Origin: Scyliorhinus canicula
Lineage: Eukaryota
Direction of reading: 5' to 3'
DNA: 64,000 bases
Assembly: GCF_902713615.1 (NCBI RefSeq)
Contig: NC_052158.1
Span: forward strand, 2,542,001-2,606,000
The translations under genes were made by a program, and so were the position numbers. A model generated the notes under the pieces. It was not told the DNA's origin and searched no databases. It worked only from the letters and a program-made list of their open reading frames with translations. This document shows, piece by piece, positions 1 through 64,000 of this stretch (positions are counted from its first letter, which is position 1; every line of letters starts with the position of its first letter).

Positions 1-330
1 GACAGGGCCCCAGTGTTTTAGATTCCCCAGCCAAGTGGAAAATGACCTATAATTACCCTGTGAAGGCCCTTTGAAACTTACATGCCTTAATGAGAGCACC
101 TCTTATTCTATACAACGGAGTATACAGGCCCAATTTACTCAGCCTCTCATCACAGGACAACCCTCTCGTCCCGGCCGAATACACACCATCAACCTGCACA
201 GTGCTGCCCTCCCGAGCAGATTCAACGAAGGTACAATTCTGAGACGGTGATCGGTAACTGGGCGAGATAGAAGATCAAATGTTTCCTTAAAGGAAGGCAA
301 GTCCAATCCTGCTTGGGTTGATGCAACAAT

Positions 331-697
331 GTGTAGTGGGTATTGTCACTCAATTAGTAATCCAGGAGGCCCAGGGTAAAGCTCTGGGAACCACGGTTCA
401 AATCCCACCGTGGCTGATGGTGAAATCAGAATTCAATAAAAATCTGGAATTAATGACGACCTTGAAACCATTGTTGTCAAAAAAACAACAACTTCTGGTT
501 CAATCATGCCCTTTAGGGAGGAGGAAATGTGCCGTCCTTACCCACTCTGGCCTATATGTGACTCCAGTACCACAGCAATGTGGCTGGCTCTTAACCATCC
601 CAGCAAAATCGCCTGGCAAGCCTCTCAGTTTAAGGGCAATTAGGCATGGGCAATAAATGCAGCCAGTGACCCTCCATGTACCGTGAATGAATAAAAA
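331..697 (+). mobile_element. Old tRNA-headed SINE (SacSINE/DeuSINE-like)
   Basis: B-box-like ggttcaaatccc, shark SINE body (ctggcctatatgtgactccag; gggcaattagg), A-rich end. Confidence 0.6.
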
Positions 698-804
698 GCT
701 CAACACTTGCCCTGACTTATACCTTGAAGGCTGCTGTACATAACTTTGGGGTTTATCAAGTCTACAAGTCAGTGCCAATCACTACCGAAATATTCAACCC
801 TCAC

Positions 805-835
805 CTGATCAACGGAGTGTAGGGTTCCACAGATA
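805..835 (-). CDS. LSM2: LSM2 coding exon 3 (31 nt; (S)ICGTLHSVDQ); gene continues off the left edge
   Basis: Minus strand reads ttctttttag|T ATC TGT GGA ACC CTA CAC TCC GTT GAT CAG|gtgagg. It has a polypyrimidine tract, AG/GT sites, a phase matching exon 2, and a peptide matching vertebrate LSM2. Confidence 0.95.
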
Positions 836-1194
836 CTAAAAAGAAAAAAAAATTAAAGTGCATATATTCACATTAGAAACTAAGTCAAGTTTGCAACAAA
901 CAGCACGTGTACCTTTTCACCCACACCCTCCAACTCTTACACAGTATTCGAAACACAAACAGGCCATTCAGCCCGACTGGTTTGTGTCCTGCACAAGCCT
1001 TCTCCCACTCTGCTTCATCCGAGCCCATCGACATACCCTTTCATTCCAGTCTTTAAGCAGCTTGGCCTGAAATGGATCCTTGTCATTCCCCTCCACTACT
1101 CGTGGCAGCAAGTTCCACCTTTCAATCGCGTTCTGAGTGTTGAGGATTCTGCCCAATTCCCGACTGGATTTATTAATGACGACCTGACATTCAA

Positions 1195-1368
1195 GGGGGC
1201 TGGTTTAGCACACTGGGCTACAGCTGGCTTGTAATGCAGAATAAGGCAACAGCGCGGGTTCAATTCCCATACCGGCCTCCCTGAACAGGAGCTGGAATGT
1301 GGCGACTAGGGGCTTTTCACAGTAACTTCATTGAAGCCGACTTGTGACAATAAGCAAATTATTATTAT
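1195..1368 (+). mobile_element. tRNA-derived SINE with (ATT)n tail
   Basis: A box tggtttagc, B box ggttcaattccc, tail ggaatgtggcgactaggggcttttcacagtaac. A related copy lies on the minus strand at about 14245-14410. Confidence 0.7.
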
Positions 1369-2574
1369 GGCTCTAATTTCGTTTCGCCCACAAGTGAAAT
1401 CAAAGTAGACCGTTCACAAACCTCGATAAGAAGCACATGGAGCCAGTCACAACAAAAATAAAAGATCCTTTTACCAGAAAATGTTGGAAATACACAGGCC
1501 AAACAGGTTTTGTGGAGAGAGGAAACAGAATTAAGGTTGCAGGTCCAGTGACAATTCATCAGAAAGAAAGGACATCAAACTTCCTTTTTTACTCATGCAA
1601 TGCGATCCTCACTACCTAGACCAACATTTATTGTCCATCCCTAATTGCCCCTTGACAAGGTGGTGCTGAGCTGCCGTCTTGAAGCCGCTGCAGTCCCTGA
1701 GGTGTAGGTACACCCACCGTGCTGTTAGGGAGGGAGCTCCAGGATTTGGACCCCACAGTGGATTTGGAAGGTGCTGCCTGAGGAACCTCGGTGAGTTCCT
1801 GCAGTGAATCTTGTCGATGGTGCACACGGCTGACACTGTCCATCGGAGGTGGAGGGAATGTTTGTGGAAGGGACGCCAATCAAGTGGGGCTGCTTTGTCC
1901 TGGATGGTGTTGAGCTTCTTCGATGTCGGAGCTGAGGCAGTGAGTTCTTCATCATATGATACCCAGCTTATGACTTGATCTTGTTGCCACAGTATTTAGA
2001 TACATACTGGTCCAGTTATTGGTCAATGATGACCCTCGAACGTTGTGTTCATAATGGTACCATTCAGCGAGGTGGCAAGAATCTCCCCTGCTGGAGATAA
2101 TCCGACCTTAACCATTTTTCTCTTTCCAAAGATGCTGCCAGATCTGCTGAGTGTTCAGTAGTTTCTGCTTTTTATTTCAGATTTTCAATATCTGCAGTAT
2201 TTTGCTTCTATATTAGCCTTTTACGAAGTCTGGGCCCAATTGCATTTTCAGCATCTGGAGAATAGCTAGAGCCTCAGTAACCTCATTGTTATCAAAACGG
2301 TGTTAGTTGATTTGAGGAAAGTTAAGAATGGATTTAAAAGACTTGCATTTATATTCACGTCTTGCATGACCCTCGAACATCCTGATACAGCCAATCAAGT
2401 ATTTTTGAAGGATAATTACCAGTTCAATGTAGCAAGTAAGGCAGTCAACCAGCACACAGCAAACGTCCACACAGCGCAATGCGGTAACGACCAGATAATC
2501 CGTTTTGTTTTTGGCTGGTGTTTGAGGGGTTTAAAATATTGCCATGCGGTCTTTCACCATCGCCCAAGTAGGCA

Positions 2575-3180
2575 GACAGGTTATGCTGCAATTGTATAAG
2601 GTGTTAGTGAGGCCACACCCGGAGTATTGTGTTCAGTTTTGGTCTCCTTACTTGAGAAAGGACATACTGGCACTGGAGGGTGTGCAGAGGAGATTCACTA
2701 GGTTAATCCCAGAGCTGAAGGGGTTGGATTACGAGGAGAGGTTGAGTAGACTGGGACTGTACTCGTTGGAATTTAGAAGGATGAGGGGGGGATCTTATAG
2801 AAACATATAAAATTATGAAGGGAATAGATAGGATAGATGCGGGCAGGTTGTTTCCACTGGCGGGTGAAAGCAGAACTAGGGGGCATAGCCTCAAAATAAG
2901 GGGAAGTAGATTTAGGACTGAGTTTAGGAGGAACTTCTTCACCCAAAGGGTTGTGAATCTATGGAATTCCTTGCCCAATGAAGCAGTTGAGGCTCCTTCA
3001 TTAAATGTTTTTAAGATAAAGATAGATAGTTTTCTGAAGAATAAAGGGATTAAGGGTTATGGTGTTCGGGCTGGAAAGTGGAGCTGAGTCCACAAAAGAT
3101 CAGCCATGATCTAATTGAATGGCGGAGCAGGCTCGAGGGGCCAGATGGCCGACTCCTGCTCCTAATTCTTATGTTTTTAT
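2575..3180 (+). mobile_element. CR1/HER1 LINE 3' fragment
   Basis: Translates to YCVQFWSP...RRFTRLIP...TRGH...FFTQRVV, the CR1 ORF2 C-terminus, followed by the 3' UTR. Confidence 0.85.
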
Positions 3181-4351
3181 GACAGGACCTCAGTTTAACT
3201 TCACCGCTTAAAAAGATGAAGCCTCCAGCTGCAGCATGTCTCACGGGAGTTTCAGCCAAGATTTTTTTCTCCAGTCTCTGCATCCACAACCTTCTGACTC
3301 GGAGGCGACAGGGCTGCAAGCCACAAACCGGTGGCAATAAAGCATTTTGGAGTATTCCAGTTCTTCAATGTTATGAAAGGTTGACATTCAGAAAGCACAC
3401 AGGTGGAAAACTAATAGCTCGACAATGTTCATTTTCCTTTAACAAGCTCAACCTTTAGTGCAGGAAGTTCAGTTCTTGCTATTTGAATACTCGCCAATAG
3501 AGGCAGTGCAATAGTCCACCAGACTGATTTCTGAGGTGGCAGGATTGTCGTGATGAAGGATTGGATCGACTGGAGTTTAGAAGAATGAGAGGGGATCTCA
3601 TTGAAACGTATAAACTTCTGACAGTGCGGACAGACTGGAGGCAGGGGTAGTGTCCCGTCTGGCTGGGGGGGGGGGGGGGGGGGTTAGAACAAGGGGTCAC
3701 AGTCTCAGGATACCAGACAGGCCATTTAGGACTGAGATGCAGAGAAACTTCACTCAGAGGATGTGAAATTCGCGACCACAGAAGTCACTGAATATATTCC
3801 GGAAGGTAATATATTTCTAGACAATAGAAGCATCAAGGGGTATGGGCAGAAAGTGTGAGTATGGCATTGAGATGAAAAATCGGTCCAAACATATTGAATG
3901 GCACAGCAGGCTCATAGGGCTGAATGGCCTCCTCCTGCTCCTATTTTCTATGTTTCTCACCCCAGGAGGTAATATTGTATTGCAAAATCTATATAATCAC
4001 CTGGTGGGGGAAAGATGCAGTCGGTCCTATACTCTCTTTTCATTTCCTGCTTTATAACCAGACCGGCTTTCCAACACTCCCTGGAATTAGATTCACAGTC
4101 CGCATGTAGACAGTTTCCACAATGGTCAGTAAGGAGTTGGAAAAGGTCACACTGAAAAGTCTTTTGGAGTTTTCCTGTACTCCTTGCCCTGCAATGTGCT
4201 CAAAACCCCTTGTGAATACGCAGTCTTCAGAAGTATTGAAGAGTAAAACAGCCACAGAAGTTGACGGTGATGCCTTAAGAGCTGCTCAGACCAGCATTCC
4301 TACTGCAACATCACCTTTCAATTTAAGGCATTGTTTGCAGAGCTATGTTCT

Positions 4352-6135
4352 GGAGAGAGAGAGAAAGAGAGAGAGAGAGAAAGAGCGAGAGAAAGAGCGA
4401 CAGAGAGAGACGGACAGACCGAGAGAGAGAGAGACGGACAGACCGAGAGAGAGAGAGACGGACAGACCGAGAGAGAGAGAGACGGACAGACCGAGAGAGA
4501 GAGAGACGGACAGACCGAGAGAGAGAGAGACGGACAGACCGAGAGAGAGAGAGACGGACAGACCGAGAGAGAGAGAGACGGACAGACCGAGAGAGAGAGA
4601 GACGGACAGACCGAGAGAGAGAGAGACGGACAGACCGAGAGAGAGAGAGACGGACAGACCGAGAGAGAGAGAGACGGACAGACCGAGAGAGAGAGAGACG
4701 GACAGACCGAGAGAGAGAGAGACGGACAGACCGAGAGAGAGAGAGACGGACAGACCGAGAGAGAGAGAGACGGACAGACCGAGAGAGAGAGAGACGGACA
4801 GACCGAGAGAGAGAGAGACGGACAGACCGAGAGAGAGAGAGACGGACAGACCGAGAGAGAGAGAGACGGACAGACCGAGAGAGAGAGAGACGGACAGAGA
4901 GAGAGAGAGAGACGGACAAGACAGAGAGAGAGAGAGACGGACAGACCGAGAGAGAGAGAGACGGACAGACCGAGAGAGAGAGAGACGGACAGACCGAGAG
5001 AGAGAGAGACGGACAGACCGAGAGAGAGAGAGACGGACAGACCGAGAGAGAGAGAGACGGACAGACCGAGAGAGAGAGAGACGGACAGACCGAGAGAGAG
5101 AGAGACGGACAGACCGAGAGAGAGAGAGACGGACAGACCGAGAGAGAGAGAGACGGACAGACCGAGAGAGAGAGAGACGGACAGACCGAGAGAGAGAGAG
5201 ACGGACAGACCGAGAGAGAGAGAGACGGACAGACCGAGAGAGAGAGAGACGGACAGACCGAGAGAGAGAGACGGACAGACCGAGAGAGAGAGAGACGGAC
5301 AGACGAGAGAGAGAGAGACGGACAGACCGAGAGAGAGAGAGACGGACAGACCGAGAGAGAGAGAGACGGACAGACCGAGAGAGAGAGAGACGGACAGACC
5401 GAGAGAGAGAGAGACGGACAGGACCGACGAGAGGAGAGAGAGAGAGACGGACAGAGAGAGAGAGAGAGAGAGAGAGACGGACAGACCGAGAGAGAGAGAG
5501 AGACAGAGAGAGAGAGAGAGACACACACAGACCGAGAGAGAGACAGACAGACCGAGAGAGAGAGACACACACAGACCGAGAGAGAGAGAGACACACAGAC
5601 GAGAGAGAGANNNNNNNNNNNNNNNNNNNNNNNNNNNNNNNNNNNNNNNNNNNNNNNNNNNNNNNNNNNNNNNNNNNNNNNNNNNNNNNNNNNNNNNNNN
5701 NNNNNNNNNNNNNNNNNNNNNNNNNNNNNNNNNNNNNNNNNNNNNNNNNNNNNNNNNNNNNNNNNNNNNNNACAGACCGAGAGAGAGAGAGACAGACCGA
5801 GAGAGAGAGAGACAGACCGAGAGAGAGAGAGACAGACCGAGAGAGAGAGAGACAGACCGAGAGAGAGAGAGACAGACCGAGAGAGAGAGAGACAGACCGA
5901 GAGAGAGAGAGACAGACCGAGAGAGAGAGAGACAGACCGAGAGAGAGAGAGACAGACCGAGAGAGAGAGAGACAGACCGAGAGAGAGAGAGACAGACCGA
6001 GAGAGAGAGAGACAGACCGAGAGAGAGAGAGACAGACCGAGAGAGAGAGAGACAGACCGAGAGAGAGAGAGGCAGACCGAGAGAGAGAGAGAGGCAGACC
6101 GAGAGAGAGAGAGAGACAGACCGAGAGAGAGAGAG
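4352..6135. repeat. Compound (GA)n minisatellite (24-bp unit left of the gap, 20-bp unit right); contains the N gap 5611-5771
   Basis: Directly visible units (GA)n-cggacagacc and (GA)n-cagacc. Confidence 0.95.
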
Positions 6136-6140
6136 ATAGT

Positions 6141-7822
6141 AAGAAGTCTTACAACACCAGTTTAAAGTCCAACAGGTTTGTTTCAAACACGAGCTTTCGG
6201 AGCGCAGCTCCTTCTTCAGGTGACTGGAGAGGTATGAACCAGAAACATTTATATAGACAAAATCAGCGATGCTGGACAATGCTTGGAATGCGAGAATTTG
6301 CAGGTAATCAAATCATTACAGATCCAGAGAGAGGGATAATCACAGGTTAAAGAGGTGGGAATTGTCTCAAGCCAGAACAGTTGGTGGGATTTTGCAAGTC
6401 CAGGTCAGATGGTGGGGAGTGGATGTAATGCGACATGAATCCAAGATCCCGGTTGAGGCCGCACTCATGTGTGCGGAACTTAGCTATAAGTTTTTGCTCG
6501 GCAATTCTGCGTTGTCGCGCGTCCTGAAGGCTGCCTTGGAGAACGCTTACCCGGAAATCAGAGGCTGAATGCCCTTGACTGCTGAAGTGTTCCCTGACTG
6601 GAAGGGAACATTCCTGCCTGGTGATTGTCACACGGTGCCCATTCATTCGCTGTCGCAGTGTCTGCATAGTCTCGCCAATGTACCACGTTTCGGGGCATCC
6701 TTTCCTGCAGCGTATGAGGTAGACTACATTGGTCGAGTTGCACGAGTATGTGCCGCGTACCTGGTGGGTGGTGTTACCACGTGTAATGGTGGTATCCAAG
6801 TCGATGATCTGGCATATCTTGCAAAGATTGCCCTGGCAGGGTTGTGTGGTGTTGTGGTCGCTGTTCTGAAGGCTGGGTAATTTGCTGCAAACAATGGTTT
6901 GTTTGAGGTTGCGCGGTTGTTTGAAGGCAAGTAGTGGGGGTGTGGGGATGACCTTGGCAAGATGTTCATCTTCATTGATGATGTGTTGAAGGCTGCGAAG
7001 AAGACGTCGTAGTTTCTCCGCCCCAGGAAAGTACTGGACGACGAAGGGTACTCTGTCAGTGGTGTCCTGTGTTTGTCTTCTGAGGAGGTCGGTGCGGTTT
7101 TTTGCTGTGGCGCGTTGGAACTGTCGATCGATGAGTCGAGCGCCATATCCCATCCGTACGAGAGCATCTTTCAGCATCTGTCGGTGTCTGTAACGCTCCT
7201 CCTCGCCTGAGCAGATCCTGTGTATACAGAGGGCTTGTCCATAGGAGATGGCTTCTTTAATGTGTTTTGGGTGAAAGCTGGAGAAGTGGAGCATCGTGAG
7301 GTTGTCTGTGGGCTTGCGGTAAAGCGAAGTGCTGAGGTGACCGTCCTTGATGGAGATGAGTGTGTCCAAGAATGCAACAGAATTTGGAGAATAGTCCATG
7401 CGGAGTCTGATGGTGGGATGGAATTTATTGATCGCATCGTGTAGTCGTTTCAGTGATTCTTCGCTGTGGGTCCAAAGGTAAAAAATGTCATCGATGTATC
7501 TGGTGTATAACGTCGGTTGAAGGTCCTGTGCGGTGAGGAAATCTTGTTCAAACATGTGCATGAAGATGTTGGCATATTGAGGCGCGAATTTGGTCCCCAT
7601 GGCTGTTCCATGCGTCTGGATGAAGAATTTGTTGTCAAAGGTGAAGACGTTGTGATCTAGAATGAAGCGGATGAGTTGCAGAATTGCGTCTGGAGATTGG
7701 CAGTTGTCAGTGTTGAGGACTGAGGCTGTTGCAGCAATGCCGTCGTCATGGGGGATGCTGGTGTAGAGTGCCGAGACATGCATTGTGACGAGAAATGTTC
7801 CTGGTTCAACTGGTCCATGAGC
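6141..7822 (-). mobile_element. 5'-truncated Penelope-like element (RT + GIY-YIG endonuclease) with terminal pseudo-LTR
   Basis: Open frame with GTAMGTKFAP, RYIDD, FLD, YRKPT, VVYLIRC..WYIGET and GLNRD motifs. Confidence 0.93.
6191..6222 (-). ncRNA. Minimal hammerhead-ribozyme-like motif in the Penelope pseudo-LTR
   Basis: CTGAAGA-A-GGAGC-tgc-GCTCC-GAAA-GCT gives a CUGANGA box, a 5-bp stem II and a GAAA box. Such motifs are known in Penelope-like elements. Confidence 0.6.
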
Positions 7823-7823
7823 A

Positions 7824-7845
7824 GGAGAGAGATAGAGAGAGACAG

Positions 7846-7898
<53 letters not shown>

Positions 7899-8700
7899 GA
7901 CCGAGAGAGAGAGAGAGACAGACCGAGAGAGAGAGACAGACCGAGAGAGAGAGACAGACCGAGAGAGAGCCAGACCGAGAGAGAGAGCCAGACCGAGAGA
8001 GAGAGCCAGATCGAGAGAGAGAGCCAGACCGAGAGAGAGAGCCAGACCGAGAGAGAGAGCCAGACCGAGAGAGAGAGCCAGACCGAGAGCGAGAGCCAGA
8101 CCGAGAGAGAGAGCCAGACCGAGAGAGAGAGCCAGACCGAGAGAGAGAGAGCCAGACCGAGAGAGAGAGCCAGACCGAGAGAGAGAGCCAGACCGAGAGA
8201 GAGAGCCAGACCGAGAGAGAGACAGACCGAGAGAGAGACAGACCGACCGAGAGAGAGAGAGACCAAGAGAGAGATACAGACCGAGAGAGAGAGAGAGAGA
8301 GACAGACCGAGAGGGAGAGACAGACCGAGAGAGAGAGACAGACGAGAGAGAGAGACAGACCGAGAGAGAGAGACAGACCGAGAGAGAGAGACAGACCGAG
8401 AGAGAGAGACAGACCGAGAGAGAGAGACAGACCGAGAGAGAGAGACAGACCGAGAGAGAGAGACAGACCGAGAGAGAGAGAGACAGACCGAGAGAGAGAG
8501 AGACAGACCGAGAGAGAGCGAGACAGACCGAGAGAGAGAGGCAGACCGAGAGAGAGACAGACCGAGAGAGAGACAGACCGAGAGAGAGAGACAGACCAAG
8601 AGAGACAGACCGAGAGAAAAACATAGAAACAGAAAGAGGGGCAAGACAGAGGTAAACAGAGAGTAAGAGAGAGTGACAGATTGAGACAAACAGAGATAGG
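7824..8700. repeat. Compound (GA)n/cagacc microsatellite
   Basis: Directly visible; same motif family as 4352-6135. Confidence 0.95.
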
Positions 8701-8907
8701 GCCATTGCAGAAAGGAGGTGAGAGCTTCCACTAATAACATTACTTATATCACCCCATCGTCATGCAAGAATGTGGAATTCAACCACAAACAGGTCAGCCA
8801 TCGTCTTATTGAATGGCGGAGCAGGCTCGGAGGGTTTGAGTGACCTACTCCCGGGGCTCCTATCTCTTTATCTGCTGTCGTCAACAAACAAGACAAGGTG
8901 CACTCAC

Positions 8908-8975
8908 CTGAGATCATTCTTTAACTCCACAACAACATCTTTCCCAACCAGGGATTTGAAAAACGAATAAAATAA
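8908..8975 (-). CDS. LSM2: LSM2 coding exon 2 (68 nt; LFYSFFKSLVGKDVVVELKNDL(S))
   Basis: Minus strand reads ctgttttag|TTATTTTATTCG...AATGATCTCAG|gtgagt. The translation matches the N-terminus of the U6 snRNA-associated Sm-like protein LSm2. Confidence 0.96.
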
Positions 8976-9399
8976 CTAAAACAGAAGATTTGAAAAAAAG
9001 AGATTCGTAAATATGAGTCAGGGCATTCATTTGACACCAAAACAGCTTAACTTCAAAACAAGCAAAGCGTGGCCGATTGGGCAAAACTTTGAGAACCTTC
9101 TATCCAGTCGGTAGGGCGTCAGGAAATGAAGATTTCATGTCCCACAACAGATTGGAATTCATTATATGAACATCGCTCTGCAGCACATAATAAAGGCTGG
9201 CACTAAAGCTCATGGTGGAGGAGCACTGTACTATCAGAGGCACCATCGTTCAGATGGGATATTAAATTGAAGTGCCTGTCTGCCATCCTCAAATGAACAG
9301 AAAAGATCCCCGTAGTTATTTAAACGTGAACATGAATTTCACCCAGTTTCCTGACCAACATCATTTCCTCAAGATTACCACCAATCTAGCATGTTAAGA

Positions 9400-9785
9400 A
9401 ATCTTAAAGTCCCAAAGCACTTGAGGATGAAAGAAGTGTATTTGAAGTGTAATCACTGTTGTAATGCAGGAAAACACATCTGCCAATTTCTACACCGAGA
9501 ACTCCACAAATAGCAATGTGACAACAATCAGATCATCAGCTTTTGTGATATTAATTGAGGGATACATATCGATGAGGGTAAATTCGCCGACATTTCTTCA
9601 AAACAGTGTCTCTGCACCAACTACATCCCTGGGGCAGGGCAGATTTAATAATGGCACCTCCAGTGCAGCACTCAGCACTGGAGAACGTCCTGGCACAGCT
9701 TTTTGTGCTCCAGTGGAATTTGACTGCATCAACTTTTGATTCAGAGGACAATGTGCCACCAACTGAGCTATAGCTAGCACTCAAC
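9400..9785 (-). mobile_element. Ancient AmnSINE/DeuSINE-like element
   Basis: Degenerate tRNA-like head near 9780 and a body resembling 54750-55030 and 2350-2560. Confidence 0.5.
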
Positions 9786-10356
9786 CACCAAAATAAAGAA
9801 ATTAACTGGTCATTCAGGCCACAGATTCACCTTGAAGTCAATCACCACCCCAGGCTTAGACTGCCCACCCAGTGCTGAGCCAACACTGCTCCCCACTCAG
9901 ACACTGGTGGACAGGGATAACCTCACCTCTGTGGGTGCTCCACCCACCTCAGTGGTTAGGTTCACCCGAACCCCACCTCCCCTTAATCGTCAACTCACCC
10001 AAAGCACTGCTCCCAGGTGAGCCTCAATCCACACCCACCCAATTAGCCGACCTGGGCTTGCACCCATGCCTCCTCCCCAATCCCGCACCTCTGCCATCAA
10101 ACCTAACCCCCGCCCTCTCCTCTATCTCCCCCCCCTACCCCACACCAACCTCGCATCGATCTCTACACCACTGTCCCAATCTCGCAGCTGCCCTCGTGCC
10201 ACCTCCCCAATAATGCACCAACCCCCATACCAGCTCCTCAATCAGGCACGGATCCCCATGCAACTTCCCCTATCTAAGTATGCCCAAACACTCCCCCAGG
10301 TTTTGGCTATCTCCGAGCTGGGGCCTCCCCGTCTACGTGGACAGCACAGTAGCAGT

Positions 10357-10625
10357 GGGCAGTAGCATGGTGGTTAGCACTGTGGCTTCACAGCACCAGG
10401 GTTACGGTCTGTGCAGAGTGTGCACGTCCCTCCGCCCCCCCCCCCCCCCCGTGTTTGCGTGGGTTTCCTACGGTTTCCTCCCACAAGTCCCGAAAGACGT
10501 GCTGTTAGGAGAATTGGACATTCTGAATTCTCGCTCTGCGTACCCGAACAGGAGCCGGAATGTGGCGACTGAGGGATTTTCACAGTAATTTCATTAAGCC
10601 TACTTGTGATAATAAAGATTATTAT
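10357..10625 (+). mobile_element. HE1-like SINE with the ...gataataaagattatt tail
   Basis: gggcagtagcatggtggttagcac head, ggtttcctcccacaagtcc core, tail shared with 1195-1368 and 35055-35376. Confidence 0.75.
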
Positions 10626-10626
10626 C

Positions 10627-10885
10627 TCCGAGCTGGGGCCTCCTTGTCTCCCTCCAGGCTGGGGTCTCCCTCCGGGCTGGGGGTCTCCCTCCGGGCTGGG
10701 GGTCTCCCTCCGGGCTGGGGGTCTCCCTCCGGGCTGGGGGTCTCCCTCCGGGCTGGGGCCTACCTCCGGGCTGGGGCCTCCTCGTCTACTGCCGAGCTCG
10801 GGGTCTCCCTCCGAGCTGGGGCCTCCCTGTCTCCCTCCGAGCTGGGGCCTCCGTCTACCTCCGAGCTGGGGCCTCCCTGTCTACC
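10627..10885. repeat. GC-rich ~20-bp minisatellite (ctccgggctgggggtctccc) in LSM2 intron 1
   Basis: Directly visible tandem units. Confidence 0.85.
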
Positions 10886-10899
10886 TCCTTTCTGGTTCA

Positions 10900-11220
10900 T
10901 CCTATTTATCTCCGACCCGGGCCCCGCTCGCTCTCGGCTCCCCCCACCCGGTGCCCGCTCCCCCCGCCCGGTGCCCGCTCTCCGGCTCCTCTCACCATGA
11001 TGGCGGCAGCGGCGGCGGTTGGCGCGGACCCGATTGAAAGCAGTCAGCGCTGGCCTCCCGCTATCGCGAGAACACCCAGAAGCCCCGCCCACCTGGCCGT
11101 CGCCCCGGCGCGCAGGCGCGGGTCCGGCTTCTCCCGCCTGTTCGGGCTTTGATTGACAGCAGCGATTCCCCACGTGCTGCATGCAGCAAGAGCTCACCCC
11201 GCCCTCAGTGCTGTGCAAAG
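10900..11220 (-). promoter_or_regulatory. LSM2 CpG-island promoter and 5' UTR
   Basis: CpG-rich stretch with GC boxes (ccccgccc near 11084 and 11197) around and upstream of the ATG exon. No obvious TATA box. Confidence 0.75.
10996..10998 (-). CDS. LSM2: LSM2 exon 1 coding part (initiator ATG only)
   Basis: Minus strand reads gccgccatcATG|gtgaga, a Kozak-like context followed directly by a GT donor, inside a CpG island. It joins exon 2 in phase 0 to give MLFYSFFK. Confidence 0.9.
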
Positions 11221-11249
11221 TATTTAGCAAAGGCTGAAACAGCAAGGTA

Positions 11250-14230
11250 TTGGATAGATAGTTTGGAGAGCTGGGCAGAGAAATGGCAAATGGAGTTTAA
11301 TCCAGACAAATGTGAGATCATGCATTTTATAGGTCTAACATAGAGGGGAAATATACAGTAAATTGCAAAACGCTTAGGAATATAGTAAGTCAGAGAGATT
11401 TGGGCGTTCCCTGTAAGAACGCTATTCATGATGCCCTATGCTGCTCTTGTTTGGTCCTTGTTTCACACTGTAACCAATCACTATTTGTTGATGTACCATT
11501 TGTCAATGTACTCTTTCGATTATTCTTTTGTCTACTATGTAAGTACTGTGTACGTTCCCTTGGCCGCAGAAAAATACTTTTCATTGTACTTCGGTACGTG
11601 TGACAATAAATATCAATCAATCAATCAAAACAGTCCATAGATTTTGAAGGTGGCAACGCAAGTGGACAAGGTAGTCAAGAAAGCATATGGAGCGCTTGCC
11701 TTCATTGGACAGGAGAGCGAGTATAAAAACTGGCAAGTCATGTGACAGTTGTATAGAACCTTGGTACGGCCGCACTTGGAATATTGCGCAGAATTCTGGT
11801 CGCCACACTGCCAGAAGGATGTAGAAACTTTGGAGAGGGTGCAGAGGAGGTTTTTGCCTGTCAGGAGGGTGTTAGCTATGCGGAGAGGCTGAATAGACTT
11901 GGACTCTTTTCGTTAGAGTGACAGAGGTTGAGGGGCAACCTGATAGAGGTCTACAAGATTATGAGGGGCATGGATAGAGTGGATGGACAGACACTCTTCC
12001 CCAGGGTGGAGGGGTCGGTCACCAGGGGGCATAGGTTTAAGGTCCGTGGGGCAAAGTTTAGAGGAGATGTGCGAGGCAGGTTTTTTACACAGAGGGTGGC
12101 GAGTGCCTGGAATGCGTTGCCAGGGGAGGTTGTGGAAGCAGATACATTAACGGTGTTCAAAAGGCATCTTGACAAATACATGGATAGGATGGGGATAGAG
12201 GGATACGGCACAAGGAAGTGCTGAGAGTTTTGGCCACAGGTGGTATCATGACCGGTACAGGCCTGGAGGGCCGAAGGGCCTGTTCTTGTGCTGTATTGTT
12301 CTTTGAAACACAGAAAGCTAGCATACAGGTGTAGCAGATAATCAGGAAGGCTAATGGAATGTTGGCCCGTATTTCAAGGGGTTGGAGCACAGAGTATAAG
12401 CTCTTCGACAAGCTCTCACATGGCAGATTACTGTGTAAAGTTAAAGTGTAGGGATTGCGGGTAGTGCCTTGAGATGGATAGAAAGCTGGTTAGCAGTCAG
12501 GAAGGAAAACATTGGAATGAATGGGTCTTTTTCCAATTGGCAGGCAGTGACTCGTGGGTACTGCAGGGATCTGTGCTAGGACCGTGATAGAAACCTACTT
12601 TTCTTATAGGTAATAAAAGTTTAAGGGAAGAAATGATTTAGTAACATTATACTATTAAAAATCATACATTCGCCATAACAGCAGAGAATGTTGAGAGCGT
12701 GGGAAAAGATCTGAGAAGGAAGTCAGTTTTCAAACTGACTATCCACATTGCAGAATAGACCCATTGTTGTCATTAGTGAGCAAACATCCCAGTTCTGGAG
12801 AATATGGTGGGAAATAGGTGGTTCGATCACATCATATTATGGAAACATAGAGAAATTCTTCCATGCCACATTATCTCTTAAAACTTGATAGACATTTCGG
12901 TCAATTAGATGAATTATAATTATTTTAGCCCAATCAAAGCCAGAAAGGGGACAGAGCCTCAAAAGATTATGATTTCCTTAAGAGACCGGAAGGGAACATT
13001 TTTTGCTCTCTCTGAAATCATCTTTAAGCTCTCTCTCTCTCTCTCTCTCTCGCTCTCTCTGAATTCATCTTTAACCTAACCTTTGAAACCTATTCTTATT
13101 TTGTTTTGCAAACAGTTATTTCCTTTTGTTTCATTTTTGTATTGTGCATTTTGATCTGAAGAAATTACCACAAACCGAATTGTATTTTGACTTCAACTCA
13201 ACCATCTGTATGTGCATTGGCCAAACAACTCTCTAGATTCTATATTTGCATAATATTTGACTTGATCAGTAGACTTTGAAACTGACATAAATAAAGCGAT
13301 ACTTGACTTCACCCAAGAAGCTCAGGCCCGAATTCTGTAAGATTAATATATAGTGCGGCTACACATTAATATATTAACAAAGTACAGATCCTTCAAGCCT
13401 CAACTGTTCACTTTATATATTAATGATTTGGACAAGAGAACTAAATGTGTGATCTCCAAATTTGCAGATGATACAAAGTTGGGCGGGAAGGTGAGCTGTG
13501 AGGAGGATGCAGAGATGCTTCAGCAGGATTTGGACAGGCTGAGTGAGTGGGCACATGCATGGCAGATGTGGCATAATGTGGATAAATGTGAGGTTATCCG
13601 CTTTGGGAGCAAAAATAGGAAGGCAGATTATTATTTGAATGGGTGTAAATTGAGAGAGGGGGACACTCAGCGAGACCTTGGTGTATTTGTGAGTCAGTCA
13701 CTGAAGGTCAGCATGCAGGTGCAGCAGGCGGTAAAGAAGGCAAATGGTATGTTGGCCTTCATTGCAAGAGGTTTCGAATACGGGAGCAGGGATGTGTTGC
13801 TGCAATTATACAGGGCCGTGGTGAGGCCACACCTGGAATATTGTGTGTCGTTTTGGTCTCCTTTTCTGAGGAAGGATGTTCTTGCTCTCGAGGGAGTGCA
13901 GCGAAGGTTTACCAGACTGATTCCAGGGATGGCGGGACTGATGTATGAGGAGAGATTGACGAGGTTAGGATTATATTCATTGGAGTTTAGAAGAGTGTGA
14001 GGGGATCTCATAGAAACCTACTAAATGCTAACAGGATTAGACAGGGTAGATTCAGAAAGAATGTTCCTGATGGTGGGGGAGTCCAGAACTAGGGGTCAGT
14101 TTGACGATATGGGGGTAATCCTTTTAGGACTGAGGTGAGGAGAAATTTCTTCACCCAGAGAGGGGTGAATCTGTGGAATTCACGACCACAGAAAGTAGTT
14201 GAGGCCTAAACATTGTGTAATTTCAAGAGA
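11250..14230 (+). mobile_element. Stack of CR1/HER1 fragments, interrupted by a LINE tail (about 11409-11628, (TCAA)n end) and a solo LTR
   Basis: RT motifs KFADDTK, DKCEV and RPHLEYC in the 13353-14000 and 11928-12224 frames. Confidence 0.85.
12585..13395 (+). mobile_element. Probable solo LTR inserted in CR1
   Basis: TG...CA ends, internal (CT)n and AATAAA. It splits the CR1 sequence ctaggacc|...|caactgttc. No clean target-site duplication. Confidence 0.55.
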
Positions 14231-14457
14231 CCATATCTGAATGATATGAAAATCACTTATTGTCACGAGTAGGCTTCAATGAAGTTACTGTGAAAAGCCC
14301 CTAGTCGCCACATTCCGGCGCCTGTCCGGGGAGGCTGGTACGGGAATCGAACCGTGCTGCTGGCCTGCTTGGTAAGCCAGTGATTTAGCTGAGTGAGCTA
14401 AACCAGCCCCTGGAGCGCTGTGAGAAGTTTTGGTCCCCTTATTTAAGGAAAGATATT

Positions 14458-14916
14458 GGGCGGGATTCTCTGATCCTGAGGCTAAGTGTTGACACTGTCG
14501 TAAATGCCGTCGCGGTTTACGACGGCGTCAACAGGCCCCCAGGAGCAGCGATCCTGAGGTACCTACAGGGGGCCAGCGCAGCACTGGAAAGACTCATGCA
14601 GCTCCAGCTGCCGATACCAGCGTCAAACGGGCGCATGGGCGCTGCGGCCGGCGCAGATTCGCGCATGCGCGCTAGGCTCCTTCTCCGCGTCGACCCCGAC
14701 ACAACATGCGAACGGCGCCGGCAGGACTCAGCCGACCTCGGCGGCCACTCAGCCCATCCTGCGCAGACAATCAGCGGCCCGCCGACCGTGCCGGCGCCAA
14801 TGGTGCCGATTCTCTGGTGACCGGAGAATCGGCAGACCAGCGTCGGGGCAGGGTTGTGTGAACCATGCTCGGCCCAGCGATTCTCCGGCCCGGCCCGGGA
14901 TCAGAGAATCCCGCCC
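14458..14916. mobile_element. Harbinger/Tourist-type MITE
   Basis: Perfect 19-bp TIRs GGGCGGGATTCTCTGATCC / GGATCAGAGAATCCCGCCC with 3-bp TSD ATT. Related degenerate copies at about 16328-16500 and 39492-39630. Confidence 0.85.
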
Positions 14917-15250
14917 ATTATTTCATTGGAGGCCGTTCAGAGAAGGTTCACTGGGACCATCCCCGACACGGAGGAATTGTCCTATGAGCAAAGGTTAAAC
15001 AGGTTGGGACTCATTGGAATTTAGAAGAATGAGAGGTGATTTCACTGAAACATATTGGGGCTGACAGGGTCGATGCTGAGAGGATATTTCCCCTCATGCG
15101 AAATTCTCGGACCAGAGGGCATAATCTCAGATGAGGAGGAATTTCTACTTCTCAGAGGTTTGTGAATCTTTGGAACTCCAAATCCTGCCAAAGTCAATGG
15201 ACCTTTGTGTAATGATATGTATATTCACTGGGATGTAAAGAGTTGACAAG

Positions 15251-15782
15251 TTGGAGTATTGCGTACAGTTCTGGTCGCCTCATTATAGGAAGGACGTGGA
15301 AGCTTTGGAACGGGTGCAGAGGAGATTTACCAGGATGTTGCCTGGTATGGAGGGAAAATCTTATGAGGAAAGGCTGATGGACTTGAGGTTGTTTTCGTTA
15401 GAGAGAAGAAGGTTAAGAGGTGACTTAATAGAGGCATACAAAATGATCAGAGGGTTAGATAGGGTGGACAGCGAGAGCCTTCTCCCGCGGATGGAGGTGG
15501 CTAGCACGAGGGGACATAGCCTTAAATTGAGGGGTAATAGATATAGGACAGAGGTCAGAGGTGGGTTTTTTACGCAAAGAGTGGTGAGGCCGTGGAATGC
15601 CCTACCTGCAACAGTAGTGAACTCGCCAACATTGAGGGCATTTAAAAATTTATTGGATAAGCATATGGATGATAAGGGCATAGTGTAGGTTAGATGGCCT
15701 TTAGTTTTTTTTTCCATGTCGGTGCAACATCGAGGGCCGAAGGGCCTGTACTGCGCTGTATCGTTCTATGTTCTATGTTCTA
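15251..15782 (+). mobile_element. Young CR1/HER1 3' fragment, near-identical to 58364-58895
   Basis: Same sequence and (TTCTATG)n tail. Confidence 0.9.
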
Positions 15783-17104
15783 AGTTAATGAAAATGATTC
15801 TTACCACTAGAGGGAACCACAGAACAGTCATATAAATATCATGTGACTAGGGGATTCGGGGATTTAGATTGGAAGATGATTAAGAGTTAAGATTTAGGCG
15901 AGAGCTGGAAAAGTGTCAGGCATAGAGAGAAGTTGCATACTTGAGAGTTCTGTAAGTTAGAGATAGCATAGTTTCCTGCATTGGTTTCCTCCGGATTCCT
16001 CCCACAAGTCCAAAGATGTGCAGGTTAACTTGGTCGGCCATGCTAAATTGCCCTTAGTGTCCAAAAAGGTCAGATGGGGTTACTGGGTTACAGGGACAGG
16101 GTGGAGGTGTGGGCTCAAAGTAGGGTGCTCTTTCCAAGGGCCGGTGCAGACTCGATGGGCCAAATGGCCTCCTTCTGCACTGTAAATTCTATGATTCTAT
16201 GAAAAATGCACACTCGGAGAGGCGGTGCAGGCACGATGGGGCAGAATGGCCTCCGCCTGTACTACACACGTTCTGTAAAGGTTCAATCAGAAGACAGAAT
16301 GTACAATACCCGACTAAGTTTAGATGTGGGCCAGAACTCTCCAGCCATTCGCTGGCGGAGGGATTCTCTGGTCCTGGCCTCTGGGGAGGGAGGGGTGTCT
16401 TCAATGGGAAATCCCATTGACAAGCGGAGGGAGCAGATAATCCCCCCGCCAGCGAACGGCACGCCTCGCCCCGCGGCTGGGGGACCTGAGAATCTAGCCT
16501 GGGATATTTATGGTCAGCTGGACTGAATCATGGAGAAGACTCATTTTTTTTTTGATAAACAATTTTAATGAGGTATTTCTTGGCATTGTAAACAGTAGAA
16601 TTAAAGAACGTGAAAACAAAAGGACTGTACACTAAACAAAGTACACAGTGCAATCGCCTTAACCCATCCCACCCAGATCTGCCTGATTGACCCCCTACAC
16701 TACATTCCCCTCCCCCCCCCCCCCCCCCCCCCACCCCCTGAAATTTCCATCCTTTTGGAAGTACTGCTTCCACCACCCCTAAAGGCAGTGCGTTAGAGAT
16801 CCTCCTAGCGTTCCGCATTTCACCTTTTGTTCTTGTGTTGATCACCTTAAATCTGTTCCCCAGGTTACCGGGCATCTGTCTACTGGGAAATATTTTTATC
16901 TCAATTTACTCGACCTAATCCTTTCCAGGTATGAACACCCCAATTAAATCTCTCCCTGCCTCGAAAGAGATCAAGCTTTTGAGTTGTATTTTCCCCAAAA
17001 AAAATGAGTGCCACTCGAACAAATGTTGTTGACATGGCTGAAAGTCTTCAGCATGATGTCCAGCATCCAAATCATGACATTAAAATCAGCATTCTATATT
17101 TTAT

Positions 17105-17432
17105 AGAGTCATAGAAACCCTACAGTGCAGAAGGAAGGCATTTGGCCCATTACGTTTGCACCAACTCTTGGAAAGAGCACCCTACCTAGGCCCCCGCCCT
17201 ATCCCCATAGCCCCAGCTAACCTTCCGGGCACCAAGGGGCAATTTATCATGGCCAATCCACCTAACACGCATACCTTTGGACTGTGGGAGGAAACCGGAG
17301 CACCCGGAGGAAACCCACGCAGACACGGGGAGAAAGTGCAGACTCCGCACAGACAGTCGCCCGACGCCGGAATCGAACAAGGGTCCCTGGCGCTGTGAGG
17401 CAGCAGTGCTAACCGCTGTGCCACCGTACCGC
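17105..17432 (-). mobile_element. HE1-type SINE with CR1-like tail
   Basis: tRNA head, gggtttcctccgggtgctccggtttcctcccacagtccaaag core, ...gcactgta...tctatgactctat tail. Confidence 0.85.
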
Positions 17433-19070
17433 CCATATGATGGCGCTCACTGTCCAGTGAAGTTATTAACTTTTTCTTCGTGTACACTTTTGAAGACCGT
17501 TTGAGAGGATGAAGTTTGAGGATGTTTATAATTTGATGAAGCACACAATTGCCACTTTTGTGGTGGCCCATTTTCAGATATCTTTCCGCTAAGTGGATCA
17601 GTAGCTGTTCGTCCTTCAGGAGACATATTGCCCATCCCTAATTGCCCTTGAACTCAGTGGCTTGCGAGGCCATTCTCAGAGGGGTATTTAAGAGTCAACC
17701 ACATTGAAGTTAAATCGAAAGTTGGAATGCTTTTAATGAACTTGTTTGATACTAGTTTTGTTTTGTTTCTTATTGATTCGATGTTTAGTTGCCCAGATTA
17801 GCATCTCAGCAATTCACATTCAACTCTGCTTAAGTAGTCACCCGTTTCCTGTTCTGGCTGTTTCAACAGCCAACGAAAATGTTAAGCTTGGGCGCAATTC
17901 AACCCAACAAATCAAAGTGTCATTTTGGTTCAGTTTGACAAGGTGTTTCTCACAGGGTTTTTGGGTGAGGTCAATGCATGTATTCGACCACACTTGTCGT
18001 TTTTCTGGGGGGCTTTGTGGAGTTGCTCCCCCGTTCCGCCCACACTTCGAAATGTTTTCATCGCTGGGGTGCTGAACTTGCCGGCAAGACCAGCTCTTCA
18101 GAAATCGGGCTGCATTTCGAAAGGGTGCCTCGATCTCTCAGTGAGCTGAGAGTCCACCATACCAGACCACCCACCCACCCACGCACAATGGGTGTGATTC
18201 TCCGGAAAGATTTCTGAGGCCTCGATTCTCTGGAAAGATTTCCATGTGCTGTAGCGAGCGGGAATTGCCGCGTGTTTCCCAGCTCTCGGCCCAGTGAGGC
18301 CAACAGTATTCAACGTTATTTGGTCCACTTAACGAGGCCTTAATTGCCCCGAACGCCGGCTCACCAGCTGATTCGCCGGGACCGCCCCCCCCGCTAACAA
18401 GGTCGAGCAGCACTTAGGCTGTACTTGCTGAGCCGACCCCAGCCAGCTCGCAGCAATGGCGCCCAGGAGACCCGCCCCAAGATTCGGGGATGCTGACCAA
18501 GGGAGGCTCCTGGATACAGTGCAGGCCAGGAGGGATGTGCTGTTCTCCCAAGGGTCCTGGAGGGTGAGCCACAAGGCAACCAGTGCTGCCTGGGACGAGG
18601 TAGGCATCTACCGCGATGTGGACGATCCTGGGGCATCCTAGACGTAGTGGTAGAGCTGGGGGGGGGGGGAAGCATTGAGGATTACTGAGGGCTCTGGGGG
18701 TGGGGGGAATGGGGTAGGTAGGGGGTGAGGGGTGGTTGGGGTTGACGGGGGGGGGGTGGGGGGCGGATGCCCCAGCAGGGGAGTGGGGGCATATATTGAA
18801 CAATAAACACCCTGTGCACAGCCAGTAGGAAGCTTCTGTCACTCTTCCACAATGCATTGCCTCCTGCAGGTGACGGGTGTGAGCGAGCACCCAGCAGACA
18901 GGCAGGGGTCAGGCCATGGCACAGATTGAGGAGCAACAGCGCCCACCTCTCTGCGGGTTATCATCACCCCCCTGCCCTCGACAGTGACCCGCTGACAGTG
19001 CCGACACAGTTCCAGCACCCTGGAGTGATGTGACACAGACCCTGGGAGGGTGGGAGATGGGGGTGGCGGG

Positions 19071-21548
19071 TGTGAGAGTACCTTCAAGAAATGGATGTTT
19101 AAGCAATGTACCTTTAAGAAAATAGTGATGTCAGAGAGTGGGTGGAGCTGAGCTCAGTTCGGCTATTTTGAGGTTAGTTTTGGGAGTTTTAGTTTCAGTT
19201 TGAAGAAAGCTTGTGTGTGGCTGTGAGCTGCATTGTTGGTGATCTCTGCCATGACGGACTATCTCTTAATCCTTTGGTGAAATCGGAATTGTAAAAAGGT
19301 CTCAGTATTGAATATAAATCTAATGTGCTTCTGTTTGAAGGATTTGTTAAGTCTTTTGCATGTGTAAAGGAACAATTTGCAGGATTGGGTAGTGTTGTAT
19401 TATTTTCGGGGTTATCTTTGAAGTAAGGGGTGTTAAGAGATCCAATGTTTATTTAAAAGGTTAATTTGAGTTCATGGAATAAACATTGTTTTGTTTTAAA
19501 AACCATGTGTCCATAATTGTAATACCACACCTGGAGAACAAGCCGTGTGCTTCAAAAGCAACAATCCATTAAAGGTGGGGGTTGGTTGAACTCCATGATA
19601 CATTTTGGGGTTCTGAAAACACCTCTCCCATAACAATTGGGGGCTTGAGAGGGATAAAAGTGTATCTATTGGATTGGCTTTTGTAAACTTAAAGACAATG
19701 AAGGATTGTTGCTTTTCCGGTGTGGTATTTTAGTTTAAGTGGGGAGTGTTGTGAACAATGGCTCTTTTGGAAGCTCAGAAGTTTTTGGGGGTGGACACGG
19801 TAACACGTGATACCTTACTGACAGAGACTAAAAACAGACTGTTAGGTTTGGCAAAAGCATTGCAGTTAAGACTTTCTAGCAAAATACAAAAAGATGAGGT
19901 ACTTAATGCGGTATCTGCGCATTTACGTTTGCCTGTGATACATTCTGACTCATTAGATATGGCAAAGCTCCAGTTGCAGATTAAGCAATTTGAAGATGAA
20001 AAAGAATTAAAGCAACTTGAAGATGAAAAAGAATTAAAGCAGCTTGAATATGCAATGATAGAAAAAGGAAGAGATAGAGAAGAAAAAGTAAAGGAGAGAG
20101 AAGAAAGAAACAAAGAAAGAGATAGAGAGGAAAGGGAAAAAGAGAGAGTTTGAACTTCGGAAACATGAAAATCAGTTAACATTGGCAGGGCAGCACGGTG
20201 GCCTAGTGGTTAGCACAACCGCCTCACGGCGCTGAGGTCCCAGGTTCGATCCCGGCTCTGGGTCACTGTCCGTGTGGAGTTTGCACATTCTCCCCGTGTT
20301 TGCGTGGGTTTCGCCCCCACAACCCAAAAATGTGCAGAGTAGGTGGATTGGCCACTCTAAATTGCCCCTTAATTGGAAAAAATAATTGGGTAATCTAAAT
20401 TTTAAGAAAAAGAAAAAAAAAAAAATTGGCAGACGCAAAGGGACACGTACAGTTGGAGTAGATGGATGAGGATGAGACAGAGCATCAGAGTCGAAGACGT
20501 GGTGGGGATCTATTTACATATGTCCAAGCATTGCCCAAGGTTTGACGAGAAGGAGGTAGAAGCCTTTTTCATTTCATTGAGAAAGTAGCTAAACAAATGC
20601 AATGGCCACAAGGACATGTGGGTATTAGTGATTCAAACAAAGCTGGTAGGTAGGGCTAGTGAAATGTTTGCATCACTACCAGAGGAGGTATCTGGAACGT
20701 ATGAGGAGATGAAGAAATCCATCTTAAGTGCATATGAGCTAGTGCCTGAAGCCTACAGACAAAGGTTTAGAAATTCAAGGAAAGAATTTGGTCAAACATA
20801 CATGGAGTTTTAAAGGCTCAAACAGAGTAATTTTGATTGGTGGATAAGGGCTTTGAAAATAGACCAAATGTATGAAGCTCTCAGAGAAATTAAACTTTTG
20901 GAGTTTAAAAATTCAATTCCTGATGTAATGAGAACTCATGTGGAAGAACGGAGGGTTAAAACTGCGAGACTAGCAGCAGAAATGGCAGATGATTATGAAT
21001 TAGTTCATAAGTCAAAGATTGGTTTCCGATATCAGTTTCAGCCTCTGAGGGATAGAAACTGGGGACATGAGAAATACTCAAGGGGTAAAGGTAAAGGTGA
21101 TTTGATGGGAGACAATAAAGAGAGTGTACCTCAAATTAAAAAAGAAATCCAGGAGGGTGGAAAAGAAATGAAAAGTTTCAAATGTTTTCACTGTAATAAA
21201 CTAGGCCATGTAAAGTCACAGTGTTGGTGGTTGAAGAAAAGCACTGGGAAGGCTGATGTGGTAAAACAGGATAAGACAGTGGAGTTTGTTAGAGTGGTAA
21301 AGGGAAGACCAAGTGAAGCAAAGGAGGTGCAAACGATTGTGCAGCCTGTTCAAGAAATAGTTGTTCAGAAAGTGCCAGATGTCTTTAAAGAATTTACTTG
21401 TGTGGATAAAGTTTACTCATGTGTATCAGGAGGAGCAGGTAAAGAAGTCACAATTTTAAGAGATACAGGGACTAGTCAATCTTTAATGGTAAGAGATGAG
21501 GAATTATGTAGTTGGGAAGAATGTTGCCAGAAAAGGTGGTAATATGTG
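19071..21548 (+). mobile_element. Truncated Gmr1-like Gypsy element (5' LTR 19071-19635; gag with SCAN-like domain, CCHC knuckle, start of protease)
   Basis: TGT...ACA LTR followed by a TGGGGGCT (tRNA-Pro-like) PBS; peptides AYELVPEAYRQRFR, AAEMADDY, CFHCNKLGHVKSQC and ILRDTG. Confidence 0.85.
20188..20426 (+). mobile_element. Young poly(A)-tailed tRNA SINE inside the Gmr1 gag
   Basis: gggcagcacggtggcctagtggttagc head, poly(A) tail, TSD attggca(g). Confidence 0.9.
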
Positions 21549-22539
21549 GAGCAGCCGAGGCATCGGAACCGCATCTTGAGGAGTCCGATGCATCGCTCAA
21601 TGAGTGACTGGGTCTCCACTTCAATCTCCAGCCACCGCACTGGTGTCATTAGCTAGGTCCTCAGCAGGTATCCCTTATCCCCAAGAGCCAGCCGCCCATC
21701 CTGGGGTGCTCCTCGAATAGGGATGGGATGCCCAACTGCCCCAGGATGTAGCAGTTGTGCACCCCCCCCCCCCCGCCCCCCCCCCCCCCCCCCCCCCCCG
21801 GAAGCGTGCACACAGGTGCATTACCTGCAATTGATGGTTGCACATGAGCTATATGTTGAGGGAGTGGAATCCCGTTCTGTTAACATAGGGCACCCCCAGA
21901 TGGCCCAGTGAGCGCAGGGCATCTTGCGTGGCATCTATCATCCCCTGAACGTGGGGCATCCCGGCAGTGGCGGAGAAACCTGCTGGCCTGATCCATGTCA
22001 AAAACAATGTAGTCTTCCACCCGGGCACACAGGACGTTCGTGATCTGCCGGATGCACTATGGGCTGTGGCCTGCACGATGCCACACAGGTCCCCACTCGA
22101 GCCCTGGAGGGATCCGAGGCGTAAAGGTTCAGGGCTGCAGTGACCTTGACATTTGTGGCCTCCTCCTACCTGTGGTGCCAAGTCCGCGAGGATCGGGCAC
22201 AGATGTCACACAGTCTCCTTATTGAGGCGGAGCGTCCTGTGACACGCGCTGTCTATTATCTGTTCAAACAACCAGCGATGCCTGTATACCCTCAGCTATC
22301 GTGGGTCTCCTCCTCTGGCCTTATGGACGGCCCGGTTCCTCAGGGTGTGGGGTGGGGTCTGGCACATGGGTCGCTGCCTACAGCATCTGTAGACACTGCT
22401 GCTGCCGCCTTCCTCCGACTTCTGGCCACATCGTGTAGCAGCAGCATCACTAGGGCAACCTCTGCATCCAACATCCCTGCCATAGTGTTCAATATCTGTA
22501 AGGCATTGGGGGAGGGTGTTAGACCGACAAACTTCAGTG

Positions 22540-23310
22540 GCTCCCATTCCGGGACCTTCCATTCGCCCATTGAGTCTCCCCCCCCTCCCCCCCACCCCGG
22601 GACCCTCCATTCCCCCATTGAGTCTCCCCCCTCCCCCCCATCCCGGGACCTTCCATTCGCCCATTGAGTCTCCCCCTGCCCGGCCATCCCGGGACCCTCC
22701 ATTCCCCCATTGAATCTCCCCCTGCCCCCCTCCCCACCCCATCCTGGGACCCCATTCCCCCATTGAGTCCATCCCCCACCCCCCAATCCCGGGACCCTCC
22801 ATTCCCCCATTGAGTCTCTCACCCCCCCTCCCCACCCCATGCTGGGACCCTCCATTCCCCCATTCAGCCCATCCACCCCCCCAATCCCGGGACCCTCCAT
22901 TCCCCCATTGAGTCTCTCCCCCTCCCCACCCCATCCCGGGACCTTCCATTCGCCCATTGAGTCTCCCCCCTCCCGCCCATCCCGGGACCCTCCATTCCCC
23001 CATTGAATCTCCCCCTGCCCCCCTCCCCACTCCATCCTGGGACCCTCCATTCCCCCATTGAATCTCCCCCTGCCCCCCTCCCCACTCCATCCTGGGACCC
23101 TCCATTCCCCCATTGAGTCTCCCCCTTCCCGCCCATCCCGGAACCCTCCATTCCCCCATCGATTCCATCCCCCCTCCATCCTGGGACCCTCCATTCCCCC
23201 ATCGATTCCATCCCCCCTCCATCCCGGGACCCTCCATTCCCCCATTGATTCCATCCCCCCTCCATCCCGGGACCCTCCATTCCCCCGTTGAGTCTCTCCC
23301 CCCCCCCCCC
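22540..23310. repeat. C-rich minisatellite (core cccgggaccctccattcccccattgagtctcccc, about 50-60 bp units)
   Basis: Directly visible. G-run-rich on the minus strand. Confidence 0.9.
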
Positions 23311-26300
23311 CCCCACCCACCCCCTCCTGGTATATGCCTATCCAGGCATATACGCTCCTGGTATATGCCTATCCAGGCATCATGGTCTGTTTGGGATACC
23401 AGGCAATGATTCCCACAAGCTACATGGCCCGCCCACCCACTGAAATACAATTGGGTTGTGTGGAGTGCTCACTTACCCACGATTGCCAATTCCCGATTAG
23501 CAATAGCCTTCAGCGGCACGGCCAGAGGCCTTGCCGAGCGGTCGAGGTTATGGTCCGGGGGCAGACGGAGCGGGTACGCTTGATTCAGGGATTGGCATGG
23601 TGGTGCAGTGAGTGGTTGCCTCCCAATCTTCCATGAAGGCCCACCCCTGTGGAAGGTCAGCAAAGATGGCTACTCACCTCCTCAGCTTCCCACAGAAGCC
23701 CTTCCACCAGGTTCACGTTTTTCAAAAGGAGTACCAATCAGCGCCCGAGTGAGCACTTGCTGGGGAGGCCGCTGAATGACAGGAGGCCGTTGGATGACGG
23801 GTGGCTCCCGTTAATTGTATGGAAATGGAGCATTAGTGGTGATAATTGGTTTCTCGCTACTCTCCGGCGAGATCCCGAATCCACCTACGGGAGCAAGCCG
23901 GTTGCATCGCAAACTGTTTGGCACCTGGCGTGGTTCCCGTTTTTGGCCACTCCCGCTCTTCACCGGCCTCGTTACGCTTGAGCCTGAGTGTAACGAGGCC
24001 GATAGATCACGCCCTAAGTGTTGCAGCAAACGGGAACTGCCGTGCGCTTCCCAGCAAGGCCGGCAACACCATTCAACGTTGATTAGTCCACTTAACGAGA
24101 CCTAATGGGCTTCTCGTCCTGAATGCCGGCTCGCCAGCTGATTCGCCGAGACAGCGCTCGCCAGCCCCCTGCGAGCAACGTCGAGTAGCTCTTAAGCTGC
24201 ACTGGCTCGGCCCACTCCAGCCAGCCCACCCCAGCCAGCCCACCCCAGCCAGCCCACCCCAGTCACCCCAAAGGCACCCAGGAGACCAGCCCCAAGATTC
24301 TGGGATGCAGATCTGGCCAGGCTCCCAGACACGGTGGAGGCCAGGAAGAATGTTCTGTTCCCCGAGGGTCCAGGAAGGCCAGCCGCAAGGCAGCCAGTGC
24401 CGCCTGGGATGAGGTGGGGGCAGCTGGGAGCACCGGGAGTGTGACCAGGAGGACTGGACTCCAGTGCAGGAAAACGGTCAACGACCTACACCGGCACGAG
24501 TGAGTAAACACAAATCCCCCGACGAGGGTTTTCCGTCCCTATGGGAGCATTCACCCCCCCAACTCTCCAGGCGACCCTCAATCCTTCCTCCACTCCTCCC
24601 CCTCCGCCTTCAACTCCCCCAACCCTTCCTTCACACACTCCCCTCCCACCACCCTGAACCAGGCGTGTGGCTAACAACTCTCTCTCTGTCTCCTCAGGAA
24701 AAACTCTCCCTCAATCGGCGGGGGAGGGCCCAGACTGGCGGTGGTGAGCCAGTCTTAAGAATCCTCACCTCCTTCGAAGAGTGGGCGTTGGAGGTGACTG
24801 GTCTGACCGAGGACAGGGCGGTCGGCAAATCATAGGCGAGGAACCACCGAACCCCACCTGGGGGACCTGTCAAACGTGAGTTGTTATTGCCATACTGACT
24901 GACCCATCTCCCCCACTGACATGTCCATTCGCCCGCAGGTCCTCCAGCCGACGGAACCAGCCCATTCCAGGTGGCCCCCTCACCAGTCTCCCATGAGACC
25001 ACCTCGGAGAGCTCCGAGGATGCCACCGTAATAGTCGCGGCACAGCTGCCATCCCCACCAACGCAGATACACCCACCTCGGTGGGAAATGTTAGTGGTCA
25101 GGCTTCTGGGTCACAATCTGGTGAGTACCACACCGCAATGATATACATCAGGTGGAGGCAGGAACCCCCAGGTGAGACAGCAATTGGAGATTGGCCATGC
25201 TAAATTGCCCTTAGTATCCAAAATTGCCCTTAGTGTTGGGTGGGGTTACTGGGTTATGGGGATAGGGTGGAGGTGTGGGTTTTGGTAGGGTGCTCTTTCC
25301 AATAGCCGGTGCAGACTCGATGGGCTGAATGGCCTCCTTCTGTACTGTAACGTCTATCTATGATACTCCAGCAGATCCAGAGCCACTTGGAAGAGTCCCA
25401 GAGGCTACGGGCGCTGACGTTGTCGACGGCAAAGCGTGGCATTGAGGCCAACACTGCCAGGGTGGCGACGGCAGTGGAGAGCCTAGTGCACGGTGGCAGC
25501 AGCATTAGTGAAGGTGCCCAAGGCGGCGTGCAGTCGGTGAAGGCCATGGCTAAGGGTCTCGGCAGAATGTCCGATTCGCTTGGGTGGGGGGTTCATACCA
25601 GATACCAGGCTGACGTTGATGAGATTTTGGGGGACATGTGCTGCTCTCAGAGCTGCGGAGCTTGTTCCAGTCGCAGGTGGGCATTACCGAGGCACTGAAG
25701 AACATTGTTCCAGTCCCAGGTGGGCATTGCCGAGGTGCCGCAGAGCACTTCACAGTCACTGAGCAGCATCGCTGAGGGCATCAACGCGATGTTGCAGGTC
25801 ATGGGGAACTGCCAGGGTTGTCAGAGCCAGATGATGCAGGGGCAGCCGGGGCACAAACCAGCTGCTCCAGTCCCAAGGTGAACCCCATGACCCTATGGGC
25901 ACCAAGCGGGAGGTGGGGGTGCCGTGTGCCAACCCGGACCCGTCCAATGGAGTGGCGACAGTGGCCAACAGCTCCCCCAAGTTTCATACTCTGATGAGGT
26001 CACGTCTCATGGTCAGCACAAGGACCAGGGCGGCACGGCTGTGCATGTGCCAGCAACAAGTGAGCCGGGGCCCCCCTGCCTCAGAGCCCCCAGAGGACGC
26101 CCACCAGGGGCTTTGTGGTAAGAAGCTGGCTGTCTTCACCTCTGATGTGCATCCTGGGGAGACACGGAGACATAGTGGTACAACACGGAGGATCACTGAT
26201 GGCACCAGGGTAGGGGTTCGGGGGTAGGTAGGGGGAGAGGATTGGGGAGTGGGCAGAACCATCAGGAGGATGTGAAATTGTTAAACACAATAAACACCCT

Positions 26301-27439
26301 TGTGCACAACTAGTATGACGCCTCTGTCACTTTCTTCTGCAATGTGCGCCGACCTCCGAACTCTTGGCCCATCCTTCCAGGCTTACCCCTCCCTCCCAGT
26401 GGCACTCACGCACCTTCCAGCTGTGGGCATGTCCCCGGAGCTGTGTCCAATCCCCTGGATGTTCGGATGTTAGCTGCTGCGTGTGCGGTGTTGCCTCCCG
26501 CAGTATTTTAAGCACTGTCTAGGCATCAAGGTGTGAATGGGATGCTCAGCAATGTCACATGCTACATGGCTCGCCCACCCACGGGAATCCACTTGGGATA
26601 TATGAAATGCTCACTTAACCACGATTGCCAATTCCCTATTAGCAATAGTCTTCAGCCGCACAGCCAGAGGCCGCAGCAGTCGGTGCGGGTTATGGGTGAT
26701 CGGTGGGCAGGGACAAGGTTTGCCCCTATAACAGGGACACATGATCCAGGGGTTGGCATGGTGGTGCCGCACGCGGTTGCCTCCCCAACACCTCCCCTCT
26801 GCTCTCCCATGACGGCCCAACCCTGCGGAGGGTTCGCTACCCCCAGTCGAGGATCACCCCCCCTCCCCACCCCGAGCATGGGATGGCAAACCCAGCACCC
26901 CCGGGCTCTTTCCCTGTGAGCAAAGATGGCTACTCACCTTTTCGGCTCCCCACAGAAGCCCTTTATGCCCTCCATACCAGTCCTTCAACCCCCACCCTTC
27001 ATAGCCCCCCCACTTTCATGGGCATGGCCCACCTCAGGCCTGACCCTTGGCAGTGCCATCCTGGCAGTGCCACCCAGGCACCCTGGTAGTGCCAGGGTGG
27101 CAGTGCCAAAATACCAGGCTGGCAGTGTGAAGGTGGTCAAGTGCCAGAGGGAGTACCAGAATGCCACCATCCTGCCCTATCCCTGACCGCCCAGTGGTCT
27201 CCAATGACCAATGGACAAATACTAACCTGTGTCTGTTCGAGGCCTCGCTCGGGAGGCTGTTAGTTCTCGGGCGCTGGGAGAATCCGAAAATGCATATTTA
27301 AATGAGTTTAATGGCTGAATCTCGCGAGAGGGATCTCACGACACCAAGAGGCCGGTAAATGGCACCCCTTGTTAAATTCTTTCCGGGGAATGCCTTTAAC
27401 AGTCAATGATTTATTGCTTTCTTATTCTGGGCCAGTAAG

Positions 27440-29410
27440 TTGAGGAACCAACAAGAAGACATCTTAGACTGGGTCCTGTGCAATGAGAAAGGATCAGTTG
27501 ACAATCTAGTGTTGAGAAAACCCTTGGGGATGAGTGACCATAACATGAAAGAATTCTTTATCGTGGTGGGTAACGAGGTCATTGATTCTGAGTCCAGGGT
27601 CCTGAACCTCAATAAAGGAACTATGATGATATGAGGCATGAGCTGGCTATGATAGACTGTGAAACATTACTGAAAGGAAGGACAACGTACAGGCAATGGC
27701 AGGCATTCAAGGAAGAAATGGTTGACTCCAAAAGTTGTTTATTCCTATTTGGCGCAAGAGTAGAAAGGGAACCGTCGACAAACCATGGTTGACAAGGGAA
27801 ATTAGAGATAGTATTAGGTTCAAAGAAGAGGAATACAAATTAGCAAGAAAAAGCAATAGACCTGAGGATTGGGAACAATTTAACATTCAGCAAAGGCGGA
27901 TTAAGAAGAGGAAAATACAATATGAAAGTAAACCAGCAGGGAACATAAAAACTGCCGGTAAAAGTTTCTGCAGGTATGTAAAGAGAAAAAGATTGACAAA
28001 AACAAATGTAGGCCCCTTACAGTCAGAAATGGGGGAATTCATAACGGGGAACAAAGAATTGGCTGAGGAACTAAATTCGTACTTTGCTTCTGTCTTCAGA
28101 AAGGAAGACATGAATAATGTACACTGAGAAGCACATGTTTCAGTGAGGAGCGGAAGGAAATAAGTATTGGTAGAGAAATGATGTGGGGGAAGTTAATGGG
28201 ATTGAAAGCAGATAAATCTCCAGGGCCTGATAATCTTCATTCCAGAATACTTAAACAGAAACAGTAGATTCATTGGCAGTCATTTTCCAAAATTCTTTGG
28301 ACTCTGGAATGGTTGCTACAGATTGGAGGGTAGCGAATGTAACCCTGCTATTTGAAAAGAGAGGTAGAGAGGAAACAGGGAACTATAGACCAGTGACCCT
28401 AACTATAGACCAGTGTCCATTATCAAGGATTTTGAAGCACAGCATTTGGAAAGCAATGGTATAATGAGACAAAATCAGCGTGGATTTACAAAAAGAAAAT
28501 CATGCTTGACAAATTCTTTGAAGATGTAAATAGTAGTGTTGACCTGGGAGACCCGTTGGATGTGGTTTATTTAGACTTTCAGAAGGCTTTGCACAAGGTC
28601 TTGCAGAGCAGATTATGACGTGAAGTTAAACGCATGGGATTACGGGTGGTGTCATGAGATGGATAGAAAGCTGGTTAGCGGACATGAAGCAAAAAGTTGG
28701 AATAAATTAATCTTTTTCTCATTGGCAGGCAGTGACTAGTGGGGTACCACAGGAATCGCTCCAAGGACCCCCAATTGTATATGAATGATTTGGACGAGGG
28801 AACTAAATGTATTATCTTCAAATTTGCAGATCGTACAAAGTTGGGTGGGTGAGCTGTGAGGAGGATGCAAAGAGGCAGCATGGTGGCACAGTGGTTAGCA
28901 CTGCTGCCTCACAACGCCGAGGACCCAGGTTCGATCCCGGCCCCGGGTCACTGTTCATGTGGAGTTTGCACATTCTCCCCGTGCCTGCTTGGCTTTCACC
29001 CCAACAACCCAAAGATGTGCAGGGCAGATGGATTAGCCACACTAAATTGCCCTTTAATTTAAAAAAATGAATTGGGTACTCTAAATTTTTCTTTTAAATG
29101 GAGGGAGTGCAGTGAAGGTTTACCAGGCTGATTCCTGGCATGGCAAGGCTAAATTGGTTAGGATTATATTCATTGGAGTTTAGAAGAGTGAAAGAGGATC
29201 TCATAGAAACTTATTAAATTCTAACCGCAAGTAGTTGAGGTGAAAAGCTGTGTAATTTCAAGGCGTTAGATATAGCCCTTGGGACTAAAGGGATTAAGAG
29301 ATGTGGTGGGGAAGGCTGGATCAGGATATTGAACTTGATGATCAGCCACTATCATAATGAATGGAGGAGCAGGCCGAATAACCTCCTCATGTCTCTATTT
29401 TCTATGGATT
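27440..29410 (+). mobile_element. Old degraded CR1 LINE (endonuclease end to 3' UTR) with a SINE insert at about 28875-29095
   Basis: LDWVLCNE, SDHN, KPWLT, ELNSYFASVF and GNYRPV motifs, with stops and frameshifts. Confidence 0.85.
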
Positions 29411-29769
29411 AATTCATGGGATGTGGGCCAGCTTTTAGTGTCATTAACCTGCGTGGTTTGCTCAGCCATTTTGGGGAGGTAGTTAAGATTCAACAATATT
29501 GTTCTGGGTCTGGAGTCACATGTAGGCCAGACCGGGTAAAGATGGCAGATTTCCTTCCCTAAAAAACCAGAGGATTAGAGAACCAGATAGTTTCTTTCCA
29601 ACAACAATCGTCAACGGTTTCCTGGTCATCATCGCTCCAGGTTTGTTTTAAATTCAAATTTCACCATCAGCCGTGGTGGTATTTGAACCCAGGTCCCCAG
29701 ACGACTAACCAAACTCTCTGAATTATTAGTCCAGAGACAATACCACTGCCTCCCACGACATGGCTAATT

Positions 29770-30230
29770 AATCTGATGAAGAGTCATATTGGACACAAAA
29801 CGTTAATTGGTCATGAAGAGCCCCAGGTTGGACTAGAAAGCAAGTTCTCAGTAATCGGGTTCACTAATGCGGCTGGGAAATCTGCCATCCTTACCTAGTC
29901 TGGCCTACACATGTGGCGCCAGATAGTTGACCTTCAAATGGCTGAGCAAACTACTCAGTCCAAGGGCAATTAGGGATGGGCAACAAATGTTGCCTTTGCC
30001 AGCGACACCCACATTCCATTATTGAAATGAAGGGTTTTTAAGATTTAAAAACAGAAAATTCTGGGGAAAAAATCAAGAGAAACAGAGTTAACATTTCAGA
30101 GCTGAGCTGAACAGCCATATGGACTCAAAACGTTAACTCTGATTCTTCAGCTCTGACCAAGAGTCATATTGGACTTGAAATGTTAACTGCGGCGTTTTTC
30201 CAGCACTTTCTGGTTTTATTTCAGATCAGC
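29770..30230. mobile_element. Penelope pseudo-LTR remnants with several degenerate hammerhead-like motifs
   Basis: ctgatgaagagtcatattggacacaaaacgtt (29773), ggactcaaaacgttaac (30121), ctgaccaagagtcatattggacttgaaatgttaac (30153), and inverted flanks. Confidence 0.6.
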
Positions 30231-30840
30231 AAGTTAAGTCTGCAGAGGCTGCAAATTGTTAGAACGCCACCTTCTCTTGGTTACTAGAAGTACAGAAAAT
30301 CTGTTGTAACATTCTTCAATACAAGGCAGCACTATTTCCAATGCATCTCAAGCCAAGAAAGGTATAAGTGACAGTGGCAAGTTTGAACTGTCCATGCATC
30401 ATCTGTCCAACCATTCCCGTTCTCAGGATCAAGTGCCAATTCTAGATTTTCTCGGAATCAAACCGTGCTTTCTGCACTTTTACAGGAAACTGGGAGGGTG
30501 CTGGGAATGAGCTATTTAAAACACTGCGTGGCCCCCATCAGCAACCAGAGGGACATGGACTCTCAACATGTAAAACATACAGGAAACGGGTTTTGGAGGA
30601 ATATTCACCACGAACAAGTTTAATTGTCACCATTCAAATACCCAACTGGAAATGTATGCAATTGTTTATCTAAACCCGCAAACATCCAATTCACCTGGAA
30701 TTTCAAAAGCATTCAATTATTCTAAAGGACCACTGTGATTTTGGGGAGGAGGGAAGGGAGGAGAACTTAAAATGAGATTACTGTCTCAACCAGGGGTGAC
30801 TTTGACGACAGTGTTTTCCACTGTCAGGATAGTTTAAAGT

Positions 30841-32760
30841 TCAGTCGACTTCCTCAATTGTAGGCCCGCTAGAAGGATCCTTTCTGACAGGATCAGAGAA
30901 TGGTCCTTCTGGCATTCCGCCCTGGTGGAGCTTGGCAGTGATGGGTTTGCATACTTTTTCCAAATCTTTCAGTTGCTGGTCAAAGTCTTCCTTCTCACCC
31001 GCTTGGTTTGCCTCCAGCCAGGATATGGCCTGGTTACACTTCTCAATCACTTTGTTTTTGTCTTCCTCGCTGATCTTGCCTTTCATTTTCTCCTCCTCTA
31101 CCGAGCTCTTCATGTTGAATGCGTATGACTCCAGGGAGTTCTTGGCTGAAATCTTATCACGCTGCTGGTCATCCTGGGTTTTGTACCTTTCTGCTTCCTG
31201 CACCATCCTCTCAATTTCCTCCTTGCTCAGCCGACCCTTGTCATTGGTGATGGTAATCTTGCTCTCTTTGCCGGTGCTCTTGTCCACGGCCGACACGTTC
31301 AGGATGCCGTTGGCATCAATGTCAAAGGTGACCTCGATCTGTGGTACTCCGCGTGGTGCAGGGGGAATCCCACTGAGGTCAAATTTGCCCAGGAGGTTGT
31401 TGTCCTTGGTCATGGCTCTTTCTCCTTCATACACCTGAATCAGGACGCCTGGTTGACTGTCAGAATAAGTGGTGAAGATCTGGGTCTGCTTGGTGGGAAT
31501 GGTGGTGTTCCGCTTAATGAGTGTGGTCATCACCCCTCCTGCTGTTTCGAGACCCAATGAGAGAGGAGTGACATCCAATAGTAGAAGATCTTGGACATTC
31601 TCCGACTTATCCCCCATCAGAATAGCCGCTTGGACAGCCGCCCCATAGGCCACGGCTTCATCAGGATTGATGCTCTTGTTCAGGTCTCTGCCATTGAAGA
31701 AATCTTGCAGAAGTTTCTGGATCTTGGGGATGCGAGTGGAGCCCCCGACCAAGACCACATCATTAACTTGAGCTTTATCCATCTTGGCATCTCTCAGAGA
31801 CTTCTCCACTGGTTCCAATGTGCCTCTGAAGAGGTCAGTGTTAAGTTCTTCAAACCGAGCCCTGGTGATGGAGGTGTAAAAGTCTATGCCTTCAAACAGA
31901 GAGTCAATCTCCACACTGGCTTGGGTGCTGGAAGACAGGGTTCTCTTGGCTCTCTCGCAGGCTGTCCTCAATCTCCTGACCGCCCTCTTGTTCTCACTGA
32001 TGTCCTTCCTGTACTTACGCTTGAATTCCTCAATGAAGTGATTGACCATGCGGTTATCAAAGTCCTCTCCTCCCAAGTGGGTGTCACCCGCTGTGGATTT
32101 CACTTCAAAGATCCCGTCGTCAATGGTGAGAACAGACACGTCGAAGGTGCCACCTCCCAAGTCAAAGATGAGAACATTGTGTTCCCCTCTGCCCTTCTTG
32201 TCCAGGCCGTAGGCAATGGCAGCTGCTGTTGGCTCATTGATGATCCGTAGGACATTGAGGCCAGCGATCACCCCGGCATCCTTGGTTGCTTGGCGCTGGG
32301 AGTCATTGAAGTAAGCAGGCACAGTGATGACAGCGTTGCTGACAGTGTAGCCCAGATAGGCCTCAGCAATCTCCTTCATCTTAGTCAGCACCATGGAGGA
32401 AATCTCCTCAGGGTAAAAGGTTTTATCTTCTCTTTTGTACTCGACCTTCACCTTGGGCTTCCCCGCATCGTTCACCACCTGGAAGGGCCAGTGCTTCATG
32501 TCAGACTGGACCACCGGGTCAGTGAACTTCCTCCCGATGAGCCTCTTGGCATCAAAGATGGTGTTGGGTGGGTTGAGAGCCACCTGGTTCTTGGCGGCGT
32601 CTCCGATGAGCCTCTCGGTGTCGTTGAAGGCCACGTAGCTGGGGGTGGTGCGGTTGCCCTGGTCATTGGCGATGATCTCCACCTTGCCGTGCTGGAAGAC
32701 CCCCACGCAGGAGTAGGTGGTGCCCAGGTCAATGCCAATGGCTGTTCCCCTGCTTGCCAT
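30841..32760 (-). CDS. hsp70: Heat shock 70 kDa protein, cytosolic, intronless (paralog 1; 639 aa, [13 protein letters not shown]...GPTIEEVD)
   Basis: Has the [20 protein letters not shown] and [13 protein letters not shown] family signatures and a C-terminal EEVD. The first ATG is at 32760 (the track's upstream TTG start is not used). TATA box upstream; ATTAAA at 30619-30624. Confidence 0.97.
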
Positions 32761-32879
32761 CTTTTGCCCTTCCACCCACCCGGCCCACCCTGTTTCCAAA
32801 CGGCCTACTAGGGCTGCAGAATCTCGGCCACACCACCAGTCCTTGGCCCCTGCGACCTCCTACTTTCTTCTGTCACTCC

Positions 32880-33120
32880 CTCTCGCCTCCGTCCTTATTT
32901 ATAGCCTCACCGCACGGGGCCCCGAAGCCGCCTGATTGACGTCCACGCCGCCCAATGGCCGAGCCGGACCACCGCCGCCGGCAACGCTTCGGCCAATGAG
33001 GGAGGTCACTGAGTGGGCGGGGGCGTGACCGCCGCTGCCGATTATGACGTCGCGCCCCTGGAAGCTGGCCGCCGCGTGCTGGAAATGGCGCCAAACCGAA
33101 TTCAAATTTGAATTCAACAC
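32880..33120 (-). promoter_or_regulatory. Promoter of HSP70 paralog 1
   Basis: TATAAATAA at 32903-32895, CCAAT boxes, GC box gggcgggg, two TGACGTC cores, TTTGGCGC near 33095-33088, and an 18-bp palindrome at 33098-33115. Confidence 0.8.
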
Positions 33121-33508
33121 AAACCGTTAGATGAGCGCAGTTGGGGCCTACTGGAAATCGGTCTGGTGATTTTTTTTAAATTCCCCTGAACTGGCCATGT
33201 TGATCATGTTTGCACGATTATTGCGATATGTTGACGTTTGTCCGCCAGGGAGTTGGCATGGGAACCGTTGCATTTGTGATTTTTGCACTTTAATCATCCC
33301 AAAGGCGTAGTTCTGTTTTGAGGTGTATTCATTTCTTAAACTATCTGGAATTAAAGGCAAAAAATCCTCTCTCAGTTGGCTCTGCAGAAACTGCCAGACA
33401 AAACTGCCAATGGTTCACGGATATTCGCCTGCCACCTTTGCCCTGTGACTCCTGCCCCACACTTGACCCTCGATGGCCACTCAAGTGGCCGGGCAAGTCT
33501 CTCAAGAG

Positions 33509-33820
33509 GGCGGCACAGCGGTTCGCACTGCTGCCAGGAACCAGGCTTCAATTCCAACCGTGGGTTACTGTCCGTGTCAGGTTTGCACGCTGCCTGCGTG
33601 GGTTTCCTCCGGTTGCTCCGGTTTCCTCCCACGGTCCAATGATGTGCATGTTAGGTGGATTGGCTGTGATCAATTGCTCTTTGGACATCCTAAAGATTGT
33701 CTAAATTGCCCAAGCCTAGGTGGGGCGGGGGGAGTGGACCTAGGTAGGGTGCTCTTTCATAGGGTTGGTGTAGACTCAATGGGCTGAATGGCCTCCTTCT
33801 ACACTGTAGAGATTCTATGA
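33509..33820 (+). mobile_element. HE1-type SINE
   Basis: Diverged copy with the same core and a CR1-like tail. Confidence 0.75.
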
Positions 33821-34184
33821 AGAGTGAGCACAATTTTAATCTCTAAAATATGGTCACCCACTAGCACCTGACAAGATGAGCCAGAATGTGCAATAAATGT
33901 AGCATTCCCACTCTCGGCTATCGTTCATAAATGCAACCTTGCGACGGGGACCCATGACCTTGTGCTTTTACTGCAATGAGACAAATCTACGGCAGGAAAA
34001 GTCTCCACTTGTCAGAACAGGCCCTTCGGCCCTCGATGTTGTGCTGAGCAATGATCACCCTACTCAAGTCAACGTATTCACCCTATACCAGTAACCCAAC
34101 GCCCCCCCCCCCCCATTATCCTTATAAAAAAAATAAAAATAAAAAATAATTTAAAAAAAAAAAATTTTTTTTTAATGACTTGAT

Positions 34185-34253
34185 CTTGGTGGGCCGCATA
34201 AAGACCTTTGGCGGGCCGCATGCGGCCCGCGGGCCGTAGTTTGCCCACCCCTG
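34185..34253. mobile_element. hAT (Charlie-like) transposon end
   Basis: gcggcccgcgggccgtagtttgcccacccctg is the reverse complement of a CAGGGGTGGGCAAAC-type terminus. Confidence 0.65.
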
Positions 34254-35054
34254 GAATAGGATGTCCAATGACAAATCTCTTCAAGCAAGTAGAGAAGTAT
34301 GGAAGGCAATGAAAAAACGCAAACGGAATGCTGGCCTTTAATTCGAGCAGAAAAAAATACACATTCGGGGATTTATCTTTCTGTTATAAAGCTTTGCTGA
34401 GACCCCATCTGTGTGTTCAGCTCTAGGCACCACACCTCAAGACATACATATTGGCCATGAACTGGTGCAACGCAGGTCTGTCGGAATTACACTGGAACTT
34501 TAAAGTAGTCCTTCTGTAGTGCACAACTTAAAACAAAAGAGACATTTTGTCCAAGGTTTACATCTTGCATTCACTGGCACAATTCGCGAGAATAACAGAA
34601 TCTACTTGCCAACCATTCAGCACTCCCTTCTCCCAGAGCAGAAACTTGCCCTGACATTGGACCTCTTCCGAAATGTCCTGCTGTGTGCAAGGCAAAAAAC
34701 TCTGATTTCAGGAAATGAAAGGTTATTTTTGTTTTTACAAGGACAATTTTGGTGCACGGCTTTTTCAATTCAGAGAGGTGGAACCAGGTTCAGTGTCAAA
34801 CAGGATCAGCTCCGAAATGTCTCCACCGAACCAGAAAATAATCTAACCAACAGATAAAAGAAAATTCCTGCGGACGCTAGACTCTGAAACAAGAAACGGA
34901 AAATACAGGACCATCTCAGCGGGTCTGGCAGGGTCTGTGGAGAGAGAAGGGAGCTCATGTATCGCGTCTGGAATGCTCTTTGTCAATGCTCTTTCTCGAA
35001 CTAACAGATATTCAGTCGGTGTGGTAAACATCGTGCTGTGCCCGGCAATGGCGG

Positions 35055-35341
35055 CACAGAAGCACAGTGGTTAGCACTGTTGCTTCACAGCGCCAGGGTC
35101 CCAGGTTCTATTCCCGGCTTGGGTCACTGTCTGTGCGGAGTCTGCACGTTCTCCCCGTGTCTGCGTGGGCTTCCTCCAGGTGCTCCGGTTTCCTCCCACA
35201 AGTCCTGAAAGCTTGTTAGGTGAACTGGACATTTTGAATTCTCCCTCAGTGTGCCCGAACAGGCGCCGGAATGTGCCGATTAGGGGCTTTTCACAGTAAC
35301 ATCATTGCCGTGTTAATGCAAGCCTACTTGTGACAATAAAG

Positions 35342-35376
<35 letters not shown>
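35055..35376 (+). mobile_element. tRNA SINE with (ATT)n tail
   Basis: Same head and core as the HE1-like copies, with the alternative tail and a long (ATT)n run. Confidence 0.85.
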
Positions 35377-35378
<2 letters not shown>

Positions 35379-35601
35379 ACAGAACTATTTAAGCGTGCCA
35401 CACACTTCCCCTCCATGACCATCTGGGCACAGCCAAGAGTGTTGAGAAACATGGTTGCTCAATTGGCTGAGTTGCCGGGGACAAATTGGCAGTCTGGTTA
35501 TACTGCCTGCTCCGTTCAAACCCATCGTCAAACTTCCCTCACCCCCAGCACAACCTCAGACAGCTTGGAGGGGGAGGGGTGGGCACAGTTGTCATTGGTT
35601 G

Positions 35602-36514
35602 TGTAGCCACCGAAGCTAGCCACTTCCCGACATAAAATGGAACATTGAGTTGCATGCAGGGAAAATTGGACAATGACAGAGAGGCAAGCAGGTTGCAGAA
35701 CCTCTCTGTGGATTCTGTCTGTGAAGAAACCAGACAGCATAGAAACTAACAAGCTGCGCATATTAATTGAGTGATTCCTGGGCACAATGGACACAATTAA
35801 GAATAACAAAGGCCAAGCTAGACTCTTCGGCGCCAGCAGGAGTCCCGGACAATAAGATACAAACAGCCCCAAGAACCGCCCAGTGATCGAGGAACAGCCC
35901 CGTTATTGGGGAAATTCAAATCAATCGATTGGGAAGAGACCCAATCGATTGCAAGTTTATAGAGAGTCCGCCCAGATGGCCGCGAAACCCAAAACAGTAT
36001 AAGACAGAGACCCCGACCCCAGCTCTCTCTCTAAGCCAGCCCTCCTCACTCTTAGCCGGCCCTCCCAGCAGAACACCTTTGCAGCAGCTCTCCAGGAACT
36101 TGCACGTGAGGAGGAGAGGCCTGGCCAATTGCTACACCGACAAGTAAGTGTCATACAATGCATGCTACGAGAGTAGACACTCCTGACCCCTTTAGCCCAC
36201 ACCAACTGGAAGCCTGCGGATCCAGGACAAAGCAAGAGGCCATTGTTCCCTGATCCGGCAGTTCCCTTATTCCAGATAAGTATGGGCCTAGTAGTGGTAG
36301 GAACAGTTTAGTCTTAGTATTATGTGCATGAGTAGTAAATAACTGTGTAATAATAAACGTGTCTTGTTTGAACTTACTAACTGGTGTATTGAGTAAGTGA
36401 TCTGAACTTGAACTTGAATCTTGTGGCGGTATCAAAGATACCTGGCGACTCCAGAGCTTAGGAATAAAACAGAGCCAATTGAGTGTAAAGCACACTCACC
36501 CAGAACGAGCAACA
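35602..36514 (+). mobile_element. Solo LTR (913 bp)
   Basis: TGT...ACA ends, perfect 4-bp TSD GTTG, TATA-like cagtataaga near 35996, AATAAA near 36352 and 36463. Confidence 0.85.
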
Positions 36515-36974
36515 GTTGGTGCCCAACAGCAAGTGTGTAAACAGTGGGACACTGCGCAAGAAATGGGTGAAGGGGAGGTTATGTGGCAAATGGCATTTAA
36601 AAGTGCTGCGTATCACTTGCTCGTGTTAAAAACAAAACGCCAAACCGAATACTTTCAATGCAGGACTTTATTAGCCTCTTAAACATATGTACTCAGATAA
36701 TCAGATGTAACCAGGAGAGTAAGAACACACTTCAGCATAACCATGTATAAAAAACATGCAAACTCACTTGATTAAAAACCCCTTATCGCAAAACCAACTG
36801 GGGTCCTTCAAAGCCAAGTAACCAACTTGTGCAATATATCTGTCCAAATGACAGCAAAATACTGACGTCATGTCAACACGTATTCAAGTTACTTACACTG
36901 GGGGTGTGTGTGTGGGCGAGTGGGGTGGGGGTAGTGGCGAGAGGAGAGGGGGAAACAACAGTTTGGGAAGGAAT

Positions 36975-38885
36975 TCAATCGACCTCCTCAATTGTTGGAC
37001 CACTGAAGGAATTTCCTTTGCCAGCCTGGTCTCCAAAGCCGACGGGCACATCGCCCTGGTATAGTTTAGCAAGAATGGGATTGCAGGCATTTTCCAGCTT
37101 CCTCAGTTGCTGCTCAAACTCATCCTTGTCTGCCTCCTGGTGCGCCTCCAGCCAGGATATAGCCTGGTTACACATTTCAATGACCTTCTGCTTGTCTTCC
37201 TCGCTGATCTTGTCTTTCATTTTCTCCTCCTCCACCGAACTCTTCATGTTGAAGGCGTACGACTCCAGGGAGTTCTTGGCTGCAATCAATTTGCACTGAT
37301 GGTCATCTTGGCCCTTGTACTTTTCTGCTTCCTGCACCATCCTCTCAATTTCCTCCTTGCTCAGCCGACCCTTGTCATTGGTGATGGTAATCTTGCTCTC
37401 TTTGCCGGTGCTCTTGTCCACGGCCGACACGTTCAGGATGCCGTTGGCATCAATGTCAAAGGTGACCTCGATCTGTGGTACTCCGCGTGGTGCAGGGGGA
37501 ATCCCACTGAGGTCAAATTTGCCCAGGAGGTTGTTGTCCTTGGTCATGGCTCTCTCTCCTTCATACACCTGAATCAGGACGCCTGGTTGACTGTCAGAAT
37601 ACGTGGTGAAGATCTGGGTCTGCTTGGTGGGAATGGTGGTGTTACGCTTGATGAGCGCGGTCATCACCCCGCCTGCTGTTTCAAGACCCAACGAGAGGGG
37701 AGCAACATCCAGGAGAAGTAAATCCTGGACATTCTCCGACTTATCCCCCATCAGAACAGCCGCTTGGACAGCCGCTCCATAGGCCACGGCTTCATCAGGA
37801 TTGATGCTCTTGTTCAGCTCTTTGCCGTTGAAGAAATCTTGCAGCAGTTTCTGGATCTTGGGGATGCGAGTGGAGCCCCCGACCAAGACCACATCGTGGA
37901 TCTCTGATTTGTCCAACTTCGCGTCTCTCAGAGCTTTCTCCACTGGTTCCAGAGTGCCTCTGAACAGGTCAGAATTCAGCTCCTCAAACCGAGCCCTGGT
38001 GATGGAGGTGTAAAAGTCTAAACTTTCAAACAGAGAGTCAATCTCAATACTGGCTTGGGTGCTGGAAGACAGGGTTCTCTTGGCTCTCTCGCAGGCTGTC
38101 CTCAGTCTCCTGACCGCCCTCTTGTTCTGACTGATGTCCTTCCTGTACTTACGCTTGAACTCCTCAATGAAATGATTGACCATGCGGTTATCAAAGTCCT
38201 CGCCTCCCAAGTGGGTGTCACCCGCTGTGGATTTCACTTCAAAGATCCCGTCGTCAATGGAGAGAACAGACACGTCGAAGGTGCCACCTCCCAAGTCAAA
38301 GATGAGAACATTGTGTTCCCCTCTGCCCTTCTTGTCCAGGCCGTAGGCAATGGCAGCTGCTGTTGGCTCATTGATGACACGGAGGACATTGAGGCCAGCG
38401 ATCACCCCGGCATCCTTGGTTGCCTGGCGCTGGGAGTCATTGAAGTAAGCAGGCACAGTGATGACAGCGTTGGTGACGGTGTGTCCCAGGTAGGCCTCAG
38501 CCGTCTCCTTCATCTTAGTCAGCACCATGGAGGAGATCTCCTCAGGGTTAAAGGTTTTATCCTCCCCCTTGTACTCGACCTTCACCTTGGGCTTCCCCGC
38601 GTGGTTCACCACCTCAAAGGGCCAGTGCTTCATGTCAGACTGGACCAGAGGGTCGTCAAACCTCCTCCCGATTAGCCTCTTGGCATCAAAGACTGTGTTC
38701 TGGGGATTGAGAGCCACCTGGTTCTTGGCAGCGTCTCCGATGAGTCTCTCAGTTTTGTTGAAGGCCACGTAGCTGGGGGTGGTGCGGTTGCCCTGGTCAT
38801 TGGCGATGATCTCCACCTTGCTCTGCTGGAAGACCCCCACGCAGGAGTAGGTGGTGCCCAGGTCGATGCCAATGGCTGCTGGCAT
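36975..38885 (-). CDS. hsp70: Heat shock 70 kDa protein, cytosolic, intronless (paralog 2; 636 aa)
   Basis: Uninterrupted ORF with all three HSP70 signatures and [14 protein letters not shown] at 36672-36667. Confidence 0.97.
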
Positions 38886-38984
38886 GGTTTTACAGGGTCC
38901 TTGTGTTGGGCCCTGTGGTGTGTGGGTGTCAAACTGTCCCAGCTTACGACGATGCCGGGGCTTCTGTCGCCGTTGGCGCCGGCC

Positions 38985-39175
38985 AGTTGCTTATTTACAG
39001 TCCGCCGGCGGAAATCCAGAACTGCAGCCAATGACAGGACGCCCCGCCCCCCGTCTCTCGAATGCGGAGACAGGCCCAATGCCGGGAGGGCCCAATCAGC
39101 GAGCGCGCAACACGGTTGCCTGGCCGACCAGGTAATAGCAACATTACGTCGAACAAAGGGCGCGCACGTGGGACC
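38985..39175 (-). promoter_or_regulatory. Promoter of HSP70 paralog 2
   Basis: TATA variant TGTAAATAA at 38999-38991, three CCAAT boxes, a GC box, E-box CACGTG near 39165, CpG rich. Confidence 0.7.
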
Positions 39176-40215
39176 CTTGTTGTCTCTTTGCACCTTTTAA
39201 TGTCCTGCCTGCGTCCAGCAAAGGTGCCTTACCTCCAATTCTAGCCCAAGTATCAACCATTCACATGGAAGAAGACGCTGATTCCTGGACGAAGTGGGGG
39301 GGAGGGGGTGGGGGGGGGGGGGGGTCTTAACACCAGGAAAGGCACACAAACACAGGCTGGGCCCGCTTGTATCCATTGAAGTTGAGAAGAGTGAGCAGTG
39401 ATATCCAGATTTCACTTGACTTAACAGAGTGGATGCTCCACTCCACCCACCACCCCCCCCCCCCCCCCCCACCCCTTGTGGGAGAGACCTGGGGATGGGA
39501 TTCTCCGGCCTTTCCGTCGCTTGTCAATGGGATTCCTCACTGAAGCCATCACACTCCGCGGGGAAACCTAAGGGCGGGGCTCCGCTGCCGGAGATTCCCG
39601 CCCCCAGCGAATGAGCGGAGAATTCCGGCCTCGAACTAAAGATCCCAGTTTAAAAATAAAGGACCTGCCATTTAGATTAGGAGAATGTTTTTTTTTCTCG
39701 CCGAAGGCCTGTGGTCTGTGAAATTCTCTCTGGCAAGGCGTGCCGCAATTATGAGTGGCATGGACAGAGTGGATAGTCAGACGCTTTTTGCCAGGGTGGA
39801 AAAGTCAATTACTAGCGGACATAGGTTTAAAGTGCGAAGGGCAAAGTTCAGAGGAGATGTGCGAGGGATGTTTTTTTACACAGAGGGTAGTGGGTGCCTG
39901 GAACTCGCTGCTGGGGGAGGTGGTGGAAGCAGATACGAAAGTGATATTTAAGGGGCATCTTGACAAAGACATGAATAGGATGGGAAAAGAGGGACAAATA
40001 AACTAATCTGTGCAGACCAGATACAATATGCAAAAGCCCAACATTGGAAATAACTCCCTAACACCCAAAATTTATTGAAGTTTTTACATATTGTACACTA
40101 TCATAGAATTTACAGTGCAGAGGACAGCACGGTGGCGCAGTGGTTAGCACTGCCCCTTTGGTGCTGAGGACCCTGGTTCGATCCCGGCCCTGGGTCACTG
40201 TCCGTGAGGAGTGTG

Positions 40216-43200
40216 TGATGCACTATCAATTGCGACAAGACGAGAGTAGAGAGTAATCAAAGCTTTATTACGCAGAGATGTGGAGCCTCCCGCAGCTGTT
40301 GCCGAAATGGCTGCAGCTCGGAGAGCCGACACATTTATACTCCGCCTACTGGGCGGAGCCAGCAGGGATCTACCCCCGTACCTGTAGTACAGGGGCCTTA
40401 CCATAATACCCTTGTATGCAGTATATAATACAACAGTGGTGACTGCCACATTCACCCCCTGTTAAAAAAAAGAGTCCAGCGGGGTGGTGGAAACTATTTA
40501 CATACAGGTTGTTAAAAAAATTTTGAAAAAGTTTACAAATTTAGACGGTTGGGCGCCTTGATCCGCCGTTGCGAGCGCCGCAGGTGTGTTGTTGATGCCG
40601 GCGTTGGCTCGATCATCGGTGACTCCGGGAGCGTGTCGACCTCATCTTCATCCATGGGTGGGACGAAGGGGAGGGTGGATCATCCTGGAGCGGGGGCTGT
40701 GGCGGGGTGCTCTGGGGGAAGGGAGGGTGGTGCCAGGGCAGAGGGGGCAGTGTGTAGGGACCCAGCAGGTGCCAGGTCCCAAAGGGAGACTGTGTCAGAG
40801 ACCCAGTCACTGTGGAAGTAAGCAGGGAAACTGAACAGAGCAAAGATGATGTTAAGGGCTTTGAAGACGGTGGCAGACGTCATGTCAGGGCATGGGATGG
40901 CGAAGGGGAATCTCGAGTACTCGTCAACCACATTGAGAAAATACGTGTTGCAGTCGGTGGAGGGGAGGGTCCCTTTGAAGTCCACGCTGAGGCGTTCAAA
41001 GGGGCGGGAGGCCTTCACCAGGCTTGCACAGTCTGGCCGGTAGAAGGGCGGTTTACACTCCGCACAGACCTGGCAGTCTCTGGTGATAGCCCTGACTTCC
41101 TCGATGGAGTGGGGCAGATTACCGGCCTTTATGAAGTGATAAAAGTGGGTGACCCCTGGGTAACAGAGATCGTTGTGCAGGGTGCGGAGTCGGTCCACTT
41201 GTGTGCTGGCAAATGTACCTCAGGATAGGGCAACGGGGGGGGGGGGGGGGGGGGGGGGGGGTCGTTGAGCTTAGCGGGGTGATACAAAATCCGTAATTGT
41301 AGGTGGAGAGCTCGATCCTCCACCTCAAGATTTTAGCATTTTTGATCTTGCCCCGCTGTGTGTTAAACATGAAGGCTACCGACCATTGGTCAGTGAGGAG
41401 AGTGAATCTCCTGCCGGCCAGGTAATGCCTCCAGTGCTGCACAGCTTCTACGATGGCTTGGGCCTCCTTTTCAACAGAGGAGTGCCAAATTTCGGAGGCA
41501 TGGAGGGTGGGAGAAAAGAATGCCACGGGTCTGCCTGCCTGGTTGAGGGTGGCGGCCAGAGCGACGTCTGATGCATCGCTCTTTACTTGGAATGGTAACG
41601 TCTCGTCGACCGTGTGCATCGCGGCCGTGGCGATGTCGGCCTTGATACGGTTCAAGGCCTGGTGAGCCTCGGCCGTCAGTGGGAAAGCAGTGGATTGAAT
41701 GAGTGGTCGGGCCTTGTCCGCATAGTTTGGGACCCATTGGCCGTAGTACAAAAAGAACCCCAGGGCATCGTTTGAGGGCCTTGGGGCAGTGGGGGAGGGA
41801 GAGTTCCATGAGGGGACACAGGCGATCGGGGTCGGACCCTAGAACTCCGTTCTGAACCACATAGCCGAGGATGGCTACAAATTTAGACGGTTGGGCGCCT
41901 TGATCCGCTGTTGCAAGCGCCGCAGGTGTGTTGTTGATACCGGCGTTGGCTCGATCATCAGTGACTCCGGGAGCGTGTCGACCTCATCTTCATCCATGGG
42001 TGGGATCAAGGGGACGGTGGATCATCCTGGAGCGGGGGAAGAGTGAATCTCCTGCAGGCCAGGTAATGCCTCCAGTGCTGCACAGCTTCTATGATGGCTT
42101 GAGCGTCCTTTTCAACAGAGGAGTGCCGAATTTCGGAGGCATGGAGGGTGGGAGAAAAGAATGAGCACACACTTCTCCTTGTTGGAGGTTAGGTTAAGGA
42201 ATTTGGCAGTGTGGAGGAATTTGGAAAGGTTAACGTCGTGGTCCTGCTAGTCGTGGCCACAGATGGTGACGTTGTCCAGGTACGGGAAAGTGGCCCGCAG
42301 TCTGTACCGTTCAACCATTCGGTCCATCTCCCGTTGGAAGACCGAGACCCCGTTAGTGACGCCAAAGGGAATCCTAAGGAAATGGCAAAGGTGGCCATCC
42401 GCTTCAAATGTGTGAGGGGAGCAAGATGGCAGCGCTCACCTAACCTGCACGAGTTGTGAGGGGAGCAAGATGGCGACGCCCACGGGCCGCACGAGGTCTG
42501 CGGGGAGGAAGATGGCGGCGCCGGGGGGTCGCACATGGGGGGCGCCGGGGCAACAACGGCAACCGAGTGGGCCTGGCACACAGCAGCAAAATGTCCTTTC
42601 TTACCGCAGGCCTTGCAGAGCGCGCTCCTTGCAGGTCAGCGTTGTCGGGGGTGCTTTGACTGTCCAGAGGAGTAGACCTTGGGTCCCCCGGAGTTGTGTG
42701 GTTGTCGCATGGCGCTGGCCTGGGGTTGGCTGGGGGGCGGTTGCTGATGGGGTAGGGCGTTCTCTGTCGGGGTCCACGATGTCCAGGAGTGGCAGGCCGC
42801 GCGGTGGGGGGCATACGCTTGAATATTGCGTGAGGCGACCATGAGCGAGAGTGCTAGTTTCTTGGTCGGCGCAAGGTCGAGGGTAGCCCCTTCTAAGAGT
42901 CGCTGGCGGATGTAGGCCGACTCTATGCCTGTAACAAGCGCGTCTCTAAGTAGCAAGTCTGAATGTTCAGAGGCTGAGACGGCCTGGCAATCGCAGTCTC
43001 ACTAGGAGGTGCAGGGCCAGAAATCCTCCACAGACTCACCGGGGAGTTGATGCCGCGGTGAGAGGAGGTGCCTGGCGTAGGTCTTGTTGGTCTGCTGCAT
43101 GTAGCTCTCCTTCAGTTGCGCCATGGCCTCAGCGTATGTCCGCGTGTCCCAGATGAGGGGGAAGATGTCTGAGCTCAGGCGCGTGTAGAGGATCTGGAGC

Positions 43201-43599
43201 TGATGTGCTTCTGAGGGTGGTTCAGTCGCAGATCCGATGTATGCCTCGAAGCAGGCTAGCCAATGTGCGGAAACTGACTTGGCATTGTCTGCTTAAGGGT
43301 GCAGCTGCAGGCGACCAGGCTTGATGCGGAGATCCATTGTTTTAAAATCTCTGCATAATTAACTGATGCACTATCAATGACGACGAGACGAGAGTAGAGA
43401 GTAATCGAGGCTTTATTAAGCAGAGATGTGTTGCCTCCTGCAGCTGTTGCCGAAATAGCTGCAGCTCGGAGAGCCCATACATTTATACTCCGCCTACTGG
43501 GCGGAGCCAGCAGGCAGGGATCTACCCCCGTACCTGTAATACAGGGACCTTACCGTAATACCCTCGTATGCAGTATATACAACAGTGGTGACTACCACA
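40216..43599 (-). mobile_element. Rearranged Gypsy LTR retrotransposon (LTRs 40216-40450 and 43364-43599) inserted in a SINE
   Basis: Paired LTRs, PPT next to 40450, TSD gtgtg/gtttg, gag (LRDALVTGI), RNase H (SDASD, EKEAQAIV) and integrase (HCC region, VVDEYSRF) remnants. Confidence 0.9.
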
Positions 43600-44898
43600 G
43601 TTTGCACATTCTCCCCTTGTCTGCGTAAGTTTCACCCCCACAATCTCAAATAGTGCAGGTTAGGTGGATTGCTAAATTGCCCATTAATTGGAAAAAATAT
43701 TTGGGTACTCAATTTATTCAAAAAAAAATTTACAGTGCAGAAGGAGGCCATTCAGCCCATTGAATCTGCACCAGCCCTTGGAAATAGCACCCTACTTAAA
43801 AGGTAATGCAGTAACCTCACCTAACCTTTTGGACACGAAGGGCAATTTATCATGGTCAATCCACCTAACCTGCACATCTTTGGACTGTGGAAGGAAACCA
43901 GAGCACCCGGAGGAAACCCACTCAGACACTGGGAAATCGTATAAACTCCACACAGTCACCACCCGAGGCCGGAATTGAACCCGGGTCCCTGACGCTGTGA
44001 GGCAGCAGTGCTGTGACCTCCGCCCCTCCCCCCCCCCTAATCCCCGAAGCCCCCTTCCTTCGTTGTTTCAGGGCCCTTTTCTGGGCCGTTCACTGTGCCC
44101 TGGGTAGTCATTTGTTATTTACAAGTGGGCGATGCCTCCCCTCCCCCTTTTATTGTTGGTCCCTCCCTCTTCATCCCGATACCCCGGAGACCGCCATTGA
44201 GGGGCACGGCTTCAACCTCACCCCCACAACCTTGGACATTGCCTCGGGGAAGGCTGTCCAGAACCCGACAGATCTGGAGCTTGCCCGAACATGTGGGTAT
44301 GATTGGCTGGGCCTCCCTGGCATCGTTCACACATATCCTCCACCACCTTACTCATTCTGGTTCTTGTCAAGTGCGATGAGGAGGTGGAGTTGACCCTGTA
44401 CAGTGCTTTGCTCCACAGTCCCTACCCTATTTCCACCCCGAGCTCTTCCTCCCAATTTTCCCCAAGTTTCGTCCAGCGGGAAGCACGTCCTTTCTAAAGG
44501 TCGTCTGTACACATCCCCACAGTGTGTCCAAAAACTTTAATGGGACTCTCCAGGAGTTGGAAATAGAAGCGCTCAGACAATACAGTACACGCATCCTCAT
44601 ACCATTTCCCAAAGGAAACATTCTAAACGTGGAATATTAGCAACAGGAGGAGCAACCTGTTGACTTCTGTTCAAAGTAAAGATGTGTGCACCCCTTTCCG
44701 ATCATCTTTAAACATTCTGCAACATCCAATTAGAAATGTAATTTATTCCGGAATTAATTGAACTGTATTGTTGCTCCCTCGGACGATTCGTAGAATCTTT
44801 GAAAGTTTATAACAGGGGCAGACCTCTCTTTTTTTTTATTCCAATGAATAAAAACAATTGCCCACATCCCATGAACAAATTAGAAAGCAATAAACTAT

Positions 44899-45234
44899 CT
44901 AGAATCTACAGTGCAAAAATAGGCTACTCGGCCCATCGCGTCTGCATCGGCCCTTGGAAAGAGCACCCTGCTTAAGCCCACACCTCCACCCTATCCCCAT
45001 GACACAGCAACCCCACCTATCCTTTTTGGACACTAAGGGAAATTGATCATGGCCAATCCACCTAACCCGCACATCTTTGGACTTGTGGGAGGAAAGCGGA
45101 GCACCCGGAGGAAACCCACGCACACACGGGGAGAACGTGCAGACTCCGCACAGACAGTGACCCAAGCCGGGAATCGAACCTGGGACCCTGGAGCTGTGAA
45201 GCAACAGTGCGAGTCACTGTGCTGCCATGCCACC
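44899..45234 (-). mobile_element. HE1-type SINE with CR1-like tail
   Basis: Complete head, core and tail. Confidence 0.85.
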
Positions 45235-45661
45235 CTATAGTTGGCTGTTGCAACAGTAATAATGGGAAGTGGTTGACAAATTAAGGTGGGCTGAATTGTT
45301 AATCTGTGCAACTAAACACGAATGTACCAGGAAGAAAGAAAAGAGAACGAGTATAAAACAAGTTAATTGAAAATTTCAGATTTAATTTCACACAATTAAA
45401 TAGTAGCACAAACAACATTCATTTATGGAAAATTGACAGAGTTAAAATATGTCCAGGCACCTCACAATAACTAAGAACGATAGCAAATATGCATCATATA
45501 CATAAAAAACATTTCCTTTCCTTCAAACTTAATGGAACAAAGGCACAGCAAGATGTTAAATAAGAACCTCACTTGTCCAACATTTTAGGAAAAATCAATG
45601 TCCATATAACCATTTGTGCAATATTTAATTCAAGGCATTAAACAAAGTTAATTCCGGCCTT

Positions 45662-47593
45662 TCAATCCACCTCCTCCACAGTGGGTCCTGTGGGATAGGC
45701 ATTCCCAGCCTGGGATCGGCAAGAGCTCCCAGCTGCTGCTGCTGCTCCTCCTTGGTACAGGTCGGCAATGATGGGATTGCAGAGTTTTTCCAGCTCTTTC
45801 AGCTGGAACTCAAACTCCTCCTTCTCTACCATCTGATTGTTCTCCAGCCACTGTATTGCCTGCTCACACTGCTCAATGATTTTCTTCTTATCTGCCTCAC
45901 TGATCTGATTCCTCACACTCTGCTCCTCCACCCAGCTCTTCATGTTGAAGGCGTATGACTCCAGGGAGTTCTTGGCTGCGATCCTCTGTCGCTGGACTTC
46001 ATCCTGGCTTTTGTACTTTTCTGCTTCCTGCACCATCCTCTCAATCTCCTCCTTGCTCAGCCGGCCCTTGTCGTTGCTGATGGTGATTTTGTTGGATTGG
46101 CCGGTGCTCTTGTCAACAGCAGAAACATTGAGGATGCCGTTGGCATCAATGTCAAAGGTGACCTCGATCTGTGGCACCCCACGGGGGGCAGGGGCAATGC
46201 CACTCAACTCAAATTTGCCCAGGAGGTTGTTGTCCTTGGTCATGGCTCTCTCTCCTTCGTACACCTGAATGAGGACCCCGGGCTGGTTCTCAGAGTAGGT
46301 GCTGAAGGTCTGGGTCTGCTTGGTGGGAATGGTGGTGTTACGCTTGATGAGTGTGGTCATCACCCCTCCTGCGGTCTCGAGACCCAGAGACAGGGCAGCG
46401 ACATCCAGGAGAAGTAAATCCTGGACATTCTCCGACTGATCCCCCATCAGAACAGCCGCTTGGACAGCCGCCCCATAGGCCACGGCTTCATCAGGATTGA
46501 TGCTCTTGTTCAGCTCTTTGCCGTTGAAGAAATCTTGCAGCAGTTTCTGGACCATGGGGATGCGAGTGGAGCCCCCGACCAAGACCACATCGTGGATGTG
46601 TGATTTCTCCATCTTGGCGTCTCTCAGAGCTTTCTCCACTGGTTCCAGAGTGCCTCTGAACAGGTCAGAATTCAGCTCCTCAAACCGAGCCCTGGTGATG
46701 GAGGTGTAAAAGTCTATGCCTTCAAACAGAGAGTCAATCTCAATACTGGCTTGGGTGCTGGAAGACAGGGTTCTCTTGGCTCTCTCGCAGGCTGTCCTCA
46801 GTCTCCTGACCGCCCTCTTGTTCTCACTGATGTCCTTCTTGCATTTACGCTTGAACTCCTCAATGAAGTGACTGACCATGCGGTTATCAAAGTCCTCTCC
46901 TCCCAAGTGGGTGTCACCCGCTGTGGATTTCACCTCAAAGATCCCGTCGTCAATGGAGAGAACAGACACGTCGAAGGTGCCACCTCCCAAGTCAAAGATG
47001 AGAACATTGTGTTCCCCTCTGCCCTTCTTGTCCAGGCCGTAGGCAATGGCAGCTGCTGTTGGCTCATTGATGACACGGAGGACATTGAGGCCAGCGATCA
47101 CCCCGGCATCCTTGGTTGCCTGGCGCTGGGAGTCATTGAAGTAAGCAGGCACAGTGATGACAGCGTTGGTGACGGTGTGTCCCAGGTAGGCCTCAGCCGT
47201 CTCCTTCATCTTAGTCAGCACCATGGAGGAGATCTCCTCAGGGTTAAAGGTTTTATCCTCCCCCTTGTACTCGACCTTCACCTTGGGCTTCCCCGCCTGG
47301 TTCACCACCTGGAAGGGCCAGTGCTTCATGTCAGACTGGACCAGCGGGTCGTCAAACCTCCTCCCGATGAGCCTCTTGGCATCAAAGATGGTGTTGGGTG
47401 GGTTGAGAGCCACCTGATTCTTGGCAGCGTCTCCGATGAGCCTCTCGGTGTCGTTGAAGGCCACGTAGCTGGGGGTGGTGCGGTTGCCCTGGTCATTGGC
47501 GATGATCTCCACCTTGCCGTGCTGGAAGACCCCCACGCAGGAGTAGGTGGTGCCCAGGTCAATGCCAATGGCTGTTCCTTTAGCTGGTGGCAT
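45662..47593 (-). CDS. hsp70: Heat shock 70 kDa protein, cytosolic, intronless (paralog 3; 643 aa, [14 protein letters not shown]...GPTVEEVD)
   Basis: HSP70 signatures and EEVD end. First ATG at 47593. TATAAA at 47750-47745. ATTAAA at 45386-45381 in an AT-rich 3' UTR. Confidence 0.97.
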
Positions 47594-47627
47594 CTTGAGT
47601 CCTGATCCAAGCCGAGTGAATTCAGTC

Positions 47628-47651
47628 GCTGCTGCTGCTGCTGCTGCTGCT
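47628..47651 (-). repeat. (CAG)n/(GCA)n trinucleotide run in the HSP70-3 5' UTR
   Basis: About 8 units between the TATA box and the ATG. Confidence 0.9.
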
Positions 47652-47739
47652 GTGAAGTTTTGCTGATGCAGTGATCCAGTTGCCACCTGCTCTGTGCTCC
47701 GGGCGGGAGGGTGATTGTGACTGGGAGCCGCTCAGCTCT

Positions 47740-48100
47740 TGTCCTTTATATCGGCTGAGAGCGGCCGAGTGGCGGCGCCCGGAGGCTGATTGACGGCGGC
47801 ACGGACCAATGGGGGCGGGGGAGGTGACGTCCCGCGGAATGTTCGGAAGCGGCGGCCAATGAGAGCGCGGGGCGGTGATGTCACCGCGGAATGTTGGCCA
47901 ATGAGAGCGCGGGGCGGTGATGTCACCGCGGAATGTTGGCCAATGAGAGCGCGGCGGGCGGGCGGCAGGCGGAGAGTTGGAGAGTTTTGTGGAAGGTTCG
48001 AGTCCCGGGAAGAAAGTTGTGGAAAGTTGCGGGAGGCGGGGACGGGAATGGACTGTGAGCAGCGGGAAGCGGCTGGAAGCGGGAAGGAGGAGCGGAGCAA
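47740..48100 (-). promoter_or_regulatory. Promoter of HSP70 paralog 3 with HSE-like elements and a tandem 42-bp module
   Basis: TATAAA; CCAAT at 47806, 47856, 47898 and 47940; gGAAtgTTCg at 47836-47845; gGAAggTTCg and GAAagTTGtgGAAagTTG at about 47990-48030. Confidence 0.85.
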
Positions 48101-48428
48101 AGGGGGCATTGTTGGTCAGCGCCGGCCAGGGTGATGCCAACCCTCCCGGACTGGCCGGGAGTCTCCCGGAATTGGGGAGAGATCTTGGGAGCAAATCCTG
48201 GAGAGGGGGAAGGAAACATGGAGCATTTAACAAGTTGATCTTTTTCATCACTTAACACATTCCAAATTTCTTTCTCAATTTTTGTTTTTAAGAATCCCTC
48301 TGTGCAGGAGGCCATTCAGCCCCAATTCTTTACTCCCCCAAGTCCCAATATGTCTGCGCCAATTGGATTAAACTCAGCTATTTAAGTGTAGTAAGGCAAA
48401 ATGTTTTTCTCTGCATACACACACAGAA

Positions 48429-48510
48429 AGAAGTCTTACAACATCAGGTTAAAGTCCAACAAGTGTGTTTCAAACACTGGCTTTCGGAGGACTGCTCCTT
48501 CCTCCGGTGA
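48429..48510 (-). mobile_element. Solo Penelope pseudo-LTR terminus (same family as 6141-6222; hammerhead-like motif degenerate)
   Basis: aagaagtcttacaacatcaggttaaagtccaac...ctttcggaggactgctccttcctccggtga. Confidence 0.8.
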
Positions 48511-50195
48511 TGTTTCCTCAGCAATTGCTGTGCATTTCTCAACCGGGGGACTGCCCGGTTTGGAGCAACGGAGGGGGGGGGGGGGGTGGAATGAGTTCCC
48601 CAGCACATCTTCGGGGCACCCCCAGTTATGCTGTCCCTAATCGCAGCTGTTATATGTATGGTAATTGTGTTATGGTAAAGGTAAAGCCGCTATAGTCCCA
48701 GATGACCAGAGGCTTCTTTCCCCCTTGAGGGGGGAGAGCTGACTGGTGGTGATTTAACCTGAGGATCACCACACCTCAGGAGAGGGGCAAGGTTGAGAAG
48801 GCTGGGCCGTCATGAATAACCTCGGCCGGTACGGGTTTTGAACCCACGCTGCTGGCATCTCTGCATCATAAACCAGCTGTCCAGCCAACACACATGCATC
48901 TCACTCAGCTAGAAATGTTATCTCTGCATATTTATCCATTCATATCAATAATTACACATAGGATTGAAAACTTTGAAATCAAACGAAGGTTTTATTCAAG
49001 TCGAAATGACTTGCTTCCCATTTACATATTGTAATAGTTTGAACAGGGAGACGACTTGCGGTCAATCAAAGTTCCCTTACCAGCCTCCCCGGACAGGCGC
49101 CGGAATGTGGCGACTAGGGGCTTTTCACAGTAACTTCATTGACGCCTACTCGTGACAATAAGCGATTTTCATTTCATTTCAAGTTGCAGACATAATCAGG
49201 TCCACAAATGGAGGCTAACATGTTTACTCAGCACCCAGCACAGGTTATATTGGGCCTGTGTTGTTCCTCGTGTCTTAATAAAGCTCGCAGTCTCAAGTGT
49301 GGAGAAGATGCTTTATTGTGGGTTCGTTCAGTTTCCAGAGCTCGACCTAGAACTACCTTCCAGTGCTAACTACCAGCTTTGCTTGCTGTGTGTCCTGCTT
49401 ACCAGCCCCCCTGCTGTGAAGAGTGTGTCCTCACTTCCTGTCCTGATCTATTTATATGGCTCTCCCGTGCTCCCTCTAGTGGTCGCTCAGTTGTGTTGCA
49501 CCTGGTTAACTTGTGATCACCACATCCCCCTTTTTCTCTTAACATATTTTCTGAACATCGTTAAAGAAAATTGTACATCCTGTCCCAGTGTATTTATAGC
49601 TCTCCCGCTCGTGTTTGCTCTGTTGTTTTTGTATCTGGTCAATCTACGATCACCACATCCCCCTCTTTCTCATTACATAGTTTCTGTACATCATTAAGGA
49701 AAATTATACAAAACAGTAACTTATGATATGCGTATCTATACAAGTGATGATGCTATTGCCTTGGTTAACAAAGCCAATGTATTTATATGTCCAAACTTAA
49801 TAAACACATTTATGAGTCCAAACTTGATGAATTTGTTCAGAGCTTTTTCTTTTTTTCTTTTTGTTGTTGATGACGTGGTGATATTGATATTGCAAGTCCG
49901 CTGTGAATGTTGTTGGTGTTCCTTGTTATCTTAAGTACCCAATGCGTCATCCCGAGGTGTTTGCATGGTCACATCACTGATGTTGACTGGCATGGACTTT
50001 TTTTTGTGCTTGTGGTGTTGATTTATTGTCTCATCCGCCTTGGATGCTGGTGTGCTTGCTTGTTCTGGAGCAGACGTGAGTTTGTGCGATTCGTTGTCAT
50101 CCCATGACATGTTTGTAGTCTTGTTATCGTTTTGCAGTGTGCTGTGGCATCGTCCATCATGTGCCAAGTAGTACCATTGTGTACAAGTCGTTGTT

Positions 50196-52100
50196 TCATT
50201 GCTGTTGTTTCTGTCGTTCCTGTTTTTTGTTGTTTCCGTTGCCGTACTTGTCGCTGTTTTTGTCGTTTCCGTCTTTGTTGTTGTCGCTATCTTTGCTCCT
50301 GACTTTGTTGTGTTTGTTGCCCTTCTTGTTGTTTCTGCCTCTGTCGTTGTCGCTATCTTTGTGCCTGACGTTGTTGTTTGTCTTGTTGCGCTTCATGTTG
50401 CTTTTATTCTTGCTGTTGTCGTTCTCGTTTCTGCTGTGCTTCTTGCTATTGTTGTTTGTCTTGTCGCGCTTCATGTTGCTTTTCTTCTTGCTGTTGTCGT
50501 TCTCGTTTCTGCTGTGCTTCTTGCTATTGTTGTTGGTCTTGTCGCGCTTCATGGTGTTTTTGTTCTTGCTGTGTTTCTTTTGACTTTTGTTTTTCTTGTT
50601 ATACTCTATGAGTGTCCCGAGTGGATAATTTGAGTCATTGAGCATTCCGTCTCGCGAGTGGTGCGAATGATCTGATGTTGCATCGGTGCAGGTGACATCA
50701 ATCAGTTGTGGAGAATTGGATTCCGCATCTTTGCTTTCTTGGTGCTCGTCTTCCGGAGTCAAAGTCTTCTTGATTACATTTGACGCGGTGTCTGTGGACT
50801 CTCGGCGCTCCTCTTCTGGAGTCCAAATCTGCATGATTTCAGTTGACGTGGTTTCTCTAGACTCTTGGTGCTCCGCTTCTGGAGTTAAAATCTTCATGAT
50901 TTCTGTTGATGTTATCTCACTGGACTCCAGGTGCTCCTCTTCTGGAGTCAAAATCTGCATGGTTTCTTTTTGTTTGATGTCTCTGGACTCCAGGTGCTCC
51001 TCTTCTGGAGTCAGAATCTGCATGGTTTCTTTCGGCATTGTCTGTGTGGACTCCAGGTGCTCCTCTTCTGGAGTCAAAATCTGCATGTTTTCTTTTGGCG
51101 TTGTCTCTCTGGGCTCCAGGTGCTCCTCTTCTGGAGTCAAAATCTGCATGTTTTCTTTCGGCATCGTCTCTCTGGACTGTTGGGTGGCCCGACTCTGTGC
51201 TTCTGTACAGACAAGCTGAGAACTGTCAGTCTCACTGTGATCCTGTACGTCGAGTGCGAGCACCTTGTTACTGTTTTCACTCTGTGCGTCGGTACAGACA
51301 AGCTGAGAACTGTCAGTCTCACTGTGATCCTGTACGTTGAGTGTGATCACCTTGTCACTGTCTTCGCATGCAGTGGGCAGAGGTGCATTGTCTTCTTCTT
51401 GTTCCTGTGAGCGTGTTGGACTTTCATAGTCCGCTCTTTCTTCTTGTTCCTGTGAGCTTGGTAGACTTTCATAGTCTGCTTGCGGTTGCTCAGGTACAGC
51501 GGGTTTACCTTCATGGTCTTGTTCATGCTTGGTGTCCGCCCGGGAGTGTTTGCTTGCATCCCTGTTGGCGTCTTTCATCACTCGCACTGTGGAGCCTGTC
51601 ATCGCTCGCTCCGTGGAGTCTTCCTGTGCTCTCTGTGTGGCGTCGTCTTCGTCTTGGGTATTGCTGTCATCCAATGTATCGACGAGCTGCCATGGCACCA
51701 TGGTGTTGGATTCATCCACCATGAGTAGAGTCGTGTTGAGCTTTGCAACGGTGTCGCTGATGCTGTGATCAGCATGTCCAAATAACTCCTCCATGTCTGA
51801 GTAGTATTCTTTGAAACCCATTTCATCTTCGTTGGCTTCTTCTACCACGAGTTGATTCGTGTTGAACTTTGCGACCGTGTCGCTGATGCTGTGATAAGCA
51901 TATCCGACTGACTCAGCTGTGTCTGAGTAGTATTCTCCGAAAACCAAATCATCCTGGTTGGATTCTTCTACCACGAGTTGATTCGTGTTGAACTTTGCGA
52001 CCGTGTCGCTGATGCTGTGATAAGCATATCCGACTGACTCAGCCATGTCTGAGTAGTATTCTTTGAAAACCAAATCATCTTGGTTGGATTCATCTACCAC
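50196..52100 (-). CDS. 634-codon open frame of tandem-repeat, acidic then Asn/Lys-rich protein in the LTR element (function unknown)
   Basis: Stop-free for 1.9 kb and built from 126-, 45-, 87-, 63- and 78-bp repeats. It appears to continue gag through frameshifts. Confidence 0.5.
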   Translation of the reverse strand: MVDESNQDDLVFKEYYSDMAESVGYAYHSISDTVAKFNTNQLVVEESNQDDLVFGEYYSDTAESVGYAYHSISDTVAKFNTNQLVVEEANEDEMGFKEYYSDMEELFGHADHSISDTVAKLNTTLLMVDESNTMVPWQLVDTLDDSNTQDEDDATQRAQEDSTERAMTGSTVRVMKDANRDASKHSRADTKHEQDHEGKPAVPEQPQADYESLPSSQEQEERADYESPTRSQEQEEDNAPLPTACEDSDKVITLNVQDHSETDSSQLVCTDAQSENSNKVLALDVQDHSETDSSQLVCTEAQSRATQQSRETMPKENMQILTPEEEHLEPRETTPKENMQILTPEEEHLESTQTMPKETMQILTPEEEHLESRDIKQKETMQILTPEEEHLESSEITSTEIMKILTPEAEHQESRETTSTEIMQIWTPEEERRESTDTASNVIKKTLTPEDEHQESKDAESNSPQLIDVTCTDATSDHSHHSRDGMLNDSNYPLGTLIEYNKKNKSQKKHSKNKNTMKRDKTNNNSKKHSRNENDNSKKKSNMKRDKTNNNSKKHSRNENDNSKNKSNMKRNKTNNNVRHKDSDNDRGRNNKKGNKHNKVRSKDSDNNKDGNDKNSDKYGNGNNKKQERQKQQQ

Positions 52101-52426
52101 GAGTTGGTTCGTGTTGTGCTTTCGACCGTGTCGCTGATGCTGTGATAAGCATATCCGACTGACCCAGTCAGGTCTGAGAGGTAATCGTCGAAAAACAAAT
52201 CATCTTTTGTTGTTTCGGAATTCTTTTTGTTCGCTTCACTGTGTGTGGTGAAGGCAGCTTTTTCCAAGGTTTTGTGCAAGTTGTTTTTAACTGTTGGTTT
52301 AAGTTCAGGCGTTTTTTGTGTTCTGAGGCAAGAAAATTTGGTTTTACCACTTTAAGTGTCTTGTTTTCAATTTTCGGGCATTTCCCTTTTAAGTGGGCGT
52401 GGTCAGGATTCTCAGACGTCATGACG

Positions 52427-53281
52427 TCACGCGTAGGAACGACTTGCACATGCGCAAATCGGCTTTCTTTCCTTGTGCGGTTCGGTGTCCATTGCGCATG
52501 CGCGGCTTGCGCATGCGCATGACGGTCCGCGACGAAGACTTTTTTTTGACTGCGCATGCGCGGCTTGCGCATGCGCATAACGACCCGCGACGCGATCTTT
52601 TGTAAACTGCGCATGCGCGACTTCCGGTCCCGGCGCATGCGCGACTTCCGGTTCCGGCGCATGCGCAACTTCCGGTTCCGGCGCATGCACAGACGCGATT
52701 TGTAGTTCTTTGCTTACCATAGACTGCAAAATGTGCTCCGACGCCATTTTATCGCGGATTTCAGCGTTTTTTCTTTCTAAAAGTTGTAAGTTACCTTTTC
52801 TTTCCGATCTGGACTGGATTTCAGCGTTTTGGCTTTGTGAAAAATTCATGTTATTTCTTCTTTTTGATCTGTACTGTGCATTCGCGATTTCCTGATCTTT
52901 TTGTGATTTTTTAAGTCTTGCATCACTCAGTCTCTGTGCAGGTTGGACTGTGAGCATGCCTTGCTGTTCAAATTTCTCACAGTACTCTTCAAATTTGTTT
53001 AGTAACGTTTGTAAGCTGTTCCTGTATTCACCTTTTGAGTGTTTAAATCCATTATACACTTTCCTATTGACAGGCCCTTCGATGAGAATTGCTATTTTAA
53101 TTTTGTCTGAGGCTTCTGCAACATCATTAGCTATGAGATAAAAATCGAACATTTGTTTAAACCTTTTCCAGACATTTCTTACATTACCAGTCGTGTCCAG
53201 CTGAGGTGGGTATCCATGCCACATCCTCGAATTAGCGATGTCTTCCCCAGTCAAATGTCCAGTAGGAGATTTCCATGCCAT
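52427..53281 (-). CDS. Gag-like ORF of the LTR element (frameshifted downstream)
   Basis: Starts just after the PBS. PPQLDTTGNVRNVWKRFKQMFDFYLIA...KIAIL...LLNKFEEYC resembles the Gypsy/Mag Gag N-terminus. Confidence 0.7.
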   Translation of the reverse strand: MAWKSPTGHLTGEDIANSRMWHGYPPQLDTTGNVRNVWKRFKQMFDFYLIANDVAEASDKIKIAILIEGPVNRKVYNGFKHSKGEYRNSLQTLLNKFEEYCEKFEQQGMLTVQPAQRLSDARLKKSQKDQEIANAQYRSKRRNNMNFSQSQNAEIQSRSERKGNLQLLERKNAEIRDKMASEHILQSMVSKELQIASVHAPEPEVAHAPEPEVAHAPGPEVAHAQFTKDRVAGRYAHAQAAHAQSKKSLRRGPSCACASRACAMDTEPHKERKPICACASRSYA

Positions 53282-54309
53282 TTTGTGCTTTCTGTATCTG
53301 CAGCTGAGTTGTCCTGTCGTAAGCGTCCTGAAATCACTGCTGGTACCATGTGTTGTTCCTCGTGTCTTAATAAAGCTCGCAGTCTCAAGTGTGGAGAAGA
53401 TGCTTTATTGTGGGTTCGTTCAGTTTCCAGAGCTCGACCTAGAACTACCTTCCAGTGCTAACTACCAGCTTTGCTTGCTGTGTGTCCTGCTTACCAGCCC
53501 CCCTGCTGTGAAGAGTGTGTCCTCACTTCCTGTCCTGATCTATTTATATGGCTCTCCCGTGCTCCCTCTAGTGGTCGCTCAGTTGTGTTGCATCTGGTTA
53601 ACTTGTGATCACCACATCCCCCTTTTTCTCTTAACATATTTTCTGAACATCGTTAAAGAAAATTGTACATCCTGTCCCAGTGTATTTATAGCTCTCCCGC
53701 TCGTGTTTGCTCTGTTGTTTTTGTATCTGGTCAATCTACGATCACCACAGGGCCCAGTGTTAATTTGCTGATGTAGCTCAGGGTGAGCGTCAGTGTGTGT
53801 GACACCACTCAATGTCTGTGTGTATGTACATTATGTATTTACGTATATCCTGTTTTTTTTATGCATGGAACAATCTATCTGGACTGTATGCAGAACAATG
53901 CTTTTCACTGTACCTCTGTACACATGACAATAAATCATATCCAATCCAAACCCAAAATGTGAATGCAGACAGCATAACCTACAAGGTACAGTCGAACATT
54001 GTGAAGGCCGTTCTGCTCGCCTGCTGCTGACACCAAGCACTGACACCCCAATACAGAACAGGAATTAGCCTCTGTAAATCTGGCCCACTCAACAGACTGC
54101 GCCCATTCCCTGCTAACCGGATCACTGTCAACTTCATTTCAGAATTACTTGAAACAAAATGGAATCAATTATCGACTAAGGTTAGAAATCAGGACAAGCG
54201 AAAAGCAGAAAGGATAGGATTTCTCATGTCTGCTATAACAACCCTAACATTTAAAAAAAGGTGTCAGGAAACTGAGGTCTTTGGCGAATAGAAGAACTGG
54301 AATGTAGTT

Positions 54310-54713
54310 CCGGGGTGGGCAGTCCGGGAGCCATGTGCGGCCCATGAGACACTTTGTTGGTTGACCCTTTCCCACGTAAAGGGGCACCATTCCGCCGATT
54401 CCTGACCACGTAGCTTTTCTCTCACCGTTGTGAAGAGATTCGCACGTAAAACAAGGGCAAGTGAAGTGAGGCGTGTGCTAATCGCACACAACATTGACTG
54501 TGAGAGCCGTGCGCTCCCTCTGCATCTTTTGTTTGAAGTTGATGGACAGTTCCATTAATATATAAACGATTATGCATTTTCTCCAACTTGTTCTCAAATA
54601 TGCAACATGTATTCAATCTTATACACAGAGTCTGGTTAGAGAACAAGCCTGATTTGAACCTTGCGGCCCACCCAATTAGAGGGCCACTCATTAGCCTAGG
54701 TTGCCCATCACTG
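54310..54713. mobile_element. hAT-type non-autonomous element
   Basis: Right end ggttgcccatcactg with subterminal gcggccc motifs; degenerate left end ggggtgggcag...tgcggccc. Confidence 0.55.
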
Positions 54714-55029
54714 ATATGGTACCATTGGTAATCTCAGGATGCCCAAACATGTTTTACAGACAGTGAAGTGCCAGTCATTGCTGTAATTTGGGGAGCAGAA
54801 GCTATTTTGTACACAGCTCCCAAGTGATGCACAAATGACTGATCATCCTGTTTTTTAGTGCTGGTCATTGTGAATTATCTATTGGCCAGTGTTTCGGGAG
54901 GAACCCCCCCTCCTGGGTTTGAAATGACTGCTGTGGGATCTTTCCTGCCGAGTTGAGAAGGCGGATGGACACTCCAGTCAATGTCTGGGCTGAAAGCTGA
55001 ACGATCAGACTGTGCAGCACTTCCTCAGT

Positions 55030-55598
55030 GCGGCTGAGTGGGCGGCGCCCGGAGGCTGATTGACGGCGGCGCGGACCAATGAGGGCGCGCAATGAGGATG
55101 ATGACACCTCGGAATATTGGCCAATGAGAGCGCGGGGCGGTGATGTCACTGTGGAATGTTAGCCAATGAGAGCGCGAGGCTGTGATGTCACCGCGGAATG
55201 TTGGCCAATGAGAGCGCGGGGCGGTGATGTCACCGCGGAATGTTGGCCAATGAGAGCGCGGGGCGGTGATGTCACCGCGGAATGTTGGCCAATGAGAGCG
55301 CGGCGGGCGGGCGGCAGGCGGAGAGTTGGAGAGTTTTGTGGAAGGTTCGAGTCCCGGGAAGAAAGTTGTGGAAAGTTGCGGGAGGCGGGGACGGGAATGG
55401 ACTGTGAGCAGCGGGAAGCGGCTGGAGGCGGGAAGGAGGAGCGGAGCAAAGAGAACATTGTTGGTCAGCGCCAGCCAGGGTGATGCCAACCCTCCCGGAC
55501 TGGCCGGGAGTCTCCCGGAATTGGGAACAGATCTTGGGAGCAAATCCTGGAGAGGGGGAAGGAAACATGGAGCATTGAACAAGTTGATCTTTTTCATC
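55030..55598 (-). promoter_or_regulatory. Orphan duplicate of the HSP70-3 upstream promoter (no TATA box, no adjacent HSP70 CDS)
   Basis: Near-identical to about 47760-48250, with more 42-bp units. It abuts an old SINE instead of a gene. Confidence 0.85.
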
Positions 55599-55914
55599 TT
55601 TCAACACAACACCTTTGTTATAAAGTGATTGCATTTGGGGCCAAAGGGTATTTTGCTGCCAGTGATGAATAATTTCCATTTGCAAGATGATGGGCCCTGA
55701 GAATTGAAATGCTGTGTGACAGAGTGTGGGAGTGGGGTTCATAGGGGACAGGACATCTTGGATTAAAATTTGCAGCAATATATCTGTACGGAGTTGGCAA
55801 TTCCAGCTGCCAACACCTCGATGCCCCCCTGGCAACTGTATGAGACGGTGCCAGGCTGGTCATAATTTTGGTGTCAAACTTCGGGCCGAGATGATCCTCT
55901 GACACCTCTGTGTG

Positions 55915-58895
55915 CCTTGTTGCAGGTTCCGGGGTTTAGGTGTTTTAGTAAGCTCAGAGAAAGGGGCAAAAGAGGGGGAGGTGTGGCGCTGCTAGTCAAG
56001 GACAGTATTACGGTGGCGGAAAGGATGCTAGATGGGGACTCTTCTTCTGAGGTAGTATGGGCTGAGGTTAGAAACAGGAAAGGAGAGGTCACCCTGTTGG
56101 GAGTTTTCTATAGGCCACCTAATAGTTCTAGGGATGTAGAGGAAAGGATGGCGAAGATGATTCTGGAAAAGAGCGAAAGTAACAGGGTAGTTGTTATGGG
56201 AGACTTTAACTTTCCAAATATTGAATGGAAAAGATATAGTTCGAGTACATTAGATGGGTCGTTCTTTGTACAATGTGTGCAGGAGGGTTTCCTGACACAA
56301 TATGTTGACAGGCCAACAAGAGGCGAGGCCACATTGGATTTGGTTTTGGGTAATGAACCAGGCCAGGTGTTAGATCTGGAGGTAGGTGAGCACTTTGGAA
56401 ACAGTGACCACAATTCGGTGACCTTTACGTTAGTGATGGAAAGGGATAAGTATACCCCGCAGGGCAAGAGTTATAGCTGGGGGAAGGGCAATTATGATGC
56501 CATTAGACATGACTTAGGATGTGTTGGTTGGAGAAGTAGGCTGCAAGGGTTGGGCACACTGGATATGTGGAGCTTGTTCAAGGAACAGCTATTGCATGTT
56601 CTTGATAAGTACGTACCAGTCAGGCAGGGAGGAAGGGGTCGAGCGAGGGAACCGTGGTTTACCAAAGAAGTGGAATCTCTTGTTAAGAGGAAGAAGGAGG
56701 CCTATGTGAAGATGAGGCGTGAAGTTTCAGTTGGGGCGCTTGATAGTTACAAGGAAGCGAGGAAGGATCTAAAGAGAGAGCTGAGACGAGCAAGGAGGGG
56801 ACATGAGAAGTCTTTGGCAGGTAGGATCAAGGAAAACCCAAAAGCTTTCTATAGGTATGTCAGGAATAAAAGAATGACTAGGGTAAGAGTAGGGCCAGTC
56901 AAGGACAGTGGTGGGAAGGTGTGTGTGGAGGCTGAGGAGATAAGCGAGATACTAAATGAATACTTTTCGTCAGTATTCACTCAAGAAAAAGATAATATTG
57001 TGGAGGAGAATGCTGAGACCCAGGTTATTAGAATAGATGGCATTGAGGTGCGTAGGGAAGAAGTGTTGGCAATTCTGGACAAGGTGAAAATAGATAAGTC
57101 CCCGGGGCCGGATGGGATTTATCCTAGGATTCTCTGGGAAGCCAGGGAAGAGATTGCTGAGCCTTTGGCTTTGATTTTTAGGTCATCATTGGCTACAGGA
57201 ATAGTGCCAGAGGACTGGAGGATAGCAAATGTGGTCCCTTTGTTCAAGAAGGGGAGTAGAGATAACCCCGGTAACTATAGGCCGGTGAGCCTAACGTCTG
57301 TGGTGGGTAAGGTCTTGGAGAGGATTATAAAAGATACGATTTATAATCATCTAGATAGGAATAATATGATTAGGGCTGGTCAGCATGGTTTAGTGAAGGG
57401 TAGGTCATGCCTCACAAACCTTATCGAGTTCTTTGAGAAGGTGACTGAACAGGTAGACGAGGGTAGAGCAGTTGATGTGGTGTATATGGATTTCAGTAAA
57501 GCGTTTGATAAGCTTCCCCACAGTCGGCTATTGCAGAAAATACGGAGGCTGGGGATTGAGGGTGATTTAGAGATGTGGATCAGAAATTGGCTAGTTGAAA
57601 GAAGACAGAGAGTGGTAGTTGATGGGAAATGTTCAGAATGGAGTTCAGTTACGAGTGGCGTACCACAAGGATCTGTTCTGGGGCCGTTGCTGTTTGTCAT
57701 TTTTATAAATGACCTAGAGGAGGGTGCAGAAGGATGGGTGAGTAAATTTGCAGACGACACTAAAGTCGGTGGAGTTGTAGACAGTGCGGAAGGATGTTGC
57801 AGGTTACAGAGGGACATAGATTTTTTTTTTTTTTATAAATTTAGATTACCCAATTATTTTTTCTATTAAGGGGCAATTTAGCGTGGCCAATCCACCTACT
57901 CTGCACATTTTTGGGTTGTGGGGGCGAAACCCACGCAGACACGGGGAGAATGTGCAAACTCCACACGGACAGTGACCCAGAGCCGGGATCGAACCTGGGA
58001 CCTCAGCGCCGTGAGGCGGTTATGCTAACCACTAGGCCACCGTGCTGCCCTCAGAGGGACATAGATAAGCTGCAGAGCTGGGCTGAGAGGTGGCAAATGG
58101 AGTTTAATGTGGAGAAGTGTGAGGTGATTCACTTTGGAAAGAATAACAGGAATGCGGAATATTTGGCTAATGATAAAATTCTTGGTAGTGTGGATGAGCA
58201 GAGGGATCTCGGTGTCCATGTACATAGATCCCTGAAAGTTGCCACCCAGGTTGATAGGGTTGTGAAGAAGGCCTATGGTGTGTTGGCCTTTATTGGTAGA
58301 GGGATTGAGTTCCGGAGCCATGAGGTCATGTTGCAGTTGTACAAAACTCTAGTACGGCCGCATTTGGAGTATTGCGTACAGTTCTGGTCGCCTCATTATA
58401 GGAAGGACGTGGAAGCTTTGGAACGGGTGCAGAGGAGATTTACCAGGATGTTGCCTGGTATGGAGGGAAAATCTTATGAGGAAAGGCTGATGGACTTGAG
58501 GTTGTTTTCGTTAGAGAGAAGAAGGTTAAGAGGTGACTTAATAGAGGCATACAAAATGATCAGAGGGTTAGATAGGGTGGACAGCGAGAGCCTTCTCCCG
58601 CGGATGGAGGTGGCTAGCACGAGGGGACATAGCCTTAAATTGAGGGGTAATAGATATAGGACAGAGGTCAGAGGTGGGTTTTTTACGCAAAGAGTGGTGA
58701 GGCCGTGGAATGCCCTACCTGCAACAGTAGTGAACTCGCCAACATTGAGGGCATTTAAAAGTTTATTGGATAAGCATATGGATGATAAGGGCATAGTGTA
58801 GGTTAGATGGCCTTTAGTTTTTTTTTCCATGTCGGTGCAACATCGAGGGCCGAAGGGCCTGTACTGCGCTGTATCGTTCTATGTTCTATGTTCTA
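55915..58895 (+). mobile_element. Young 5'-truncated CR1/HER1 LINE ORF2 (APE endonuclease + RT), interrupted by a SINE
   Basis: [41 protein letters not shown] and FADD motifs; (TTCTATG)n tail. The frame is intact apart from the SINE. Confidence 0.95.
57822..58050 (-). mobile_element. Young poly(A)-tailed tRNA SINE
   Basis: Near-identical to 20188-20426. 15-bp TSD cagagggacatagat (57807-57821 / 58052-58066). Confidence 0.93.
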
Positions 58896-59396
58896 TCACT
58901 ATGACGCTGTATTTCCATCTCCAAGCCATTGCTCAACTTCGTCCATGCCACAGATATTTTCATTTGTGTCTTTGCTACCGTTAGACTGACTATTCCGACA
59001 CACATCAGGCTGGCCTGCCACATGAGATCATTCCAAACTCTGCTGTGTCTGTCTTAACTCTCATCAAGTCCTGTTCCTCACCACTGCTTTCCTCACTGAC
59101 CTACATCGACTCCAACTCAGTCAAAATCCTTCATTCTAAAACTCTCAACCTGGTTTTCAAATGTCTCCTTTCCCTTGCTCTCACAGATGAAATAGGAGCA
59201 GCAGTAGTCCATTCGGCCCCTCCAACCTGCCCCACCATTCACAAAGATCATGGCTGACCTGTTTGTCTTTCCAAATCTGCAATTCCCATCCACACCGAAA
59301 AACCTTTGATTCCCTTACCCAACAAGAATCTTATCTACCTCCACTTTAAAAGAATTCAGTTTCCCCGCTTTCACCGCCTTGTGAGAGATCCAAGAT

Positions 59397-60225
59397 CTCA
59401 CAACCCTGCTGTCCCCAAAGTCACACAATCCTGCTTTCCCCAAAGTCACACAACCCTGCTTTCCCCAAAGTCACACAACCCTGCTTTCCCCAAAGTCACA
59501 CAACCCTGCTGTCCCCAAAGTCACACAACCCTACTGTCCCCAAAGTCACACAACCCTGCTGTCCTCAAAGTCACACAACCCTACTGTCCCCAAAGTCACA
59601 CAACCCTGCTGTCCCCAAAGTCACACAACCCTACTGTCCCCAAAGTCACACAACCCTGCTGCCCCCAAAGTCACACAACCTTGCTGTCCCCAAAGTCACA
59701 CAACCCTGCTGTCCCCAAAGTCACACAACCCTGCTGTCCCCAAAGTCACACAACCTTGCTGTCCCCAAAGTCACACAACCCTGCTGTCCCCAAAGTCACA
59801 CAACCCTGCTGTCCCCAAAGTCACACAACCCTGCTTTCCCCAAAGTCACACAACCCTGCTTTCCCCAAAGTCACACAACCCTGCTCTCCCCAAAGTCACA
59901 CAACCTTGCTTTCCCCAAAGTCACACAACCCTGCTGTCCCCAAGTCACACAGCCTTGCTTTCCCCAGTCACGCAACCCTGCTGTCCCCAAAGTCACACAA
60001 CCCTGCTTTCCCCAAAGTCACACAACCCTGCTTTCCCCAAAGTCACACAACCCTGCTGTCCCCAAAGTCACACAACCCTGCTGTCCTCAAAGTCACACAA
60101 CCCTGCTTTCCCCAAAGTCACACAACCCTGCTGTCCCCAAAGTCTCACAACCCTGCTGTCCCCAAAGTCACACAACCCTGCTGTCCCAAAAGTCACACAA
60201 CCCTGCTGTCCCCAAAGCCAGATAA
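59397..60225. repeat. 25-bp minisatellite (caaccctgctgtccccaaagtcaca), roughly 33 units
   Basis: Directly visible. Confidence 0.95.
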
Positions 60226-60749
60226 CTTGCTGCATCTGGATACCAACCTTTTCTGACTCATGAACTCATACAACGAGATCCCTCTGCTCCGCAGAATTCT
60301 GCAGCCGTTCTTTGCTTCAGTAAAAGTCTGCTGTTTGATTCTTGCTGGCAAAGTGAACAACTTTCACATTGTGTTCTTCTGCCACACTTTTGTCCAATTG
60401 CTCAATTTATTTCTGTACATCTGCAACCCCCTTCTGTCCTCTTCACAACATACTTTCCAATCTATCTTTGCTTCATCTGCAAATGTATTCCCTGTGCCTT
60501 TTCGCCCCTCATTGAGGTCATTGATATAAATTGTATAATGTGTAGAACTCTACACTGACCCCTCCAGTAACACCCTCCAACTAGACGTCACTACTTAAAT
60601 ATAAGTGGTCGCTCATTTAACACAGCGATGAAGAGAAATATATTGTCATCGAGGGTCGTGACTCTCTGGATCTTTCTTCCTCAAAAGGTCGTGGAAGCAG
60701 AGTCTATGAATATTTTTAGGGCAGAACTATCCATTGAAATCCTCCAGTG

Positions 60750-63155
60750 CGGCACGGTGGTGCGGTGGTCAGCATAGGACCTGGATACAATCCCGGTCCC
60801 GGGTCACTATCTGTGTGGAGTTTGCACATTCTCCACCACAACCCAAAGATGTGCTGGGTGGGTGGATTGGCCGTGCTAAATTGCTCCTTAATTGAAAAAA
60901 AATAATTGTCTACTCTAAGTTTATGAAGAAAAAAAGAATCCCCCTAAGCCATTCAGCCATCTGATCTGCACCTTCCCCTTGAAAACGCACCTTATTCAGG
61001 CCCCTATCCTAACCCCATAACCCCACTAACCGGCACATCTTTGGACAGTAAGGGGCAACTTAGCACGGCCAGTACACCTAACCTGCACATGGAACCTAGA
61101 ACTAGGGCAGCACGGTAGCGATTAGCACAATTGATTCACAGCTCCAGGGTCCCAGGTTCGATTACCAGCTTGGGTCACTGTCTGTGCTGAGTCTCCACAT
61201 TCACCCCGTGGCTGCGTGGGTTTCCTCCGGGTGCTCCGGTTTCCTCCCACAGTCCAAAGACGTGCAGCTTAGGTGGATTGGACATGCTAAAATGGCCCTT
61301 AGTGTCCACAATTGCTCTTAGTGTTGGGTGGGGTTACTGGGTTATGGGGATAGGGTGGAGGTGTTGACCTTGGGCAGGATGCTCTTTCCAAGAGCCGGTG
61401 CAGACTCGATGGGCCGAATGGCCTCCTTCTGCACTGTAAATTCTATGAACAGTACAGCACAGTACAGGCCTTTCGGGCCATGATGTTGTGCCGAACTAAT
61501 CTGAAACCATCCATGTTACAAGCTCACCAACCTTATTCCTGATGCTCCTCGCATTGAAGTAGACACACTTCAAACCACCTGCACATCTTTGGACTGTTGG
61601 AGTAAACCGGAGCACCCGGTGGAAACCCTTGCAGACCAGGCAAGAACGTGCAATTTCCACACATACAGTGACCCAAGGTGGGAATTGAACCCTGGTCCCT
61701 GGTGCTGTGAGGCAGCAGTGCCAACCACTGTGCCATCACTGCGCTGCTGGATTGATTCTTAATTAACAATGGGGTGAAAGGGTAGTGGGCGTGGGCAGGA
61801 ACGTGGGGTTGAGGTTACAATCAGATTAGCCATGATCCTATTGAATGGTGCAACAGCGTCCATGGAATTCCTACAGCGCAGGAAGAGAGTGTTTGGCCCA
61901 TCGTGTCTGCATCGACCCTCTGAAAAAGCACCCTACCTAGTCCCACTCCCCCACCCATCCCTGTAAACTCATAACCATGTCACCTAACCTCCACATCTTT
62001 GGGCACAAAAGCTCAATTCATCTCTATCCATCTTCAACCACCTTATGTCCTCTTCACAACAAACTTTCCTACGTATCTTTGTGTCATCTGCAAATTTAGT
62101 CACCATGCCTTTTCTCCCCTCATCTACATCATTGATTATAAATTATAAGAAGTTGGGTACTCTGCACAGAGCCCTACAGAAACCCAGGCGTGACATCTTT
62201 GAACAGTGTGAAGAAACCGGAGCACGCGGAGGAAACCTACTGAGACACGAGGAGAACGTGCAAACCACACACAGACAGTCACCCAAGGGCAAAATTGAAC
62301 CGGGATCCCTGGCGCTGTGAGGCAACCTTGCTAACTAACCACTGCACGCTGCTGGATAGGTTCTTAAAGAGCAAGGGGGTGAAAGGATATCGAGGGTAGG
62401 CTGGAATGGGGGGGTTAAGGTTACAATCAGATTCGCCATGATCTTACTGAACGGCGCAACAGGCTCCATTGAATTGAAACAGTGCAGAAAGAGGCCATTC
62501 GGCCCATTGAGTCTGCACCGACCATCTGAAAGAGAACCCGACCGAGACCCACTCCCCCTTCCTATCCCTGTCACCCCATAACCCCACCTTACATGCATGC
62601 CTTTGGACACTAAGGGGCAATTTATCCCAGCCAATCCACTAAACCTGCACATCTTTGGACTGGGGGAGGGAATCGGAGTATCTGGAGGAAACTCACACAG
62701 ACACGGGGAGAACATGCAGATTTCGCACAGACAGTGAGCCAAGGCCGGAACTGAACCCGGGTCCCTGGCTCTGTCAGGCTCCTGTGCTAACCATTGAGCC
62801 ACTGTGCCGTGATCGAGGGGCCGAGTGGCCTCCTCCTGGTCCTAATTCATGTGTTTGTGTTCTGCTAATCAGAAAAAACAATCAATTTTTGCTCACTCTC
62901 TGTCTTCTGCCATCCAATTGTCTATTCAATCTTCTTGACGTTAAGAATCTCGCCAAACCCCATCAACCTCTGGAATAACGATGCTCTTCTGATTCTGCCG
63001 TCTGAAGCCGAGTTGCTCTAATGCTGTTGGGCGCTCCATAGAATCATAGAAATTACAGTGCAAAAGGCGGCCATTCGGCCCATCGAGTATGCACCGGCCC
63101 TTGGAAAGAGCACCCGACTTAAGGCCACCCCTCCACCCTAGCCCTGTAACCCCTC
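60750..63155. mobile_element. Dense cluster of nested HE1-type SINEs and CR1 tails in both orientations
   Basis: Repeated heads and cores at about 60750, 61105 (+), 61570, 62200 and 62480-62810 (-). Confidence 0.8.
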
Positions 63156-63772
63156 CTTCAGCAGCCTAAACCCCAAGCTCTGAAATCCCCTCCTTCCACA
63201 TCACCAGCTGTCTCTCTCTCTCCTTTACCAGCGTCATGTTAAATCCTCCATCTTTGGCCAAGTAGTCTGCAACCTGCCATAATATCGTCTGCAGTGTCTC
63301 GGTGCCACATTTTGCTTCGGTACCCTCCTGTAAACCTCCTCGAGGCGGTTTATTGAATTAGTGGGAAAATGTGAACAGAATGTGTTCCTGCTGGTGGCAG
63401 GGACAGCAGCAAAACCCCTTCTGGCGTCCAATGTCACGGTGACTGTAAAATGTACAAGATTAAACAACAGTCAATGCCAGACGTGGTTAGGCTTCATTCC
63501 GGAGTGTGGCCTTTATTCCCTTCTCTTACTTTTTTCTTGTTTGTGTGAGAGACATGAGCATCACTGGCAAGGCCACATTTAGTGAATTTCGGGGCTCGAG
63601 GGGCTGAATGGCCTCTGCTCCTGTTTCCTATGTTGCTGCCGCTGAGTGCACTTGGTGAGCAGTTGCAGAGGGCGACATTGCCACCTACTGTCCCGGCATG
63701 GAAGCTGCTGCTTCCCTGCTCCTGAACTGTCTGCTGGTTCTTCTGGAGTCGCCGTTCAGTCTACCCGTAAAC

Positions 63773-63985
63773 GGGGCTCAGTTGGCCGGACAGCCCGTTC
63801 GTGATGCAGAGCGAGGCCAGCAGCGTGGGTTCAATTCCCGTACCGGCCGAGGTTATTCATGAAGTCCCCACCTTCCCAACCTTGTCCCTCTCCTGAGGTG
63901 TGGGTGATCCTCAGGTTAAATCACCACCAGTCAGCCTCTCCCCCCTCAAGGGGGAAAGCAGCCTATAGTCATCTTTGGTATGTTG
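63773..63985 (+). mobile_element. tRNA-derived SINE (related copy on - at about 48690-48890)
   Basis: ggctcagttgg A box, ggttcaattccc B box, ctcaggttaaatcaccaccagtcagc body. Confidence 0.75.
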
Positions 63986-64000
63986 GGCTCAGTTTGATTT

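Follow-up and report, generated by a model that had tools for sequence, protein, structure and literature searches.

Does the association of LSM2 with HSP70 genes that marks the human MHC class III region extend to sharks, and how far back would it then reach? The question is raised by a stretch of 64,000 nucleotides (hereafter the window), for which an earlier note, made from the sequence alone, had proposed three minus-strand micro-exons of LSM2 lying next to three intronless HSP70 genes, in DNA from a probable shark. The LSM2 product is a subunit of the Lsm2-8/Lsm1-7 rings and the gene has a housekeeping function; smx5 is the zebrafish designation of the same gene.

The three exons indeed join in frame. 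On the minus strand, exon 1 (10996–11099) consists of 5′ UTR and the ATG only (10998–10996), and inspection of the sequence placed a donor GT directly after it (10995–10994). Exon 2 (8908–8975, 68 nt) encodes residues 2–24, ending with the first two bases of codon 24, and is bordered by a polypyrimidine tract with AG on the acceptor side and by GTGAGT on the donor side. Exon 3 (805–835, 31 nt) has an AG acceptor and a GTGAGG donor (GT at 804–803), and its peptide ends in HSVDQ. Together the coding parts amount to 3 + 68 + 31 = 102 nt, or 34 codons, and the spliced peptide is identical to residues 1–34 of human LSm2 at 34/34 positions (E 8.5e-18), far past chance. The seven listed matches, with E values up to 0.01, were all LSm2 chains, the non-human ones near E 1e-10. 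A search for a further exon in window positions 1–804 found none; the gene continues past the window start, and the exons after residue 34 lie outside.

Splicing was also observed in two transcript contigs, from runs X12 and X14 of separate studies, which cover exactly 8908–8975. Both join 8975 to 10996 and thereby skip the 2020 nt of intron 1 (8976–10995), whose ends CT..AC read GT..AG on the minus strand. At 8908 they go on with 30 letters matching exon 3 in reverse complement (window 806–835), which defines intron 2 (836–8907); this second junction, 8908 to 835, was read from the loose-end letters of the contigs, as it spans more than 6 kb and contains N. The contigs reach at least 11024 in exon 1, while the upstream end at 11099 was derived from the coordinate offset and the end that RefSeq gives for the gene, as tabulated by Veríssimo et al. 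2023 (PMC10751288). That the two runs represent RNA was a guess on our part, but an origin from DNA is unlikely, because the joints are intron-free at GT..AG and the depth exceeds that of the introns 20-fold. In two raw oligo-dT RNA runs the 5′ exons were hardly covered, exon 2 at a depth of only 1–2x, and reads across the junctions were absent. A repeat in intron 1 (about 10370–10625) attracts a pile-up of RNA reads from its other copies. Intron 2 contains GA-rich minisatellites (4371–5610, 5772–6136 and 7834–8610), a decayed reverse-transcriptase ORF (6347–8740) and an assembly gap (5611–5771) between two arrays of one GA-rich minisatellite. The gap is wholly intronic and therefore irrelevant to the LSM2 frame, and since the spliced contigs span it, its two sides are part of a single transcription unit. 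LSM2 is an ordinary expressed gene whose first coding exon is an ATG alone, followed by exons of 68 and 31 nt. The earlier description of these exons as "hidden" does not hold, as the RefSeq annotation has carried the gene as smx5 since 2021.

Upstream of LSM2 and on its strand, the window carries three HSP70 genes, all intact single ORFs with intronless coding regions, as the earlier note had claimed. The copy nearest LSM2, H1 (30841–32760, minus strand, 639 aa, "proximal" type), has a TATAAA at 32903–32898 and an AATAAA at 30624–30619. H2 (36975–38885, minus strand, 636 aa, "middle" type) has a short N-terminus and a poly(A) signal at 36672–36667, and H3 (45662–47593, minus strand, 643 aa, "distal" type) a TATAAA at 47750–47745 and a poly(A) signal at 45386–45381. 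Each protein matches Pfam HSP70 (PF00012) end to end in one stretch (positions 1–597/599, E 1e-260) and terminates in EEVD, and the three are assigned to the HSPA1 (stress-type, non-HSC70) group of cytosolic HSP70s. They are independent genes transcribed toward LSM2, each with a TATA/CCAAT promoter and a poly(A) signal. A perfect three-unit heat-shock element was found nowhere in the window; what occurs upstream of H1 and H3 is limited to matches with one mismatch or of two units, and H2 has none upstream. No fourth HSP70 copy or fragment was found in the window by tblastn, nor any other cellular gene between LSM2 and H1, among the HSP70 genes or in the last part of the window (48–64 kb), where the remaining content consists of retroelement remains (reverse transcriptase, endonuclease, integrase, RNase H, zinc knuckle) and minisatellites. 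Rfam matches were absent from the window. A 634-aa ORF at 50196–52100 was rejected as a gene, being made of tandem repeats and lacking a Pfam match.

The protein of H2 is encoded exactly in the NCBI assembly GCA_902713615.2 of Scyliorhinus canicula, on a 163-Mb contig, so that the presumed shark is the small-spotted catshark. In their supplement, Veríssimo et al. (PMC10751288) list for catshark chromosome 13 (NC_052158.1), the MHC chromosome, vars1 (minus strand), a histone cluster, smx5 (minus strand, 2,538,249–2,553,099) and HSP70-sized loci at 2,572,591–2,575,141, 2,578,650–2,581,018 and 2,587,363–2,589,727. The genes, poly(A) signals and TATA boxes of the window fit these loci within tens of bases at an offset of about 2,542,000; the placement on NC_052158.1 thus rests on matching gene spacing together with the exact protein match. 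Farther upstream of the window's HSP70 genes follow more HSP70 copies and then cchcr1, with neu1 about 4.5 Mb off. H3 is 98.8% identical to two other catshark copies beyond the window. The same chromosome carries csnk2b, abhd16a, PRRT1, PPT2, notch4, B2M, BRD2, TAP2, PSMB8 and MHC-Ia (PMC10751288), so other class III genes, vars1, neu1, csnk2b, abhd16a and notch4 among them, do accompany the block.

We conclude that the window is the orthologue of the VARS1–LSM2–HSPA1L/1A/1B stretch in the human MHC class III region, as had been proposed. As in the human order VARS1–LSM2–HSPA1L–HSPA1A–HSPA1B–NEU1, the catshark HSP70 genes lie directly upstream of LSM2 with VARS1 on the other side, the nearest HSP70 shares the strand of LSM2, the HSP70s lack introns and are of HSPA1 type, and LSm2 residues 1–34 are identical. 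In human, HSPA1A and HSPA1L stand head-to-head, with VARS, LSM2, NEU1 and SLC44A4 as neighbours (PMC5865164), in agreement with the previous statement that only HSPA1L shares the strand of LSM2; all three shark copies, in contrast, are co-oriented. Moreover, the catshark has a histone cluster between LSM2 and VARS1, and cchcr1 and additional HSP70 copies where NEU1 and SLC44A4 would adjoin in human. Distances are also much larger, with the LSM2–HSP70 block about 39–50 Mb from the class I/II genes, a loose linkage on one chromosome. Human gene order is preserved on the LSM2/VARS1 side alone.

The arrangement recurs in other elasmobranchs. In the sevengill shark Heptranchias perlo (CM068675.1), one strand reads HSP70 (640 aa), HSP70 (636), HSP70 (640) and an LSM gene (95 aa, PF01423), whose exon peptides are identical to those of the catshark, again with a first exon of ATG only; the first Heptranchias HSP70 locus examined had shown no LSM2 exons, which came to light on further look-up. 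In the sawfish Pristis pectinata (CM019888.1), HSP70 genes of 629, 636 and 639 aa precede an LSM gene of 95 aa, at the same coordinates as in the PMC10751288 table. For the white shark, that source shows smx5 with vars1 downstream and, immediately upstream and on the same strand, two loci of HSP70 size; further loci labelled HSPA are on the opposite strand. No LSM2 exons were found within 10 kb downstream of an HSP70 pair in the skate Rhinoraja. HSP70 genes looked up in Xenopus and gar lay beside unrelated genes, being paralogues from elsewhere and thus uninformative for the linkage.

In a phylogeny of elasmobranch HSP70s with mammalian HSPA1 and HSC71/HSPA8 sequences, the genes grouped by position. 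H1 fell with the LSM2-proximal genes of sevengill shark and sawfish (85/90), and H2 joined the middle genes, likewise of 636 aa, from sevengill shark, sawfish and devil ray (86/95); these two clades were united at 100/98, and the distal/array clade received 99/96. The HSC71/HSPA8 sequences split off at 100/100. Of the set named in the earlier note, the tree covers HSPA1 and HSPA8; it contains no HSPA1L, HSPA2, HSPA6 or holocephalan sequences. Because the HSP70s group by position, the same-strand unit of distal, middle and proximal HSP70 followed by LSM2 predates the shark–ray split and is ancestral to sharks and rays. Between positional orthologues dN/dS was 0.06–0.16, demonstrating purifying selection. 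The dS of within-species paralogues (0.16–0.40) was lower than that of positional orthologues (0.44–0.77), which signals gene conversion, a process that can distort the HSP70 tree.

How the three copies arose is less secure. All elasmobranch copies formed one clade at 98/97, apart from marsupial and cetacean HSPA1, in a tree that contains no HSPA1L; a topology joining the distal clade to mammalian HSPA1 was not rejected in an AU test (p 0.15). We infer that the copies probably stem from duplications within cartilaginous fish, independent of those in mammals; subsequently they have exchanged sequence by gene conversion, while purifying selection preserved type-specific residues. The split between the proximal/middle and distal types could instead be older than the separation of cartilaginous fish from bony fish, the LSM2-proximal shark genes being orthologues of HSPA1L and the single shark clade an artefact of gene conversion in the stem lineage. 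The proximal shark gene and HSPA1L do correspond in their position and strand with respect to LSM2, conversion is evident and the AU test tolerates the alternative topology, but the best tree, within the sampling just described, joins all elasmobranch copies and leaves marsupial and cetacean HSPA1 outside, and we regard the older split as unlikely.

Far less probable still is a one-to-one correspondence of the shark trio with human HSPA1L, HSPA1A and HSPA1B, in which the trio itself would be ancestral. Equal copy number and adjacency to LSM2 invite this reading, which is already contradicted: besides HSPA1L, monotremes and marsupials possess a single copy, and the HSPA1A/1B duplication arose in placental mammals (PMC5865164); moreover, orientations differ between shark and human, the catshark has more distal-type copies beyond the window, and the shark copies form a clade of their own instead of pairing with human counterparts. 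The copy number of three is therefore not shared ancestry with the human trio. Least credible of all is that the block is part of an MHC paralogous region, or that the LSM2 exons are a chance match or pseudogene remnant. A distance of tens of Mb to the class I/II genes might suggest a paralogous region, yet B2M, BRD2, TAP2, PSMB8, MHC-Ia, notch4, neu1 and csnk2b are on the same chromosome, and the exons are spliced and expressed, with a 95-aa LSM product at the same place in two other elasmobranchs. We thus consider it very probable that the account holds as a whole, namely a class III orthologue with an expressed LSM2 and three HSPA1-type genes, forming a unit of sharks and rays on an ancestral linkage, with later duplication and conversion. 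By parsimony, the adjacency shared by mammals and elasmobranchs would place the linkage of HSP70, LSM2 and VARS1 in the jawed-vertebrate ancestor, which favours the early date that the linkage had been given.

As to the functions of the individual copies, it is conceivable, though less likely than not, that the proximal and middle genes, an old elasmobranch-wide pair whose promoters lack clear heat-shock elements, might have kept a fixed order and orientation with LSM2 for about the age of the shark–ray split because they are specialised (constitutive or tissue-specific, in functional parallel to mammalian HSPA1L/HSPA2), leaving the distal type as the only amplifiable, heat-inducible gene.

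Much of this is not new, as the genes stand in the public annotation and the locus is the one in the shark MHC chromosome maps of 2023 (PMC10751288; S. canicula NCBI annotation release 100). Its tables give smx5, vars1 and HSP70 loci for catshark, white shark (under the label "HSPA") and sawfish; the main text mentions HSP70 and LSM2 zero times and describes neither the conserved three-position unit nor a phylogeny. An axolotl MHC paper likewise makes no mention of LSM2 or HSP70. The new piece is small: sharks and rays have, next to LSM2, a stable HSP70 unit of three positions that is subject to conversion and selection. Like mammalian HSPA1A/HSPA1B (PMC5865164), these are tandem inducible-type paralogues kept similar by gene conversion and purifying selection; unlike them, the three positional types have persisted for approximately the whole elasmobranch crown age despite conversion, and the distal type also builds lineage-specific arrays.

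Splicing and synteny confirm the human class III neighbourhood of HSP70, LSM2 and VARS1 as one that jawed vertebrates would already have had in their common ancestor, and support the view, already in print, that the majority of human MHC genes have their counterparts on one elasmobranch chromosome. Beside the mammalian HSPA1 cluster, the shark unit provides a second, independent case of how tandem chaperone genes keep distinct identities.

On the minus strand, three short coding pieces (3 + 68 + 31 nt) join in frame to give 34 residues. The coding part of the first exon is the ATG only (10998–10996) and is directly followed by GTGAGA; exon 2 (68 nt, 8975–8908) is preceded by a pyrimidine tract and AG and followed by GTGAGT, and exon 3 (31 nt, 835–805) lies between TTTTTAG and GTGAGG. 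A search of all solved-structure sequences revealed identity to residues 1–34 of human LSm2 at 34/34 positions (E 8.5e-18), and the matches listed were LSm2 chains in 7/7 cases, with the non-human ones near 1e-10. The assignment of these micro-exons to LSM2, as proposed in the earlier note, was thus borne out. They are not hidden, however, since they are part of the annotated gene smx5, the zebrafish name of LSM2 (PMC1309616). No further LSM2 exon was found at positions 1–804, and the gene therefore leaves the window.

LSM2 intron 2 (836–8907, minus strand) holds a run of Ns (5611–5771) that is crossed by no coding frame. The arrays that flank this gap on either side belong to a single family of GA-rich minisatellites (24-nt unit, 4371–5610; 20-nt unit, 5772–6136), and a third GA-rich array is located at 7834–8610 in the same intron. 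Two runs of assembled contigs from different samples and studies (X12 and X14) and two raw oligo-dT RNA runs were mapped to positions 8700–11300. X12 and X14 yielded one contig each (1284 or 1396 nt, depth about 40) that spans exactly 8908–8975. The contigs link 8975 to 10996, skipping 2020 nt with CT..AC ends (GT..AG on the minus strand), and continue at 8908 into the exact reverse complement of exon 3 (806–835). Both expected junctions, 10996>8975 and 8908>835, were hence seen in both runs, and exons 2 and 3 are spliced together from opposite sides of the gap. The raw oligo-dT runs had a depth of 1–2 on the 5′ exons and no junction reads. Intron depth in the mapped region was 0–3 except at 10353–10700 in intron 1, a short interspersed repeat with a tRNA-like GGTTCGATTCCCGGC motif in the unaligned ends that flank it. 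Its very high depth on both strands in the RNA runs, hundreds to thousands in the contigs, evidently comes from many genomic copies.

Upstream of LSM2, and all on its strand as had been claimed, are three HSP70 genes: H1 (30841–32760, 639 aa), H2 (36975–38885, 636 aa) and H3 (45662–47593, 643 aa). Each minus-strand frame aligned without interruption to the complete Pfam HSP70 model (E about 1e-260) and has EEVD as its last residues; pairwise identities are 83–89%. A tblastn search for a further HSP70 copy in the window was negative. All three genes have a separate CCAAT/GC-box region upstream and a separate poly(A) signal downstream, with a TATAAA box at H1 and H3 and TAAATAA at H2; a search of the whole window for perfect three-unit heat-shock elements was negative. 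A 42-bp unit (inverted CCAAT, GC box, TGACATCA, GAACATTCC) is present in 2.4 copies upstream of H3 (47854–47954) and again in 4.9 copies about 7 kb further upstream, with no gene attached (55099–55303). Retroelement remains and minisatellites make up the intergenic DNA. We observed integrase and RNase H frames of a decayed LTR retroelement between H2 and H3 (40680–41751) and a LINE frame with endonuclease and reverse transcriptase (55917–57869). About 1 kb downstream of H1, ARAGORN called a 91-nt tRNA-Ile(AAT)-like sequence (29669–29759); with no Rfam match there at the gathering threshold, it could be either a tRNA with an intron or the head of a SINE. A 316-aa frame with weak Cornifin-like Pfam matches (59399–60217) was rejected as a gene, being an artefact of a 25-nt minisatellite in 33 copies. 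A UniRef entry, "Molecular chaperone DnaK" of the bacterium Kangiella spongicola, is 86–88% identical to the catshark HSP70s, which fits animal contamination of that assembly and not a bacterial gene.

The same unit was found in other elasmobranchs. Heptranchias perlo (CM068675.1) carries, on one strand, HSP70 genes of 640, 636 and 640 aa followed by a 95-aa LSM-domain gene. In this last gene the first coding exon again holds just the ATG, exons 2 and 3 encode the same peptides as in the catshark, and intron 2 is ungapped and 3.1 kb long. Pristis pectinata (CM019888.1) likewise has HSP70 genes of 629, 636 and 639 aa and then a 95-aa LSM gene on one strand, at coordinates agreeing with those in PMC10751288. 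The white shark table of that paper has two HSP70-sized loci upstream of smx5 on its strand and a separate array, labelled HSPA by the authors, on the opposite strand. Decay or an assembly error could affect either of two genes: the distal one of Pristis (L006:6803-8692), whose model has 629 aa and lacks an EEVD end, and the middle-type one of Rhinoraja longicauda (L002:1159-3075), which terminates in IYEVD and whose branch is very long (0.34).

Phylogeny was inferred by maximum likelihood from 46 proteins, with an HSC71 row as the root (support as ultrafast bootstrap/SH-aLRT). HSP70-type genes were split at 100/100 from three HSC71/HSPA8-type rows, namely the rooting row and two lizard entries. 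All elasmobranch HSP70 copies formed one clade (98/97) that excludes marsupial and cetacean HSPA1 as well as amphibian, lungfish, coelacanth and ray-finned fish genes. Within it, a proximal clade (85/90; proximal, middle and distal denoting position relative to LSM2) comprised H1, the third genes of Heptranchias and Pristis and a skate gene. A middle clade (86/95) comprised H2, both second genes, a skate gene and a devil-ray gene, all of 636–638 aa with a short N-terminus and a C-terminal tail in common. These two clades were united at 100/98. The distal/array clade (99/96) contained H3, two other catshark copies, both first genes and multicopy genes from a broad range of sharks and rays; its members mostly cluster by species or close lineage, though the three sawfish rows were not all together. 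Since the clades follow position, positional orthology predates the shark–ray split.

Paralogues within species showed dS values of 0.25–0.33 in catshark, 0.16–0.34 in sevengill shark and 0.36–0.40 in sawfish, below those between positional orthologues (0.44–0.77), while dN tended the opposite way; dN/dS between positional orthologues was 0.06–0.16. Judged from these substitution rates, the low paralogue dS with reversed dN points to gene conversion combined with selection for type-specific residues, the same signature as that described for mammalian HSPA1A/1B (PMC5865164). As HSPA1A/1B go back to a placental duplication (PMC5865164), it is firm that the shark and human trios are not one-to-one. 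The shark trio is probably, though not certainly, independent of HSPA1L/1A/1B, given that converted paralogues can appear younger than their true age; a topology joining mammalian HSPA1 to the distal clade was not rejected by an AU test (p 0.15).

The NC_052158.1 list in PMC10751288 places (Mb) daxx at 1.08, kifc1 at 1.25, gpank1 at 1.54, csnk2b at 1.83, abhd16a at 1.89, vars1 at 2.28, cchcr1 at 2.84, neu1 at 7.13, PRRT1 at 7.35, PPT2 at 7.89, notch4 at 17.6, rxrb at 34.8, B2M at 41.4, BRD2 at 41.5, and psmb9, psmb8, MHC-Ia and TAP2 at 51.7–53. According to PMC10751288, a single elasmobranch chromosome carries the majority of the human MHC genes. The sawfish table of the same paper gives smx5, then a histone cluster, vars1, a SAPCD-like gene, abhd16a, nfkbil1, csnk2b, CLIC1, ddah2, NCR3, AIF1, PRRC2A, DDX39B, APOM and BAG6; the neighbour list of PMC5865164 was also used for comparison with human gene order. 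On the HSP70 side, where human has NEU1–SLC44A4, the order is not conserved, and elasmobranchs instead show more HSP70 copies, TRIM-like arrays and the class I framework genes cchcr1, tcf19, a POU gene and mdc1. For the most part, the sawfish genes from smx5 to BAG6 correspond to the class III genes that human has on the LSM2 side. With other class III genes such as vars1, csnk2b, abhd16a, neu1 and notch4, and also MHC-Ia, on the same chromosome, the earlier note was correct in reading its confirmed observation as an MHC class III block.

The locus is present in NCBI annotation release 100, as listed for catshark chr13 (NC_052158.1) in Supplementary file 2 of Veríssimo et al. 2023 (PMC10751288). 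All on the minus strand, the list has vars1 (2,277,928–2,349,569), several short loci, smx5 (2,538,249–2,553,099), LOC119975699 (2,572,591–2,575,141), LOC119975700 (2,578,650–2,581,018), LOC119976049 (2,587,363–2,589,727) and LOC119976051 (2,623,899–2,626,226). After subtraction of 2,542,000, the 3′ ends fall about 20–35 nt beyond the poly(A) signals found here, the H3 start lies 23 nt downstream of its TATA box, and the fourth HSP70 copy falls outside the window. The H2 protein is encoded exactly in assembly GCA_902713615.2, and two other catshark HSP70 proteins are 98.8% identical to H3. The main text of PMC10751288 does not discuss HSP70 or LSM2, and a literature search found no paper on a conserved HSP70x3>LSM2 unit. 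The substance of the finding is already in the public annotation and the published elasmobranch MHC chromosome map; the conserved HSP70x3>LSM2 unit is a small addition.

Follow-up and report, generated by a model that had tools for sequence, protein, structure and literature searches.

Host-factor motifs amplified in the gag linker of a pol-less shark Ty3/gypsy-type retroelement: a candidate intragenic regulatory cassette

The window, meaning the whole 64-kb stretch of DNA that was analysed, contains a Ty3/gypsy-type LTR retroelement inserted upstream of an HSP70 gene, and an array of transcription factor motifs (52415–52760) lies within the gag region of this element. The features are as follows, in window coordinates.

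45662–47751, minus strand: neighbouring HSP70 gene with its TATA box, outside the cassette
49257–53749, minus strand: pol-less Ty3/gypsy-type LTR retroelement, 4,493 bp, a recent insertion, with LTR pair and target duplication
49257–49657, minus strand: 3' LTR
49658–49672, minus strand: polypurine tract
50196–52351, minus strand: acidic repeat-rich tail with units of 126, 87, 45, 63 and 78 bp
52386–52402, minus strand: GC-box/KLF-like word CCACGCCC and, after it, TATA-like TTAAAAG; 38 of 40 copies keep this stretch intact
52415–52429, no strand assigned: CRE TGACGTCA inside a 14-bp palindrome (52415–52428), the CRE present in 38 of 40 copies
52446–52455, minus strand: knuckle-proximal NRF1-like site with one mismatch, at the position of the site kept in all relatives
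52493–52623, minus strand: 58-bp unit, 2.3 copies, with paired NRF1 palindromes; the frame of the window copy breaks at 52540–52547
52609–52690, minus strand: 24-bp unit, 3.3 copies, with an NRF1 palindrome and ETS site CCGGAAGT, reading A-H-A-P-E-P-E-V
52742–52750, minus strand: YY1-like AAAATGGCG on the sense strand of the element, reading K-M-A, in 40 of 40 copies
52970–53281, minus strand: gag start and N-terminal part of the capsid, the sole stretch with homologues; the C-terminal part of the capsid is missing
53331–53348, minus strand: primer-binding site, beginning TGG and abutting the inner end of the 5' LTR
53349–53749, minus strand: 5' LTR with TATA-like words at 53690 and 53548, AATAAA at 53409, a CTCF-like word at 53574, an ETS-like word at 53532, and 10 CpG

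The names of the LTR motifs (TATA-like, CTCF-like, ETS-like) are consensus assignments that we assume, and the primer-binding site is presumably of the tRNA-Leu type. A motif scan of the 5' LTR found no NRF1 site.

The element has the paired LTRs (401 bp, TG...CA ends, one mismatch between the two), target duplication (GGGCC, 5 bp, at 49252–49256 and 53750–53754), primer-binding site, and polypurine tract of a Ty3/gypsy element, and since no Pfam pol domain is found in either long ORF it is without the pol of its own that defines an autonomous one. The LTRs of the window copy owe their length to about 132 bp that are duplicated internally; among 38 sister copies, the aligned part of the LTR pair measures 256–285 bp in 36. 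A library search with gag returned 230 matches at E ≤ 0.001, nearly all around query residues 25–104; about 80 N-terminal residues align to Ty3/gypsy proteins with a best E of 9e-11, and pol domains are present in 13 of 14 long matches scanned, in the gypsy order (PR-RT-RH-IN) where complete. A word-index search revealed no longer homologues of the window ORF. In a tree of the N-terminal 88 residues the window Gag forms a long branch apart from its same-genome relatives, a placement that is unreliable. The array itself is located in the linker, with the cut-down capsid region on one side and the remnant of a zinc knuckle on the other.

The insertion is set among at least six clustered HSP70 genes, of which the window has three (30841–47731) and G000:C13:2607824–2669959 another three; the downstream three are recent duplicates of the third HSP70 of the window, one of them inverted. 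As stated in the preliminary description, the array is about 4.7 kb upstream of HSP70, with the HSP70 TATA box at 47745–47751. Three sister HSP70 units downstream, 97.6–98.6% identical, are without the insertion (empty site). Empty-site joins in contigs of six of seven runs do not establish that the insertion is polymorphic, as the sister HSP70 units share the empty site. A second HSP70 upstream region at 55163–55608, 93.6% identical to 47806–48259 with no adjacent HSP70 ORF, holds a 42-bp CCAAT-containing unit in 4.9 copies; this second region recurs in the downstream sister units. Elsewhere in the window, 2.6 copies of a 42-bp unit with YY1-like CAAGATGGCG are found at 42410–42522, close to a gypsy-type RNase H frame that has decayed (41119–41838), and a 25-bp minisatellite of 33 copies, open in several frames, occupies 59399–60217.

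Exact scanning of the 64 kb locates the NRF1 palindrome GCGCATGCGC seven times in the array (52494, 52509, 52552, 52567, 52609, 52633, and 52657) and only once outside it, at 14661; the ETS/GABP word ACTTCCGG three times (52620, 52644, and 52668) and nowhere else; the CRE at 52422, its single other occurrence being at 36863; and the YY1 word CGCCATTTT at 52742. The motif list and positions of the preliminary description (NRF1 seven times, ETS three times, one CRE, one YY1) are thereby confirmed, the words having been matched exactly and their factor labels being consensus sites that we take to apply. The four motif classes occur together in none of 3,000 dinucleotide shuffles searched with the exact motifs, a shuffled control having been among the checks proposed. 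The array is also, as described, CpG-rich within an AT-richer element, with a GC content of 0.575 compared with 0.443 for the remaining element; its 346 bp contain 49 CpG at an observed/expected ratio of 1.71, compared with 0.67 for the remainder, and exceed the CpG-island thresholds applied here (at least 200 bp, GC >0.5, CpG observed/expected >0.6).

The motif counts nevertheless overstate the evidence, because the 58-bp and 24-bp tandem units (the latter array at 52609–52688) multiply the NRF1 and ETS sites, and the seven NRF1 sites come from about two units. The claim that the array is written inside the gag frame holds in the window copy for five of the seven NRF1 sites, the other two being out of frame because of a break at the homopolymer run 52540–52547 and a stop at 52427; the frame is broken again near 52122, in an acidic tail that runs on from gag without interruption in many sister copies. 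The YY1-like word follows for the most part from encoding K-M-A (its null expectation in the single element is 1.0) and is by itself weak evidence. When the peptide is held fixed in the single element, neither the CRE (p 0.16), nor the TTAAA word (p 0.11), nor the YY1-like word (p 1.0) is significant. In the sense direction the array is closed by the GC-box-like and TATA-like words at 52386–52402, a pair absent from the earlier motif list, which occupy the H-L-K codons of the zinc knuckle that is without its cysteines.

In the single 4.22-Gb genome searched, all 40 scored DNA matches to the element are at least 99% identical, and all 150 protein matches listed are at 97–100%. NRF1+ETS units number 914 genome-wide (control 0); with about 1.8 units in each copy, this points to a family of roughly 400–500 copies. 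Forty sister copies, 20 near the top and 20 near the bottom of the 150 listed, were taken regardless of the array; each carries four to nine NRF1 sites and one to four ETS sites, and the median LTR-pair identity is 99.7% (38 measurable). The gag frame is open through the array in 26 of the 40, and 15 have an ORF of at least 900 residues comprising gag, array, and repeats as one frame. The family is transcribed mostly in the sense direction across the array: in 2,259 reads from about 1% of a 3'-primed single-cell poly(A) run, array depth is 36–123 in sense and 3–11 in antisense, the reads being assigned at the level of the family rather than the locus and their orientation following the convention of the mapping tool. 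The main read peak terminates in an A-rich tract near 52861, the pattern that internal priming predicts, and no read-start pile-up is seen in this library type, which cannot show 5' ends.

A search with a library gag yielded 133 scored same-genome matches, from which the 30 best and 20 chosen for few stops and for an alignment ending before the knuckle were examined. The 20 chosen loci and two of the 30 best make up one group; it comprises several families, some of whose members are gag-pol elements in a single frame. The protein closest to a relative among named proteins is from Scyliorhinus canicula (72%). The linker from capsid to knuckle carries an NRF1 site, exact or decayed, at all 22 loci (the exact 10-mer in 11), and at 21 of them the site is 57–69 bp ahead of the knuckle His. 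The spacing of the palindrome to a CRE-like site and to a CCC-CAY-TTA-AAR word is nearly constant. Tallied on both strands and halved, exact 10-mers number 21 in 4,950 bp of linker, compared with none in 12,228 bp of capsid and none in 33,000 bp downstream. The array of the window copy sits at this same position, between the truncated capsid and a cysteine-less knuckle that keeps the DNA words; the cassette has thus been kept after loss of pol, of the C-terminal part of the capsid, and of the knuckle cysteines. The ETS site is present in four of the 22 linkers and exact GCCATnTT in only three. An older sister group of 28 loci (L031–L058) is without NRF1 and has the YY1-like GCCATnTT in the linker of 21 loci and in no capsid (31 words in 5,628 bp of linker, compared with none in 13,428 bp). 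Three further pol-less lineages (L061, L072, and L132) carry similar acidic repeat tails; L072 retains a full capsid and knuckle, and the other pol-less lineages have the truncation of the window element. To judge from these sequences, the pol-less lineages suggest stepwise reduction around a retained linker.

Comparison of codons indicates that the constraint acts on nucleic acid rather than on peptide. Families A, B, C, and D share 43–53% capsid amino acid identity, and their fourfold third positions agree at 16–40%, near saturation. Within the A-H-A peptide, 50 of 56 Ala codons are GCG, compared with 41 of 126 other linker Ala codons, and all 28 His codons are CAT, compared with 57 of 113 elsewhere in the linker. 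The base before the site is a pyrimidine in 26 of 26 cases and the base after it is C in 23 of 26, although the following residue varies (R and H in relatives, Q and P in the window). Of the 3,379 synonymous spellings counted genome-wide ahead of the knuckle signature, 2,515 match the NRF1 site exactly (controls 0 and 1), the signature alone, in a differently worded pattern, having 5,352 matches. The knuckle Leu codon is TTA in 20 of the 20 relatives with Leu at that position (background 17%), and C is the last base of the codon ahead of the knuckle His at all 22 loci, which places a GC-box-like word beside the TATA-like one. The ETS site occurs in different reading frames, reading P-G-S in family A and P-E-V in the window family. 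The DNA-level constraint is strong for NRF1, present for ETS in two lineages in different frames, and weak for CRE and YY1 once the peptide is fixed. Motifs not conserved past the amino acid repeat had been named beforehand as the outcome that would count against a regulatory function; the silent positions are instead fixed across deep families. As the copies share ancestry, these numbers represent some five to eight independent lineages rather than thousands of events, all in one genome. Within these bounds, an observation made on one copy appears to extend to a clade-wide cassette conserved at silent sites.

The same palindrome is abundant outside these elements, with 166,878 sites genome-wide; the reversed control gives 143 but has more CpGs, and a uniform expectation is about 2,000 by arithmetic. 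This abundance makes any one occurrence less surprising. In a sample of 20 sites from the start of C1, one belongs to a gypsy relative and most others to GC-rich non-coding repeats; the loci concerned are L133–L151 and, in the window, 14460–14900. These repeats are about 500–700 bp long, many with a CRE next to the palindrome and with short inverted termini, and probably represent non-autonomous DNA-transposon-like families. GC-rich non-coding repeats without gag homology thus carry the same NRF1+CRE pair, and the use of this pair by unrelated mobile-looking elements supports a reading at the level of DNA. Capture of the linker from such a repeat (14441–14920) was tried and rejected, since the one repeat copy compared gave no alignment to any linker.

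The explanation that we consider probable is that the array is the amplified form of a gypsy-clade DNA cassette in the gag linker, which would promote the element's own transcription from inside the gene, either as an enhancer or as an internal promoter. The internal promoter or enhancer mimic of the preliminary description is thus retained in part: conservation at silent sites makes a cis-regulatory cassette the best reading, and its activity is a prediction. The host genome has an NRF1 gene, and host NRF1, CREB/ATF, ETS, and SP/KLF factors would bind when the CpGs are unmethylated, opening chromatin about 0.8–1.1 kb downstream of a CpG-poor TATA-type LTR and raising the output of genomic RNA, most usefully in the germline. 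With less assurance, the TTAAAAG word may launch a second sense transcript near 52355–52365. The linker would tolerate almost any peptide, so that sites could be written there free of cost, and tandem slippage would later have multiplied them in the window lineage. That the cassette drives the downstream repeat ORF, as first suggested, is possible but unnecessary, because many copies read gag, array, and repeats as a single frame.

The alternative with the best standing, which we regard as improbable though deserving of serious attention, is that the conserved words act in RNA, as GC-rich palindromes for dimerisation of genomic RNA or for its packaging by helper Gag. Packaging and dimer signals extend into gag in retroviruses and in Ty1. 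The two best-kept words are indeed palindromes (10–12 and 14 nt), and they are retained in pol-less, helper-dependent families, in which a packaging signal must stay in cis. The window array also folds better than its shuffles (z -2.48), because the palindromes pair with each other, and the CRE-region palindrome of family B contains a compensatory change of T-A to C-G (three of 12 rows, one event). However, no common fold emerges from 12 linkers (z -1.48 to +1.11, alignment energy -4.3), an autonomous-type linker gives z -0.91, and the NRF1 core is without double-sided changes. A conserved stem-loop exposing the palindrome with covariation is accordingly not seen among the 12 linkers beyond this one compensatory event, while unstructured intermolecular pairing via the palindromes is possible. 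The ETS, GC-box, and YY1-like words are not palindromic, and the NRF1+CRE pair also occurs in the non-coding repeats without gag.

It is decidedly less likely that the cassette is mainly a methylation shield or silencing sensor mimicking a CpG island, or a YY1-type repressive module, rather than an activator. The high CpG ratio of the array and a CpG peak at the linker of three relatives (observed/expected 1.1–1.4) would fit such a role, and YY1 is reported to activate and also to silence LTR elements (PMC10968565). No protection is visible in the CpG transitions of the 40 young copies, a comparison of low power: the array has 27 in 3,551, and other parts of the element range from 4 in 1,040 to 13 in 734 (0.4–1.8%), so that the earlier suggestion of resistance to silencing finds array CpG loss within the range of the rest. 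Motif CpGs are lost in 10 of 1,485 cases and other array CpGs in 17 of 2,066, again with low power, and NRF1 sites in older copies show clear CpG decay.

That the motifs are a by-product, either of an Ala-His-Ala peptide needed by Gag or of neutral slippage in a GC-rich linker in a genome where the 10-mer is already common, is very unlikely. The sites do stand in the A-H-A frame wherever the frame is intact, tandem duplication accounts for their high and variable number, and the genome-wide total shows how common the word is. The codon comparisons, with silent positions fixed at the site and others near saturation, nevertheless appear largely to refute this explanation; moreover, the peptide footprint is missing, in any frame, from all 150 library homologues listed (among nine further matches, the catshark protein contains two such footprints and an oyster protein contains A-H-A-V), and the linker does not align to the GC-rich repeat compared. 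Finally, co-option of the array as an enhancer of the adjacent HSP70 gene, which it precedes on the same strand, can hardly be the explanation, given the very recent insertion, the empty site in three sister units, and the presence of the array as standard family content in 40 of 40 copies; the link is incidental, the insertion being a recent accident in one paralogue, and a local effect on HSP70 is possible, though not the reason for the array to exist.

A bolder extension of the regulatory reading is offered as a speculation that we ourselves think rather doubtful. In this clade, the codons that run up to the first zinc knuckle of Gag may spell out an entire proximal promoter of the housekeeping type, with NRF1, CRE, GC box, and TATA-like word, and a second sense transcript starting from it would make pol, or the acidic tail in pol-less families, separately from Gag. 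This would be a germline switch gated by CpG methylation, a vertebrate counterpart of Ty1i, and together with the GC-rich repeats it would load the genome with about 167,000 NRF1 sites as factor sinks and latent promoters.

If the regulatory reading is true, the clade provides a dual-coded regulatory cassette that exists in thousands of natural copies and several deep lineages within one vertebrate genome, and a clean system for studying how, outside mammals, retrotransposons exploit CpG-island factors and evade or sense methylation. Exact predictions would follow as to factor identity, spacing, and a start near 52355–52365. The case also serves as a caution that annotation centred on LTRs overlooks internal regulatory DNA.

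Among known systems, the relatives are presumably single-ORF Ty3/gypsy elements of the K02A2.6-like or Mag type, a clade label that we assume. They share with this type the homology of the capsid N-terminal part, a two-knuckle Gag, PR-RT-RH-IN, and a 5-bp duplication; the library homologues of the type are without the motif footprint, and the window family differs from it in being without pol, half of the capsid, and the knuckle cysteines and in having added a long acidic repeat tail. In the openly available literature searched, no account of a comparable cassette in the gag of fish or shark gypsy elements was found, and a term search of the LTR-factor review returned no occurrence of NRF1 or GABP (PMC10968565). 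In mouse germ cells NRF1 activates unmethylated IAP and L1 in a methylation-sensitive manner, binding at the transposon promoters, whereas the shark sites are inside gag and none is in the LTR (PMC12420836). The Oikopleura Tor elements have an internal promoter, Penv, located in pol in some families, that drives env; the likeness is that of an LTR element with a second promoter inside, here a predicted one, and the shark family is without env or pol (PMC4402516). The intragenic AP-1 enhancer of HIV-1 pol, which raises polymerase recruitment at the LTR, likewise places enhancer sites, here candidate ones, within coding sequence, but in pol, with inducible AP-1, in an exogenous virus, and without tandem amplification (PMC3079759). 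In Ty1, sites for host factors (Ste12, Tec1, Tye7, Mcm1, Tea1, and Rap1) lie inside GAG, and an internal start about 1 kb into the element, Ty1i, leads to a truncated Gag product (10.1101/176248). Ty1 is a copia-type element with yeast factors and a function that has been shown, whereas the shark cassette is gypsy-type, uses a vertebrate CpG-island vocabulary, and has a predicted function; like Ty1, it has its factor sites within the ORF for gag, at a point past the start in the LTR (10.1101/176248).
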